From positions 1 through 60,436 of the IMG/VR virus record IMGVR_UViG_3300032287_002746: 60,436 bases of DNA; one strand, written 5' to 3'. The position numbers were made by a program, and so were the translations under genes. Position 1 is the first letter of the stretch, and each line of letters begins with the position of its first letter. This DNA comes from a virus (Duplodnaviria; Caudoviricetes). Under the pieces are notes generated by a model that was not told the DNA's origin, did not search any database, and saw only the letters and a program-made list of their open reading frames with translations. This document shows, in pieces, positions 1 through 60,436 of this stretch.

Positions 1-81
1 AAATTTTATATACCCGAAATAATAACTGCGATAGTTGGTTTGATATTATTAATATATGTATTATTTCATATTTTTAATTAA
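1..81 (+). CDS. 3' end of a membrane protein (partial, runs off window)
   Basis: Frame 1 reads KFYIPEIITAIVGLILLIYVLFHIFN* (hydrophobic helix), TAA at 79-81. Confidence 0.45.
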   Translation, partial: KFYIPEIITAIVGLILLIYVLFHIFN

Positions 82-101
82 TAACAAACTATAAAAAAAA
101 G

Positions 102-329
102 ATGAAACAAACAGCAGTAGAATGGTTAGAAATAGAACTTAAAAAAAAAGGTTTTGATTTCCCTTATGTGACTTTAAAAATTGAACAAGCCAAAGAAATG
201 GAAGAACATAATTTATTAGAAATGCTTCACAAATTTGCATTTGATTATACTTACAATTACAGAGGAGAAAAAACTATTTACGAATGGATACCTGAATGGT
301 TTGAAGAGTATAAAAGATTAAACAATTAA
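102..329 (+). CDS. small phage protein, 'MKQTAVEWL...EQAKEME' repeat family
   Basis: ORF with A-rich start context; motif set typical of small paralogous ORFs in Flavobacteriia-type phages. Confidence 0.7.
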   Translation: MKQTAVEWLEIELKKKGFDFPYVTLKIEQAKEMEEHNLLEMLHKFAFDYTYNYRGEKTIYEWIPEWFEEYKRLNN

Positions 330-341
330 ACAAATAAAATT

Positions 342-575
342 ATGAAAGAAGAACAAAAACAAGAAACACTTGAAGAATTTGCTGAAAGACTAAGAGAAGA
401 GATAAATTATGGTGCAAGTCAATCAGATATTATTGATAATTTGGCTAAATGGCAACAAGAAAGAAGTTATAGTGAGGAAGAAGTGATAGCATTTGGAGAG
501 TTTATATTTAAACATAGTCTATTAGCACACTCCAAAGGAGTTAAGAGTTTATTTGAACAATTTAAAAAGAAATAA
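342..575 (+). CDS. small phage protein, 'KQETLEE...AKWQ.ERSYSEEEV' family, copy 1
   Basis: Shares three sequence blocks with the next ORF. Confidence 0.75.
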   Translation: MKEEQKQETLEEFAERLREEINYGASQSDIIDNLAKWQQERSYSEEEVIAFGEFIFKHSLLAHSKGVKSLFEQFKKK

Positions 576-870
576 GATTATGACAACAGATGAAAAAGGA
601 AATCCTATGACTTATTGGGGAGGATTAAAAGAAGCTAAACAAGAAACACTTGAAGAAGCTGCAAAAAGAATTTATGGTTCAGATGCATTAAAAGATGTTG
701 AATATTATGCTTTCCTTAATGGTGCTAAATGGCAAATGGAAAGAAGTTATAGTGAGGAAGAAGTTGAAGAGTTAATATACAACGTATGTGGTGCAGTAGC
801 AAGACTACAAGGAATTATATTAAATGGTAGTCATATAAACACTGCTTATAAACAACATAAAAAGAAATAA
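357..870 (+). repeat. interspersed direct repeats (anchors A, B, C)
   Basis: AAACAAGAAACACTTGAAGAA at 357 and 637; GCTAAATGGCAAnnnGAAAGAAGTTATAGTGAGGAAGAAGT at 444 and 724; AACAAnnTAAAAAGAAATAA ending at 575 and 870. Confidence 0.9.
580..870 (+). CDS. small phage protein, 'KQETLEE...AKWQ.ERSYSEEEV' family, copy 2
   Basis: ATG at 580 just after the upstream stop (preferred over 553); paralog of 342..575. Confidence 0.75.
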   Translation: MTTDEKGNPMTYWGGLKEAKQETLEEAAKRIYGSDALKDVEYYAFLNGAKWQMERSYSEEEVEELIYNVCGAVARLQGIILNGSHINTAYKQHKKK

Positions 871-872
871 TC

Positions 873-1352
873 ATGAGCGCATTTGTATTTAGTGATCCAC
901 ATTTTCATCATGAGAATATGGCAAAGAGAAGAGGTTTTTCTTGCGCTGAAGAAATGAATGAACTTATTGTAAAGAACTGGAACAATACTGTATCAAAAAG
1001 AGATGCAGTGTATTTGTTAGGTGACATTACAATGGAAAAGAATAACTATGCTATTCTTAGTAGACTCAACGGGGTCATAAACGTAGTTTTGGGAAACCAT
1101 GATGAGCGTCAGCATACAAAGTGTATGGCTCATTATGTTAATTCAGTAGCTGGAATGATAGATTATAAGAACACTTATATTCTTACTCATTGTCCAGTGC
1201 ATCCATCGCAACTTGAATTCAGATACTCTTATAATATTCATGGTCATGTACACTATAACAGTTTAGATGATCCGCGATATGTAAATGTGTGTGCTGAAGT
1301 TATAGACTACAAACCAATATTGATAACAGAATGCGTAAAAGAGTTCCGTTAA
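873..1352 (+). CDS. calcineurin-like metallophosphoesterase
   Basis: Motifs SDPHF, LGD, GNHD, HCP, HGHVH. Confidence 0.9.
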   Translation: MSAFVFSDPHFHHENMAKRRGFSCAEEMNELIVKNWNNTVSKRDAVYLLGDITMEKNNYAILSRLNGVINVVLGNHDERQHTKCMAHYVNSVAGMIDYKNTYILTHCPVHPSQLEFRYSYNIHGHVHYNSLDDPRYVNVCAEVIDYKPILITECVKEFR

Positions 1353-1597
1353 GAAGAAGAACCAGAAAAGAAAAGTCAGTTGTCCAAAAGTACTTTGAAC
1401 ATGCATTACGTGCAGATGTCGAGTGTGGACTGTTAAAACCTGAAAAGAAACTGGTGGAATACCGTAAAGAATATGGCAAAATCCTCATCAAAGAAAATGA
1501 TGTAGCAGATGTAAAAAAACATCTAACACCTGAGTTTTTTAATTCGAAAATTGAAATTAAAAATTTTATTAGTTATGAACTACGAGAATCACATTAA
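1331..1597 (+). CDS. hypothetical basic protein
   Basis: Fills the gap and overlaps both neighbours, as in a coupled operon. Confidence 0.55.
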   Translation: MRKRVPLRRRTRKEKSVVQKYFEHALRADVECGLLKPEKKLVEYRKEYGKILIKENDVADVKKHLTPEFFNSKIEIKNFISYELRESH

Positions 1598-2141
1598 AGA
1601 ATTTAAAGTAGCAAATGTGCAATTGATGCAGTATTTGCTCAGCAAACACGGTGGACTTGATCCTATGATTGTAGTTCTTGTCAAAGAAAGCAATGATGAA
1701 ATGAACATTGTTGCAGTACCTGTTCCAGGTGAATTTTTACACGATGACCAAACAAAAGATGTATTAGCAGGAGCTATTCCATCGTTGTTGGCAATGTTGG
1801 CAAAACAAGGAAAAGAACCGGTGTGTTTTTCTTTTTCTTCAGAAGCATGGTTACGCAAGACACCAGAAGGTGTAACAGAAGTTCCAGATAACTGGAAAGA
1901 TTTACCTAAAACAGAATGTATGATTTCTTCATACGAATCTTCAGATGCTTCAGAGATGGAAGTGTTTGAAATTATTAGAGAAGGTAAGATGGCAAATGAA
2001 AATGGTGACTTAATTGACGCTATTGTATTACGACCACATTCTATTGAAGTTGATGGTAAAAAACCAAAAGCACTTAAAGGTAGATTCTTTGGAGCATTTC
2101 AAGAATTTTATAAAATGAGACAAAATGAAAAAGCAAATTAG
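1575..2141 (+). CDS. hypothetical protein
   Basis: ATG at 1575 preferred over TTG at 1551; plausible globular composition. Confidence 0.75.
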   Translation: MNYENHIKEFKVANVQLMQYLLSKHGGLDPMIVVLVKESNDEMNIVAVPVPGEFLHDDQTKDVLAGAIPSLLAMLAKQGKEPVCFSFSSEAWLRKTPEGVTEVPDNWKDLPKTECMISSYESSDASEMEVFEIIREGKMANENGDLIDAIVLRPHSIEVDGKKPKALKGRFFGAFQEFYKMRQNEKAN

Positions 2142-2406
2142 TTTTGACGATGAAATTACAATTCGAACTGTTCATTATGGTAATTATCTAAAAGATGATG
2201 GTGACGAAGATGAATATGTAGAAGGAAATTATCCATTTGAAGTTCAGATGGAAATTCAAGCTGAGGTTCAAGGATCTGGTCAAGGTTGGGACACAATACA
2301 AGTAGTATGGGGTGATAAAAAACCATTTAGACATCTTATTGAACAACAAAAAATAGAAGAAAAAATTATTAAAAAGTACAAAACTAAATACTTAAAAGAT
2401 GAATAA
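2125..2406 (+). CDS. hypothetical protein
   Basis: ORF overlapping both neighbours. Confidence 0.7.
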   Translation: MKKQISFDDEITIRTVHYGNYLKDDGDEDEYVEGNYPFEVQMEIQAEVQGSGQGWDTIQVVWGDKKPFRHLIEQQKIEEKIIKKYKTKYLKDE

Positions 2407-2695
2407 AGAAATTGTAAACGTAGATTTTGACTTTAGTGAACCGTACACAGATAGTCAAGGAAGAGAATTGGTAGCAAAAATTAGATTGAGTGTGGATGTA
2501 AGAAGCAAAAGTTTTAACATTATGCCAAGTGCTGTGAAAAAAGACTTTGTGTTTATGAATACATCTCAAGCAAATTGGCAATTATGGATTGCAACAGCAA
2601 AAGCAATTCAATCAGCAACTGAGTTTGCTGTCCAGTACATTGAAGAAAATACATTAACCTTTCCAGCATTAGAAGAAGATGGAGCAGTACAATAA
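2399..2695 (+). CDS. hypothetical protein
   Basis: ORF overlapping both neighbours. Confidence 0.7.
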   Translation: MNKEIVNVDFDFSEPYTDSQGRELVAKIRLSVDVRSKSFNIMPSAVKKDFVFMNTSQANWQLWIATAKAIQSATEFAVQYIEENTLTFPALEEDGAVQ

Positions 2696-3164
2696 AGTAT
2701 TAATAGGACACGTAGGAGTTGATTCAGGTCAGCTTCTACTTTGTGATCCTTGTTACATTGATTCAGAATGGAAACAAGAAGATTTTACAGATGTTAGAGT
2801 TTATCAGCATAAAACAACCGGTGATAAGCTACAGTACATGGTTGATTTTCCAAATTATGGAGCAGTGATTCCAAAGTATGGAAAAACTATGAACGAGTTA
2901 AATGAAACTGGTGAATGGGAAGAAATTGAAGATCATACAACAGAACACAATTTTAGTTATAATGCTTGCAGTAAAGCAACATTATCTAAAAAACGTGCTG
3001 GACAGTTAAACTATGAAATGGGACACGAAGGTGTTGGCGTTGCATTTAGCACAGCATTTGGTGATGGTTTTTATCCAGTTTTTCAGAACTTTGATGACCA
3101 AGGTGAGTTAATTTCCGTAGAAGTAGTATTTCAATTTCCAGAAGACGACGACGATGAAGAATAA
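2679..3164 (+). CDS. DUF4241-like protein
   Basis: GVDSGQLLLCDPCY and STAFGDGFYPV motifs. Confidence 0.65.
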   Translation: MEQYNKVLIGHVGVDSGQLLLCDPCYIDSEWKQEDFTDVRVYQHKTTGDKLQYMVDFPNYGAVIPKYGKTMNELNETGEWEEIEDHTTEHNFSYNACSKATLSKKRAGQLNYEMGHEGVGVAFSTAFGDGFYPVFQNFDDQGELISVEVVFQFPEDDDDEE

Positions 3165-3348
3165 TCAAAATTTAGTAGGTAAACGTGTACAGTTAATTTA
3201 CATGAATGATAAACAGTCACCAGCACCTGGTACAAAAGGAACTGTAAGATTAGTAGATGATGCAGGAACTATTCATGTTGAATGGGATAGTGGATCACAT
3301 CTTGGTTTAATACCAGGTGAAGATGAATATAAAATACTTGAACAATGA
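3154..3348 (+). CDS. DUF4314 family small beta protein
   Basis: PGTKGTV..VDDAGTIHVEWDSGS.LGLIPGED. Confidence 0.8.
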   Translation: MKNNQNLVGKRVQLIYMNDKQSPAPGTKGTVRLVDDAGTIHVEWDSGSHLGLIPGEDEYKILEQ

Positions 3349-3752
3349 GTCACCCATTACATCATTCTATATCCAGTAAAAAAAAGTGGGGTGGTCACGT
3401 TGATGACTACCTCGCTCTCCACAATTGGTTTGACGAAACAAAAATGCACTATCCAGACATGCGTCATAGAGCATTGAGACATCACGCAGAAGGTATATTC
3501 TGGTGTGAAGAAAAGTTTGGCACTTATATCATCAATTCTGATGGAAAAATGGTTCCTGTAAGAGCACTTGGTGAGCAACACGTGATGGAAGATATAGGAT
3601 TTATTCCTACTATCAAAGATTATCTTGACAACATGACTCAAGTAAACTGGATGTATAAGCCAGGTGAAGGTCGCAAAGTATTGAAAACAATACAAGAAGA
3701 AAAATCAGATTATGTATTTAGTAAAGAAGAAAAATTAGAAAATCATGAGTAA
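3345..3752 (+). CDS. DUF6915-like histidine-rich protein
   Basis: HPLHHS..SKKKWGG, HNWFD, RHRALRHH, EQHVMED motifs. Confidence 0.75.
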   Translation: MSHPLHHSISSKKKWGGHVDDYLALHNWFDETKMHYPDMRHRALRHHAEGIFWCEEKFGTYIINSDGKMVPVRALGEQHVMEDIGFIPTIKDYLDNMTQVNWMYKPGEGRKVLKTIQEEKSDYVFSKEEKLENHE

Positions 3753-4437
3753 AATAATTAGCGCAACAGAAATTATTGATTGGTGTGACAAACAAGTTGC
3801 AGAGGGTAAAGAAATAACTCTTTGCTGGGAAGGTGGAGGTGACTCAGGATGGGTTTACTTTGAAGTTGACGGTGTACAAGCTGATGGTGAAGAAATCGAA
3901 GCACTTGTAGATATGATGTACAATGAACTTGACTATGGTTCTTGGGCAGGTGAATTTTCTGCAAATGGTAGAGCTGATTACGATCCAGCAACGAAATGTT
4001 TTGAAGGTATAGATTATTATTCTGAAGATGACTGGACAAACACAACATTTGAAGAACCGTTTGCATTTTATATTCCAAGTACTTATGGTTTTGACAGTAT
4101 TGAGTATAATATTGAAGGTAGTTTTGAAGACGATTTTAGAGTAGAAATTACATTTAATATTATAAACGGTTTTATTACGCCAGAACTACGCGAACTTGAA
4201 GATGAAATATCTAAAGCAGTAAAAGAAAAAATAATTTCAGAACTTTCAGAATTTAAAGAGATTGATGTTAACTATTTTGGTACACATGAACTTGAACAAA
4301 GACATGAAATGAAAATAGAAAAAGAAAATGTTATTTTTGAAATTCCGTCAATTCATTATTCAGTTTACAATACTGAAGAAAAAGGTGTAACAATTGATTT
4401 AAAAGAACGATTAGAAAACGAAACAGATGACGAATAA
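3745..4437 (+). CDS. DUF6878-like acidic protein
   Basis: WEGGGDSG motif near the N-terminus; overlaps upstream stop. Confidence 0.65.
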   Translation: MSKIISATEIIDWCDKQVAEGKEITLCWEGGGDSGWVYFEVDGVQADGEEIEALVDMMYNELDYGSWAGEFSANGRADYDPATKCFEGIDYYSEDDWTNTTFEEPFAFYIPSTYGFDSIEYNIEGSFEDDFRVEITFNIINGFITPELRELEDEISKAVKEKIISELSEFKEIDVNYFGTHELEQRHEMKIEKENVIFEIPSIHYSVYNTEEKGVTIDLKERLENETDDE

Positions 4438-5128
4438 ATTTGAAAATTACACCTTTACTGTTAGAAACGTAAGAGGTGTAGAGCTTGATGAAGCATTACG
4501 ATTATGGAAAACTGCATACTCTTCTTTTGACGAGTTTCTGAAAAATGTGATTATTTATGAATCACTTGAAGAGTTTGGAGATTATGTGTCCACAGTTTGG
4601 TCTGAAGCAAAACCTATTGAAATATCAGAGGCATTTCAGCAAAACAACACAGAAAGAAGAAGATTATATTTTGACATTATTGGTGTAGATAAAATCTTTG
4701 AACATGTAGATCCTGAATTGATTGACATGAAAGAAGTTGTCTTAAACAACAGACGATGGGATGCCTCTGGAAATGAGTATCTTCAAACAGGTATTGATAG
4801 ATACACTCTTTACAAAATTAATGGTGATACTTTATTTGGTAGCACTATTAGTGAATGGCAACGTAAAAACAGTGCAGTATATGCTGTTAAGTGTACTTGT
4901 ACTTCTACCGGTAGAAATTATTGGTTGTATGTACCACGCGAAGTCGGTGAAAAAGAATCTGCATTAGATGCAATTGCTTGGACATGTAGAATTGGAATTA
5001 CAAATCCAAAAGCTATTTACAGACAAGGTGATATTTTTGTTGTTGCAGCAAATCATGATTCAAAACCTTGTGATCCGTATCATTTAGATTATGCAACATA
5101 CAGTTCATTAATTCAATCTCAAACATAA
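4427..5128 (+). CDS. DUF6745-like protein
   Basis: NTERRR..IIG, VKCTCTSTGRNYWLYVP, AIAWT, YRQGD motifs. Confidence 0.7.
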   Translation: MTNKFENYTFTVRNVRGVELDEALRLWKTAYSSFDEFLKNVIIYESLEEFGDYVSTVWSEAKPIEISEAFQQNNTERRRLYFDIIGVDKIFEHVDPELIDMKEVVLNNRRWDASGNEYLQTGIDRYTLYKINGDTLFGSTISEWQRKNSAVYAVKCTCTSTGRNYWLYVPREVGEKESALDAIAWTCRIGITNPKAIYRQGDIFVVAANHDSKPCDPYHLDYATYSSLIQSQT

Positions 5129-5382
5129 TGGCAAAAGAATTAAAATCCAATCGAATTGTGTTAGCATCAGGTGATTTTGCTAATACTCACGCAGTTGTTT
5201 CAGATAAACAAATGCAGTATGAACACTTGGAAAATAGTGTTATCAAGTTCAATGTTACAAAAGACGCAACAATTACACACGAGGAACATGATGTAATCAG
5301 ACTTCCTGAAGATGTGTATTATAAATTCAACCAAGTTGAGTTTAATCCATTTAATAACACAGTGTCATTTGTGTTTGATTAA
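5128..5382 (+). CDS. small His-containing beta protein (usual partner of DUF6745-like genes)
   Basis: LASG..NTH, ITHEEH..I.LP...Y...QVEFNP; TAATG start/stop overlap. Confidence 0.7.
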   Translation: MAKELKSNRIVLASGDFANTHAVVSDKQMQYEHLENSVIKFNVTKDATITHEEHDVIRLPEDVYYKFNQVEFNPFNNTVSFVFD

Positions 5383-5390
5383 CAAGTAGT

Positions 5391-5433
5391 TACGAACCAG
5401 GAATTCAAAACTCTTGGTTCGTACTATTTTTTT
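5391..5433 (+). terminator. Rho-independent terminator
   Basis: TACGAACCAGGA...TCTTGGTTCGTA stem followed by a T-run. Confidence 0.8.
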
Positions 5434-5456
5434 GTTTAATATTGTAAAAAAAAGAT

Positions 5457-5900
5457 ATGCAAGTTAAAGTTAAAAAATTACACGAATTGGTAGAAATACC
5501 AACTTACGCTAAACCAGGAGATGCAGGAATGGATCTTACTGCTGTAAAAATTGAAAAAGATGCTTATGGTAATGCTGTAATCTATACAGGATTAGCTGTA
5601 GAAATTCCAGAAGGATATGTTGGATTAGTATTTCCAAGAAGCAGCATCTCTAAATACGACATGCATTTAAGAAACAGTGTGGGCGTTATCGATTCTGGAT
5701 ACAGAGGAGAAATTATGCTAAAATTTAGTTTCTTAGAAGATGGTAACTTGTACCAAATGGGTGACAAAGTTGCTCAATTGATAATCTTACCTTATCCACA
5801 AATTACATTCGAAGAAGTTGATGAATTGTCAGAAACTGAACGAGGTGAAGGAGGGTTTGGTTCCACAACGGTAGGTCATGACGGTCCAACGAATTTGTAA
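5457..5900 (+). CDS. dut: trimeric dUTPase
   Basis: AGMDL, PRSS, GVIDSGYRGEI, AQLI, RGEGGFGST motifs. Confidence 0.97.
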   Translation: MQVKVKKLHELVEIPTYAKPGDAGMDLTAVKIEKDAYGNAVIYTGLAVEIPEGYVGLVFPRSSISKYDMHLRNSVGVIDSGYRGEIMLKFSFLEDGNLYQMGDKVAQLIILPYPQITFEEVDELSETERGEGGFGSTTVGHDGPTNL

Positions 5901-5902
5901 AG

Positions 5903-5973
5903 TGAATGGTAGTGAGTTTGGTGTAGGTTTGTTTATTGAAAAACAACCTACACTTGCTTACTTTGATCATTCA
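5903..5973. other. long imperfect intergenic hairpin
   Basis: 5903-10 pairs with 5966-73, 5911-17 with 5956-62, 5921-29 with 5945-53, 5931-34 with 5941-44. Confidence 0.7.
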
Positions 5974-6017
5974 ATTTATATAAAGATATTTTGGTTTCAA
6001 TTAGGAATTAATATATT

Positions 6018-6392
6018 ATGGAAATAAATTTTAACACTGGACAAATAGAAGTTGTTGGTCCTTATGGCAGAGTTTATTTGTACTCACACAACACTGCTAA
6101 TGAGTTAGTTAGTGTTGTTAGTGATGTGCTTTCAAGACAAGTAAGATGGGATGATCCTGACTATCTTTCAAGAATGATTTTTTGCAGAATGGTACCAAAA
6201 AATAAATGGGATGACGAATTAGGATTTGGTATTGGTACTCAACTTTACAGAGATGTAAACATGTTGATTTCTTTAGATACTGTTCATCAAACAATTAAAA
6301 TTTCTTCTGCATTTGAGACATATATTACGAATAGTATTACAATGTCTTTTGACGATTTTCTAAATAAGTATGCAGACAGTGCAGAATTGTAA
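6018..6392 (+). CDS. hypothetical protein
   Basis: 124-aa ORF; RVYLYSH and RWDDPDYLSR look like conserved phage motifs. Confidence 0.75.
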   Translation: MEINFNTGQIEVVGPYGRVYLYSHNTANELVSVVSDVLSRQVRWDDPDYLSRMIFCRMVPKNKWDDELGFGIGTQLYRDVNMLISLDTVHQTIKISSAFETYITNSITMSFDDFLNKYADSAEL

Positions 6393-6519
6393 AAATTTAC
6401 TGGAAAAAAATGACGCAATCATAGCGTTATAGTGGAAAATATTTTCTCAGAACAACTAATTTGAACCTTTTACTGGAAATTAATGAGTAGCTTAGTACTT
6501 TATTTAAGATGCAGCTACA

Positions 6520-6807
6520 ATGATATACCAATTGCCCAATGGTAAAAGTATCGAGATGTCGATAGAACAGTACTTAAGAATGACCGATGAGGAGCTTAAA
6601 GGACTGGTTGCATATAACTTTGGTGAAGAATTTAATGATCCGTTTATATTCAGTGTTTTAAAGCATGGACCATCTGGTCCTGAAGAGCTTGAAGAAATGG
6701 ATGAAGAAGATTTTACTGAGGAAGAATTAGAAGACTTAACCACAATACTTCCTGAAGAAAAGTTATATGATGACGACTACATTGACTACGATAACTTAGA
6801 ACAGTAA
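6520..6807 (+). CDS. highly acidic small protein
   Basis: About 29 of 95 residues are D/E. Confidence 0.8.
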   Translation: MIYQLPNGKSIEMSIEQYLRMTDEELKGLVAYNFGEEFNDPFIFSVLKHGPSGPEELEEMDEEDFTEEELEDLTTILPEEKLYDDDYIDYDNLEQ

Positions 6808-7415
6808 TGGATCCAGTTTCACAAAAAATATGGGATGACTTTATAAAGAAGTCAGTTCATGAAACAGGATACTGGTTTTCTGCATTTACAGCTGATGGAC
6901 ACGCTCACATACATTGTCATGATTTAGCTAAATGGTTGATTGAGTTTTTATCAGAACACAAAAACAAAGTAATATATGACTTTGGTTGTGGAGATGGTTT
7001 TTATTTACAGCAATTATACTCAAATGGTATTAAAAATGTAATTGGTATTGAACCTGAAACTCCCGCAAAAAAACATTCCTTTAAAATTTTACCACACAAT
7101 CTTGCTTTTGAATTACCTTTAACAGAAAAAGGTATTGTAATGTCTTTTGAAGTTGGTGAACACATTCCAAAAAAATATCAAGATGCATTTATTGACAATA
7201 TAACAAAACTTTGTGATAGTTATTTGATACTATCATGGGCAATTGTTGATCAACCAGGTATTGGACATGTGAATTGTAAAAATAATCCAGATGTAATAAA
7301 ATTACTTGAAGAAAAAGGATTTACATACTTACCAGAGTTAACAGAAATAGCAAGATCATATCCAGAAGGAATGTGTGGGTATTACAAACAAACATTGATG
7401 ATATTTAAAAAATGA
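6807..7415 (+). CDS. class I SAM-dependent methyltransferase (non-DNA type)
   Basis: IYDFGCGDG SAM motif, EVGEHIP, GHVNC; no DPPY or PC catalytic motif. Confidence 0.85.
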   Translation: MDPVSQKIWDDFIKKSVHETGYWFSAFTADGHAHIHCHDLAKWLIEFLSEHKNKVIYDFGCGDGFYLQQLYSNGIKNVIGIEPETPAKKHSFKILPHNLAFELPLTEKGIVMSFEVGEHIPKKYQDAFIDNITKLCDSYLILSWAIVDQPGIGHVNCKNNPDVIKLLEEKGFTYLPELTEIARSYPEGMCGYYKQTLMIFKK

Positions 7416-8089
7416 AAGTAGAAATATTTAGTATAATGAAAAACGAGGAAGCAATGCTTCCTTTTTATTTGAAACATTATCAAGATAGATTCAAAGATTG
7501 TGTTATCAATGTCTATGACAATGGTTCTACAGACAATAGTATTCAAATTTGTAAAGATGCCGGTTGTAATGTTGGAGAGTTTCCAGTTTACACTGAAGAA
7601 ATTCTTAAAAATTGGAAAAATTCTATATGGAAAGATTCAACTGCAGATTGGATAATTGTTTGTGATATTGATGAGTTATTGCACATAACTGATTTTGGTT
7701 TAGAATCATTACCAGAACATGTGAATGTAATTTCAACAAAAGGTTATACAATGATAGATGTTACTGACGACAACTTACCAATTGAAAAGTTAGATCATGG
7801 CGTGTATGCTCCTCCTTATTGCAAAAACATAATGTTTAAAAACAATTACATTAGCAATATGAATTATGAAATGGGTGCTCATCAATGTAATCCTGTTCCA
7901 ACACCGGTTTATTCTGCAGATGTTTATGCATTATTGCATTATAATAAATACAGTTTTACATTAGAAAGATTTCATCAAAAGTTTCAAGTTGCAAAAGAAG
8001 TTTTAAATGAAGATCAGTTAGAAGTAATAAATGAATCATTAAACACGCTATTTGAATCCAGTAAAATATTAGCAGTAAAATTATTATGA
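7412..8089 (+). CDS. GT2/GT-A glycosyltransferase
   Basis: KNEE, YDNGSTD, CDIDE (DxD) motifs. Confidence 0.85.
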   Translation: MKVEIFSIMKNEEAMLPFYLKHYQDRFKDCVINVYDNGSTDNSIQICKDAGCNVGEFPVYTEEILKNWKNSIWKDSTADWIIVCDIDELLHITDFGLESLPEHVNVISTKGYTMIDVTDDNLPIEKLDHGVYAPPYCKNIMFKNNYISNMNYEMGAHQCNPVPTPVYSADVYALLHYNKYSFTLERFHQKFQVAKEVLNEDQLEVINESLNTLFESSKILAVKLL

Positions 8090-8496
8090 TACAACCAAAA
8101 AAGAAAATTTGTGACGCTTGTCAAACTGAACAACTCATCTGGAAAAATCACGATGGTAATAAATACTGCAGAAAATGTTGGTTAGACAAAACATTTGTAC
8201 TTCCAAAAAAATATCTAAAACCTATAAAACCTAAAGCAGATAAACAGGATCCTCTTGATAAATTATATTCTATCATGAGAAAAGATTTCTTATCTTTACA
8301 TCCAGGATGTCAAGCAAGGTTGCAAGGTTGCAGTCTTCAAAGTACTGACGTACATCATAAAAAAGGAAGAGGATTACACTATCTTGACAAAACAACATGG
8401 TTATCAGTATGCAGATCATGTCACACTTGGATTGAATTACATCCTAAAGAAGCAAAAGAATTAAATTTTTCACTTAACAGATTAGAAAATGGATAA
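8086..8496 (+). CDS. Zn-ribbon plus HNH-like nuclease (NinG-like)
   Basis: CDAC/CRKC and CQARLQGC..DVHH...VCRSCH. Confidence 0.75.
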   Translation: MIQPKKKICDACQTEQLIWKNHDGNKYCRKCWLDKTFVLPKKYLKPIKPKADKQDPLDKLYSIMRKDFLSLHPGCQARLQGCSLQSTDVHHKKGRGLHYLDKTTWLSVCRSCHTWIELHPKEAKELNFSLNRLENG

Positions 8497-8752
8497 CAAA
8501 AAATTCGTTGGATTCTACATTATTGGTGCTGCCAATAAAGAAGATGCACAAAAAGGTGCTGGATTATTATTATGGTCACAATTAAAACCAAATTGGTTGG
8601 TAAGATTTCTTGACAAAAACTTGTTAAATATCTATTGGATTGACAAGGAAGATTATAAACCTGTTGCAAAAGAAACAGTAGCAGAAAAAACTAAATTGGA
8701 ATTTCCTAAACACAGAACTTACAGAAAGAAAAAAGCAGATGAAACAAGATAA
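8489..8752 (+). CDS. hypothetical protein
   Basis: ORF coupled to both neighbours. Confidence 0.65.
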   Translation: MDNKKFVGFYIIGAANKEDAQKGAGLLLWSQLKPNWLVRFLDKNLLNIYWIDKEDYKPVAKETVAEKTKLEFPKHRTYRKKKADETR

Positions 8753-9851
8753 ACGTGAAGAAATCCAACGTGAAGCATTATTTGCCACAGAAGGAGTTCA
8801 TCGTTGTACGTTAGGTGTTTCAATGGGTGTTGGTAAGACTTACATAGGTCTTCGACACATGGATGATCAATATAATAATCATGGTGCAACTAAATTCTTA
8901 GTAGTTGCACCAAAACTTTCTATATTTACTTCTTGGAAAGATGATGCAGTAAAGTTTGGTTTAGAACATCTTTTACCTCATATTAAGTTTACTACCTATC
9001 TATCATTGACAAAACAAAATGTCGATTATGATTGCATATACTTAGATGAGTGTCATAACTTATTGTACACCCACGAGACATATCTTCTTTTTTACCACGG
9101 TAAAATATTAGGATTGTCCGGAACACCTCCACGTCACGCTACTTCAGAAAAAGGAATAATGGTCAGCAGATATTGTCCAATTGTATATTCATACATAACA
9201 GACGATGCAATTGATGATAACATACTTAATGATTATCGTATTGTTGTACATTTATTACCATTATCTACCCAAAAAACATACAAAGTTACCAAGAAAAACG
9301 GTGGATTTTTTATGACTTCTGAGCGTGATCACTACAACTATTGGACAAACACCATAGATAGAGAATTTTCTATTGGTTCTAAACAAAAATTACGCATATT
9401 GCGTATGCAAGGATTAATGCAATATCCTACTAAAGAAAAGTATGCAAAACATTTACTGCAGCATGTTGATGATAAGTGTATAGTGTTTTGCAACAATACT
9501 GATCAAGCTGATAGAGTTTGTGACAACAGTTATCACAGTAAAAATGTTAACAGTGAAGATAACTTACAAGCATTTAAACAGGGAATGTTTAACTGTTTAT
9601 CTGCAGTTCAACAATTAAATGAAGGTGTAAATATTCCAAATTTAAAATATGGAATTATTATGCATTCGTATAGTAATGAACGTAAAAGCAATCAGCGTAT
9701 TGGTAGGTTGTTAAGACTTAATCCGGATCAACAATCTGTAATTCATATTCTTGCTTATAAAGATACTGTAGATACAGAATGGACAATTAGTGCGCTTAGC
9801 GATTTAGATCAATCAAAAATAACTTGGAAAGATGGAGAATATAACAGTTAA
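8739..9851 (+). CDS. superfamily 2 helicase
   Basis: GVGKT, DECH, SGT, EGVNIP, QRIGRLLR. Confidence 0.93.
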   Translation: MKQDKREEIQREALFATEGVHRCTLGVSMGVGKTYIGLRHMDDQYNNHGATKFLVVAPKLSIFTSWKDDAVKFGLEHLLPHIKFTTYLSLTKQNVDYDCIYLDECHNLLYTHETYLLFYHGKILGLSGTPPRHATSEKGIMVSRYCPIVYSYITDDAIDDNILNDYRIVVHLLPLSTQKTYKVTKKNGGFFMTSERDHYNYWTNTIDREFSIGSKQKLRILRMQGLMQYPTKEKYAKHLLQHVDDKCIVFCNNTDQADRVCDNSYHSKNVNSEDNLQAFKQGMFNCLSAVQQLNEGVNIPNLKYGIIMHSYSNERKSNQRIGRLLRLNPDQQSVIHILAYKDTVDTEWTISALSDLDQSKITWKDGEYNS

Positions 9852-10209
9852 ATTTGGAAAGCACAATGGAGAACTAAAACCATTGACAATTACTGATGCT
9901 ACATTGTACAATCAGTTTAAAAAAGATCTTGCTGATGGTGAAATGATAGAATTATATATCACTAAACTATCAGATGAAGACGATAAAACTATTGGACAAC
10001 TTGCAAAAGTACATGCGTCTATTAGAGATTTGGCAAGATTTACAGGACACACATTTGAAGAAATGAAAGATGCTGTAAAAGAAAAAGCAGGACTTTACGA
10101 TCCTGCTTCTAAAGAGTATAAAAGTTTTGCTGAATGTAGTAAAACTGAATTGTCAGATGCTATACAAATCTGCATAGAAATTGGTAATACTGTTGGATTT
10201 TACTTTTGA
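9832..10209 (+). CDS. NinB/Orf-like recombination protein
   Basis: Q.AKVHA.IRDLA..TGHTFEEMK...KS...S..ELS pattern. Confidence 0.6.
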   Translation: MENITVKFGKHNGELKPLTITDATLYNQFKKDLADGEMIELYITKLSDEDDKTIGQLAKVHASIRDLARFTGHTFEEMKDAVKEKAGLYDPASKEYKSFAECSKTELSDAIQICIEIGNTVGFYF

Positions 10210-10228
10210 TTATTAATAGTAAATAGTA

Positions 10229-10591
10229 TTACTTTTTTTCTTCTGTTTGCGCAGCTTGTTCTTGTTGTTCTTGAATTTTTTTCTTAAGATCTTCTTGACT
10301 AATAAAATTTGTCTTCCCTTCTGCTTTAGCATTTTTTTGAAATTCAGATAAAACAATTAGTAATGTTTCAAGATGAAAATCTTCTTCATCAGTAATTGCT
10401 TGAGATTTTGCTTTTTCAAGAAATTTTTGAATATTTTCATTAGATCTACCTTTTAACATAGATAAATACAATGCTTGTAATCTTTGAAAAAATGTTGTAC
10501 TCATTTTAATGTTTACAATTGCTTTTTCATCAATTACTTCAACAAGTTCTTCTGCTTGTTTTGCAGAAGTTTTTTTAGTTTGTTTTGCCAT
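10229..10591 (-). CDS. hypothetical helical protein (solitary antisense gene)
   Basis: Fills the gap between + genes; own upstream promoter-like element. Confidence 0.8.
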   Translation of the reverse strand: MAKQTKKTSAKQAEELVEVIDEKAIVNIKMSTTFFQRLQALYLSMLKGRSNENIQKFLEKAKSQAITDEEDFHLETLLIVLSEFQKNAKAEGKTNFISQEDLKKKIQEQQEQAAQTEEKK

Positions 10592-10617
10592 GGTTTTATA
10601 ATTAATTAATTAACATA

Positions 10618-10626
10618 CAAATATAC
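10618..10626 (-). promoter_or_regulatory. Bacteroidota-type -7 element (TAnnTTTG)
   Basis: Minus strand GTATATTTG about 27 nt upstream of the 10591 ATG. Confidence 0.55.
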
Positions 10627-10631
10627 AATAA

Positions 10632-11369
10632 ATGTCAAATATACCAAATAAATTAACTCCACAAGAATATGCATCAAAGATGTATGAAATGCTGAAACCA
10701 TCAGGGTGGCATAATGTTTTAAAAGGTTTTCTATTGTCAGAAGACTTTGTTCATATAATCAAAGTACTTGAAAATTGTGTTGCTGAAGATCAGCGTTTTA
10801 CTCCACCATTAAAACAGGTATTTAGAGCATTTATGGAATGTCCGTATGATACAACTAATGTAATCATAGTAGGACAAGATCCGTATCCTCAGTTAGGTGT
10901 TGCTGATGGTATTGCTTTTTCGTGTGGTAATACCAAAAAACCAGAAGCATCGTTGCGTTACATTTTTAAAGAAGTAAACAAAATTGTTTACAATAATGAA
11001 AAAGATGTAGCTACATTTGATCCAGATTTATCACGATGGTCAAAGCAAGGTATCCTTATGTTGAACACATCGCTTACTACAGAAATTGGTAAGATTGGTA
11101 AACACATTCCTATTTGGGATCCTTTTAATAAGTATCTTATCGATATGCTTAACGCAAACGATAGAGAATACATTTGGGTTCTTATGGGTAAACAGGCACA
11201 ACAGAACGAAGATTTGATTGATAACATCCTGAATAACACACAGATACTAAAATGTTCACATCCAGCATCAGCGGCATATCAAAAGTCTGCTGAATGGAAT
11301 AGTAACAACATTTTTAATCAGGTAAACGATGCTTTAAAAGCAGCAAATAAACCAAAAATAGTGTGGTAA
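10632..11369 (+). CDS. ung: uracil-DNA glycosylase, family 1
   Basis: GQDPYP, GIAFS, LNTSLT, SHPAS. Confidence 0.95.
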   Translation: MSNIPNKLTPQEYASKMYEMLKPSGWHNVLKGFLLSEDFVHIIKVLENCVAEDQRFTPPLKQVFRAFMECPYDTTNVIIVGQDPYPQLGVADGIAFSCGNTKKPEASLRYIFKEVNKIVYNNEKDVATFDPDLSRWSKQGILMLNTSLTTEIGKIGKHIPIWDPFNKYLIDMLNANDREYIWVLMGKQAQQNEDLIDNILNNTQILKCSHPASAAYQKSAEWNSNNIFNQVNDALKAANKPKIVW

Positions 11370-11436
11370 AAACTTGTTTAACTTTTAAAAGTTTATTATC
11401 TTCGTAATCTAATTTAAACTTTATATATTTATTTCC

Positions 11437-12423
11437 ATGGTTGATGAACCAAAAAAAATAGAATGGAAACAGTATGGTGAAGTGATGAATGAAGGTATCA
11501 AATACATTCACTCAAGAGCAAGTGGAAGTATTAAATCTTTAAAAACTCAATGGAAACAATTCAATAAGATTGGATTAAACGGTATTGAGTGGCAATCACT
11601 ATATGTTATCGCTGCAAGACCAGGAGTTGGTAAAACTCTTATTGCAGCATCTTTAACACGAGAATTACAGCGTTTGAATCCGGAACAGGATTTTGCTGTA
11701 CTGCATTTTCAATTTGAGATGCTTGGTAGAAACATGGCGTTGCGTGAGTTATCAGCAACCAGTGGATTAAATATCAGATATTTACAGTCTGCACAAGATG
11801 ATGGTATGCCACCATTGACCAGTGCAGATTTTAATAAATTGAAAGAGTACGCAAGTAAACAAGGTATTAGAAAAGAATACATTATTGACAAAGCATTGAC
11901 TGTAAACGAAATGCGTAGTGCTATTTTTAGTTTCTACAACACAATGAAGAAACCTTTTGTTATTACTTTGGATCATACTCTTTTAGTAAAACAATCTGGT
12001 AGTGAGAATAATAAGCAATCAACCTTGCAAAATCTTGCTATCATGATGACAGAAATGAAAAATATGTTGCCAGTAACTTTCATTGTACTGACGCAATTGA
12101 ATAGAGAAATTGACGATCCAGAACGTCAGAAACCGACAGGGAGAGGTGAAGGACACTATCCCACTGAGTCTGATGTTTATGGTAGTGATTTTTTACTTCA
12201 ATGTGCAGATGTTATGATTGCTTTTAACCGCCCAGCAAAGTATAATTTAGGACTTTATGGACCAAATAAGTATGTCATAGATGATAAGTTCCTGCTGGCA
12301 ATGCATATTTTGAAGAATCGATTTGGTGATGTTGGTATTCAATGGTATAGAGCAGAATATGCTAAGATGACTATTGTGGAAGCTGCCACTCCATCAACTC
12401 GAATAATTAGTAGTTCAAGTTAA
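11437..12423 (+). CDS. dnaB: DnaB-like replicative helicase
   Basis: AARPGVGKT, FEM, LDH, QLNR, KNRFG. Confidence 0.92.
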   Translation: MVDEPKKIEWKQYGEVMNEGIKYIHSRASGSIKSLKTQWKQFNKIGLNGIEWQSLYVIAARPGVGKTLIAASLTRELQRLNPEQDFAVLHFQFEMLGRNMALRELSATSGLNIRYLQSAQDDGMPPLTSADFNKLKEYASKQGIRKEYIIDKALTVNEMRSAIFSFYNTMKKPFVITLDHTLLVKQSGSENNKQSTLQNLAIMMTEMKNMLPVTFIVLTQLNREIDDPERQKPTGRGEGHYPTESDVYGSDFLLQCADVMIAFNRPAKYNLGLYGPNKYVIDDKFLLAMHILKNRFGDVGIQWYRAEYAKMTIVEAATPSTRIISSSS

Positions 12424-12454
12424 ATGTAAAATGTAAAATGTAAATTAAAATGTA
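12422..12454 (+). repeat. AAATGTA heptamer, four copies
   Basis: Copies at 12422, 12429, 12436 and 12448. Confidence 0.8.
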
Positions 12455-12460
12455 ATTATT

Positions 12461-13099
12461 ATGTCAACAACAACAAAGAAAAAACACATTAATGAGCTTA
12501 CTGAAGAGTTCAGACCTTTTTGGGAACCTTTGTTTGAAGAAATGGGTATTGAAAACCCTTTGTTTTTTGCAAAATTATGTTACAATGGTAACGAATTTGG
12601 AGCACTGCCTGTAGAAACTATTAGGTTTTATGCAGAACAGATTTCCAAAAACCAAGATGTATTCATAGAACTCTTTGACTGGTTTGATAAACCTTATCAT
12701 GAAGGAGAACGTGTGCTTTACAGATTTAAAAATGATCCTGATTGGAGAGATAATCCAGCAGATTACAGAGAAATAACAAAAAAGAAAGATGGAACAATGC
12801 TTCCTTATCCGTCTTATGCTTTTAAGTTATCTTCTTGCGAAGTGGTAAACAGAACAAATATTAAGTTCAGTGTGCCAGAACCTCAAACAAAAACATCAGA
12901 AGAACCAGAACTTACGCTTCCTAAGTACGGTGAAATTGATAATGAGATATTTGATGACAACTATCTCGAAAAAGATGATAATCATTATGCTCAAATGACA
13001 ATTAGAGACATTTACTGTATTGTACAGAATGTTCCAATGTCAAACAAAAAGTGGTTAAACAATTTAATAAAAGACGGTAAACAATGGCAACAGAAGTAA
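12461..13099 (+). CDS. hypothetical replication-module protein
   Basis: C-terminal MTIRD...P.SNKKWLN.LI motif; position in the replication module. Confidence 0.8.
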   Translation: MSTTTKKKHINELTEEFRPFWEPLFEEMGIENPLFFAKLCYNGNEFGALPVETIRFYAEQISKNQDVFIELFDWFDKPYHEGERVLYRFKNDPDWRDNPADYREITKKKDGTMLPYPSYAFKLSSCEVVNRTNIKFSVPEPQTKTSEEPELTLPKYGEIDNEIFDDNYLEKDDNHYAQMTIRDIYCIVQNVPMSNKKWLNNLIKDGKQWQQK

Positions 13100-13842
13100 A
13101 AGGTATAGAATTACCAACTGCTACAGTAAAATCAGTAGTAAAGAGTCCAAAAAACTTAATCATATTTAGTAAACCAAAAACAGGTAAAACAACATTGTTG
13201 TCACAATTGCCTAACTGTTTACTTATAGATTTGGAAAGTGGTTCTGATTATGTTGATGCAATGAAAATTAAAGCAAGCAACATTAAAGAACTAATGGATA
13301 TTGAAGCTGCTATTATTAAAGCAGGTAAGCCATATAAGTATATCGCTTTGGACACTATTACAGCATTAGAAGACATGTGTATTCCATACGCAGAGCATTT
13401 GTATTCGTTATCACCAATGGGTGCTAATTGGAAAACAACTGGTAAAGCAAAGTATGGTAACATATTGAATCTTGCAAATGGTGCAGGTTATCCGTGGTTA
13501 CGTCAAGCGTTTAATGACATTACATCAAGAATCAAAAATCTTGCTCCTAATGTTATTTTTTGTGGTCACGTAAAAGACACGTTGTTATCTAAGAATGGTA
13601 ATGATTTTAGTTCGTTGGATCTTAATCTAACAGGTAAACTGAAAGATATTACTACTTCTAAGTCAGACGCGATTGGGTACTTAGTACGCAAAGGAGACAA
13701 AAATATCTTGAGTTTTAAGACACAAGATGATATTTCATGTGGTGCAAGACCAGAACATTTAAGAAACAAAGAGATTGTTATCTCTGAAACTCTTGAAGAT
13801 GGTACTATTGTAACACACTGGGATGAAGTATTTATTGATTAA
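13084..13842 (+). CDS. Sak4-like AAA ATPase / single-strand annealing protein
   Basis: SKPKTGKTT, IDLE.G, LDTIT, GHVKD. Confidence 0.85.
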   Translation: MATEVKGIELPTATVKSVVKSPKNLIIFSKPKTGKTTLLSQLPNCLLIDLESGSDYVDAMKIKASNIKELMDIEAAIIKAGKPYKYIALDTITALEDMCIPYAEHLYSLSPMGANWKTTGKAKYGNILNLANGAGYPWLRQAFNDITSRIKNLAPNVIFCGHVKDTLLSKNGNDFSSLDLNLTGKLKDITTSKSDAIGYLVRKGDKNILSFKTQDDISCGARPEHLRNKEIVISETLEDGTIVTHWDEVFID

Positions 13843-13878
13843 TTAAAAAGTATTATTAAAATTAAAAATTAGAAAAAA

Positions 13879-14625
13879 ATGGGAACATTTAGTTTAAACA
13901 ATTACAATCCATCAGAAGGAAATTATGTATCTAAAATTTTATTACCGGGTACTCACAAATGTAGAATCATTGACTTAAAATTGGAAAGACCTCCTTATGA
14001 CAGAGATCAATATAATTTGATTTTTGTATTAGAAGGTGAAGAAGTTGGTGATGGATTTGAAGGTATTCAAATTAACAGATTAGATCCTTCTAAAGGAAAC
14101 TATAAAGGACAGATTGCTTCTGTAAGAAGTGGTCAGTTTGGATTCAAAGACTGGGTTTACAAAGGTAAAACTATCTTGAGAGACGAGTCCATTCAAAATT
14201 TCTTAGGTAGTTTCTTGAAACAACTTGGATTGTTAGAAAAGTTCCAAGGACTTAATATTCAGTGTGATACAATTGAAGATTTGGTTGTTGCAATCAGAAA
14301 TTTCATTTGTAAACCAGACTTCTGGTTGTATTTTACAATTGGTGGTCAAAAATATTTCAAAGATGGTTCAGACTATCCAAACTATTCTTTATTTTTACCA
14401 AAAAGAACTGAGGGTAAATATGCTTATGCATTAACTGCAGAAGATCCAAACTTCTTGCAGTTTAACGAAGCTGTTCATATCTATGAGAAAAAAGTTACTG
14501 AAGATACTTCTGAAGCAGTAAGTGAATTTTCTGCAGCTCCTGCAGCTCAAGATATTTTCAATGACACGCCAGCTGCAAACACGCCAGTTTTTGATGACAA
14601 TGTAAATGACTTACAACTACCATAA
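13879..14625 (+). CDS. putative ssDNA-binding protein
   Basis: Follows Sak4; acidic tail ending DLQLP. Confidence 0.65.
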   Translation: MGTFSLNNYNPSEGNYVSKILLPGTHKCRIIDLKLERPPYDRDQYNLIFVLEGEEVGDGFEGIQINRLDPSKGNYKGQIASVRSGQFGFKDWVYKGKTILRDESIQNFLGSFLKQLGLLEKFQGLNIQCDTIEDLVVAIRNFICKPDFWLYFTIGGQKYFKDGSDYPNYSLFLPKRTEGKYAYALTAEDPNFLQFNEAVHIYEKKVTEDTSEAVSEFSAAPAAQDIFNDTPAANTPVFDDNVNDLQLP

Positions 14626-14648
14626 TTAAAATGTTTTATTTTTAAGAT

Positions 14649-14680
14649 AAGGGTAGATGTAATGTCTACCCTTTTCATTT
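14649..14680 (+). terminator. Rho-independent terminator
   Basis: AAGGGTAGAT-GTAAT-GTCTACCCTT followed by T-rich tail. Confidence 0.75.
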
Positions 14681-14698
14681 TAATGTAAAATAGTAATT

Positions 14699-15730
14699 AT
14701 GTTTAGTTTAAATAATTTTGTCGCATCAATAGAGGATGTACCATCAGATTGGATATTTGAAAACTATTTGGAGCTTAACGAAAAGTTATCAGGTCAAAAT
14801 GTTAGAATGAACAGTCTGTTTAATCCACACGATAGAGATCCATCAATGTATCTTTATTATGTGAAAGCAATTGGTAAGTACCGGTACAAATGTTTTTCAA
14901 CTGGTAAATCTGGCAATGCAGTTGATTTAATGGCAAAATTGTGGAATGTTGATTACGGTTCTGCAGTCTATAAGATTTTGGATGATTATCAGTCTTTCTT
15001 AAAGACAGGTAAAAAGACTCCAAAAAAAGAATTTGTTGAAACTAAATGGATTGTTTCTGAATATTTTATCAGAAGTTGGACCAGAGACGACGCAGATTTC
15101 TGGTTACAGTTTAATATTGGTAGTAAGTTATTAGATAAGTATAATGTAATTCCATTGCGCAGTTACACTATGGCAAAGCAAATTGGCGATGCTGTTACTG
15201 ACGAAGAGTTTCATGTACAAAAAAAGTACACTTATTTGTACACTACAATGTACAACGAGATGTACAAGATTTACCAACCAAAAAATACTGCTAAGAAATT
15301 CTTAAAGTTGATGGACCATACTCAAGGTATAGATCAGTTAGAAGGAGCCAGATTTTTAGTTATCACATCTTCTCTGAAAGATTGTATGGCAATTAGAAGT
15401 ATTCCAGGTCTTGACGTTGACGTTATAGCACCAGATAGTGAGAATACAAAGTTGTCTCCAGAATTAATTGAATCCATGAAAAGTAGTTACGAAGCTGTTG
15501 TTACTTATATGGATAGTGATGCTGCAGGTATTGCAAGTATGAAATATTATTTCGAAACTTATAATTTACCATTTTGCTACATACCACTTGAAAAAGACTT
15601 TAGTGACATCGTCAAAGTGCATGGTATCAAAAAAGCAGCGTATACTTTTATACCAGTTTTAGATAAAGCTGTTGCAAAATATAAAGAGTTAAATAGAGAA
15701 TGGCTTGATAAAAGCGATTTAGTTTATTAG
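14699..15730 (+). CDS. dnaG: DNA primase (DnaG/TOPRIM)
   Basis: Degenerate N-terminal finger (PHDRDPS..KCFSTG), ITSSLKD, DSDAAG, KDFSD. Confidence 0.85.
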   Translation: MFSLNNFVASIEDVPSDWIFENYLELNEKLSGQNVRMNSLFNPHDRDPSMYLYYVKAIGKYRYKCFSTGKSGNAVDLMAKLWNVDYGSAVYKILDDYQSFLKTGKKTPKKEFVETKWIVSEYFIRSWTRDDADFWLQFNIGSKLLDKYNVIPLRSYTMAKQIGDAVTDEEFHVQKKYTYLYTTMYNEMYKIYQPKNTAKKFLKLMDHTQGIDQLEGARFLVITSSLKDCMAIRSIPGLDVDVIAPDSENTKLSPELIESMKSSYEAVVTYMDSDAAGIASMKYYFETYNLPFCYIPLEKDFSDIVKVHGIKKAAYTFIPVLDKAVAKYKELNREWLDKSDLVY

Positions 15731-15735
15731 ATTTG
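15728..15735 (+). promoter_or_regulatory. TAnnTTTG element
   Basis: TAGATTTG 16 nt upstream of the GIY-YIG ATG. Confidence 0.4.
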
Positions 15736-15751
15736 TAAAAAAATCAACATT

Positions 15752-16207
15752 ATGAGCAACTGGATCTTAACTGAAAGTAATAACAAAGTAATTACAAGTT
15801 TAGAGGATATACCTAACAATGAGCATGTTATAGGTTTTGTTTACAAAATTACACACATTGGAACTGGTAAATTCTACATTGGCAAAAAAAGTCTATTCGC
15901 ATCAAGAAAGACTGCAATCAGTAAAAAAGAAAAAGCAACTACCGGTACAAGAAAACGTACTAAAACAGTTGTAAAACAATCTAACTGGTTGTCATATTTT
16001 GGTAGTTGTAAAGAACTATCTGAAGAAGTGCTGAGAAATGGAGCACATAGTTATAAACGTGAGATTCTTGAATTGTGTTGCACTAAAAAATACCTTAATT
16101 ATTGTGAGTTGGCGCATCAAGTAAAAAATGATGTGCTGACCAACAATAGTTACAACGGTAACATATTAGGAAGATACTTTGCAAGAGATATGCAAAATTG
16201 TAAATAA
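15752..16207 (+). CDS. GIY-YIG family endonuclease
   Basis: GFVYKIT...FYIGKK, YFGS, REIL, YN.NI. Confidence 0.85.
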   Translation: MSNWILTESNNKVITSLEDIPNNEHVIGFVYKITHIGTGKFYIGKKSLFASRKTAISKKEKATTGTRKRTKTVVKQSNWLSYFGSCKELSEEVLRNGAHSYKREILELCCTKKYLNYCELAHQVKNDVLTNNSYNGNILGRYFARDMQNCK

Positions 16208-17250
16208 TGAAAGTACAAAATTTAATGCCTACAGTAGCAGATCGTCTGCAAAAAGAAGAAGAGTTCTTTGACAAAAGTTTTATGATGTCTTATTCAGGTT
16301 TGAATAAGTTGTTATATAGTCCAAGATTGTTTTATTTACATTACATCTTAGGACAACGCGATGACGCGACTGACAAATTTGCAATAGAAGGGAAGTTAAT
16401 CCACTGTCTATTTTTAAAACCAGAAGATTTTGACAAAGAGTTTGCATTAAGCATTGCTGATGTACCAAGTGATAATCCAAAAACATTATTGGATCGTTTG
16501 TTTGTACACTACAAGGAGCTTAACGCTGCAGGTGATCCAAGAGAAAACTTGGAACATTTTGAACATGCAATACTGGATATTCTAAAAGACATGAACTTGT
16601 ATCAGACTTTAAAGACTGATGCTCAGCGTGTTGAAAAGATTATTACAGAACGACACGTTGCTTACTGGGACCACTTAAAAAATGGTGAAGGTAAAATACT
16701 TGTAGATCCTGATACATATGCTCAATGTCAAGCAATTGTAGAAGAAATCAAATCAAAAGATAATGTTATGTCTGTAATGGGGTATAGACCTCAGTTTGGA
16801 GATGACATTAAGTTGCAAAATGAAATTGAACTTGCAGCATTTGATGATAAGTATCCATTGTTTGGATTAAGAGGATTCATTGACAACTTGGTAATTGATC
16901 ACACTAACAAAGTAATACGTGTTAATGATTTAAAGAAATCAAGTAAAGACATATCTTCTTTTCCAGAGTCAATTGAATACTATAAATATTGGATGCAAGC
17001 AGCTATGTACTACATGTTAGTATGTAATGTGTATTTATTCAAGCCAGAGTATTCAGACTACAAATTTGAATTTAGATTCATTGTGGTTGACAATTATCTG
17101 CAGATTGCACCAATTAGAGTTTCAACTGAAACTTTAAAAGAATGGGTTAAGAAAACCCAAGCACTATTGGATCAAGCTCATTATCATTTTGATAACAAGA
17201 ACTTTGATCTACCATATGAATTTTTAATCAATGATGAAATTGTGTTATGA
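16207..17250 (+). CDS. PD-(D/E)XK exonuclease (RecE/DUF3799-like)
   Basis: SYSGL, G.LIH, RGFID, NDLK, QAAMY. Confidence 0.85.
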   Translation: MKVQNLMPTVADRLQKEEEFFDKSFMMSYSGLNKLLYSPRLFYLHYILGQRDDATDKFAIEGKLIHCLFLKPEDFDKEFALSIADVPSDNPKTLLDRLFVHYKELNAAGDPRENLEHFEHAILDILKDMNLYQTLKTDAQRVEKIITERHVAYWDHLKNGEGKILVDPDTYAQCQAIVEEIKSKDNVMSVMGYRPQFGDDIKLQNEIELAAFDDKYPLFGLRGFIDNLVIDHTNKVIRVNDLKKSSKDISSFPESIEYYKYWMQAAMYYMLVCNVYLFKPEYSDYKFEFRFIVVDNYLQIAPIRVSTETLKEWVKKTQALLDQAHYHFDNKNFDLPYEFLINDEIVL

Positions 17251-17795
17251 TAACTGATATTTATAGAAAATATTTTCAGAAATCTTACAACTTCTTGTAT
17301 CCTTTATTAGGATTAAAGAAACACAAAACCCACAAACCTTCCCAAACTTATATAGAATGGGAAGGTGTTTGTGATTTTACATCAAGAAAACTAATATGTG
17401 TATTTAAAAAACAAGACACCCCGGAATGGAAACATTTTGAGATGAATTATTTAATTGCACATAGTATGCTTGATCACTGTGTTCCTATTGACCAGGACAC
17501 AATTGCATATGTATTTAATCTAAACTCTAAAGCAGATGATTTTGATGCATTTTGCAACGGTCAGTATTCACGATTTTCTCCTGAATCAAAAAAGATGTTG
17601 AGTAACTATTATGGAGTTCATACTCCAGAGTGGGTATTCATGGAATCTTACTTGTATCCAGAAAAATATTTTAAGAAATACGCAGAAATTTTAATGATTG
17701 ATGTGGAAATTCTCAAAAAAGTTGGCGAACTTTGTGAAAAATACGATCAGGAAAAAGAGGTATATACTACACCTCATCCGGAAATCCAAGTATAA
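17247..17795 (+). CDS. hypothetical protein
   Basis: Coupled ORF; FLYPLLG and F..GQYS.FS motifs. Confidence 0.8.
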   Translation: MITDIYRKYFQKSYNFLYPLLGLKKHKTHKPSQTYIEWEGVCDFTSRKLICVFKKQDTPEWKHFEMNYLIAHSMLDHCVPIDQDTIAYVFNLNSKADDFDAFCNGQYSRFSPESKKMLSNYYGVHTPEWVFMESYLYPEKYFKKYAEILMIDVEILKKVGELCEKYDQEKEVYTTPHPEIQV

Positions 17796-17813
17796 TATAA
17801 ACCAAAAAAAATA

Positions 17814-18182
17814 ATGATAGCACAAAGTATGCTTATTTATTCTACTGACTGGTATGGTAGAAGAACTTTTAGAATGTTACCAGCAACAGAAGAATGCCCT
17901 TATAATGAAGTAATTTTTGATCCAAGTACAAAGGTTCTTGCTGTTATCAGTAAAGAATTTAAAGAAAAGCCACACATGTTTCCAAAGTTAAATGTAACAG
18001 GTAAACCGTTACACACAACTGCTGCTGGACAAGACTATGTGGAAGAACGTATTGTAATGGATACTTATTACGAGTACTATCTTGATAATATGGATGACAT
18101 TAGAGTTTTTGTAAATCATTTTGCAATTAACAGTGATCATTCTGCAATCAAAATTCTTGATGAAGTTCTAACAGAAGAATAA
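17814..18182 (+). CDS. hypothetical protein
   Basis: 122-aa ORF upstream of the polymerase. Confidence 0.8.
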   Translation: MIAQSMLIYSTDWYGRRTFRMLPATEECPYNEVIFDPSTKVLAVISKEFKEKPHMFPKLNVTGKPLHTTAAGQDYVEERIVMDTYYEYYLDNMDDIRVFVNHFAINSDHSAIKILDEVLTEE

Positions 18183-18196
18183 TTCTAACAATTAAA

Positions 18197-20179
18197 ATGT
18201 CAATGATGTCACGTAATAAGAAATTTTGGATAATGGATTACGAAACAATAGTAAATTGTTTTGTGGCGGTGTTTACTGGATATTCTTCTGGTGAAACCCG
18301 GATCTTTGTTGTAAACAGAGATAGAAACGACTTGCCTGAGTTTCTTGATTTTTTAGATGAAAACATTGAACATAAAGATTGGCATTTTGGATACAATAAT
18401 CTTGCATTTGACGCTCAAATAACTGAATTCATACTTGAAAACAGAAACGAGTTGTCTTATTTATCATCTGATGATTTTACAGCAACAATTGCACAATATG
18501 CAAGTTCTGTTATTGCAAAATCTAATAGAGGAGAATGGTTAGATTATCCAGAGTTTAAGTTGTCCATTCCGTGTGTTGACATATTCAAACTCAACCACTG
18601 GGATGGTACAGCAAAAAGATGTTCTTTAAAGTGGATACAGTTTTCTATGGATTGGTTTAATGTTGAAGAGATGCCTCATCATCATACAGAACCGGTTCTT
18701 ACTGATCAAGTATTAGATTCTATTGTAAGATATTGTATTAATGACGTAAGGTCAACTAAACAAATATTTGTTCTTCGAAATCCTAAAGGAGAGCAAGTAA
18801 TGGCAAGTCAAATAAATTTACGTGCTCAATTGAGTGCAGATTATAGATTAAATCTGTATTCTGCAAGTGAGCCTCGTATAAGTAAAGAGATGTTTCTTCA
18901 CTTCTTATCTGAAAAATTAGGAAAAGATAAGAAAGAAATCAGAGTAATGAAGACAGAACGTGATAACGTAGTTGTCAGAAACATTATCTTACCGAGTATC
19001 AAGTTTGAAACGCCAGAATTTAATGGCGTGTTCAACTGGTTCAAAAGTCAAATAGTAAATACTATGATTGACATTGAACAAGCAGAAACAAAAGGTCCTA
19101 AATACAGGATGATGTTTAAAGGAGTTCCTACTGATTATGGTTTAGGTGGTTTGCACGGATGTATCAGATCTGGTATATACAGTGCAGGTAATGGTAAAAA
19201 GATTTTGTCTGCTGACGTAACGTCTTTTTATCCTAATCTTGCTATTAAAAATGAATGGTCTCCAGCACATATTCCTAAAAGAGACTTTTGTGAACTGTAC
19301 GAATGGTTTTTTGAAGAGAGAAAGAAATATCCAAAAACTTCTCCTTTGAATTATCTATTCAAAATTATATTGAATTCTACTTATGGATTAAGTAAAAATA
19401 AGTATTCGTTTTTGTATGATCCTGAATTTACTTTCAGAATTACTATCAATGGACAATTACAACTATCAATGTTGTATGAGATGATAGCAACCAGAATCCC
19501 TGGTGCTCAACCACTTATGCAAAATACCGATGGTTTGGAGTTTCTTGTAGATGAACAAGATGAAAAGTTATTCTATGAAATCTGTAAAGAGTGGGAAGAG
19601 TTGACATCTTTACAACTTGAAACAGTAGAATATGACAAGATGATTATTGGCGATGTAAATAATTACATTGCAGTATACACCGATGGGAAAACAAAATGCA
19701 AAGGTCGTTTTGAATTTGAAGAACTGGCTCTTCACAAAAACAAATCTCATCTAATAATACCAAAAGCATTGTACGCATATTTCATATTTGGAAAAGATCC
19801 AAAAGATTTTTTAGAAGAAAATAGAAATATATTTGACTATTGTGCAGGAGCAAAACTGAAAGGTAACTGGTTCTTTGAAAAAAGAGGTGTAGTAAATGGC
19901 GAGTATAAAGCAGAAAAACTGCAAAGACTTGTTAGATATTATATTTCTAATGGAGGAGTGAAACTGATTAAGTGTAATCCGGATGGTCGCGAAATACAAT
20001 TGGAAAGTGGTAAACACATGCAGACAATATTTAATTTGCATGAAGAAAAACCATGGGACCAATATGACGTAAATGAAAAGTATTATTTAGATAAGATTTA
20101 CGATGAAATTCAAAAGATAGAAAAGTCATCTATCGTATTACCTCAAGATAAAGTAAATCAACAATTAAGTCTCTTTTAA
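18197..20179 (+). CDS. polB: family B DNA polymerase with 3'-5' exonuclease
   Basis: Exo DYE / YNNLAFD / YCIND; pol DVTSFYPN, KIILNSTYG, NTDG. Confidence 0.95.
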   Translation: MSMMSRNKKFWIMDYETIVNCFVAVFTGYSSGETRIFVVNRDRNDLPEFLDFLDENIEHKDWHFGYNNLAFDAQITEFILENRNELSYLSSDDFTATIAQYASSVIAKSNRGEWLDYPEFKLSIPCVDIFKLNHWDGTAKRCSLKWIQFSMDWFNVEEMPHHHTEPVLTDQVLDSIVRYCINDVRSTKQIFVLRNPKGEQVMASQINLRAQLSADYRLNLYSASEPRISKEMFLHFLSEKLGKDKKEIRVMKTERDNVVVRNIILPSIKFETPEFNGVFNWFKSQIVNTMIDIEQAETKGPKYRMMFKGVPTDYGLGGLHGCIRSGIYSAGNGKKILSADVTSFYPNLAIKNEWSPAHIPKRDFCELYEWFFEERKKYPKTSPLNYLFKIILNSTYGLSKNKYSFLYDPEFTFRITINGQLQLSMLYEMIATRIPGAQPLMQNTDGLEFLVDEQDEKLFYEICKEWEELTSLQLETVEYDKMIIGDVNNYIAVYTDGKTKCKGRFEFEELALHKNKSHLIIPKALYAYFIFGKDPKDFLEENRNIFDYCAGAKLKGNWFFEKRGVVNGEYKAEKLQRLVRYYISNGGVKLIKCNPDGREIQLESGKHMQTIFNLHEEKPWDQYDVNEKYYLDKIYDEIQKIEKSSIVLPQDKVNQQLSLF

Positions 20180-20180
20180 A

Positions 20181-20978
20181 ATGAAAAGAACAGTGAATGG
20201 CATGATTGCCTATGGTAAAATGTTAAGTACACCATTACCAGCAAAAACAAAAACATATACTCCTATCTCTCACAAAGACGTTGTCAGTCGTGTGAGAACA
20301 GAGATAACTGCAGCAGGATATGTGATTACTGGCGAAGATTACAAGTGCACGCAAGATGGTACTGTAGCAATTGGAAATTTTAAATTGAATTATAAAGCAG
20401 ATCCGGATATTGAATTATCTGCAAACTTTATGAATTCATATAATAAACAATATGCATTTAGATTCTCACTTGGAGGATTAGTAAAAGTATGTATGAACGG
20501 TATGATGTTGTCAAACAGTAAGTTTGGTGCATACAAACGCGTTCACAAAGGTGCTGCAGATATACTTGCTGCTGGAAAAATTTCTGAATTTATTAAAGAT
20601 TCAGAAGAATATTGGACAACTTTGGTTCAGCATAAAGAAGCATTAAAAGATCGCATTGTATCAAAACCAATTGCGTACATGATTCTTGGTAAATTATTCT
20701 TTGAACATGAATTACTGACTACAATGCAGTTAAACATGATTAAAAAAGAAATGGAAAAGCCAAGTTTTGAGTATAATGCTGATCCTGAAAGTGCATGGGT
20801 ATTATATAATCACATTACACTTGCATTAAAAGAAGCTCATCCTTCTACTTGGATGGATGATCAAGTAAAAATGCATCAAGTATTTTGTGAGACATTTGGT
20901 ATAAATGATGGAAACGATGACGTTGTCCCGGTATCTGAAGATGAAACAGAGGAAATAGAAGAGTTATTACCTTTTTAA
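20181..20978 (+). CDS. DUF932-like protein
   Basis: YTPISH, NSYN, VCMNG, W.LYNHIT. Confidence 0.75.
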   Translation: MKRTVNGMIAYGKMLSTPLPAKTKTYTPISHKDVVSRVRTEITAAGYVITGEDYKCTQDGTVAIGNFKLNYKADPDIELSANFMNSYNKQYAFRFSLGGLVKVCMNGMMLSNSKFGAYKRVHKGAADILAAGKISEFIKDSEEYWTTLVQHKEALKDRIVSKPIAYMILGKLFFEHELLTTMQLNMIKKEMEKPSFEYNADPESAWVLYNHITLALKEAHPSTWMDDQVKMHQVFCETFGINDGNDDVVPVSEDETEEIEELLPF

Positions 20979-20983
20979 TAATT

Positions 20984-21003
20984 GGGGAGTGTAAAAGCTC
21001 CCC
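20984..21003 (+). terminator. GC-rich hairpin (possible terminator)
   Basis: GGGGAG-TGTAAAAG-CTCCCC with a weak T tail. Confidence 0.55.
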
Positions 21004-21017
21004 TAATATTATTTATT

Positions 21018-21278
21018 ATGAAAATAAATGAGCAATTGCAAAACATGATAGATCTTGAAACAAGAGTAGCTAAATTGCAAGAAAAAATAGAACTTTTAAA
21101 TTCAGAACCAATGATTGATGTTATATTACAAGCAATTATTAAAGTTAGTAAAAAACAAACATCGCACGATGTAGTTCAGTTTACAAAAAGATATCTACGT
21201 AGATATTACAATATTGATATGGATTCAAAATCCGTAAGAGATAGAATAGAATCAATAACTAAACAATTGAAACAATGA
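21018..21278 (+). CDS. hypothetical protein
   Basis: ATG at 21018 after the hairpin (preferred over TTG at 20982). Confidence 0.7.
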   Translation: MKINEQLQNMIDLETRVAKLQEKIELLNSEPMIDVILQAIIKVSKKQTSHDVVQFTKRYLRRYYNIDMDSKSVRDRIESITKQLKQ

Positions 21279-21493
21279 CAAAAAATTTAAAATATGACCA
21301 AGCATTATCGCTTTTGGAAACCGGTAATACTGTTACCAGAAACGATTGGAAAAAAAGAGGAATGTTTCTTTATCTTCCAGAAGGTAGTAAAACTATTGAG
21401 CTAAAAAACGCTGAAGGAACTGTTGATCCAAATTGGAAACCAACTGAAGAAGATATTATTGCTGAAGATTGGGAAATGATTAATTCTTTATAA
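21275..21493 (+). CDS. DUF2829 / Tad2-like protein
   Basis: ALSLLETGNTVTRNDW...WKPTEEDIIAEDWE. Confidence 0.75.
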   Translation: MTKNLKYDQALSLLETGNTVTRNDWKKRGMFLYLPEGSKTIELKNAEGTVDPNWKPTEEDIIAEDWEMINSL

Positions 21494-21494
21494 G

Positions 21495-22184
21495 ATGATT
21501 ATTGGTATTAATGGTAAGATAGGTTCTGGTAAAGATACTATTGGAGAAATAATTCAAGGTCTTTGTTTGACAAATAAAAATCAAACATTTGAAATTAAAA
21601 AGTTTGCTGGCAAATTAAAACAAATTGGTTCAATACTTACAGGTATTCCTGTAGAAAAGTTTGAAGATCAAGAGTTTAAGAAAACATTTTTAAGTAAAGA
21701 GTGGAACTCTCCTTATAATATTCCTTTTTCTGGTCCAGACTTTGTAAAACATGATGGAGAAATGACTGTAAGAGAATTTCTTCAAAAGCTTGGTACAGAA
21801 GCAATGCGTGATGGATTACATACTAATGTATGGGTAAATGCTTTGTTTGCTGATTATAATGCAACTGGATATAATTATACAGGATGTGAAAATAAAGTTA
21901 TTCAAGGTGAATGGGAATATCCTAACTGGATTATTACAGACATGAGATTCCCTAATGAGATGGAAGCTGTTGTAGAAAGAAAAGGAATCACTATCAGAGT
22001 GGTGAGACCACATGGATATACTAATCCTCATACAGGAGAGTATAAAGAAATGCCTTTGAGCTATCACGCAAGTGAGACATCTCTTGATGATTCTAAGTTT
22101 GATTATGAAATTTTAAACGATGGAAGCATTGAAGATCTTGTAGAAAAAGTTAGAGAAATACTAACAAAAGAAAACATAATATGA
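21495..22184 (+). CDS. deoxynucleoside monophosphate kinase
   Basis: GKIGSGKDT, REFLQKLGTE, ITDMRFPNE, HASE. Confidence 0.92.
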   Translation: MIIGINGKIGSGKDTIGEIIQGLCLTNKNQTFEIKKFAGKLKQIGSILTGIPVEKFEDQEFKKTFLSKEWNSPYNIPFSGPDFVKHDGEMTVREFLQKLGTEAMRDGLHTNVWVNALFADYNATGYNYTGCENKVIQGEWEYPNWIITDMRFPNEMEAVVERKGITIRVVRPHGYTNPHTGEYKEMPLSYHASETSLDDSKFDYEILNDGSIEDLVEKVREILTKENII

Positions 22185-22909
22185 AAACATTTGTAATAGG
22201 AGATGTGCACGGTAATTATCGTGCACTTCTACAATGTCTTGAGAAATCAGGATTTGATAAAGAAAATGACAAACTAATATCACTTGGAGACATTGCAGAC
22301 GGTTGGAGCGAAGTTTCTGAGTGTGTTGATACTCTGTTATCAATTAAGAATTTAGTTGCCATACGAGGCAACCATGACGTTTGGTGTCACGATTGGTTTG
22401 AGTATGGTAGAACACCAATCATTTGGGCAGAACAAGGTGGTAGAGCTACTATGGAAGGTTATGTACGTACCGGTAAACTTGTTGAACAACCTCATAAAGA
22501 TTTTTGGAAAAACCAAATAGACTATTACATTGATGATGAAAACAGATTGTTTATTCATGGTGGATGGGATTACATGGAAGGATTTCCACGTGGTGCAATG
22601 TTACCTGTTAACGCAGGAAGTCTTGCAAAAGAATGCCATTGGGACAGAAGTTTATTAATGGGTGCTAAGTCTGCATTTGGTAAAAAGATGTCAAGAAATG
22701 GTAAGTTTAAACCATTACTTGAGTTTAAAGAAATATACATTGGACACACTGCAGAAAACGATGGACCTAATCAGTACGGAAATCTTTGGAATATTGACAC
22801 TGGAGCTGGATGGAATGGTAAATTAACAATAATGGATGTTGACACAAAAGAGTTTTGGCAATCTGATTTTGCTACTCTGTTGTATCCAGATGAACTTGGT
22901 AGAGGATAA
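22181..22909 (+). CDS. Ser/Thr protein phosphatase-like metallophosphoesterase
   Basis: GDVHG, GDIAD, RGNHD, HGG, GHT, IDTG. Confidence 0.9.
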   Translation: MKTFVIGDVHGNYRALLQCLEKSGFDKENDKLISLGDIADGWSEVSECVDTLLSIKNLVAIRGNHDVWCHDWFEYGRTPIIWAEQGGRATMEGYVRTGKLVEQPHKDFWKNQIDYYIDDENRLFIHGGWDYMEGFPRGAMLPVNAGSLAKECHWDRSLLMGAKSAFGKKMSRNGKFKPLLEFKEIYIGHTAENDGPNQYGNLWNIDTGAGWNGKLTIMDVDTKEFWQSDFATLLYPDELGRG

Positions 22910-23760
22910 TGGAAATAAAAAAACAGAAAACAAAAACTTTAGTTACCAGAGATAATGGGAGGAGTAGCGATGCTATTTCTCCCAATTTTATTTATGGTTG
23001 TTTAGGTGGATGCATGAAGAGTTATTGCTATGTAGGTAGATTTAATAATGACAAGTTGTATATTAATGAAAACACCGGTGACATTCTTTCTTCAATACTT
23101 AAATGGGCGGAACCACAACCAATGCCTAAAACACCTAATCAAATTGATGACAAATATTACTGCATTGACATAGGATGCAGTACTGATGTACCTTTGCATA
23201 GTAAATATTATAATTGGCAAAGCGTGTTTGATTTCTTTAACGTGCATCCTAAGTTAAAGTCAACATTTGCCACTAAGTATCCTACTAAATTTGATCCAGG
23301 TAGTTATACTTTAATGAAAGATAAACATAGAATTCGTGTAAGTCTTATGCCTCAGAAGTATGCAGATGTATTAGAACCAAACACTGATAGTATTGCTGAT
23401 AGAATTGCAATGATACCTAAGTTACAAGAGAAGATGGAAGTACACATTAACTTTAGTCCAATCATTTATGAAGAAGGATGGCTTGATGAGTACAGAAATC
23501 TTTTTGAAACACTGATGGCTGCAGGTATTAATGTACCGTGTGAGTGTATATTTCTAACTTACAATAATACATCTTATCAGAACGCGAGTGACGATGTAAA
23601 TGCATTATGTTGGAAACCAGAAATACAAGAATCAAAAGATTCGCAGTATGCTGCAGATAACATTAGATACAAGTATCAGTTAAAAGCAAAAATGATTGCA
23701 GAGTTTAAAGAATTGTACTCAGAGTATTTTGATCCTAAAAACATTAGGTACATATTTTAA
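22909..23760 (+). CDS. spore-photoproduct-lyase-like radical SAM protein
   Basis: GCLGGCMKSYCY, DIGCSTD, FATK, RIRVSLMPQ, HINFSPII. Confidence 0.8.
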   Translation: MEIKKQKTKTLVTRDNGRSSDAISPNFIYGCLGGCMKSYCYVGRFNNDKLYINENTGDILSSILKWAEPQPMPKTPNQIDDKYYCIDIGCSTDVPLHSKYYNWQSVFDFFNVHPKLKSTFATKYPTKFDPGSYTLMKDKHRIRVSLMPQKYADVLEPNTDSIADRIAMIPKLQEKMEVHINFSPIIYEEGWLDEYRNLFETLMAAGINVPCECIFLTYNNTSYQNASDDVNALCWKPEIQESKDSQYAADNIRYKYQLKAKMIAEFKELYSEYFDPKNIRYIF

Positions 23761-23762
23761 TA

Positions 23763-23790
23763 GAAAAACCCCCAGGAATGGGGGTCTTTC
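23763..23790. terminator. bidirectional terminator between convergent genes
   Basis: GAAAAACCCCC-AGGAAT-GGGGGTCTTTC. Confidence 0.75.
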
Positions 23791-23836
23791 AACAGAAGAG
23801 AGAAGAAATCAACTAACTATAAAGAACAGTTGTTTA

Positions 23837-24253
23837 CTAAATCTTCGCAAGTTGGAAATGCATTCCATCCTTACGTGTCCACGTACCTCCCCAATCAAAT
23901 CCTGCATCTGTAAAACATTTTACAAATCCTGCAGATAACACTGGCGTTTTACCAAGACCGTTCCATGCAGCATTAACATCAATAGCGATTGCCCATGAGT
24001 GCAATGACATGCTTGTTAAACCTCTTTTCTTTCTGATATTAAAACATCCATCCCATGTTTTTAATTCTTTTACAAATCCTGTCGCAATAAGATTTTTAAA
24101 TGCTTGCGTGAGTGGAGCAACCAAGTCTTTATTGCAGTATAATCTTTTAGGTATAACACCTATTTCTAATTCAGTTGGTATATCCCACAGAGTCATATTA
24201 GATTCTTTAGTTGGATCACCATATTTTTTTAAACATTGTGCACTTGTTACCAT
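23837..24253 (-). CDS. endolysin, peptidase M15 family
   Basis: R...S.HSWAIAID and DGMHFQ zinc motifs. Confidence 0.9.
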   Translation of the reverse strand: MVTSAQCLKKYGDPTKESNMTLWDIPTELEIGVIPKRLYCNKDLVAPLTQAFKNLIATGFVKELKTWDGCFNIRKKRGLTSMSLHSWAIAIDVNAAWNGLGKTPVLSAGFVKCFTDAGFDWGGTWTRKDGMHFQLAKI

Positions 24254-24259
24254 TGGTTA

Positions 24260-24883
24260 TTATTTTTTAAATGAAATTTTCCAGTATGCGCCTACACCAT
24301 AAGTAAATGTACCATCGAAGTTAATTCCAAGATTTGCTTGGTATATTTGATCTTTTTTAGTTTTGTATAATACACCTGGCGTTACTAATTGTAAAGCATT
24401 TTTATCACCAAAGATATTTCCACCTATGTATAATTGACGTACAGGTTCTTTTTCTTTAGTTATAGTTACCGTTTTTGTGACAAAAGGTATTTTATAATCG
24501 TATATTTTAGTTCTTTTACCAAGTTTATTTAACCAAACAGTGTCAATAACAACAATGGTCCCAAGACTGTCAAGTTTTAAAGTGTCTTGATAAACTCTTC
24601 GAGCAATATGTTGTTTAAGTAAATAGTTAAATCTTGCTCTGCAAGTATCTATATTTTCACCAGAAGTGTATTGTGGACCATCTGGTTTTACATATACAAT
24701 TGATTTTATAGGTACTTTTTTAATAATAGTATCAGTAATATGTTTGTAAATTGTATCGTATTTTATATCTACTTTAGGATCAGCAGTAACTACATCGCCA
24801 CCTGTACAGGATCTTTGTAGAAAAATGATAAGGATAAGTATTCCTATCAATATGTATGTTAAATATGGTTTTATTTTTTGCAT
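24260..24883 (-). CDS. putative spanin-like membrane protein
   Basis: N-terminal TM plus Cys (LQRSC); C-terminal amphipathic beta strands; lies between holin and endolysin. Confidence 0.55.
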   Translation of the reverse strand: MQKIKPYLTYILIGILILIIFLQRSCTGGDVVTADPKVDIKYDTIYKHITDTIIKKVPIKSIVYVKPDGPQYTSGENIDTCRARFNYLLKQHIARRVYQDTLKLDSLGTIVVIDTVWLNKLGKRTKIYDYKIPFVTKTVTITKEKEPVRQLYIGGNIFGDKNALQLVTPGVLYKTKKDQIYQANLGINFDGTFTYGVGAYWKISFKK

Positions 24884-24886
24884 TGG

Positions 24887-25324
24887 TTATGGATTTGTGA
24901 TATCAACATCTTCTTTAACTTCTTTTGCTCTTCTTATAGCGTTTTTAATAATCTTCCATATTTTTATGTTCATTGCTTCTTCAATATTTTCTTTTATTGA
25001 TGTACCTTCAATAAGAATTATTACAATGCAAACAAGTTTAGTAGCAAAAAACTGCACTGAAATAAGACGAATAAGTAAATCATTTAATAAAAACTTGTCA
25101 ATTGGAAAAAGTAAAACAATACATATTTCATATAGTAACAATTTACTTATAATATTAGAAAGTATTCTGCTCCTAATAGAGCACCATCCTTTTAATTTTA
25201 CTGATTTGAATATACCAGTAAACGTGTCTAATAACACGATCATTCCAACTGTAATCACCAATCCTTGTATGGGGGTAAAGAATAGTAATAATCCAGCAAG
25301 TGTGTTTAATAAATAAGTTTTCAT
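24887..25324 (-). CDS. holin (phage holin 4-like)
   Basis: Three hydrophobic segments, DTFTG, E.TSIKEN, basic tail; alternative ATG at 25366. Confidence 0.8.
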   Translation of the reverse strand: MKTYLLNTLAGLLLFFTPIQGLVITVGMIVLLDTFTGIFKSVKLKGWCSIRSRILSNIISKLLLYEICIVLLFPIDKFLLNDLLIRLISVQFFATKLVCIVIILIEGTSIKENIEEAMNIKIWKIIKNAIRRAKEVKEDVDITNP

Positions 25325-25369
25325 CAAAAAAACATTTAATACATAATAAAAATAGTAGGTCTTCATTAT

Positions 25370-25377
25370 TAATATAC
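25370..25377 (-). promoter_or_regulatory. putative late-promoter motif GTATATTA
   Basis: Same octamer upstream of the tail fibre gene. Confidence 0.4.
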
Positions 25378-25580
25378 TAAAAAGTTTAAAAATATACACG
25401 CAATTCAATTACTATTTAATTTTTTATTTTGATATTTGCATTCTCGCTTTGAAAAGCTGTTTTTTATCCTTATCTTAAATAGGTAACTTGAAAAAGTTAG
25501 AAAAATCAGCGATTTTCTGCAACAAACAAAAATCTTAACACAATTCACTTAATAAATAACACTTTAAACCCAATCTCATT

Positions 25581-27440
25581 ATGCAATTAGACAAGCAAAT
25601 TTTGAGCGAAATAACTGTGCATACAAAGTATGCTAAGTTTTTACCAGAACAGGAGCGTAGAGAATCCTGGCAAGAGCTGGTAACACGCAATCGTGACATG
25701 CATCTTCGTAAATTTCCTGACATGGCAGAGGAAATTAAACAGGTGTACGATGAATTCGTATACACAAAAAAGATTTTACCTTCAATGCGTTCTTTACAAT
25801 TTGGTGGTAGAGCAATTGAGTTAAACAATGCTCGTATATACAACTGTGCATTTTTACCAATTGACAGTATTCATAGTTTTAGTGAAACTATGTTTTTATT
25901 ACTTGGTGGAACCGGAGTAGGATACTCAGTACAAGGACATCATATTGATAAACTTCCTGAAATTAGAAAACCTAATTACAATAGAAAGAAAAGATACGTT
26001 GTTCAAGATAGCATTATTGGATGGGGTGACGCTGTTAAAACTTTGTTCAAATCTTATACAGGAGGAGTTACATCTCACATTGAATTTGATTTGTCAGACA
26101 TTAGACCAAAGGGTGCTTTGTTAATTACTGCAGGTGGTAAAGCTCCTGGACCAGAACCATTACGTATTGCGTTAGTAAAAATTGAAGCAATTTTACGCGA
26201 GAAAGAAGATGGTTCAAAACTTACTGATATTGAGTGTCACGATATTCAGTGCCATATTGCAGATGCTGTACTTGCCGGTGGTATTCGTAGAGCAGCAATG
26301 ATTTCTTTATTTGATTTACACAGCATGCAAATGTTGAATTGTAAAGCAGGTAACTGGTGGGAAAACAATCCACAGCGTGGTAGAGCAAATAACTCAGTTG
26401 TATTGCAACGCCACATGATTGACAAAAAGACGTTTGACATGGTATGGGAAAGAATCGAAGCATCTGGATCTGGTGAACCTGGAATATATCTCACCAATGA
26501 TAAAGACTGGGGTACTAATCCATGTTGTGAGATTGCACTACGACCATATCAGTTCTGCAACCTTGTAGAAATAAATATGGGTGAGATTGCTGATCAAGAA
26601 GATTTAAACAGTCGCGCACGTGCTGCATCACTTCTTGCAACCTTGCAAGCATCTTACACTGATTTCCATTACTTGCGTGACATTTGGAGAAAGAATACTG
26701 AAAAAGATGCATTACTTGGTGTATCAATGACAGGAATTGCTTCAAAATCAAACATGGAATTGGATTATGTAGAGGCATCAAGTCATGTAGTTGCAATGAA
26801 TAAAGTAGTTGCTGAGCGTATTGGAATTAATGTTGCTGCAAGAACCACTGCAGTTAAACCAGCTGGTACTACTTCTCTTGTATTAGGTACGTCTTCTGGT
26901 ATTCATGCTTGGCACAATGATTACTATATCCGTCGTATGCGTTTAGGTAAAAACGAAGCCATCTACACTTACCTCGCAATTAACCATCCTGAACTTCTTG
27001 AGGATGAGTACTTTAATCCAAATTTACAATCTGTTATTTCTGTTCCACAAAAAGCACCTGAAGGAGCAATAACACGCCACGAGTCTACATTAGACTTGCT
27101 TGAAAGAGTAAAAACAATTTCTAAAGACTGGGTAAAACCTGGACATATCAAAGGACAAAACACACACAATGTTTCTTGTACTGTTTCAGTAAGACCGGGT
27201 GAATGGAAAATTGTTGGTGAGTGGATGTGGGCAAACAAAGAATACTACAACGGATTGTCTGTGCTTCCTTATGATGGTGGTACGTATAAACAAACACCAT
27301 TTGAAGATTGCACCAAAGAAGTGTATGAGCAAATGATGCTTACTCTAAAAGATGTTGATTTATCTAAAGTAATTGAAGTGGCTGACACTACAAACTTTGG
27401 AGATTCAGTTGCCTGTGGAGGAGCAGGATGCGAAGTATAA
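25581..27440 (+). CDS. nrdJ: class II (adenosylcobalamin-dependent) ribonucleotide reductase
   Basis: NCAF, GGIRRAA, TNPCCEI, VKPAGT, C-terminal CGGAGC; no small subunit nearby. Confidence 0.93.
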   Translation: MQLDKQILSEITVHTKYAKFLPEQERRESWQELVTRNRDMHLRKFPDMAEEIKQVYDEFVYTKKILPSMRSLQFGGRAIELNNARIYNCAFLPIDSIHSFSETMFLLLGGTGVGYSVQGHHIDKLPEIRKPNYNRKKRYVVQDSIIGWGDAVKTLFKSYTGGVTSHIEFDLSDIRPKGALLITAGGKAPGPEPLRIALVKIEAILREKEDGSKLTDIECHDIQCHIADAVLAGGIRRAAMISLFDLHSMQMLNCKAGNWWENNPQRGRANNSVVLQRHMIDKKTFDMVWERIEASGSGEPGIYLTNDKDWGTNPCCEIALRPYQFCNLVEINMGEIADQEDLNSRARAASLLATLQASYTDFHYLRDIWRKNTEKDALLGVSMTGIASKSNMELDYVEASSHVVAMNKVVAERIGINVAARTTAVKPAGTTSLVLGTSSGIHAWHNDYYIRRMRLGKNEAIYTYLAINHPELLEDEYFNPNLQSVISVPQKAPEGAITRHESTLDLLERVKTISKDWVKPGHIKGQNTHNVSCTVSVRPGEWKIVGEWMWANKEYYNGLSVLPYDGGTYKQTPFEDCTKEVYEQMMLTLKDVDLSKVIEVADTTNFGDSVACGGAGCEV

Positions 27441-27455
27441 TGCATACCTATTTAG

Positions 27456-27484
27456 GAAGAGAGTGTTGGGTATACACTCTCTTC
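27456..27484 (+). terminator. hairpin after nrdJ
   Basis: GAAGAGAGTGT-TGGGTAT-ACACTCTCTTC, perfect 11-bp stem, no clear T-run. Confidence 0.6.
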
Positions 27485-27506
27485 ATCACAAGTAAATTAT
27501 TTAAAC

Positions 27507-28127
27507 ATGAAAGACTTTTATGATCATCTCGTAAAAAATGAAACAACTCCTAACGGATTGTTTGTGCTACACTGTTTACATAAGAGTTATGCATATCAAA
27601 ATTATGTGAATACTTTAACAGAACTATACAGATTAGAAATGCATGGTTTTGTTGCTAAAAAACAAAATGATTTTGGTACATCTTATGTAATTACAACTAA
27701 AGGTCTTCATCTGTTAAAAGAGTCTGAAGACATTTTGGTTCGAAACAAAAGAATTAAAAAGAATGAAGTTCCGTTTGAAGACTGGCAGGAAAAAATTGTT
27801 GCGTATAACAACATGTTTCCTAAAGGTAAAAAAGAAGGATCCTCAGTAAGTTTTAGAACTAATCCAAAAGAACTATATGACAAGTTTAAATGGTTCTTTG
27901 GTGAGTATCCTGATTATGATTGGGATATGGTATTTAAAGCAACTGCAGAATACGTGAAACCGTTTGATGAAACATCAGACTATCAGTACATGCAGACTTC
28001 AAAGTATTTTATTAGGAAAGATGATAAAAATAAGAATACTACTTCAACTCTTGGCACCATGTGTTATAACATAGTAGAAGGTAATCTTGATCAGGTTTCT
28101 GACAATTACAAATATTTTGGTGATTAA
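27507..28127 (+). CDS. winged-helix / replication-initiator-like protein
   Basis: N-terminal wHTH-like (YVITTKG); C-terminal AT..Y..YMQTS.YFI.K. Confidence 0.55.
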   Translation: MKDFYDHLVKNETTPNGLFVLHCLHKSYAYQNYVNTLTELYRLEMHGFVAKKQNDFGTSYVITTKGLHLLKESEDILVRNKRIKKNEVPFEDWQEKIVAYNNMFPKGKKEGSSVSFRTNPKELYDKFKWFFGEYPDYDWDMVFKATAEYVKPFDETSDYQYMQTSKYFIRKDDKNKNTTSTLGTMCYNIVEGNLDQVSDNYKYFGD

Positions 28128-28131
28128 AAAG

Positions 28132-28162
28132 ATAAGGGGGTTTATATACCCCCTTTATTCTT
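28132..28162. terminator. bidirectional terminator at the main strand switch
   Basis: AAGGGGGT-TTAT-ATACCCCCTT with A/T flanks. Confidence 0.8.
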
Positions 28163-28306
28163 TTACTTTCCTTGTCCTCTGTACAATTTCTTGTAATTCT
28201 TTGAGGATTTTAAAACAGATGTTTTAGTTTTTGAATGCACGCCAGGTCTATTTACTTTTGGTCTTGGTTGAAACGTGCTGACTTGTGCTGATTTTGCTTT
28301 CGCCAT
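28163..28306 (-). CDS. 47-aa highly basic protein (absent from the ORF track)
   Basis: MAKAKSAQVSTFQPRPKVNRPGVHSKTKTSVLKSSKNYKKLYRGQGK*; fits exactly between the upstream gene and the terminator. Confidence 0.75.
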   Translation of the reverse strand: MAKAKSAQVSTFQPRPKVNRPGVHSKTKTSVLKSSKNYKKLYRGQGK

Positions 28307-28328
28307 TGGTTAGTGTTTTAAATTTAAG

Positions 28329-28697
28329 TTAGTATTCTGTTTTTTGTATTTCTTTACATATCAATCTCCATTCTCTATATTGACCTCTATCTAAGTTTGC
28401 GTATGGGAAAAATCCATATTGGAATTTCTGAAACTTATCAAGTTCTTCCCACTTTACAGGATAGTATCTAAAATATACAAATCCAAAAAATAAAGTTGTT
28501 GCTAATAATGCGTACAACACCCATATAAAAAACGTAGGTGTTGGATAATTAGGATTAGTTACTGCAAACCATCCTGTTATAACCATTGTAGGAAATATAA
28601 TTCTACTTGCTCTTGGAGCATTGTACATTTTTCCAAACAGATTAACTGTATAGTCAAGTACAAAATTTTTAACTAAAAATTGTCTTATTGTTTTCAT
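28329..28697 (-). CDS. two-TM membrane protein
   Basis: Two hydrophobic segments. Confidence 0.7.
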   Translation of the reverse strand: MKTIRQFLVKNFVLDYTVNLFGKMYNAPRASRIIFPTMVITGWFAVTNPNYPTPTFFIWVLYALLATTLFFGFVYFRYYPVKWEELDKFQKFQYGFFPYANLDRGQYREWRLICKEIQKTEY

Positions 28698-28702
28698 AAT
28701 TA

Positions 28703-29125
28703 TTAAATTGATATTTCTTGTGCTTGAATAAATATATTGTCTACTTGTTCTTCTGTCATTAGTAATATATTTTGTAAAAATTTAATTGTAGAACTACCTC
28801 TTTCAAATTCAGTACCCTCATTCCATACTGCAAGAGCATCTCCTTTTGTTGGTTCCGGTAATTGATTAAGAGCATTTTCTACATCTGTAATTAAATTCAT
28901 TTTTTCTAAAATTCTTTTTATTCTCCAGCGTTTTACTTCTTGAGGAACAAGTAGTTTTCTTTGAATAGCTAAATCTACTTCTGACAAGTAATCTGTTTCA
29001 AATACTTCTCCATTATTTTGAAGATATGTAACATAATCAATGTATAAAGGATTACCTTCTTCCATTGGAACTACTACTTGATCTTCGTTAATTGTGGTTC
29101 CGTATATTGTTATATAATAGCTCAT
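28703..29125 (-). CDS. tail fibre assembly chaperone-like protein
   Basis: Directly downstream of the fibre; W.EGTEFER and TEEQVDNIF..A pattern. Confidence 0.65.
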   Translation of the reverse strand: MSYYITIYGTTINEDQVVVPMEEGNPLYIDYVTYLQNNGEVFETDYLSEVDLAIQRKLLVPQEVKRWRIKRILEKMNLITDVENALNQLPEPTKGDALAVWNEGTEFERGSSTIKFLQNILLMTEEQVDNIFIQAQEISI

Positions 29126-29139
29126 AATATAATATGGTT

Positions 29140-31800
29140 TTATGCACCTACAAGGTTACGTTTTGTTAATTGACATCCGTAGTTTTTAAATGATACAGCT
29201 CCTGTAGCTGCTGTATTATTACCCATCCAAATTGCAGCGTGATGATTTACTCCTGTATTGTAATCTCCAGTAATATTAGTAGTTGTTACAGTAACTACAC
29301 CTGCATTTGTTATTTTATAAAGTTCCATAAATATTACTGGAACTGATACTTTTTTATAAATTCTAATTCTATAAGTACTTGTTGTATCTGTTCCTAAAAA
29401 TCCTGAACCTAAATCAAGAGAAGATGCAATACCTGTGGCGTCATTCCATATGAAGAAAAAGTTTGGACTTCCTTGTAATTTAGCAACACCTACACTGTTT
29501 ATCATATTAGTTGGTTCAATATTAGTTGGAGTTGCTGTTCCATACATATTAGAAAGTCCTGCAAAAAACCTTTGAGCACCATTGTTTGTATTAATTCTAA
29601 ATCTGTATGAAAAATCAAATTCAAAATTTGATCCAAAAAACCCTGCAGTTCCAAAATTAGTTCCAAAGAATCCTGTTACAGAGCCAACCGCTGTTGCTGT
29701 AGTAAATTGCTGCCCCATTGGGTTTTCAGCTAAAGCAGTATTTGTGCCTGTAACAAGAAGGGTTCCTCCAACACGAAGGTTGTCCCAAAGTAAATTAGTA
29801 TCAGAAGGTAATAAGTACGCATACTGATTAACCATAAACTTGTTATACAAAAAGTTGGTATCGTCAATAGTAATCTGAGGTGTTGTAGTAGGATTTGTTA
29901 CAACTACAGTTTGACTTGGATTAGTCATCACAGCACTTACATTTGTAACGCCTGTTCCTGCCATTATACCTGATTGTTGAGTAACCGTAAATAATGTTGA
30001 TGCAGTTGAAGGGAAATTAACCGTTCCTGCATTAAATCGAATACCAACATTAGTAATATCTGTAGTAGCCCAAACTATTTGATAAAAATCTCCTGCAAGA
30101 ATATCTAATAAGAAGTTCCACGTAACAATAGTATGATAAGGGTCTCCCGGATTCTTTCTTGGTTCCATACCTACTGTCCCTGTTGAACCGGGTACATCAG
30201 CAGCACTTGTAACTCCATTTTTTCTTAGCCATATAAATATATCTTGAGGAGCATTAGAATCATTTTCAAACTGAGTTGAAAATTGAAGATTATAAACTCC
30301 TGAATTGGCAAAAGTAATTTTTGTCAAGTTTGTTCCATCAGAAACTACAGTAATTCCATTAGACAAATCAAGAGTACCAAATCTCATTGGAACACCTACA
30401 TTATTTATTGTGGCATTTTGATTATTGTAGTCAAAAAACTGACCATAGTAACCTAATGGAGTAGGTGCAGTATTTGAGTCCCACTTTAAACCTGTTGGTG
30501 TTGTGCTATCTGCAATAAGAACCTGAGTGTCTAATCCAACTGGTAATCTTGTATCTACTGTAGCATTTCTAACATATATATCTCCTTTAGTTGTTAAAGG
30601 AGATGGTATAATGTCGCTAAGTAATGCTATTGTACCACTTTGATTTGGTAATAACCAAGCTAAATTGGTTGAAGCAAGTGATTGTAATGAACCTAAAAGT
30701 CCTGCAAATTGAAAACTTGTTCCCCATACAGTTCCATCATCTCCTAATCTTGCACCCCCTGCTGTAAATATATCATTTGCTCCTATATTTATATTTCCAG
30801 TTGCTCCTGTGTATGGAACGTAACCTGTTAATGCTGAAGAAGTAATAAATCCTGAAGGATTACTATTTGGGTAATATACCGTAGTATCTAATGCAAATGT
30901 ACCAGCTGCAGTCATTTTTACAAAAGGTGTACCAGATACCCAAGTAGGATAATTTAATGCTCCCCATGTACCAACACTTGGTATTGAAGGACCTGTACTA
31001 ACAGAACCATCTGCCATTAAATATTGCAAGTTAGTACCACCAATTTTTATATATTTATTTGCAGTTGCTTCTCCAGCATTATTAACACGAAATACTGTAT
31101 TTGCAATAAAACCTGTATACTTAACAAAATTTATGTAATCACCAGTATGTAACGGTCTACTGTTAATTCTTATTCCTTCAGAAAATGCAGATGTGTCATC
31201 AAAGTCACCATAAAACCCAATATTTTCTGGATTAGAAACTTGAACATTATAACCTGTCATTATACCATTTGCAGGTGCTGCTTTACCATTTATTTTTACA
31301 ATTATAGCATCTGGTGTTCCACCAGGTAAATTGTAAAATGGCATATTAACATACAGTGTAGAAGGAACATTTGCCACATTGCTTGCACCGTAATCACAAT
31401 AAATTGTACCATTTACATCAAATGTAAAAGGTGTTATAAAACTACCTGGTCTATTAACTATTATTGAATTACCATTGTCTTCTATAAGCGAATTACCAAT
31501 GCTTGTTGGTGTAAAAAATTTAGGTATACGATTTGGTGTACCAGAACCTGTAATACCACCAAAAGTAGAGATTGCATTTTGTAATTTTTCTAATGCTGTA
31601 AGCACTGAATCTGCAGCTGTAATAGTACCTACTAATGGAGTAAATCCATCAAGAGGTCTATCAAGTACTACATCATTTTCATTTGTACCATCATACAACT
31701 TAAAATATCCATTTTTAAGGTAGAATTTTTTGAATCCTGGTTGCACAGAACCTGGAGATCCAACATAATTCGCTACATGTATGGGTACAAGATGTTTCAT
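29140..31800 (-). CDS. tail fibre / receptor-binding protein
   Basis: G/T/N-rich beta modules (YVPYTGAT, TTKGDI...LPVG..QVL.ADST..TGLKW). Confidence 0.85.
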   Translation of the reverse strand: MKHLVPIHVANYVGSPGSVQPGFKKFYLKNGYFKLYDGTNENDVVLDRPLDGFTPLVGTITAADSVLTALEKLQNAISTFGGITGSGTPNRIPKFFTPTSIGNSLIEDNGNSIIVNRPGSFITPFTFDVNGTIYCDYGASNVANVPSTLYVNMPFYNLPGGTPDAIIVKINGKAAPANGIMTGYNVQVSNPENIGFYGDFDDTSAFSEGIRINSRPLHTGDYINFVKYTGFIANTVFRVNNAGEATANKYIKIGGTNLQYLMADGSVSTGPSIPSVGTWGALNYPTWVSGTPFVKMTAAGTFALDTTVYYPNSNPSGFITSSALTGYVPYTGATGNINIGANDIFTAGGARLGDDGTVWGTSFQFAGLLGSLQSLASTNLAWLLPNQSGTIALLSDIIPSPLTTKGDIYVRNATVDTRLPVGLDTQVLIADSTTPTGLKWDSNTAPTPLGYYGQFFDYNNQNATINNVGVPMRFGTLDLSNGITVVSDGTNLTKITFANSGVYNLQFSTQFENDSNAPQDIFIWLRKNGVTSAADVPGSTGTVGMEPRKNPGDPYHTIVTWNFLLDILAGDFYQIVWATTDITNVGIRFNAGTVNFPSTASTLFTVTQQSGIMAGTGVTNVSAVMTNPSQTVVVTNPTTTPQITIDDTNFLYNKFMVNQYAYLLPSDTNLLWDNLRVGGTLLVTGTNTALAENPMGQQFTTATAVGSVTGFFGTNFGTAGFFGSNFEFDFSYRFRINTNNGAQRFFAGLSNMYGTATPTNIEPTNMINSVGVAKLQGSPNFFFIWNDATGIASSLDLGSGFLGTDTTSTYRIRIYKKVSVPVIFMELYKITNAGVVTVTTTNITGDYNTGVNHHAAIWMGNNTAATGAVSFKNYGCQLTKRNLVGA

Positions 31801-31823
31801 AATATAAACAGTTAGTTATACTA

Positions 31824-31831
31824 TAATATAC
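31824..31831 (-). promoter_or_regulatory. putative late-promoter motif GTATATTA
   Basis: 23 nt upstream of the fibre ATG. Confidence 0.4.
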
Positions 31832-31834
31832 GAA

Positions 31835-34800
31835 TTATTGGTTACGTTTCATAATATCAATACGCCAATTTGGATCTGCAATATCTCTAAAGTTTTTAAT
31901 ACCAGTAAGATCGAAAAAGTCTTTCATCAATTTTGCATCGCCTTTCTCATAACCACCAGCTTTTCTCATATAGTGAGAATCTTTCCATATTTCATATTTC
32001 CAAGCACTGTCATCTTCATTAGGTTCTTCACTGCCATTAAAAATATATGATAGTAAAAGATTAAATCCATGACTACTGGTTGCCATTAAGGCGTTAAATT
32101 CACGCGTATATGCAGTAAATGTTGTAAAGTTCTTAACGTATTCTTTAGATCCGCCTCCAATTGGGAACATCGAGTTAGTTTCACCATGAACACCCCAAAG
32201 AACTCTAATTGCGTTGCCTTCTAAGAATGATAGTTCTTCATCGTCATCATCTTTTTTTCTAACATACGCAAGAGCCATCATACTTAAAACTGTAAAGAGT
32301 GCCATTGTCAATGCATCTCGTTTTGCATGTTGAATTTTAGATGCATAAAAACTATTTACTTTTGTTTTGTTATCTCTTAAAAGATTTTTACTACCAAACA
32401 ATACATGTTTAGCAATTTCTTTTGGTCCATAATAACGATATGCTGTATAAAATGCTCTCCAGTATCCTACAGCAACTTCACCAGACTCATAGTTTGGTCT
32501 TAAATATCCAAATCTATTTAACATCTGAGGTATAACATATTTTCTAAAGAAGAATACAAGTTTACCTACTACGTTTTCTTCAAATGCAGTTTGATCTGCT
32601 TTAGCATAGTTACCTTGTGCTCTACGCATTTCAGAATAAATAGTATGTCTTAATCTATTTTCATCTTCTTGTGTATACTCTACATCATTACGTTTTGATA
32701 TGGAACCGTCAGCGTCTTTGTAATATACTTCGTGAGCTGATATTACTTCATCATTACCTTCAGCATCTTTTCTGTACACTTTATCTCCTGTAACAGGATC
32801 AATGTCAAAAGTTTTAAACTTGTAACGATTTAGAATTGCATACATTACTGTAACACCAATTTCTGTATCACCTTTATCTTGTAACAAATATCCAAGTTCT
32901 TGAACATTCATTGCTTTAGATAAAATTCTTCTACCTCTTGAACCGGTTACTTCATCAACATATTTTATGTAGTCTTTTTGCATAGGATTAAATAGTCTAT
33001 ACAACATTGTAGATTTACTAATGTCGCTGACTCTACCCCAGTCACCAAAATAGTTTTTGATAAAACCATTTTCACCAAGACCGTACACCTGACCTTTTGC
33101 CCACATGTAGTCTTCTTTACTATAATGGTCACTTTCCAATCCTCCTGCAGCAATAAATGCCTGAACATTACCAGACACGTAGTTTTTAGTTTGGTTGACA
33201 ACGTCAAATCCAATTCTAATAAAACTGGTATATGACATTACATTATTTACAATCTTGGTAAGTTTTCTATTAAGATATGTAAGAGATTGATCCTGAGCAT
33301 TAATAAACTTTCTTCTTTCAAACTTAAGAATTGAAATTACATTTTCAAGTTCTGCAAGACGTTTGTTCATGTCAATTGGTCTACCTTCATCATCTTTAAG
33401 AACTGCTTTGTTTTGAGTTTGTTTTTTTAAGTCTTCAGAAAGCAATTCAATACCAGAAATAAAAATATCAGCAACCGGTGCAACTTCTTGCATTGCAATA
33501 TTATAGTTTGCCTCTGTTGTCCATTTCATCAAACAACCAATTGCATCTTTTGATTGCATGTTCTCAGGAAGTTGATCGTTAAATCTTAAACGAATTCTAC
33601 CTCCATTATCACCAAAAGTATTTTCTACTGTGTCTTGTACACTACGTGTTTTCCATGCTTTATCAATGTATTGTTCCCATCTGTTTTTTGAACCTTCAAT
33701 GATCCCTTCTCTTGAGAAGTTTTGCATTGTGGTTGAAGCAAATCCAGGAACCTGATATCCAATTTTTTTACCATCAGTTTTTACTTGTAAATCAAAAAAC
33801 ATGGTAGTTAACTTTTTGTAAAAATCAAATAGCTCAGGATCATTCATCATGTTCAAGTATTTTGAATTGATGTTTTCTACTTTGTATGTAGACCTGTCTA
33901 TTTGATATGATTTGTCAGACGCTTGATAAACACCTTTTGGCATTGGAATACCATCTGGTGATTTTAAAAAGTCTGGATTATAAGATGACTCTTTTAATTT
34001 TTTGATTTTATACTTAGGATGTGGCACAGTTTCAGTGTATTCTGCAGCAACACCCGGAGCAGGAAGTCTTTGGTAATTAAAAGATTTTGCTATTGTTCGT
34101 TTGTAAATGTCTTCTTCACTGTCCAATATACTTTGGTATGGTTGTTCGTGAAATTGATTATACCATTTTTCAAATTTCTTTTCTTCAATGTCAAATTGAC
34201 CTTCGTAAAAGATAACATCTTTTGTAGCATTATCAATTGCAGTAGCATCTTTGCTTGCTTGTGCTTTTTCTAAATCAAGTTGTGCTTTGATTAAAAGTTT
34301 CTTTGAACTATTTAATGCTTTAATTTTAGCATCACGAGCATTTATGTAAGATTTACTCAACTGCATAGAAGCAATTCTATTTATTTGCTCTTTAATTTGA
34401 GTCATTCTTTGTTTTTCTTCAGGAGTAAACTTACTCATGTCAACAGTTCTACCTTCGTATATAGACTCAAGTTGTGCTTCTATTTCAGCAATTTGATCTG
34501 CCTCTTCTTCAGTAACAAACTGTGATTGAAGTATACCAGCAACTTTGTGTGGTTTTAGTATTTCAGAACGCTGTTTAAGTAAATCAGACACTGCAGGATC
34601 AGAACCACTTATTTCTGCACGAGCTTCGTATAATGCAGAAAGCTCATCATACCATTGTGATGTAGGTTTCACTACTGTGTTATCAGCGTACCATTTTTTA
34701 AGTAACTCAGGATGTTCTTGATATTTTGCAATTGCATTTGCTTTTCTTCTTTCGTAAAATGCAAAGTTTGTATCAAACTCAAACAGGTTATTAAACTCCT

Positions 34801-37720
34801 CCATGTATGCAGCATAATCAGGATTCATTTTCTTTGCCTTTTCTCTCAGAACTCTGATATCATCTTCAAGCTCTTTAAGTCTATCAAAATCATAATCTTC
34901 AAGCAACACTTCGTTTCCTTCACCTACCTGGAATGTTATTTGTTGTATCTCAAAATATTTTTCCTGAAGTTCATTTCTGATTTCTTCAGGCATCAATGCT
35001 TGTAATTTATAAAAAGATTCGTTAAACGGTAATGATGTATTATCAATCAACCATTTGATTCTTTCAGTATTAAAATTTTCTTTTTCTTTTTTCTTGTCAA
35101 ACAATGCTGTTTTTGCATCCTCATATTCTTGAGTACCATTCTGTTTAGAATTAACCTCGCTTGTCAAGTTTCGAATTTCTTGATTAAATTCTTTTAATTT
35201 TGAGTTATATTCTTTAAATGTACTCTCGTATTCTTGACTGTATGGTTTTACAAAATTTAAACTTCTTTTAGTTTCATATTCACCGGTGTCTTTATTGAAT
35301 ACTTTGTACTCTCTCCACTCAGACATTTCGTCATTTAATTGTTCAACAGAGAATCGTTTTAATAAATTATCTCTGTCTTTGTCAAACTGCATAATTGCAA
35401 AATCATTTTGCATATTGTACACAGCTTTTGCTTGACCATTTTTATACATTTGTGTCATTGCTGAAATAGCAAGATCACTATTAGATGCAGAAGCAATTCC
35501 TTTATCTAATAACAATCCAGAAAACAATGATGTACTATTAAAAGTATCTTGTGCTCCAATATAAACTTGAGAGTTAGGATCTGTAACAGCATTAATATAT
35601 TTCTTTAATGCTTCAATATCATACTCAACTCCTGTAGTAACATATGCACGTAAACGCAATAACTCAAGTTCTTTACGTTGTACATTGTCTAAAATATTTT
35701 TTGCATCAGGACTGCTGTTAGCAATTTTGTTTTTAAAATCAGTAGATACTAATGATATCAAACTTCCTTGTAGTTGTTTAAAAAGACTTGCTGCTTTACC
35801 AGCTTTCATGTCTTCAATTTCTTTTTCTAATTTGGCAATCTTTGGTTCAAGTGCCTGACGTGTTTGCGCATTGATAGAAGAAAAAACTGCTTCACCAGGT
35901 GTCATTAATATTTTAACACCATTTAGTAAAAATGCTTCTCTAAAGTTTGCTTCAATTGTCATGTTGTGTTGACGCAATTGAGTTAACTTTTGCATTACAG
36001 GACTACTTGGAGAAATATTATTATTAGGATCTTCTGCAGCTTTATTTACAATAGACTCAAGAGTTTCAATAATATCGTTTAGTCCTTTTGATCGTATAAA
36101 CGCTTGGTGAATTTGAGTTGTGTCTGAGCTAAAGAAATCAAGTGTTCCAGTTCTAAAAGATTTGATTGCTTCTTTTGACAAATCAGATAACTTTTTAAGA
36201 TCGTCTTCTGTAGCAGCAAGAATATTAAAAAAGTTAATTTCATATGCGGCATCTGTTGCATCTACCTTTTCAGTATAAGTATTGAATGTTGCTAAAGTAG
36301 CTCTTCTAACTGCGAGTAATTCACGCAATGGAGTTGAGTTTCTACCTTGAGAATCTAATTCATTTATTCTATCAAAGATTTCTTCGCTTTGTTGTTTATA
36401 CGCCTCTTTTAAAGCATCCATTACTCTTTTATTTTCTGCTTCAGTAGGAGTAAATTCTAATGTTTGAAAGTTTTTTTCAAGTTCATCTTCAATAGTTTTA
36501 TCACCAATAGGAATTTCTGCATCAATTGCATCACGATACTCTTTTAATCTTTGTGCAGTTCTTAACGGATCTTTTATCCAGTCACCTTGTTCATTAATTG
36601 TTTGTGCGTATGTCGCGTAATCAAAGTAGTTATTACCCTGAAATATGTGTAAAGCATCACCTAAAAATTTATTATTAGCATCTGTTTGATATAACAAAGC
36701 AACAATTTTACTTTCTTCAGTAACAAGACCAATTTGACCAAGCATATTTTCATATGCTTTTAATTGTAGTGTCCAGTTATCATATGCTGTTCTAAGTAAG
36801 TTTGCCTGTTTTAATTTATCAGCCATACCCGGTTTATCTTTAACTTGGTACGAAGTAGTTGCAAGATTTACAAATGCTCTGTCCTTGTCAATTTCTACAC
36901 CAAAGGGACCGGTAGTAACCATGTTGTGAACTTTCTTTGTCTTAAAGTCAAACACTTTTACTTTACCGGTATTACTGATTAAAAGTAAATCCAAACGACC
37001 AACGATATAGTTACCTGCAATATCTTTACCAGCAAGAGTAATCTCTGGTAAGATAAGATATCCTTCATCTTTGTTAATTGCGACATGTTTTGCAACACGT
37101 TGTGCCATGTCAAAAATCTTTTCTTTTGTAAGTTCTTCTATGTAAAATGGATTTTTTTCCAAATATTTCTCATATACTTTATCAAAAAATTCAGGAGTCA
37201 AAACCTGATCAATAATCTTGTTTGTTTTTAATGCCTCAATCTGCGCTTTTTCTAACACATCGTGCATAAATGTACCAAACAGTTTAAATGCTTCATACTT
37301 GGCAGGATCTCCTGCAAAATCTGAAGATCCAATAAATGAAGTAACAGAGTAAGATGGTAATGTATTTCTACCATTTTTTCTTAACTCAATGTTTTTTTCA
37401 AGAAATTCTTGATACTCTCTATTGTTTTGTAAAAGTTTTGAAATTGCTTCTCTTTGAGCATTGTTTGCAAACAAACTAAGATTGGACAATGTAACTGCTT
37501 GTTCCTTAGTTCTTTCCAGTTTGAATTCATCAGAGTGACGAACATGTCGTTCATCATTCTCTTCTACTTTCATACCAGCAATTAAACTTTTTGCCTCATC
37601 GACAGAAGGAATAATGTCTTTATTTAATGCAACTGCAGTTCTTGCCAACGCTTCGTCGCCTCCAAATGCAGCAACAAGGTCTTTAAACAATGGATCATTT
37701 ATGTTAATACAATTTGTCAT
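31835..37720 (-). CDS. 1961-aa virion cargo/ejection protein with N-terminal PD-(D/E)XK nuclease domain
   Basis: GTFMH, PEITL, GRLDLL..VFDFKT, QLKAY; C-terminal TM-like ALTMALFTVLSMMALAYV. Confidence 0.8.
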   Translation of the reverse strand: MTNCININDPLFKDLVAAFGGDEALARTAVALNKDIIPSVDEAKSLIAGMKVEENDERHVRHSDEFKLERTKEQAVTLSNLSLFANNAQREAISKLLQNNREYQEFLEKNIELRKNGRNTLPSYSVTSFIGSSDFAGDPAKYEAFKLFGTFMHDVLEKAQIEALKTNKIIDQVLTPEFFDKVYEKYLEKNPFYIEELTKEKIFDMAQRVAKHVAINKDEGYLILPEITLAGKDIAGNYIVGRLDLLLISNTGKVKVFDFKTKKVHNMVTTGPFGVEIDKDRAFVNLATTSYQVKDKPGMADKLKQANLLRTAYDNWTLQLKAYENMLGQIGLVTEESKIVALLYQTDANNKFLGDALHIFQGNNYFDYATYAQTINEQGDWIKDPLRTAQRLKEYRDAIDAEIPIGDKTIEDELEKNFQTLEFTPTEAENKRVMDALKEAYKQQSEEIFDRINELDSQGRNSTPLRELLAVRRATLATFNTYTEKVDATDAAYEINFFNILAATEDDLKKLSDLSKEAIKSFRTGTLDFFSSDTTQIHQAFIRSKGLNDIIETLESIVNKAAEDPNNNISPSSPVMQKLTQLRQHNMTIEANFREAFLLNGVKILMTPGEAVFSSINAQTRQALEPKIAKLEKEIEDMKAGKAASLFKQLQGSLISLVSTDFKNKIANSSPDAKNILDNVQRKELELLRLRAYVTTGVEYDIEALKKYINAVTDPNSQVYIGAQDTFNSTSLFSGLLLDKGIASASNSDLAISAMTQMYKNGQAKAVYNMQNDFAIMQFDKDRDNLLKRFSVEQLNDEMSEWREYKVFNKDTGEYETKRSLNFVKPYSQEYESTFKEYNSKLKEFNQEIRNLTSEVNSKQNGTQEYEDAKTALFDKKKEKENFNTERIKWLIDNTSLPFNESFYKLQALMPEEIRNELQEKYFEIQQITFQVGEGNEVLLEDYDFDRLKELEDDIRVLREKAKKMNPDYAAYMEEFNNLFEFDTNFAFYERRKANAIAKYQEHPELLKKWYADNTVVKPTSQWYDELSALYEARAEISGSDPAVSDLLKQRSEILKPHKVAGILQSQFVTEEEADQIAEIEAQLESIYEGRTVDMSKFTPEEKQRMTQIKEQINRIASMQLSKSYINARDAKIKALNSSKKLLIKAQLDLEKAQASKDATAIDNATKDVIFYEGQFDIEEKKFEKWYNQFHEQPYQSILDSEEDIYKRTIAKSFNYQRLPAPGVAAEYTETVPHPKYKIKKLKESSYNPDFLKSPDGIPMPKGVYQASDKSYQIDRSTYKVENINSKYLNMMNDPELFDFYKKLTTMFFDLQVKTDGKKIGYQVPGFASTTMQNFSREGIIEGSKNRWEQYIDKAWKTRSVQDTVENTFGDNGGRIRLRFNDQLPENMQSKDAIGCLMKWTTEANYNIAMQEVAPVADIFISGIELLSEDLKKQTQNKAVLKDDEGRPIDMNKRLAELENVISILKFERRKFINAQDQSLTYLNRKLTKIVNNVMSYTSFIRIGFDVVNQTKNYVSGNVQAFIAAGGLESDHYSKEDYMWAKGQVYGLGENGFIKNYFGDWGRVSDISKSTMLYRLFNPMQKDYIKYVDEVTGSRGRRILSKAMNVQELGYLLQDKGDTEIGVTVMYAILNRYKFKTFDIDPVTGDKVYRKDAEGNDEVISAHEVYYKDADGSISKRNDVEYTQEDENRLRHTIYSEMRRAQGNYAKADQTAFEENVVGKLVFFFRKYVIPQMLNRFGYLRPNYESGEVAVGYWRAFYTAYRYYGPKEIAKHVLFGSKNLLRDNKTKVNSFYASKIQHAKRDALTMALFTVLSMMALAYVRKKDDDDEELSFLEGNAIRVLWGVHGETNSMFPIGGGSKEYVKNFTTFTAYTREFNALMATSSHGFNLLLSYIFNGSEEPNEDDSAWKYEIWKDSHYMRKAGGYEKGDAKLMKDFFDLTGIKNFRDIADPNWRIDIMKRNQ

Positions 37721-37723
37721 GTC

Positions 37724-40700
37724 TTATAAACATTTAAGTTTTTCAATAATTTCTTGGTTAGATAATCCTGTAGATTTCAACTGCACTGCCATGTCTGCAA
37801 AAGTTTTAGCATATGCCTCTAAAGATTGACGTTTACCACTTTGTTCGTAGAAGTGTTTTATTACATCAAAGGTAACATTAATATTTTGAATATCAAGATC
37901 TAATTGAGTAAGTGGTGCAGATGTTTCTGGTTTAATAGAATAGTCTTCAAACATCTCTGCTGTTAATCCAAAAGTCATGTCTACTTCTGACATATCAATC
38001 TTTTCTTTTCTATTTATAAGACTCATATATCGTTTAGATTGTTCAATGCTAAATCCAATTGGACTAAGTGTATTGGTTGTAAGTTCCATTGGTAATGCTA
38101 CATATTTTGCAGCGTTACCTGTAGTTCTATATTCACCTACACCGGCAATAGAATTGATAATAGATTTACCAAAACTCTTATTACCTATTTCTTCATCAAC
38201 ACCTTGTAACAAATAAGTAGTGGATCCAAGTTTTAACATAACTGGAAACTTAAACTTGTTTTTGTCATCTTTATCTTTGAAAATGTTTAACTTTTCACCT
38301 ACAGCCATTACTGCTTGAGTAGTTGCTTCTGGAATTGCATTAGCACCTTTCATGTTAATTACAATTTCTTCAAGTTTACCGGTAGTTAATCTGTCAGTAA
38401 GTAAAAACCCTTTTTTGTCTGCACTAACAACTAAACCTAAAATACTTCCAACAATTTTGTTTGCAATTTCAATTCTTTCTTTAGCATCTGTTGTTTGGAA
38501 ATTAATATTTTTCATAAACTTAGACGCGTAATCTGCAGACTCGTTGTAGGAAATATTTTTAACACCTTTGATTTTCTTATTACCAACTTCTTTTGATGCA
38601 CCATGTGCCATCAAAACAAACAAGTCATCAAACAATTTATACACTTCTTCTTGAGTAGTTGTTGTCTCATCACCAATAAATGATTTAATTGCATCAATTA
38701 GTTCCTTTTTATTACCTTGAGTACTCTCAATTGCTTTGATAAAGTCTTCTATATTTTTAGATAACGGTATTTGTAATTCAGCAGGCAAGTATTGTAAAAA
38801 AGATCCAGATTTATATTGCAATCCGGTTCTTGCAAGTTCATGATAAAACAGTTTTTTCATAAACAAGTTTTCTTTTTTGTACAATACATATGCGTCATTC
38901 GAAATACTATCAGCCAGTTCACCAGCAATTTTTGCTTTACTTACCATCTGTAAAGTTTTTTCTTGAACTGGTTGTCCGTCTGTTGTAAATACTGTTGCAG
39001 TATTATTAGATGTTTTTAAATATTGTAAAAACTTGTTGTCAGGATATTGATCCTTCATCATGTCAAGTTCTTTATCTAAAGTATTTGTAAACCAATAGTC
39101 TGCAGTAAATGTTTCAATTAAGTTTTTATCATCTGCATCAAAGTTTGCTTGCATTGATGCATTGGTGCTTTTTCTACTTCCAGGAAGACTTAGTTGATAT
39201 TTACGCAATGCAACAAAACTTGTCATAATCTTGGCAATGTTAGACGGATCTGTAAATACAGTGTCAAACAAGTTTTTAATTGGTTGGAAGAACAATGTTC
39301 TTTCTAAAAATATCTTAGAAGATTGTTGTTTTAAATCATCCATTGCTTCACTAAGTGGAACCCATACTTGTTTTCCATCAAACAATTTATCGCTGGACTC
39401 TACTGTAAAGATAGATTCACCATCGCGTAACTGATTAATATTTTTATACAACTTGTCAAAAGATACAAAAGTTGGATTAAGTTTTTTATACAAATCAACT
39501 ATTGCACCTGCATTTCGTATCTTCCATGCTTGTTGTGATTGTTCTTTGTATAACTGTAATAAAATTAACTTTTGTGCTTCATTTGATAATGCTGTTTTAA
39601 CACCTCCAACATAAGCTGATACTTCATATCCAATGTCTTCAGTAGTAAGAGAGTTATTCTCTAATCTGTATTCATCAAGTGGAGTCTGTTTAAAGTCAAT
39701 CATCAAGTTGTCTTTGTTAATTTTAACATTGACAGCATATGAGTCTGATGCAATTAATCCTGCATCGATTAATTCATTTAACAGTTTTCTGTCACCATTG
39801 GTTTTAACAAAATTTTCAATTTCTTTACCAATCATGTCATTTAAAAACAAAAACTCTGATGAGGTTGACTCACTAATTGCAAAACGAGATGCTTGAACTT
39901 TGTATATAGCGTTTCTTATTTCAGGAATAAAATTAAATCCAAATGCAAACGCAGGATCTAATCCAATTCCAATCATTGCAAGAGTAACGCCAGTGTTTAT
40001 TTCATTCATTTCTAATGCTGCAGGAATAGGTTTCTTCATACCATCCGCAGCAATACCTAATACAATACCATTAAGTTCAATTACACGTTGACCATTTTTG
40101 TTTATCGCACCAAATCTGTCAAGATTGTTTTGAGTAACTTCTGTAGTACCATCTGATTGTAAATCATTACTTAAAAATTTCCAAATGACATTATCAGAAT
40201 TTAGTTCTAATTCATATTGACTTGCAAGTGCTAAGAATTTTTGTAACGATGCTGCAATACCAATCATGTCTTTATAAGCAGAACCTAAATATTTAGACTC
40301 GATAATAGATGTAATTGTATTTGGATCAGACTTAGGTCCAAAGTTTTCAAGATCTCTACCAAATCCTTTTACTATACCTTCAAAGTATTCTGTAGAAGAT
40401 TTTGCATGTATGTACAAGTTTTTGAAGACTGCTTCATTAGAAAGAATATCAATTTTTGCTTCTAAGTTATTGTTTTGATGTATTGGTAATACAGACAAAT
40501 GATTTACAATGTTGCTGTCAAAGTTTGCTTGATCAACCGGTAAACCATATTTCTCAAAAACTTGTAATGCTGATTCAATACGTACAGATGCATTTACAAA
40601 AGTTTTTAATCTACGTTTTTCATCACGTGTCTTTTTAAGATCTTGATATGTTTCATCAAGTTCAGTTTTTAAATCAAAATGTTCTTTACCTAATTTTCTA

Positions 40701-43700
40701 CGATTTGCTCTTGCAACATAATCATCAGGATCATTTTCAGTATCTTGTATTGATTGAACAAACGCTTCTTTAACAACCTTTTTTTCAGATTTTATTTGTT
40801 CAATATCATCTTGTAAATCTTCTTCGTAACTCTCAAGTTCATCGTATATACCTGCAGTTAACGCTTTGATATACTCTTCTTGAGTATAACCCATTCCGTA
40901 CATTACCTCAAGAGTGTTTGCACTTATTGAAAGTTCTCCGGATTCTAATAATGCTTTTCTTTTTGCACTAATTAATTTTCTAAAGTTTTCATCATTAGCC
41001 ATGTAATGAATGTACTCTATAAATTTACCCTGCGCAGGAGATTTATAAATATCATAGTTACCATATTTTGCATAATCACCAACTGCATTTACATAATGAG
41101 CATATGTTTGACCGTATAATGAGTCAACGTCAAAGTCAGATCCTGCAAGTAAATGAATAAATTGTGGTACAATAATACTATTTAAGTTAGAGCTATCTAC
41201 ATAGTCAACTACTTTTAATACAATCATAGATCGTTTATCCTCAGTAGGAATACGCAACGCAAACATTTCTCTAAGGTTTTCCATAAAGAAGTCTTCTTGT
41301 TGCTGACTTCTAAAGAATTGTTTTGGTAAAATACATTCAACAAAGTATTTTTTACTAATCAATTCTCCTTTAGAATCATATTCAGCTTCAATACGAACAC
41401 CTAATGGTCTGCTTTTTACATTAGGATAGTTTTCCGGATTGTTTTTATAATCTTCAGTTGTAACAACTTCGCCATCTTCGTTTTCTAATACATCAAGTCC
41501 AAATGAAGAAACGTGGATATTTTTAAATCCAGAACCTCTTTCATCAGTTACATGCTTGCTGTAAAGTGAAAAGAAATAATATTCTAACATAGATCTAATA
41601 CCTGGAAGGTTAGGACTATGAACAGGTTTACCAGAAGCGTCAACATCAAATAGTTTTAATACTGATGCCGGTGCATTTTGTTGCTCAAGATTTTCTCTAA
41701 TTAAATCAAATACTTTTCCTAAATCAAAGTCTTCACCTTTACGCATAAAGTGTTTTAAAGACTGTAAGTTAGAATCAGCAATGTCGTAAAGCGACTCTTG
41801 ATATTTAAGAAGAACATTGCCTAACTCGTTCATTGCTTTTCTTTCTGAAGAAGACATCACGGTTCCGTCTTCAGCATGACGCTTTTCTGCAAGTTTTTCA
41901 ATGTATTTTAAATCTGCAGGTAATAGTATTTTACCTTGCACTGAAAAACGTGCTGTATCATGTACACCAGATGTTTCAACTTGAAGATATTTGTCTTCGT
42001 TGTTTACTCTTAATGATGCTAAATCTAACGGAAGATACTCTTCAGCTTGATGCGCAAAGAAATCAACAGGAAGTTTTGTAGCATTTTTAGATGCTTCAGT
42101 ATCCATTAACTGATCTATATTATGATACTCCATAGAATTTAAAATCTTATGCAATTTTATTCTATTAGGAAGCGGTTCATAATATGCATGAATTTTTACA
42201 TATGTGTTTTGAATGTCTCTTTCTAAATCATTAATGGTACTATCAAATTCTCCTGTATCATTAATTCTATGTGACTCTTGTATTTGATTACGTAAGCTGT
42301 ATATGTACATGTATTTAGAATGCAAATCATCATATACTTGTTCGCGTGTTTTACCTTCCGGTACAATTAATCTACTTACATCATTTCTATCAATGTATGT
42401 TTCTGATTGTTTATGATATACATTACGAGAAGCAGTAACAGTTTTCTTAGGATTGTTTACTACTTTGTTTTTCTCCATGTTTCGAACCTCTTCTTCAGTT
42501 AGTTCACGATATTGTTTTGCAATAATAGAACGTAGTATTTCAGGAGTAAGTCTTCCTAAAGCGTCATACATATCTGTTTGATGAAACAATGTAGAAATAC
42601 TTTGACCATCAAATACTTTTTGATTAAGATTAAAATTGTCATAAATGTATTTACGCACAACATCATCAGTAATCTGAATATCGTTTAGTACTTCTTCAGG
42701 AGTATAAAATGGTCCATACTCTGGGTATTTATCATTTATATATCCTTCAATAGTATTAAGATAAGTAACTGTATGTTTACCTGCTTTCATTGTACTACCA
42801 GACGCAAGTAATTTTTTATTACGTTTTGTAGAATCAATACCATCTTTAACATTCATTGCCTTGTCACCCAAGAACAATTCATTAACCATTAACGAGTTGT
42901 ACCATTGATTAAAGAAATAATCAGCAAGTAATCCATTTAAGTCGCTACGAGATTGCAGTTCAGCTCTTACATCATAGTTTGGTTTTGTACCTGCATACAC
43001 TGTAGAAGTACTTTGATCAGGTCTGCTGTCAATTTTTAATTTATCTGCAATTAAACTTGAAGTTAAATATCTAAGCGGTGGTTGTTTTGTTTCAAATACA
43101 ATAGGATTTCCTGAAGTATCTGTAATAGTTTTACCAGTTGCTGGATCTTTTTTAAGAGCTTTTACTGTTTCTTCATTTTCTTTTACAACACCTAAATCTT
43201 TTAATGTATTTATGTACGTGTTTAATTCTTGTAAAGCATAGTTGTTTAATCCTTCACGCAAATCTGCTAAAGTGCTTTCATCAATGTCTTCAAATGCAAT
43301 GTTTTTATCCTTTGCAAGACCTATTAATGTTTCTGTTAAAGTATCATTTTCAGGAGCTGCAAAAAAGTATGGCAAGTAATTAAAGTTGTATGCTCTTAAA
43401 TTTTCAGCATCAGTGTCTGCTTTTGTTTTATCATCTTTGTTTAGTACACCATTGTACTTGTTAATCAGTCTATTTGATTTACCAGAATCAAAATTTGTTT
43501 TATTATCAACTCTACTATTCCATTCTTTTTTAATTCTGTTAAATTCTTGTTTTACTTTACCTTCAAGATCAGCAACAATTTTTAAATGTTTTCCTTCTTT
43601 AAGAAGACCTGTTTTATCTGCATAAGGTTTGTAGATAGAAGTGATTAAAAAGTTTGTCTGAGATGCCTCAAGTGTATCAAAAGTACGCAAGAATGTTTGG

Positions 43701-46700
43701 AATGACGTAGTGATGTCTTCCGGGTTTCCATCTTCATCTAATTTTGTTTCAGTAGATGAAACTGTTGTTCTTTGTAAAAATGATAAGATACTCATTACAT
43801 GGAACGATTGCTTATCAAGTTTGCCAAATGTTTTACCATCCTTGTATGTTTGATTGTTAAACTGAGCAACTCCTCCAAATAAAGACACTCTCATGTTATC
43901 CATTAACAACTGTGCTTTTTTTGCATCAGCTGTGTCTTTACCAGCAAGTAAGTCTGCAAACAACGGATTGTCTTTATAAAAATCTTTTAAGAAATCATTA
44001 TAATAAGGATCCTTTCTTAATGTGTTTTCTAATCCTGCTCTTCTAAGAGATTGAGCAGTAGAAATTAAAGGTGTGTATTTTGTATAACGATACACTGGTT
44101 TACCAGCAGCATTTCTAAATACACTTGGTCTATCAGTAGCATCGTACTTTAATATATATTTTTGAAATTTATAAGCAATACTAAAGAAACGCTTAAAGTT
44201 ATCATTGTTTTCATCAAGCATTTTACCAAATGCGTTTGAAGTAATTTTATCATCTTTAACCGTATTGTATATTGCTCTTATGTCATAGAACAAGTCTTTT
44301 TGTAAAAACGCTTTATCAGCAATAAGAGAAGCATTAGCATCATAATGTAAAAGTGTTTTATTATCTATTTGTGATAATCCATTATTGTTATTGTCTATTT
44401 TATCAATTGCTAAAATCGACATTCTTATTAATGATTTTGGAAAGTCAATACCTACACCTTTGAACGCATTATATAATTCAAAAGTTAGATCTTCTAAATC
44501 ATTATTTGCTTTTGCTACACTACCAAGAATTATCTTTTTATTAATAATTCTGTTTGATAACTCAATTAATCTATTTACAGATGCTAAGTATTCTTCATCA
44601 TTTCTTTTTTTAGCATGAGTAGTAATCATAGAAGCAATTAACTTACTTCTTTTATTCTTTGAATCTATTTTTACAATAGTGTCTCCTAATGAATAGTTTT
44701 CAATATTGTTACCTTCTTCTTCAAATACTCCTGTTTTTAATCTGGCATGCAACATTATATATTCTGTTTCAGTACCATGAAGTACGTCAACAAACATGTT
44801 GTACAACTCACGATTTTTGGATGGACTACTACCATTTTCATCCATACCAGTGTACTCTTTTAACTGCTCAAACAAAGCTTTTAATTCTGCAGCAGCATCT
44901 GTTTTACCATCTTCTTCGTAAACGTCAGCAGTAACTTTTATTTGATTAATAATATTATCTACTGATACATCAGATGTGATTTTTAATAAAGTGCCATAAA
45001 TATTTTCTCCGTCAATAACACGAGGAAAAGAAATACCTAAGTCTTGATCTTCTTTGTTATAATATATAAGAGCAAGAAATCTTCTAATTTGTCTTGGTGC
45101 TGAATCAAGTCTGTTGTGTTCACCAAATCCTTCATCAATGCTTACATCATCAGATACTTCCTGATCGTTTTCATAGTCTTCATCAACCTGAGATTTTTTT
45201 TCATTTTCTCCAGCAAGTTCTTTTAATAAAAGTGCTTTGTCAATAGTTTCACCAGTTCCATCTAATATTGAATATAACTCTTGTGATTTTTTCTTAACAA
45301 GTTTTTTTAATGTTTCAAGAGACACTTGTCCAAGATCATTGTTTAAAGGATCAGATTCATACTGTGGTATTTTGTTTGGTAATATTCTTTTGTCATAAGC
45401 AGGATCACCAGAGTTGTTCAAATCATAAATTGTCTCACCAGTTGTTCTGGCTCCTAACATAAATCGATATTGTGAAATAAGATCACCATATGTTTGAGTA
45501 ATTTCTTTTGCCTTATCTGGATTTTTTTCAATTAATCTATCAAGATTATACACCTTATCAAGTATTAACTTCTGTGCAGTTTCAAATTTTGCATCAAATG
45601 TTTTATCAGAAGTATTTTCAATAACATATTTTGTTACCATGTTTACTAACTGATTTTGATCAAATGCACTTAATGGCATTGCTTTTTGGCTAACACCTGT
45701 TGCAGATGTTTTGTCTTTTACAATTGCTTTTAAACCGTCAATTACTTCATAAGCAACTTGACCATCGTATAAGTTTGATTGGATCTGCTTGCTGCTATAG
45801 TAACCTCTTTGAATATCTTTGTATGTGCTATCAACAAGTCTACCTCTTTGAGTAAACATGTCAATTAATCTTTTAAGCATTTCAAATAATTTTGCAACAA
45901 GACCTTGAGGTTTTGTGTTTTTATTCATATAGTTTTGGAAACCATCTGCAAGAATTTCTTCAGCTTGTAACTGAAACATTTTCTCGTAATTATATACATA
46001 GTTTCTTTCACTTGCAAATTTTTTCAATGCTGCAGGTGTAAATGCTTTTTTGTATTTTTTATTTGACGCAATAGCATCAATAAGGTTTGATCTTTGTTCC
46101 GGAGACATTAGGTATCTAAATACTCCGTGGAATGCTTCATGATATACTACACCTTTTGACAATATAGAGTTATTCAAATAGATAACTCTGTCTTTAAACA
46201 TACCAAGTACAGTTCCATCAATTGCTGCTAAATCAACTATGCTTGCAATGTCTTCTTGACTAATACCAAACTGAGGCAAATTTTCTTGTAACCATTGTAC
46301 AGAATTTTGTCTTTCTGCTTCTGTTTCAGTTTGTACTTCAGTATTAGAAATAGAAAACACATCAATTTCAGGAATGTCATCATTTGCATCAATGTTTTCT
46401 GTAACAGTTCCTTCTGTGTATTCTGTAGATGGTAATGGTTGACTTACTGGTATATTTTCAATCGGATGATTTGTAACTTCTAATGGTTCCACATTTGCAA
46501 CAGACGCTGCAGTTCCAGATGGAGATTTAGAAGTAACAACAACTTTTTTAACAGGTATTGTTTTAATATCAAAACTACTTACGCTTTTATCATAATCTCG
46601 TCTTGCTTGTGTTTTGTTATTGTTAGCAAATTCAATACGTGGAATATACGCTCCTTCTTCATTTACATCAACAACTAAGTGTTTTGGATCTGGAAAATCT

Positions 46701-49234
46701 TGCATGAAATTTTCTGTAAATCCTGGATACTTTTTACCAACTTCTAATAATTTATCGATTACTCTTTCGATGATTACCTCAGAAAATTTTTGTTGTTGCT
46801 TTTTAATTTCATTTACAAGAGCAACTATGTTTTCAGATGGATTTGCTTCTTTAGATAACTGATTTACCAATGAATAAAACTTTGAAAGATCCTTTTGTTT
46901 GGTAAGGTCTAATTCTGAAAATATAATGTTTTCATTAATTACTTTTGTTACTAACGGACCTCCTCTTAAAGATGCTGCTAAAGTTCTTACATCATTTTCA
47001 GGTGATAAAATAGTTGTACCATCAGCTGCAAATATTGGTCTAAAAGAAAAATTAAAATCTGATTTAAGTTCTTTATCACCCATAAAAGCATACTTACCAG
47101 TACTACTTACAGGTCTAACTTCAACTTGTAAATGTCCATTTGCATCGCTTGCAAAGTTTACATACAATTCTAACTTATCGTTTTTAGATGCAAACTTTTT
47201 AAAAGCATAAACATCTTTATTAAATTGTTGTAACTGAGCTTTTTTATCTGGAGCATTTAATACATTAGCAAGAGTTGTCATAAATGTGGCAAACCCTTCT
47301 TCTTGAGATAATACAAATACAGGTCTTACAACTCTAAATCCATATGTACCGTTGTTGTTAAAACGAATAATTATGTTTGTAGTTGTTTCAACATATTGAT
47401 TGTTTTTAAGTATTACATTTTTGATATAGTCATCAGTCAGTTTTACTTTTGGATCAAAGTAACTTGTTAAGTAATCATCTTGTGTAACTTGGTCAATGAC
47501 ACCTCCGTTTTCATCTTTTATGATAATACGCTCATTTAAACCTAAAGTATTAACTAATGTAAACTTATTTAACTTATCTTTTTCAGGAAACAATCCTGTT
47601 TCTTTATCTTTTTTATCTTTAATTTTACTAAAAGCAAATACAACATTACGTTCTTCTTCTTTGATTATTTGACCAGTATTATCAATTGTTCCAATGGTTA
47701 ACTTACGAGAAAGATTAGGTTCAGACTCAATTACTTCAGATAAGTTTTGTTTTGTTTCTTTACCAAAAGTTTGTGTACCAATGTTATACTGTGAAAAGAA
47801 TTGCTTAGTAACATCAATAGATGTAACATCTTCTGAGAACTGATCCTCAATATTATTTGTCAATTCTTCTTTAAATGTTTTGTATACTTCGTAAGCATTT
47901 TTAAGTGTTAGTAAATCATCTGCAGTTAAATCTTCTATTGATTTATCTCCTAATCTTTTGATAGACAACTCTTTAACTTTTTCAAGATGTACAGGATTTG
48001 AAAAATCTATTTTTTGTGTAGTATTATCACTGTTTAAGAAAACATAATTGTCAAGTGGATACAGGTAAAACTTTTCACCGGTTCCAATTATCTCACCCAT
48101 CAATGCAAATTTACTATCTGCTTTTTGAGGTCTTGCGACAGTAATAACCGTTCCTTTAGAAGTAGACTTTAAATAATTGATTTGAGTTTCATTCTCAAAT
48201 GTTTCATATGTTCTATTACCAAGACCTTTGTATTGTGGATTTGTAGCAAGTCCCTGTATTCTTTTTAGACGTTCATCACCAACAGTGCTTAGTTGTACTG
48301 CAAATATCCGTACACCAGCTTCTGGGTTATCCATCTTTTTAAGTTTATCTTCAATTTGTTCTCTAAGATATACAGTGTTTTCTACAGCTTGGATCTTAAA
48401 ATTAGATGTAAGGGTGTCTTCAAAAAACTCTTGTTTGCCAGTATTACTATTTGAGTAATCATCGTTACGAGCATTTTTTGTACTAAGAATATCTATTTCA
48501 TCAAGTTGAAACTCATTACCATCTTGTGTCATTATAAATAAACCTTCTGGTTTAGCTATTGCCTCAAGCATTTGACCATTTTTTAAAGTAACAAGTACAT
48601 TGTTTAATTCTGCAAGAGATGCAATATCACGCAATGATATGAAGTCAGACTTTTTATCTAACGACTCTATAACAGAATCAATTCTTGCTAATAAAAATTC
48701 TTTCTGAGAATCAGTAGTATTTAGTTCACGAATAACATCTTTTAATTCTGAAGTCATGCTTTTTAATACTTCAGTTCTTTCTTCAAGACTTTCAAATTCG
48801 TGTGTGTTAAAGTAATTTTTTATTGCATTTAATACACCGTTTGATCCTGTTAAATCAATACCGGTAATTGTAGTCATTTTAGAAAGAGCTTCTATCTTTT
48901 TTTCAATAACTTCTGCTTTTAATGAAGGTGTTTTTTTAACAGTGTAAAGATTGCTTACTGCAGATAAAAATTTATCAGGTTCTGAAAGTAATGGTTTTGC
49001 TTCTGCAACCTTTACTGCATTACCAGTTTGATAAAATGAACCATCAAGATCATTTAAACCAATGTATATCTCAGATATTGAAAATAAAGAAAGTGATTTT
49101 TCATTGTTTGAAAGACCACTCTTTAAAATAAACTCTGCTGTTTTATCAAAGTTTCTATATTCGTTTGGATTTAGTTTAATTAGATTCTTTACAATTGATA
49201 CATATTGACCAGTTGTTATTTCACACTGTTTCAT
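37724..49234 (-). CDS. 3836-aa crAss-type virion RNA polymerase with zincin (HExxH) domain
   Basis: RIPTE and catalytic GSDFDVD (about 41122-41145); YHEAFH (about 46127-46144). Confidence 0.88.
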   Translation of the reverse strand: MKQCEITTGQYVSIVKNLIKLNPNEYRNFDKTAEFILKSGLSNNEKSLSLFSISEIYIGLNDLDGSFYQTGNAVKVAEAKPLLSEPDKFLSAVSNLYTVKKTPSLKAEVIEKKIEALSKMTTITGIDLTGSNGVLNAIKNYFNTHEFESLEERTEVLKSMTSELKDVIRELNTTDSQKEFLLARIDSVIESLDKKSDFISLRDIASLAELNNVLVTLKNGQMLEAIAKPEGLFIMTQDGNEFQLDEIDILSTKNARNDDYSNSNTGKQEFFEDTLTSNFKIQAVENTVYLREQIEDKLKKMDNPEAGVRIFAVQLSTVGDERLKRIQGLATNPQYKGLGNRTYETFENETQINYLKSTSKGTVITVARPQKADSKFALMGEIIGTGEKFYLYPLDNYVFLNSDNTTQKIDFSNPVHLEKVKELSIKRLGDKSIEDLTADDLLTLKNAYEVYKTFKEELTNNIEDQFSEDVTSIDVTKQFFSQYNIGTQTFGKETKQNLSEVIESEPNLSRKLTIGTIDNTGQIIKEEERNVVFAFSKIKDKKDKETGLFPEKDKLNKFTLVNTLGLNERIIIKDENGGVIDQVTQDDYLTSYFDPKVKLTDDYIKNVILKNNQYVETTTNIIIRFNNNGTYGFRVVRPVFVLSQEEGFATFMTTLANVLNAPDKKAQLQQFNKDVYAFKKFASKNDKLELYVNFASDANGHLQVEVRPVSSTGKYAFMGDKELKSDFNFSFRPIFAADGTTILSPENDVRTLAASLRGGPLVTKVINENIIFSELDLTKQKDLSKFYSLVNQLSKEANPSENIVALVNEIKKQQQKFSEVIIERVIDKLLEVGKKYPGFTENFMQDFPDPKHLVVDVNEEGAYIPRIEFANNNKTQARRDYDKSVSSFDIKTIPVKKVVVTSKSPSGTAASVANVEPLEVTNHPIENIPVSQPLPSTEYTEGTVTENIDANDDIPEIDVFSISNTEVQTETEAERQNSVQWLQENLPQFGISQEDIASIVDLAAIDGTVLGMFKDRVIYLNNSILSKGVVYHEAFHGVFRYLMSPEQRSNLIDAIASNKKYKKAFTPAALKKFASERNYVYNYEKMFQLQAEEILADGFQNYMNKNTKPQGLVAKLFEMLKRLIDMFTQRGRLVDSTYKDIQRGYYSSKQIQSNLYDGQVAYEVIDGLKAIVKDKTSATGVSQKAMPLSAFDQNQLVNMVTKYVIENTSDKTFDAKFETAQKLILDKVYNLDRLIEKNPDKAKEITQTYGDLISQYRFMLGARTTGETIYDLNNSGDPAYDKRILPNKIPQYESDPLNNDLGQVSLETLKKLVKKKSQELYSILDGTGETIDKALLLKELAGENEKKSQVDEDYENDQEVSDDVSIDEGFGEHNRLDSAPRQIRRFLALIYYNKEDQDLGISFPRVIDGENIYGTLLKITSDVSVDNIINQIKVTADVYEEDGKTDAAAELKALFEQLKEYTGMDENGSSPSKNRELYNMFVDVLHGTETEYIMLHARLKTGVFEEEGNNIENYSLGDTIVKIDSKNKRSKLIASMITTHAKKRNDEEYLASVNRLIELSNRIINKKIILGSVAKANNDLEDLTFELYNAFKGVGIDFPKSLIRMSILAIDKIDNNNNGLSQIDNKTLLHYDANASLIADKAFLQKDLFYDIRAIYNTVKDDKITSNAFGKMLDENNDNFKRFFSIAYKFQKYILKYDATDRPSVFRNAAGKPVYRYTKYTPLISTAQSLRRAGLENTLRKDPYYNDFLKDFYKDNPLFADLLAGKDTADAKKAQLLMDNMRVSLFGGVAQFNNQTYKDGKTFGKLDKQSFHVMSILSFLQRTTVSSTETKLDEDGNPEDITTSFQTFLRTFDTLEASQTNFLITSIYKPYADKTGLLKEGKHLKIVADLEGKVKQEFNRIKKEWNSRVDNKTNFDSGKSNRLINKYNGVLNKDDKTKADTDAENLRAYNFNYLPYFFAAPENDTLTETLIGLAKDKNIAFEDIDESTLADLREGLNNYALQELNTYINTLKDLGVVKENEETVKALKKDPATGKTITDTSGNPIVFETKQPPLRYLTSSLIADKLKIDSRPDQSTSTVYAGTKPNYDVRAELQSRSDLNGLLADYFFNQWYNSLMVNELFLGDKAMNVKDGIDSTKRNKKLLASGSTMKAGKHTVTYLNTIEGYINDKYPEYGPFYTPEEVLNDIQITDDVVRKYIYDNFNLNQKVFDGQSISTLFHQTDMYDALGRLTPEILRSIIAKQYRELTEEEVRNMEKNKVVNNPKKTVTASRNVYHKQSETYIDRNDVSRLIVPEGKTREQVYDDLHSKYMYIYSLRNQIQESHRINDTGEFDSTINDLERDIQNTYVKIHAYYEPLPNRIKLHKILNSMEYHNIDQLMDTEASKNATKLPVDFFAHQAEEYLPLDLASLRVNNEDKYLQVETSGVHDTARFSVQGKILLPADLKYIEKLAEKRHAEDGTVMSSSERKAMNELGNVLLKYQESLYDIADSNLQSLKHFMRKGEDFDLGKVFDLIRENLEQQNAPASVLKLFDVDASGKPVHSPNLPGIRSMLEYYFFSLYSKHVTDERGSGFKNIHVSSFGLDVLENEDGEVVTTEDYKNNPENYPNVKSRPLGVRIEAEYDSKGELISKKYFVECILPKQFFRSQQQEDFFMENLREMFALRIPTEDKRSMIVLKVVDYVDSSNLNSIIVPQFIHLLAGSDFDVDSLYGQTYAHYVNAVGDYAKYGNYDIYKSPAQGKFIEYIHYMANDENFRKLISAKRKALLESGELSISANTLEVMYGMGYTQEEYIKALTAGIYDELESYEEDLQDDIEQIKSEKKVVKEAFVQSIQDTENDPDDYVARANRRKLGKEHFDLKTELDETYQDLKKTRDEKRRLKTFVNASVRIESALQVFEKYGLPVDQANFDSNIVNHLSVLPIHQNNNLEAKIDILSNEAVFKNLYIHAKSSTEYFEGIVKGFGRDLENFGPKSDPNTITSIIESKYLGSAYKDMIGIAASLQKFLALASQYELELNSDNVIWKFLSNDLQSDGTTEVTQNNLDRFGAINKNGQRVIELNGIVLGIAADGMKKPIPAALEMNEINTGVTLAMIGIGLDPAFAFGFNFIPEIRNAIYKVQASRFAISESTSSEFLFLNDMIGKEIENFVKTNGDRKLLNELIDAGLIASDSYAVNVKINKDNLMIDFKQTPLDEYRLENNSLTTEDIGYEVSAYVGGVKTALSNEAQKLILLQLYKEQSQQAWKIRNAGAIVDLYKKLNPTFVSFDKLYKNINQLRDGESIFTVESSDKLFDGKQVWVPLSEAMDDLKQQSSKIFLERTLFFQPIKNLFDTVFTDPSNIAKIMTSFVALRKYQLSLPGSRKSTNASMQANFDADDKNLIETFTADYWFTNTLDKELDMMKDQYPDNKFLQYLKTSNNTATVFTTDGQPVQEKTLQMVSKAKIAGELADSISNDAYVLYKKENLFMKKLFYHELARTGLQYKSGSFLQYLPAELQIPLSKNIEDFIKAIESTQGNKKELIDAIKSFIGDETTTTQEEVYKLFDDLFVLMAHGASKEVGNKKIKGVKNISYNESADYASKFMKNINFQTTDAKERIEIANKIVGSILGLVVSADKKGFLLTDRLTTGKLEEIVINMKGANAIPEATTQAVMAVGEKLNIFKDKDDKNKFKFPVMLKLGSTTYLLQGVDEEIGNKSFGKSIINSIAGVGEYRTTGNAAKYVALPMELTTNTLSPIGFSIEQSKRYMSLINRKEKIDMSEVDMTFGLTAEMFEDYSIKPETSAPLTQLDLDIQNINVTFDVIKHFYEQSGKRQSLEAYAKTFADMAVQLKSTGLSNQEIIEKLKCL

Positions 49235-49254
49235 AAAAGGTGATTTTTTTAAAA

Positions 49255-52200
49255 TTACTTAAAGCACTCAGCTGCTTTCTTTAATTGTTCAATTATTGAC
49301 GATTCAGAAATAGGATCCTCACTTACAAATTTACTAATTTCTTTTGAATTTTCTTGTACAATTGATTTAAAATCTGCAAGTTCATTGTTCAAGCTTTCTA
49401 AAATATTACGACCAGTAGACAACACGTTAGGTGTTTCAACTGTATCAAATAAGTTTATCTGAATTTCTTCAGATGGTTTAGTAACAGTAACTTTTTTTGA
49501 AGCATACTTAATCCTTTTACCTGTGATAACAGATTCTCTAATACCTTCAAGACTTTTTCTACCTTCTTTTGTAGCAGCGTACTCTTCTAATGTTTTAAAC
49601 TCAGTGCCATTTTTCTTATTGTACAACTTCATTGCTTTCTCACCACGCGATTGCATGCTGGCATACTTTACAGTATCCATTTTGTCTTCAATGTCTGTCA
49701 ATACTTCATCCATAAAGTTCTTTACAAAATCAATATCTTTTCTTGTGTTGTTTGCAGAAGTTGCAATCTCTTCAGCTTTTTCTTCAGTGCTTACAGTTTG
49801 AAGTACATTGTTACTTGTATCTGTGATGTCATATGTTTGAGCATCGTTTGTTGTAACTGTAAAAGGTTCTGCTGTAGATTCTGCTGGAGTTTCTCCAATC
49901 AATGCACTTAAGAAATTAACTTCTGCTGCACTTACAAAACCTTCTTCGTTACTTTCAGTTAACTGTGTAACATTAGGAGTAGGAGCAGGTGTAGGAGTTA
50001 CAGTCGCAACAGGTGCTACAGGCAATTCTATTGGCTGAGATATTTCATCAGGTATTCCTTGTGTAGTAGTAACAACTGCTTCAGGTATTTCTGGTTCAGG
50101 AGCATTTGATGCTGGAGTTTCTTTTAATTTTTTATTTAATGCAGCAAGTACATAACTTCTTTCTTGTAATAAATCATCTATTTCTTGTTGTGTACCTTGA
50201 ATACTTAATTCATCATACGTTTCGTTAATGCTATTAAGATTATTTTGCAACTCATCCACAGACATGTCCATGTATTGTTGACCCGGAGTTGTTTCAGGTA
50301 TTTCACTAACAGGAGTCTCAGAAGTATTAGTCATTGCTTCAGATGCTGCAACAGCCTCTGCTTCAGTGTCATAACCTTCAGTAATAATTTCATCATTAGT
50401 TGTTGCTACACCCCATTTACCATCAGGATCCTTAAATGTTTTTGTACCTGTTTTTTCTTGAGTTATTCTTTGTTTTGCTATTGCAACTTGAGCATCAATA
50501 GATTCTTTAAACTGTTCAGAGTTTATAAGTTTTTGTTCATTTTCTCCAAGTTCAACATCACCGCGAGCAATTTTATCTACAAGTAATTGTTCCTTAACAG
50601 GTTCCATTTTACCAGTAGCAATCATTTGATCATATTCTTCATCTGTAATATCTTGAGAATATTCACTTGGTGCATATTTTTTAACTATATCTGCAAATTT
50701 TGCAGACACATTATTTTTAAGAGAGTCAAGTAATTTGTCTACATATTCGCCATTTTGTATACCAAGGTTTGGATCAAGAGCAACAGTCAATAAGTTTTTA
50801 TAATTTTCATCTTGATACATCATTTCCATGATCTCAAATCCAATTGAAAGTTTATCTGATTCGTTAAATGAACTATTTACTTCTTCTAAACTATCAAGCA
50901 ATCCACCAGTACCATAAATATGTTGTATGATTGTTACATTGTATCTATCTAAAAATGATATCACATTAAACTTCATTTTGCCATCAGTCATTTTACTAAT
51001 AGCATGTTTAAAGTTTTTAGGATTCATAAGAGTATCAACAGCGTTCATATAGTCTTTTGTATCCTTGTCAAGTTTCATGTAGTCTACTAACTTGCTATGA
51101 ACATCACGCATTTCTGTTTCAGAAATTTGTGTGTCTACTCCAGCTTGTTGATTTTTAACATTTAATAATTGTCTAAATGTTTCAATAACCTCATCATCGT
51201 TTACATCAAATGTTGTTTCAACAGTGTCTAAAGGTTCACCGTAACCGTCAAGTAATGTTTGTTTTTTATCAATACGTTTACCAACAAATGTATCTAATAC
51301 TATATTTTCTGTCGGAACTATTTCACCTTGTTCATTTAATGAAATACTTGCGTCAACTCTATTACTAAAAAATGATTGCCATTTTTCTAAGTTAGCAAGT
51401 TCTTCTTCTTTATCTTTAATTTGTTTTTCAATCTTAGGTTTTAGACTTTCATCTGTGTTTTGTTCAAGATTGTTTCTATAGATTCTTAATTCAGACATTA
51501 TGTTACCCTTCTCATCATTAAGAATCTTAGGATCTGTCAGAACACGGATAACATAATCAGAACTGTTAGCAATACTTTGATTACTTAATAATTCTTGTGC
51601 AATTTGTTGTGCACGTTTTGCAGTCATGTCTCCTTTAACTGCATTCATAGCAATTGTGTGAACAGCATCTTCTTCAGCAGAACGAGCAATCATTGCAGTG
51701 AAATATTCTTTGCTACCTTGAGTATATAATGTTGGCTCCGTAAAAGTCTTAACCTTGTTTCTTATACTATCAGTTACATCAGAATATTTTTTAATGTCTT
51801 TTGCAAGACTTTTTGAAAATTCTAACGGAGTTGTATACTTAGTATCTTCAAGTTTTACACCAAATGATTTTTCAAAATCTTCATTTGACATGTCAACTCC
51901 CATTTCTTTAACCACTCTTTGCAACACATCAATCGATTCTGTGCGTTTTGCGGCACTAATTGCGGAAACTAATGCATTATCTCTACTGTTCTCGAATTCG
52001 TATCTTAAACCTTTCGCAGCAGCTTCAGCTTGGTTCTGTCCTTCTTGTGTTTGATTGACAAAATTTACAATCTTATGTTTAAATGTTCTTTCTTCTGTTT
52101 GTTTAAAGAAAGTATTTAAAGTTTCAATGTCTTTGTCAAATTGTTTTTTAACTCTTTCAACAGGATTTTCACCAGGATTTTTTGCATACTGTCTTTCATT

Positions 52201-54072
52201 AATTTTATTAGACGCAGCTTCTAATCCTTTGGTTGTCATGTGAACAGGAAGTCTTACTAAGGTTCCTGTCAATGCACCCATTAAAAATGTTTTAATACCT
52301 TGCTTGCTTAGTTCATCTTCAAACGCTTGACCAAACGATTCACTTAATATTGAATTAGATTTCTGGTATTGACCAACATAGTAATCTTTCCAACCATTTG
52401 ATGAAATACTTTGCAAGTTTTCTTGTAAACCTTCAACAAGTTCAAATCGTGCCATGTCTTTAAAGAACGCTTTACCTACTTGAAAAGTTGCTTCTTTTTT
52501 ACCAAAGTCTGTTGCAATTTGTCCTGTAAGACCATATGCTCCAGCAAATCCTTTTTTATAAAATTTCTTTAAACCATTTTTTTCTACAAGTAACAAGTTA
52601 TCTTTGGTTGCTTCGATTAACTCACGCATTGTTTTGTTAGCAGGTAAAAATTTATTAAACATGTTTCCAAATTGTAACTTGTTAGTTGCCAATAAGATTG
52701 CCATGTTTGTTTTATAATTTGCACCACTTGAATCCATTGATAACTTACGCATTTCTTCAAACTGCGTTTCATTTGGATTCTCACCATTATTGTTATTGCG
52801 ATGATCGTCAATAAGTTTATTTAATGTATCACCATAAGAAGACACTGCTTCAAAAGATGCTTCTGTTGCAGACATGTTTAATTCCTGTGCTACACGTCTT
52901 AATCCTTGTGCACCCATACCAACAAGTTTACCTGTTGATAATCCTGCATCTACACCAGCTTTAATTCTTTCACCATATCTTATACCTGTACCAACTAATG
53001 GTAATCCTCTTGCGACATTACCTGTCATTTCAAGTACAGATTTTGATTTTAATATTGCTGGTAAGTTGCCATTGAAAACTGTAAATGTATCATTTATAGC
53101 ATCTCGTGCAATACTACCGGTTGTGTTAGATACAGCAGCTGCTTCATCTATTTTAGTCAATAATCTAATTTCTTCTGCAGACTTGTTACCTAATGTAAAA
53201 CCTTGTGCTGCTTCTCTAAAGAAATTTGTTTTCTTTGCAAGTGCTTCTGCAGATTCTCTGGCTCCTACTTCAACAGCTTCCCTGCCAAGTAATCTTCCAA
53301 AACCTGCTCCAATTTTTGCAAAGGTTGGAGCAAAAGTAGCAGCACCTTCACCACCTGCAGGAGCAGTGGCTGCTGTTATTAAAATATCTGCAGCAATCTC
53401 TAATGACAATGCTGCAAATGTTCCTAACATAAATCCACTACTTCCAATAAACTCAGATACACTTCCTTTTGAAAAAATACTATCTTGATCTTCAGGTTTT
53501 TGAAACACAAAGTTTTTTTGCGCATCCTTTTGATCCTGATAATACTGTTGCATCATTTCATCTTCAGTAGGCATTAATAAAGACATATCCATGTTTGCAA
53601 TAGCAGAACCCATTCTACCATAACCAACAAAGTTTTCTTTAAATGCTGCACCAAATTTACTTGACATAGAATCAAAACCTTTTGCAAGAGCTGACCCCCA
53701 TGTTTCCATTGCAGCAAATCTTGCATAGTTAGTAGGATCCTTTGGATTAAATCCATCTGGGTTATATGATTCTTGTTGTGTAAAATTTGCTATACTATCA
53801 GCATCCAAGTATCTTATGCCAGGTGACTTTTGGTAAGTCATTGAATCAATAAGAGATGTAGGAGGATCTATTTTATTTTGCAACTGTTGTCTACCAACAT
53901 ACTGAGAATAACGCATAGCATCTCCAAGTGGATCACCAGCTGGACCATCAGAAGAAGTTTCAACATTATTTGTTGCCTGATTGTTTGATGACATTAATGA
54001 CGCAAAATCCTGTTGTTGATTTGCATCAGTAGCAGTTAATGCTGATGCGTCTAATTCTGTGTTTTCAGCCAT
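49255..54072 (-). CDS. 1605-aa virion cargo/ejection protein
   Basis: Helical, Gly/Ala-rich hydrophobic segment near aa 213-260, P/T/E-rich linker; adjacent to the RNAP gene. Confidence 0.75.
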   Translation of the reverse strand: MAENTELDASALTATDANQQQDFASLMSSNNQATNNVETSSDGPAGDPLGDAMRYSQYVGRQQLQNKIDPPTSLIDSMTYQKSPGIRYLDADSIANFTQQESYNPDGFNPKDPTNYARFAAMETWGSALAKGFDSMSSKFGAAFKENFVGYGRMGSAIANMDMSLLMPTEDEMMQQYYQDQKDAQKNFVFQKPEDQDSIFSKGSVSEFIGSSGFMLGTFAALSLEIAADILITAATAPAGGEGAATFAPTFAKIGAGFGRLLGREAVEVGARESAEALAKKTNFFREAAQGFTLGNKSAEEIRLLTKIDEAAAVSNTTGSIARDAINDTFTVFNGNLPAILKSKSVLEMTGNVARGLPLVGTGIRYGERIKAGVDAGLSTGKLVGMGAQGLRRVAQELNMSATEASFEAVSSYGDTLNKLIDDHRNNNNGENPNETQFEEMRKLSMDSSGANYKTNMAILLATNKLQFGNMFNKFLPANKTMRELIEATKDNLLLVEKNGLKKFYKKGFAGAYGLTGQIATDFGKKEATFQVGKAFFKDMARFELVEGLQENLQSISSNGWKDYYVGQYQKSNSILSESFGQAFEDELSKQGIKTFLMGALTGTLVRLPVHMTTKGLEAASNKINERQYAKNPGENPVERVKKQFDKDIETLNTFFKQTEERTFKHKIVNFVNQTQEGQNQAEAAAKGLRYEFENSRDNALVSAISAAKRTESIDVLQRVVKEMGVDMSNEDFEKSFGVKLEDTKYTTPLEFSKSLAKDIKKYSDVTDSIRNKVKTFTEPTLYTQGSKEYFTAMIARSAEEDAVHTIAMNAVKGDMTAKRAQQIAQELLSNQSIANSSDYVIRVLTDPKILNDEKGNIMSELRIYRNNLEQNTDESLKPKIEKQIKDKEEELANLEKWQSFFSNRVDASISLNEQGEIVPTENIVLDTFVGKRIDKKQTLLDGYGEPLDTVETTFDVNDDEVIETFRQLLNVKNQQAGVDTQISETEMRDVHSKLVDYMKLDKDTKDYMNAVDTLMNPKNFKHAISKMTDGKMKFNVISFLDRYNVTIIQHIYGTGGLLDSLEEVNSSFNESDKLSIGFEIMEMMYQDENYKNLLTVALDPNLGIQNGEYVDKLLDSLKNNVSAKFADIVKKYAPSEYSQDITDEEYDQMIATGKMEPVKEQLLVDKIARGDVELGENEQKLINSEQFKESIDAQVAIAKQRITQEKTGTKTFKDPDGKWGVATTNDEIITEGYDTEAEAVAASEAMTNTSETPVSEIPETTPGQQYMDMSVDELQNNLNSINETYDELSIQGTQQEIDDLLQERSYVLAALNKKLKETPASNAPEPEIPEAVVTTTQGIPDEISQPIELPVAPVATVTPTPAPTPNVTQLTESNEEGFVSAAEVNFLSALIGETPAESTAEPFTVTTNDAQTYDITDTSNNVLQTVSTEEKAEEIATSANNTRKDIDFVKNFMDEVLTDIEDKMDTVKYASMQSRGEKAMKLYNKKNGTEFKTLEEYAATKEGRKSLEGIRESVITGKRIKYASKKVTVTKPSEEIQINLFDTVETPNVLSTGRNILESLNNELADFKSIVQENSKEISKFVSEDPISESSIIEQLKKAAECFK

Positions 54073-54075
54073 GAC

Positions 54076-56694
54076 TTATTTTTTCTTTTTGCTATTAATT
54101 GTTTGTAACGCAGTCATATAAGTTTCATATTGCGTTTTGATATGTTCATCAAGTGCCATGATTCCTTCTATATCATCTGGTCCAGTCATTGGAATAAAAT
54201 CAACTCCTGATTTAACCCATTTGTCTTGTATTGGATCTTTATATTTAGTACTGTATGAAACTGAATAGTTACCATATCTGTCATAATTACCAGTAGCAGT
54301 AAAATCGAATCCAGAGTTTCTAATGTTTGTTTTAGCATTTATAGTACCTGTTGGATTTTGGAACAATAAATTAAAATCACCAAGAGATGTTTGATTCATT
54401 GTAGATTCTTTTACAAATTTCTTAAACCTTGATAATGAAGGATTTGTATTGATTGTTTCAAATGGCAATGTTACAACTAACGGTGCTGTTGCAGTTTTTG
54501 GATTATCATTTTTATTTCTTACAGTTATTTTTACAGTTTTATTAACTGGATCACTGCTTACCTCATACTCGTTACCCAATGCTTCAGCTCTTGCTTTGGT
54601 GTTCATATTAGCAAATTTGGTAAACACTGCAGGATCATTTGCAGAAGATGCCGCAACAGAACCAAATATGTTACCCCATTCATCTGCAGTAACACCTGTG
54701 TTTAATCTTGTTATAGTTGTACCAGTTGTTCTTTTTGTAAATTCTGGAGATACTTTTAAACTTAAACCATTTTTTTCTGCTTCTGACAACTTAGATAAAT
54801 CAAATATAGGATATCCAGCTTGTGTACGCCCTGTAATTTTTACTTTGTCTTTGTATGTCTCTTTTATATTTCCATCAGCATCAGTTATACTTTTTGCAAT
54901 ATTTTCATAATTTTTATCAAGCTGTTCTTTTTGTGTAAACACTTGATCAAACTTACCCATTAAGTTATTTAATACATACAGTTGTTGTTTGTACTCTTGA
55001 ACACTTCCTTGTTTTGCAAGAATAGGAATAAGTTTTTTTGCTTTACCATAAACACCAAGTGCAAATGATTCAAGCATTGATTGTGCAAGTTGAGGAGTTT
55101 TTGGATCATATGCATGCTCAAGACCAAGTTTCTTTGCAAGTGAGCCATACAGTTTTCCTTCTTGTTCTGTCAATTTTTCATTACTACCACCAGCAATTCT
55201 TTTTAATTTATCCATTACTGTGTAATACTTACCAGAATTGTCACCACCAACAACAATGTTTAAAGCACCTTCTTTTGGATCAAAAGCATCAGAAAACAAT
55301 TCGTTACGTGTAGTTGTTAATGATTCAGCAAGAACATCAACTGCTGGTAAAGAAGAAGTTGTCTGAGAAGTACCAGTAATAGTGCTTGTTGGCAACTCAC
55401 CTTTTCCTCCAGCAATTCTTATTTTTAATGCCATCTCATCATCAAACTGCTTTTGTTTTTGTTCCATCTCCATGAACTTGAGTTCTTTTTCTTGATTCAT
55501 TTTTGCAATAGCAAGACTCATAGCATTCTTTTCTTTCCAGACATTCATTGCTACATCATCCTGGTCTATTTCAACTTTTGATGTCACTCTTGAATAGTCT
55601 TTACCCCAATCTATTGCAGTTTTATTCATTGCATTATTTTTGTAAAGATTGTGCAAGTTTTGTGCAATATATTCAAAACCACCTTTAGTAAGATCTGTTA
55701 CTTCTTTCTCTGCATTTCCTGCAGTCTTTTCAAGTTCTTGTTTTTGTGCTTGTAAATTATTGTAATACGCTTGTTGTAAAACAGGTACTCCATCCGGATG
55801 TTCTCTATCAAATATTTCAATTTTTTCTAATACATCTGATAATCCTAACTTTGTCTGAGTCTCAGTTTTTTTTGCTTCTTCAATAGCAGGTTGTTCAAGT
55901 TTTTTTGCAAGGTTTTGCAATGCCTGATCTCTGGAAACTTTACTTGTTTCCATTTCTTCTTTAATATCATTCTCAGCATTAACAAATCCCATTACTCGCA
56001 TTTGGTCATTAAATCTACCATCAGTTCTCATTTGATCAATTGCCCATTGCATAAATGAAGGTGCTGCGTCATCACCATTAGTTTTTTTAATTTTATAAAA
56101 ACCATGCACTTCATCTCTAACAATTTCTAATTTTAATTCTTTTGCACGTTCATTAAGAAAACCTGTTACATCTTCAAATGGTACAAAGTTTTTTGGTTGT
56201 GCTTTTAGTATACTACCATCACCACGTTTAGCATTTTTTAATTCACTAATACCATAGTTCATATAAGCCATACTATAATCACTTGCAAGTGCTCTTTGTT
56301 TTGGATCATCACTTGCTTTTAGTGCATTGTATTTACCTATTTCATTACCATAATATTTTGTTAACGCCATATCACGACCAAGTTCTTTATCTTGTGTGAT
56401 TGGATCTACGATAGAATTTGCAATACTAATGTTTGCAGGATTTGATAAATCTAAATTTGAAATGTCTTTTAAAGAACTTTGTACTTTTTTAAACACTTCT
56501 TTACGAAATTCTTCGTTTGATTCAGAAGTCAATGGGTCATTTAATGCAGAGTTGATTATGCTTTTTACATAATTAAATCCACGATCATACTCACCTTGTT
56601 TAGTTCCCAACACTTGTGTAAGAAAACCATAATCAGGTTTATATAAATTTAATTGTGGAAACTCATCAGTAACTCCTTTTAAAAATGTTGCCAT
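54076..56694 (-). CDS. 872-aa virion-associated protein
   Basis: Long coiled-coil-rich ORF in the cargo cluster. Confidence 0.7.
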   Translation of the reverse strand: MATFLKGVTDEFPQLNLYKPDYGFLTQVLGTKQGEYDRGFNYVKSIINSALNDPLTSESNEEFRKEVFKKVQSSLKDISNLDLSNPANISIANSIVDPITQDKELGRDMALTKYYGNEIGKYNALKASDDPKQRALASDYSMAYMNYGISELKNAKRGDGSILKAQPKNFVPFEDVTGFLNERAKELKLEIVRDEVHGFYKIKKTNGDDAAPSFMQWAIDQMRTDGRFNDQMRVMGFVNAENDIKEEMETSKVSRDQALQNLAKKLEQPAIEEAKKTETQTKLGLSDVLEKIEIFDREHPDGVPVLQQAYYNNLQAQKQELEKTAGNAEKEVTDLTKGGFEYIAQNLHNLYKNNAMNKTAIDWGKDYSRVTSKVEIDQDDVAMNVWKEKNAMSLAIAKMNQEKELKFMEMEQKQKQFDDEMALKIRIAGGKGELPTSTITGTSQTTSSLPAVDVLAESLTTTRNELFSDAFDPKEGALNIVVGGDNSGKYYTVMDKLKRIAGGSNEKLTEQEGKLYGSLAKKLGLEHAYDPKTPQLAQSMLESFALGVYGKAKKLIPILAKQGSVQEYKQQLYVLNNLMGKFDQVFTQKEQLDKNYENIAKSITDADGNIKETYKDKVKITGRTQAGYPIFDLSKLSEAEKNGLSLKVSPEFTKRTTGTTITRLNTGVTADEWGNIFGSVAASSANDPAVFTKFANMNTKARAEALGNEYEVSSDPVNKTVKITVRNKNDNPKTATAPLVVTLPFETINTNPSLSRFKKFVKESTMNQTSLGDFNLLFQNPTGTINAKTNIRNSGFDFTATGNYDRYGNYSVSYSTKYKDPIQDKWVKSGVDFIPMTGPDDIEGIMALDEHIKTQYETYMTALQTINSKKKK

Positions 56695-56716
56695 GTTTAT
56701 TTATTGTATAAAAATA

Positions 56717-59700
56717 TTAATCTTCAAAAAAGTATAAAGGTAATGCACCAAAATCAAATACTACACCACCATATTGTTTTTTTACTTTTCCACCATATTT
56801 TGATTGTCTTGGCGCAGGTAATGCTTGTCCAGATAGAATAGCATTACGACCAGCATTTTTAGTATCAGCTACAGCAGCTTTACCATTTACTTCTGCATTT
56901 GCAGCATCTATCGCCTCTGACGCACTAAAACCTTTACCTTTCCAAAATATTACTCGATCTTCAAATGTATATCCTGATTTACTATTTTTACCAGTTGGGT
57001 CTGTAGGATTAATATACGGATCATACACAGGTCTACCTTGTGCATCAAACATTTGTCTACCATCTTTAAAAGTTACATCACCTGTATTACGATCAACATC
57101 GTAATTAAACATATCAGATAACTGATTAGTTCTTTGCCAGTTTGTAGTACCATTATTCCAAGCATCAAGTTGTCTCCATTTTAATGCACGTCTGGCATTA
57201 TCATATTGTTGTCTTGCTGTTGCTGATTGACCAATATAATTTTGTAATGAGTTGGCATTTAAAATCTTTTCTTGATTATTAATTCCAGCAATGTTACCAG
57301 AAAATCGATTAAAAATATTTGAATTTTCATTTTCAACACCACCAATAATATTTGCAGATTGACCAAGTCTTTGATTTGATGGAGCAACCTGTGATGCACC
57401 AGCAACATTACCGGCAGTTGTATTGTATGCAGCTTCTCTTTCAGCAGCAGCTTGTTCTTGCATTGCAGCAATTCTTCTATCAGGATCAAGCAATGCGTAA
57501 CGAGGAGTTTCTAAATCAACTTGAGTTAATGCAGGAGGATAATAACCAACATTGTCAGTAAGTGTGCCAGCAAAGTTTACTGCATCTTGTATCCACCAAG
57601 GTCTTCTTGGTTTTGGTTTTTCTTTTTCTGGTATGTCATCTGGTTTTTTATTACATCCTGCTTCAGCTTCTTCACGTGTATTGTAAGAACCTGCAGGCAT
57701 CTCTCCTTCATATTCAAATTGATATATTTCTTTTACACCGGTTACAGGATCTTGTCTACAAGACCATGCTCTCTTTTTCTCTGGTATTGTTGTTGTTTCT
57801 TTTTTCTTAGTCATTGCTTCCAAGAAAGCATTATGAAACAAGCCTGGCTTTCCGTCAGTAGCAAGTTCTAATATTTTATCGTAACGTGCTTGACCTGTTA
57901 ATCCTTGTAATTGTGCAGCAACATTAGGACCAAATACATTTGACTGTATAAGTCCTGTCATGTATTCATCAATAGCTTTTGCACCTTCAGGATTCAACAT
58001 TGCTTGTTGAGCCATTGGTTTCCATTGCTTATCATAATTTTCTGGTTTCCATGGCGCGTATGTACTTTGATCTTGTGGTGTAAATGGTAACTTGTTTACA
58101 TTACTTGGTTTAACTTGAAACTCAGGTGTATTATTAGCAATTACTTGTTTATTAGGATCTCCTGTAGCAACCGGTGTTACAGAACCATTCTGAATTCCTT
58201 GTGCTGTATTACCCATAAAAGGTTGAGATGCAGCAGTTGGTTCAGCATCTGCAGGAAATAAACCTGCAAGTTCAGCTGGTAATTCAGGATTGGCAACAGT
58301 TGTATTTGTAGCAACAGGTGGAATATTAACAGTTGTAGCTGCAGATGTTGCTGCAGGATTAGCAACAGCATCCATTGCTTGTTGATCAAGAGATGGAGTT
58401 GCAGAAGTTGAAGTTGTAGAATCACTTTTTGATTTATCTTCACCACTAAACAGGTCACTAAAAAAGTCACCTATCCCACCAAAAAATCCATTTGATGAAC
58501 CATCATCCATCATAGAAGAACCAGAAGCATCACCAACAGTACTTGAACCAGTAGTTCCTTGATGCTTTGGTAAATCTCCACCATGCTTATAACCAGGAAT
58601 TACTTTATTATTAAGAAACGCTTCATGAGTTCCATCAGGATAAAAAATTCTTATTGTATCACCCATTTTAACAGCAGATCCTTCTTGACCTTTAAACTTT
58701 CCACTTGGTATAATAAACTTTGGAAATGTTTGCATTTTACCAGGAACTCTTTTAGCAGGTTGTGGTTTTACATTTGTATTTGATGTAACAACAGTTTTTG
58801 CTGCAGGTTTACTATTGTCTTCTTTAACAACAACAGTAGTTGGAGGAACTTCTTCTTCTACTTCTTCTGCGTCACTTGCCCAATCTCTTGCACCAGTTGC
58901 CGCAGCTTGTTGTTGTGTAGAACCAGCAGGTGCAACATTATTTGTACTAATTATTTTTCCATTAGCATCTCTTCTCACAAATTGTTTATTTGCAGATGCA
59001 GTATAAATATTAGATGGTGTAACAAGTTGAGGCGTTGTGCTTTCAATGTAATCTGAAACATCCCCAGTTTGAGGATCATACTGAGGAGTTAATTCAACTG
59101 CTTGCAACGCATTTGTTCTAAAAGTTTCTTCTTGTGGTATTCTTTGACCAATTTTCATAGTCGTTACCATTTTAGAAACAAATGGGTCTACAACTTTAAA
59201 TGTTTTTTTTCCATCAGAAAAAATATCTCCTTTTTTAAAGTACTGACCGCCAATAGTTGTTGAAGCTGTATTATAATCAACACCTTTATTTGGTTGAAGT
59301 CCTACATTTTGTACAATTTTTTTATCACCATTGTATGTAACTTTTTGAAAAAATGGATATTTACCACCAGGTACACCAGTCCCTTGAATTTTTTTCATGA
59401 ATTCATCTTTATCCATTTTAAACCATTGTTTATTTTCAGGCGATTGAAATGTTAAATAATCACCTGTAAACCATCCTGGTTTGTCTTCTTGTGAATGATA
59501 TATGTAAGGTTTACCATCTACATATACTTTATCACCTTGAGATTGAGTAAATCTTACAGTACCAGCATTTTGATAATTAGCCATTCCACCATAACGCATT
59601 TGACCTTCTTCTCCGGCTGCTTCTCTTCCTTCCATTATTTCGTGAGAAACACCTTCACCTTGTTCTTGACCAGGTGATTCTTGTCCTTGTAATCCTGCCA

Positions 59701-60271
59701 TAACAGATTGTGCAATTGCAGGAACACCATCAGGAAATCCTTTCATTGATTCTTGTACCAATGCTAACATACCAAGTTTCTCAAGATTGTTTTTTAACAT
59801 CTGAGAAGCAGTACGCTTTGATACAGGATCTGTTGCATCATCCTTTAGAATATTCATATAGTTATTCATAGGATATTTTTGTGCAATCTTTGCTGGTGTA
59901 ACACCACCTTTGTCAAATTTAGTAATACCAAAAATAGAAAGTACTTCAGGATCTTTAATCTTTAACTTTTTTGTGTCAGAGAATATAAATGAACCAGGTG
60001 CAACATTAAGAGGTACACCGCCTTTATTATGTCTTTTACCAACAATTTTACTATGTTCTAAAAAACCATCATTGTTGATATCACCGATTACAGTTTCTCC
60101 ACCTTCAGCTTCTATATTAGCCTCTTCACGTGGAACTGCACTAATAGTGTTTTTAACATTACTGTCTTGGTTAATTGGATTTACTTTGATGTATAAATCA
60201 TTTCTATCAACTAAACTGTAGTTACGTTGATCACCATTTTTTGGAAGTTGTTTTATTCTAATGTTGTACAT
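56717..60271 (-). CDS. 1184-aa virion structural/cargo protein
   Basis: ANIEAEGGET...G.RH..GG...IFSD N-terminal motif seen in crAss-like virion proteins; low-complexity centre; repeated Y/H-GG motifs. Confidence 0.75.
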   Translation of the reverse strand: MYNIRIKQLPKNGDQRNYSLVDRNDLYIKVNPINQDSNVKNTISAVPREEANIEAEGGETVIGDINNDGFLEHSKIVGKRHNKGGVPLNVAPGSFIFSDTKKLKIKDPEVLSIFGITKFDKGGVTPAKIAQKYPMNNYMNILKDDATDPVSKRTASQMLKNNLEKLGMLALVQESMKGFPDGVPAIAQSVMAGLQGQESPGQEQGEGVSHEIMEGREAAGEEGQMRYGGMANYQNAGTVRFTQSQGDKVYVDGKPYIYHSQEDKPGWFTGDYLTFQSPENKQWFKMDKDEFMKKIQGTGVPGGKYPFFQKVTYNGDKKIVQNVGLQPNKGVDYNTASTTIGGQYFKKGDIFSDGKKTFKVVDPFVSKMVTTMKIGQRIPQEETFRTNALQAVELTPQYDPQTGDVSDYIESTTPQLVTPSNIYTASANKQFVRRDANGKIISTNNVAPAGSTQQQAAATGARDWASDAEEVEEEVPPTTVVVKEDNSKPAAKTVVTSNTNVKPQPAKRVPGKMQTFPKFIIPSGKFKGQEGSAVKMGDTIRIFYPDGTHEAFLNNKVIPGYKHGGDLPKHQGTTGSSTVGDASGSSMMDDGSSNGFFGGIGDFFSDLFSGEDKSKSDSTTSTSATPSLDQQAMDAVANPAATSAATTVNIPPVATNTTVANPELPAELAGLFPADAEPTAASQPFMGNTAQGIQNGSVTPVATGDPNKQVIANNTPEFQVKPSNVNKLPFTPQDQSTYAPWKPENYDKQWKPMAQQAMLNPEGAKAIDEYMTGLIQSNVFGPNVAAQLQGLTGQARYDKILELATDGKPGLFHNAFLEAMTKKKETTTIPEKKRAWSCRQDPVTGVKEIYQFEYEGEMPAGSYNTREEAEAGCNKKPDDIPEKEKPKPRRPWWIQDAVNFAGTLTDNVGYYPPALTQVDLETPRYALLDPDRRIAAMQEQAAAEREAAYNTTAGNVAGASQVAPSNQRLGQSANIIGGVENENSNIFNRFSGNIAGINNQEKILNANSLQNYIGQSATARQQYDNARRALKWRQLDAWNNGTTNWQRTNQLSDMFNYDVDRNTGDVTFKDGRQMFDAQGRPVYDPYINPTDPTGKNSKSGYTFEDRVIFWKGKGFSASEAIDAANAEVNGKAAVADTKNAGRNAILSGQALPAPRQSKYGGKVKKQYGGVVFDFGALPLYFFED

Positions 60272-60324
60272 AAACTTTTAAAGTTTAAAGTTAAAAATGA
60301 TAAATCTCTCACATTTAGAATTTA

Positions 60325-60332
60325 CAAATATA
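60325..60332 (-). promoter_or_regulatory. TAnnTTTG element
   Basis: Minus strand TATATTTG about 54 nt upstream of the 60271 ATG. Confidence 0.5.
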
Positions 60333-60364
60333 ATTTGTTTTTTCCTATTTTGTTAGGGATTTTG

Positions 60365-60436
60365 TTATTTATTAATGAATTCTATTTCTGCACCGTTCTG
60401 CATAAGTTGTAATAACTCGTCTTCTGATACTTGATA
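60365..60436 (-). CDS. 3' end of upstream structural gene (partial)
   Basis: Reads YQVSEDELLQLMQNGAEIEFINK*. Confidence 0.65.
   Translation of the reverse strand, partial: YQVSEDELLQLMQNGAEIEFINK

Follow-up and report, generated by a model that had tools for sequence, protein, structure and literature searches.

Three consecutive giant proteins of a crAss-like phage carry most of their few cysteines at the ends that face one another in gene order, and the comparison presented here establishes this pattern together with its conservation and its link to the splitting and fusing of genes. Judged from sequence, the facing cysteines probably form head-to-tail disulfide links that make the proteins a pseudo-polyprotein, and we infer such a bond in these virions, along with chain-wise ejection. 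The genes, D, C and B (Table 1), lie in the window (the whole 60,436-nucleotide stretch of viral DNA analysed) and form a virion-packaged, host-injected cargo block whose counterparts in ΦcrAss001 are gp47, gp50 and gp49. BLAST matches B to gp49 (E 4e-8), C to gp50 (E 4e-10) and to gp47 (zincin part, E 2e-9), and D weakly to gp47 (E 0.004). The cargo proteins of ΦcrAss001 and phi14:2 are reported from virions by mass spectrometry (PMC10172136; GenBank notes). An earlier note on this DNA read D, C and B as a membrane-segment protein, an RNA polymerase and a nuclease-bearing protein; the second label fits the invariant DFDVD motif of C and its gp50 match, the third fits the Pfam match of B, and for the first D offers one weak hydrophobic segment only (residues 214-232).

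Table 1. Cargo genes of the window, the neighbouring gene E, and features at and between their junctions
Feature	Position	Strand	Remarks
Gene D (first link)	49255..54072	-	1605 aa; single Cys = residue 1603, tail ...IIEQLKKAAECFK
D Cys1603 codon (tail ...ECFK)	49264..49266	-	Proposed donor end, junction D|C
Gene C, virion RNA-polymerase-like giant protein (middle link)	37724..49234	-	3836 aa; Cys 4, 2634, 3835
C Cys4 codon (MKQC start)	49223..49225	-	Proposed acceptor end, junction D|C
C Cys3835 codon (end ...IIEKLKCL)	37730..37732	-	Proposed donor end, junction C|B
C HExxH zincin motif, residues 1032-1036	46127..46141	-	H1032, E1033, H1036 invariant in alignment A1
C DFDVD catalytic-type motif, residues 2700-2704	41123..41137	-	D2700, D2702, D2704 invariant in alignment A1
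C C-terminal 67-residue module, residues 3770-3836, end ...KCL	37727..37927	-	Alignment A2
Gene B (last link)	31835..37720	-	1961 aa; Cys 4 and 1396; PD-(D/E)XK Pfam match, residues 145-265
B Cys4 codon (MTNC start)	37709..37711	-	Proposed acceptor end, junction C|B; invariant in alignment A3
B N-terminal 150 residues, all-helical domain (predicted)	37271..37720	-	AlphaFold2 on alignment A3
Gene E	54076..56694	-	872 aa; directly upstream of D; zero Cys

D, C and B together hold six cysteines in 7402 residues, and four of the six sit 2-4 residues from a facing end. The six positions and four codon coordinates, rechecked in the translations and the junction DNA, are as the earlier note gave them. 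Its observation that the outer termini are free of cysteine holds in the window, where none lies near the N-terminal end of D or the C-terminal end of B, and extends to the related loci, where no D protein has a cysteine in its first 10 residues (0/26 complete) and no B protein has one in its last 10 (0/34 complete). Cysteine makes up 0.08% of D, C and B versus 1.57% in the 33 plus-strand genes of the window (120 of 7663 residues). Control ORFs of the window have a cysteine in residues 2-6 in 0/31 cases and in the last six residues in 3/31. When six cysteines are placed uniformly over the 7402 residues, the probability that at least four fall into the four facing intervals of six residues each is P = 1.6e-9.

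Tabulating cysteines against next-gene pairing, as the earlier note suggested, reveals that both partners co-occur across 38 related viral loci (30-91% identity). A cysteine lies at most six residues from both facing ends at 30/30 D|C junctions and 34/34 junctions into B, although many loci are near-duplicates (30 different among 35 rows), so the independent lineages are fewer than these counts imply. Terminal cysteines account for 148 of the 191 found in 257,576 residues of the related loci. D homologues have exactly one cysteine, third from the end, in 22/22 cases, and in alignment A4 (26 sequences; an alignment label, not the phage A4 discussed below) no column but that of D Cys1603 is invariant. 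In C, Cys4 and Cys3835 are invariant across 31 aligned homologues; the first is residue 3 or 4 in 31 of 34 homologues, the remaining three starting inside the protein, and all 34 end in cysteine or cysteine plus one residue. Thirteen full-length C homologues have the two terminal cysteines only, over about 3,900 residues. Among proteins matching the B N-terminal profile, a cysteine falls within the first eight residues in 135 of 145 cluster representatives and in 66 of 67 long proteins. The E-like proteins of related loci contain none (26/26 complete ones), and E is outside the chain. The Cys-poor background is not universal, since cr272_1 gp23 has 39 cysteines and C in loci L027 and L045 has six each.

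Cultured phages and named genomes carry the same signature. ΦcrAss001 gp47 has one cysteine, at -3, gp49 has one at residue 5, and gp50 has Cys 5 and a second at -9, which, like that at -11 in cr10_1 gp32, is off the extreme end. In phi14:2, the single cysteine of gp078 is its last residue, gp077, the solved RNA polymerase (PDB 6VR4), has only Cys 3 and 2179, and gp076 has only Cys 3; the DAC15 pattern is the same. The ΦcrAss001 and phi14:2 blocks are homologous to D/C/B with an identical terminal-Cys pattern, and the DFDVD motif recurs in gp077 and gp50, although the C protein of the window is larger (3836 aa versus 2180-2412). The signature is also present in crAssphage, crAss002, five Suoliviridae genomes and Flavobacterium phage Fpv1; in crAssphage ZA and crAss002 the N-terminal cysteine is residue 3 only after the annotated start is moved to an internal Met-Ser-Cys. 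The searched text of the ΦcrAss001 paper (PMC10172136) and the phi14:2 paper (bioRxiv 10.1101/2020.03.07.982082) does not mention cysteines or disulfides of the cargo proteins.

That the facing cysteines are a mere by-product, whether of chance, of wrongly annotated starts or of nucleotide signals where genes meet, is exceedingly improbable. The one-codon, same-frame gap between C and B and the start correction in two public annotations would suit such an origin. Against it stand the P value from the window alone and the persistence of the facing cysteines to about 30% identity despite differing flanking residues and codons. In ΦcrAss001, moreover, gp47 lies on the strand opposite to gp50 and gp49, so gene-junction nucleotide context cannot be the cause. 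The related loci, the cultured phages, the fusion genomes and the matches to the B N-terminal profile contradict the by-product reading.

Gene fusions and fissions tie the cysteines to the break points. Fused proteins lack the pair at the fused joint and keep cysteine only at the remaining junction: D and C are fused in five Suoliviridae genomes and in Fpv1, whose 4401-aa product has a single cysteine, at -2, and C and B are fused in three Intestiviridae genomes. In nine loci the C-terminal module of C is encoded on its own, as a protein of 149-744 aa with a cysteine at residue 3-5 and a penultimate one, and the truncated C has a cysteine in its last two residues (...NNC, ...DNC, ...NCK; 9/9). 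Alignments to this module (E 1e-11 to 1e-7) come from small ORFs of loci L013, L024, L026, L028 and L039 and, in L044, from the 744-aa protein. The D|C break itself has moved. It precedes HExxH by about 1030 residues in the clade of the window and, in ΦcrAss001 and crAssphage, follows it by about 190-215, so that with HExxH as landmark the break is placed differently from ΦcrAss001, while the HExxH-to-DFDxD spacing is colinear (1668 versus 1667 residues). Cysteine pairs are found at both break locations.

These events bear on whether the terminal cysteines bond other partners, for example another copy of their own protein, the portal, the inside of the capsid or other cargo, with the facing layout incidental. 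Inter-subunit disulfides are reported for other ΦcrAss001 virion proteins (the gp57 dimer, tail hub and ring proteins; PMC10172136), and some proteins encoded upstream of the block in Intestiviridae also have a lone C-terminal cysteine for which no facing partner is evident (crAssphage ZA QAU03814 at -2; crAss002 gp30 at -8). Other partners are nonetheless unlikely, as they leave unexplained the joint loss on fusion, the joint gain on fission, and why the first protein lacks an N-terminal cysteine and the last a C-terminal one. The ΦcrAss001 disulfides come from purified particles and could be air-formed.

A solved example of facing cysteines comes from cyanopodophage A4, in whose virion cryo-EM places a disulfide between gp27 Cys1715 and gp26 Cys5 and shows gp27 reaching into gp26 with its C-terminal helix (PMC12002296, PNAS 2025). 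In the A-4L genome, gp27 (1717 aa) is directly upstream of gp26 (1114 aa) and these are the sole cysteines of either protein. The likeness is close: an upstream ejection protein has its lone cysteine third from the C-terminal end, and the next gene's product has its own near the N-terminal end. BLAST finds no sequence similarity between the phage A4 proteins and D, C or B (E > 0.4). Phage A4 has one link, versus two or three in crass-like cargo, and its proteins, none of them an RNA polymerase, are arranged as a pentameric ring encircling the portal axis. Where that paper describes the bond, it presents it as a local stabiliser rather than as a conserved feature that accompanies the fission or fusion of genes (PMC12002296). 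The earlier note knew of no description of such linkage; with gp27-gp26 published, the principle is not wholly undescribed, and a literature search found no description of facing-terminal-Cys linkage in crass-like phages.

Gut phages live anaerobically, and the oxidant for bond formation is therefore not obvious. A metal ion (Zn, Cu(I), Fe) bridging each facing pair would require none, would draw on identical pairing evidence, and might be favoured by the acidic residues often found near the C-terminal cysteine (...DENNC, ...QECK, ...KECLE). We nevertheless give it a low probability: the usual structural metals are poorly served by a site of two thiolates alone, no additional His, Cys or Asp is conserved (cysteine is the sole invariant end column in alignments A2, A4 and A5), and phage A4, the single solved example, is reported as a disulfide (PMC12002296).

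Other giant injected proteins are nearly Cys-free too, including the ejection proteins of Schitoviridae (N4 gp50-52, DEV gp71-73), a set that contains a virion RNA polymerase as crass-like cargo does, and T7 gp15/gp16. N4 vRNAP (3500 residues), gp51 and gp52 and T7 gp15 and gp16 have zero cysteines, whereas crass-like cargo retains precisely the facing terminal ones. Suppression in N4-like ejection proteins is rationalised by contact with periplasmic disulfide catalysts (PMC11445570). That rationale, the Cys-free N4 and T7 proteins and the passage of ejected proteins across the periplasm could also suggest that the thiols are free in the virion and are oxidised by host Dsb in the periplasm during ejection, locking the ejected proteins together as a trans-envelope conduit. 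Such a lock is doubtful, because the phage A4 bond already exists in the virion (PMC12002296) and because it is hard to reconcile with the cytoplasmic destination of the RNA polymerase and early transcription in phi14:2 (bioRxiv 10.1101/2020.03.07.982082).

Similar paired docking modules at both junctions, another proposal of the earlier note, are not borne out, since hhalign detects no relatedness between the D|C and C|B ends (probability 2.6% and 5.9%); the IIE[QK]LK string common to both C-termini is present but amounts to a similarity over 10 columns (the 2.6% comparison). AlphaFold2 models the B N-terminal 150 residues with a mean pLDDT of 74.3 and places Cys4 in a short coil preceding helix 10-18; Foldseek finds no match for this domain in the PDB at E <= 0.001. 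The terminal-region complex that the note called for was modelled for C|B. The B N-terminal 150 aa with the C C-terminal 71 aa scores 0.37 versus 0.02 for the best of three controls, above a mark that 58 of 80 solved complexes passed, as did 2 of 110 mismatched pairs, though in a range (<=0.60) where 7 of the 80 solved complexes and both passing mismatches also lie. At least 39% of contacts are common to runs, with a partner pLDDT of at least 72. Prediction thus lends weak support to a complex of the B N-terminus with the C C-terminus.

The proposal that facing cysteines string the cargo head to tail in gene order gains from their co-presence, their loss on fusion, their gain on fission and the phage A4 disulfide. 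Under the disulfide reading, selection would have removed nearly all cysteines from D, C and B and kept exactly one near each facing end, and the lack of others would prevent loops and mis-links. The C-terminal tail of each upstream protein would dock onto the N-terminal region of the downstream one; after the particle has left the reducing cytoplasm, the two thiols would form an inter-protein disulfide. The product, D-S-S-C-S-S-B, would be a quasi-linear pseudo-polyprotein of about 7400 residues from separately translated proteins, and with cysteines at the extreme ends each joint of the proposed chain would have a stub of only 0-10 residues. Like viral polyproteins, and like giant genes that have been split or fused, the D/C/B block is one colinear unit whose break points shift between lineages. 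A viral polyprotein is one chain, later cut, whereas D, C and B are translated separately and would be rejoined through side-chain bonds. The links would hold the cargo set in fixed order and stoichiometry through storage and ejection, perhaps threaded as one chain, and the host cytoplasm would reduce them to release the proteins.

The three giant cargo proteins of the window, encoded on the minus strand in the gene order D, C, B, carry six cysteines in 7402 residues. Four of the six lie 2-4 residues from a terminus that faces its neighbour in gene order, and the outer ends (the N-terminus of D and the C-terminus of B) have none. Translation and the junction DNA bear out every cysteine position that the earlier note had read in these proteins. 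Base composition alone predicts about 36, 86, and 45 cysteine codons in D, C, and B, respectively, and the 33 plus-strand genes of the window encode 120 cysteines in 7663 residues (1.57%). Under uniform placement, the probability that at least four of six cysteines fall in four 6-residue facing windows is P = 1.6e-9.

Coordinates of the cargo-region genes of the window and of Intestiviridae proteins with a lone cysteine near the C-terminus
Feature	Position	Strand	Product and cysteines
Gene F	56717-60271	minus	1184 aa
Gene E	54076-56694	minus	872 aa; 0 Cys
Gene D	49255-54072	minus	1605 aa; sole Cys = residue 1603
Gene C	37724-49234	minus	3836 aa; Cys 4, 2634, 3835
Gene B	31835-37720	minus	1961 aa; Cys 4, 1396
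Gene A	29140-31800	minus	886 aa
Lone-Cys upstream proteins, crAssphage ZA	L050:5774-8161, 4916-5713
Lone-Cys upstream protein, crAss002	L051:6393-8066

The internal cysteine of C (codon 41330-41332) is retained in closer relatives (positions 2618-2638, proteins P0001-P0020); divergent relatives have no equivalent and keep the terminal pair only. The internal cysteine of B (codon 33533-33535) is likewise retained only among close relatives. The TAA stop of C and the ATG of B, at 37718-37726, share one frame with a single codon (GAC) between them, and read-through of this one stop would fuse C and B.

Matches to characterized phages point to the identity of the block. C carries an invariant HExxH motif (residues 1032-1036) and an invariant GSDFDVD motif (2698-2704), with D2700, D2702, and D2704 unchanged in 31 aligned sequences; the DFDxD motif recurs at residue 1361 of phi14:2 gp077 and residue 1483 of its homologue, ΦcrAss001 gp50. 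The former is a chain of PDB 6VR4, annotated as "DNA-dependent RNA polymerase". BLASTP aligns C to gp50 in the region of the DFDxD motif (E 4e-10) and C residues 900-1150 to the zincin portion of ΦcrAss001 gp47 (E 2e-9). It also aligns B to gp49 (E 4e-8), whereas the match of D to gp47 is weak (E 0.004). A PD-(D/E)XK Pfam match at B residues 145-265 agrees with the earlier reading of B as a nuclease-bearing protein. A D[FY]DxD match at B residue 942 was dismissed as chance, being found in 2 of 36 B-like proteins. PHROGs returned no matches for A, B, D, E, or F, a PDB sequence search returned none for D, C, B, or profile A1, and a tblastn search with the C-terminal 999 aa of C found nothing in the phage collection.

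Cargo packaging and injection are reported as demonstrated for ΦcrAss001, in which mass spectrometry identified gp45, gp46, gp47, gp49, and gp50 as cargo of the virion (PMC10172136). Packaging and injection are also described for phi14:2 (bioRxiv 10.1101/2020.03.07.982082), and gp076-gp082 of that phage are marked as structural by MS/MS in its GenBank record. A replication module occupies the plus-strand half of the window, with helicases, a primase zinc finger, a DnaB-like helicase, a PD-(D/E)XK nuclease, and ribonucleotide reductase. Taken with the cargo matches, this module marks the phage as crass-like, and D, C, and B would form a cargo block packaged in the virion and injected. Judged by cargo genes, Fpv1 is among its nearest named relatives, and that phage is not classified in Crassvirales; capsid, portal, and terminase genes lie outside the window.

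The placement of the cysteines is conserved among relatives. A word-based search recovered 34 homologues of C (37-100% identical across the final 700 residues), all with cysteine as the last or penultimate residue; 31 have cysteine at residue 3 or 4, and the remaining three begin inside the protein. Thirteen full-length homologues, each about 3,900 residues long, have no cysteines but the two terminal ones. Scanning viral contigs with a profile yielded 38 related loci with flanks (30-91% identity). In these, a cysteine pair within six residues of both facing ends occurs at 30/30 D|C junctions and 34/34 junctions into B, counts that overstate the number of independent lineages because the loci include many near-duplicates (30 different of 35 rows in the C tree). 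None of the 26 complete D proteins has a cysteine in its first 10 residues, and 25 have exactly one; none of 34 complete B proteins has one in its last 10, and E-like proteins lack cysteine altogether (26/26). All D, C, and B proteins of the related loci together hold 191 cysteines in 257,576 residues (0.074%), 148 of them at most six residues from an end. Fibre-like ORFs downstream in the same loci are cysteine-rich (e.g., 17 in 443 aa), indicating a depletion specific to the cargo proteins. The single cysteine of D homologues is third from the end in 22/22. A profile built on B residues 1-150, run against 1.84 billion cluster representatives, produced 145 matches, with cysteine among the first eight residues in 135 of them and in 66 of the 67 that are at least 1200 aa long; the sole exception among the 67 is an unrelated repeat protein. 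This tabulation over RNAP-cluster relatives upholds the proposed co-occurrence of a C-terminal cysteine with an N-terminal cysteine in the next protein.

Named phages follow suit. Among 12 named crass-like and related genomes, cysteines lie near both facing ends at 15/15 junctions, with the C-terminal cysteine offset by 1-11 residues and the N-terminal one at position 3-5. The clearest case is phi14:2, in which the sole cysteine of gp078 is its last residue (1797), gp077 has only Cys3 and Cys2179, and gp076 has only Cys3; the pattern in DAC15 is similar. ΦcrAss001 has one cysteine in gp47 (residue 2339, third from the end), three in gp50 (residues 5, 1334, and 2404, the last being ninth from the end), one in gp49 (residue 5), and none in gp46. 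The pattern is present in ΦcrAss001 even though gp47 is encoded on the strand opposite gp50 and gp49, which indicates that gene adjacency is not required; a cause at the nucleotide level is rejected because the gp47 and gp50 strands differ. By sequence comparison, the facing-cysteine pattern is real and strongly conserved across Steigviridae, Intestiviridae, Suoliviridae, Fpv1-like phages, and the clade of the window, a far wider range than the earlier note could have seen.

Further lone cysteines occur around the cargo block. Intestiviridae proteins upstream of it have a lone cysteine near the C-terminus with no obvious facing partner: second from the end in crAssphage ZA QAU03814, sixth from the end in QAU03815 (...RCGG...), and eighth from the end in crAss002 gp30 (...RCGG...). 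Two large proteins, P0131 (3454 aa) and P0194 (2372 aa), combine a B-type N-terminus (M-x-C-P-N-K-N...) with a terminal cysteine, at the last residue (...EENNC) and fourth from the end, respectively; some lineages may have another module order, with a further link after these proteins. B-like or fused proteins at five loci (L052, L053, L055, L056, L057) also have an internal cysteine 117-137 residues from the C-terminus (136 in Fpv1, 137 in cr50_1, 124 in cr1_1, 135 in cr272_1, 117 in cr271_1), which a terminal-link model does not explain.

The cysteine pair is coupled to gene fission. In nine loci, C is split. The shortened C has cysteine as its last or penultimate residue (...NNC seven times, ...DNC in L044, ...NCK in L039), and the separate protein that follows, 149-195 aa long (744 aa in L044), has exactly two cysteines, one at residue 3-5 and the other penultimate. 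The last 56-69 residues of most separate proteins align to the last 56-68 of window C (E 1e-11 to 1e-7), and those of L021, L023, and L041 gave no BLAST matches. Both new ends carry cysteine at the split junction in 9/9 loci, and the unsplit C of the window has none there. The C-protein tree has 35 rows and excludes L018, in which C is truncated, as well as loci that align to C residues 2100-2750 over fewer than 450 columns at best. In this tree, the 190-aa and 744-aa split forms make up one well-supported clade and L039 sits on a long branch of uncertain placement, so the split represents one or two events, not nine.

The pair likewise follows breaks that have moved. HExxH and DFDxD are 1668 residues apart in window C, 1667 across gp47|gp50 of ΦcrAss001 (184 + 1483), and 1489 in the fused protein of cr50_1, which indicates that the cargo block is colinear. 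The D|C break falls about 1030 residues before HExxH in the window and 184-214 after it in ΦcrAss001 and crAssphage ZA, and both positions are flanked by cysteines.

Fusion removes the pair at the fused junction and leaves the one at the remaining junction. In Fpv1, D and C are fused into a 4401-aa protein whose one cysteine is penultimate. The same fusion in Suoliviridae cr50_1, cr10_1, cr1_1, cr272_1, and cr118_1 (4460-6386 aa) has cysteine 2, 11, 4, 3, and 4 residues from the C-terminus, respectively, counting the last residue as one, and the protein that follows has cysteine at residue 3-5 in all six phages. C and B are fused in Intestiviridae crAssphage ZA, crAss002, and cr271_1, where the D-like protein has a penultimate cysteine and the fusion starts Met-Ser-Cys and has no C-terminal cysteine; for crAssphage ZA and crAss002, this N-terminus requires that the annotated start be shifted to an internal Met. 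The public starts lie 21 codons (L050:16668-16760, crAssphage ZA QAU03811) and 32 codons (L051:17088-17200, crAss002 gp33) upstream of Met-Ser-Cys and are probably too far upstream, since relatives, cr271_1 among them, have an N-terminus that matches the internal Met-Ser-Cys. N-to-C cyclisation of C, which would pair its own two terminal cysteines, is rejected as a general role because the fused forms hold a single terminal cysteine. In cr272_1 (L056), gp22-gp26 contain 4-37 in-frame stops under table 11, which indicates a recoded genome; cysteine is much more abundant in the cargo proteins of this phage (39 and 21), with the facing terminal cysteines still kept.

A published structure offers a direct parallel. 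In the unrelated cyanopodophage A4, the facing-cysteine signature is a real virion disulfide, reported by cryo-EM between gp27 Cys1715 and gp26 Cys5 (PMC12002296). In the A-4L genome, gp27 (1717 aa) lies directly upstream of gp26 (1114 aa), and each has one cysteine. As in the D/C/B clade, a lone cysteine near the upstream C-terminus faces a lone cysteine near residue 5 of the next protein; however, BLASTP of gp26 and gp27 against all window proteins gave E > 0.4 and no homology was found. The A4 pair is an analogue of D/C/B, not a homologue. Other pairings, such as a cyclised C with D bonded to B, would need re-pairing at every fusion and would leave the A4 structure unexplained. Cysteine suppression is documented in Schitoviridae ejection proteins, with a suggested link to periplasm passage (PMC11445570), and N4 vRNAP, gp51, and gp52 and T7 gp15 and gp16 have no cysteine. 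T7 gp14 (L061:1729-2319) has a single cysteine at residue 2, with no facing partner seen.

Disulfides are reported from ΦcrAss001 virions, where they occur in gp57 and in the hub and ring proteins of the tail (PMC10172136). The main text of that paper mentions "disulfide" seven times, never for cargo proteins, and does not use the word "cysteine". The main text of the phi14:2 RNAP preprint mentions neither cysteine, Cys, nor disulfide, and that of a 2023 Crassvirales review mentions neither cysteine nor disulfide. Literature searches, supplements aside, found no earlier description of facing cysteines in cargo. The earlier note knew of no description of the arrangement; the searches found none for crass-like cargo, but the principle of a head-to-tail cysteine link has A4 as its single published structural example. 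What is new here is the proposed chain of several links, the virion RNA polymerase among them, and the way in which a cysteine pair tracks gene break points.

Whether dedicated docking surfaces accompany the cysteines was addressed by prediction. For alignments of the first 150 residues of B and the last 71 of C, complex prediction gave weak support for docking, with a score of 0.37 against 0.02 for the best of three controls. Of 80 solved complexes, 58 pass the mark used, as do 2 of 110 mismatches, and scores of 0.60 or below include only 7 of the 80 solved complexes and both passing mismatches. Runs share at least 39% of contacts, with partner pLDDT of at least 72; individual contacts are not reported. 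An AlphaFold2 model of the B N-terminal domain (pLDDT 74) places Cys4 in a coil before helix 10-18, and Foldseek gave no PDB matches to it at E <= 0.001. The idea that related docking modules recur at both junctions did not survive comparison: hhalign gave a probability of 2.6% over 10 columns for the C-termini of D and C and one of 5.9% for the N-termini of C and B.

The comparative pattern fits one rule, by which the C-terminal cysteine of each protein would pair with the N-terminal cysteine of the next. Other cysteine chemistries are rejected on spacing. A split intein places an N-fragment of tens of residues, starting with Cys, at the C-terminus of one protein and a C-fragment ahead of the Cys in its partner. 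Here the C-terminal cysteine is followed by only 0-10 residues and the N-terminal one preceded by only 1-7, and trans-splicing is rejected. A bacterial lipoprotein has a signal peptide of about 15-25 residues ahead of the lipobox Cys, and a cysteine at residue 2-8 comes too early. The variable cysteine offset (0-10 at the C-terminus, 2-8 at the N-terminus) and the residue after Met, which is often not removable, tell against these two and rule out chemistry of the native-chemical-ligation type as well.

Head-to-tail disulfide linkage of the cargo proteins is the probable reading, with the bond in crass-like virions proposed from the comparative pattern. The joints would sit at the extreme ends and leave stubs of only 0-10 residues, as needed by a chain that passes a channel of <50 Å partly unfolded (PMC10172136), and removal of the other cysteines would prevent loops. 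A fuller model of threading and release is tentative, and we hold it to be somewhat improbable as a whole: one chain would pass N-to-C through the tail, each protein pulling the next, and would be cut at its joints only on meeting the reducing cytoplasm, freeing the virion RNA polymerase for early transcription. Under this model, gene fission and fusion would be nearly neutral because a cysteine pair can replace a peptide bond.

These proposals bear on how several crassvirus proteins of 150-430 kDa, including an RNA polymerase, pass in order through a narrow tail. The ΦcrAss001 structure paper goes no further than to name packing and mutual interactions as the likely determinants of the order (PMC10172136). 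A covalent tether, if real, would provide a mechanism for co-packaging at fixed stoichiometry, ordered ejection, and redox-triggered release, and would explain the free movement of giant-gene break points between families. The sequence rule itself, cysteine-free proteins with facing terminal cysteines, would serve to correct start codons, as in crAssphage ZA and crAss002, and to find injected protein chains in uncultured phages.
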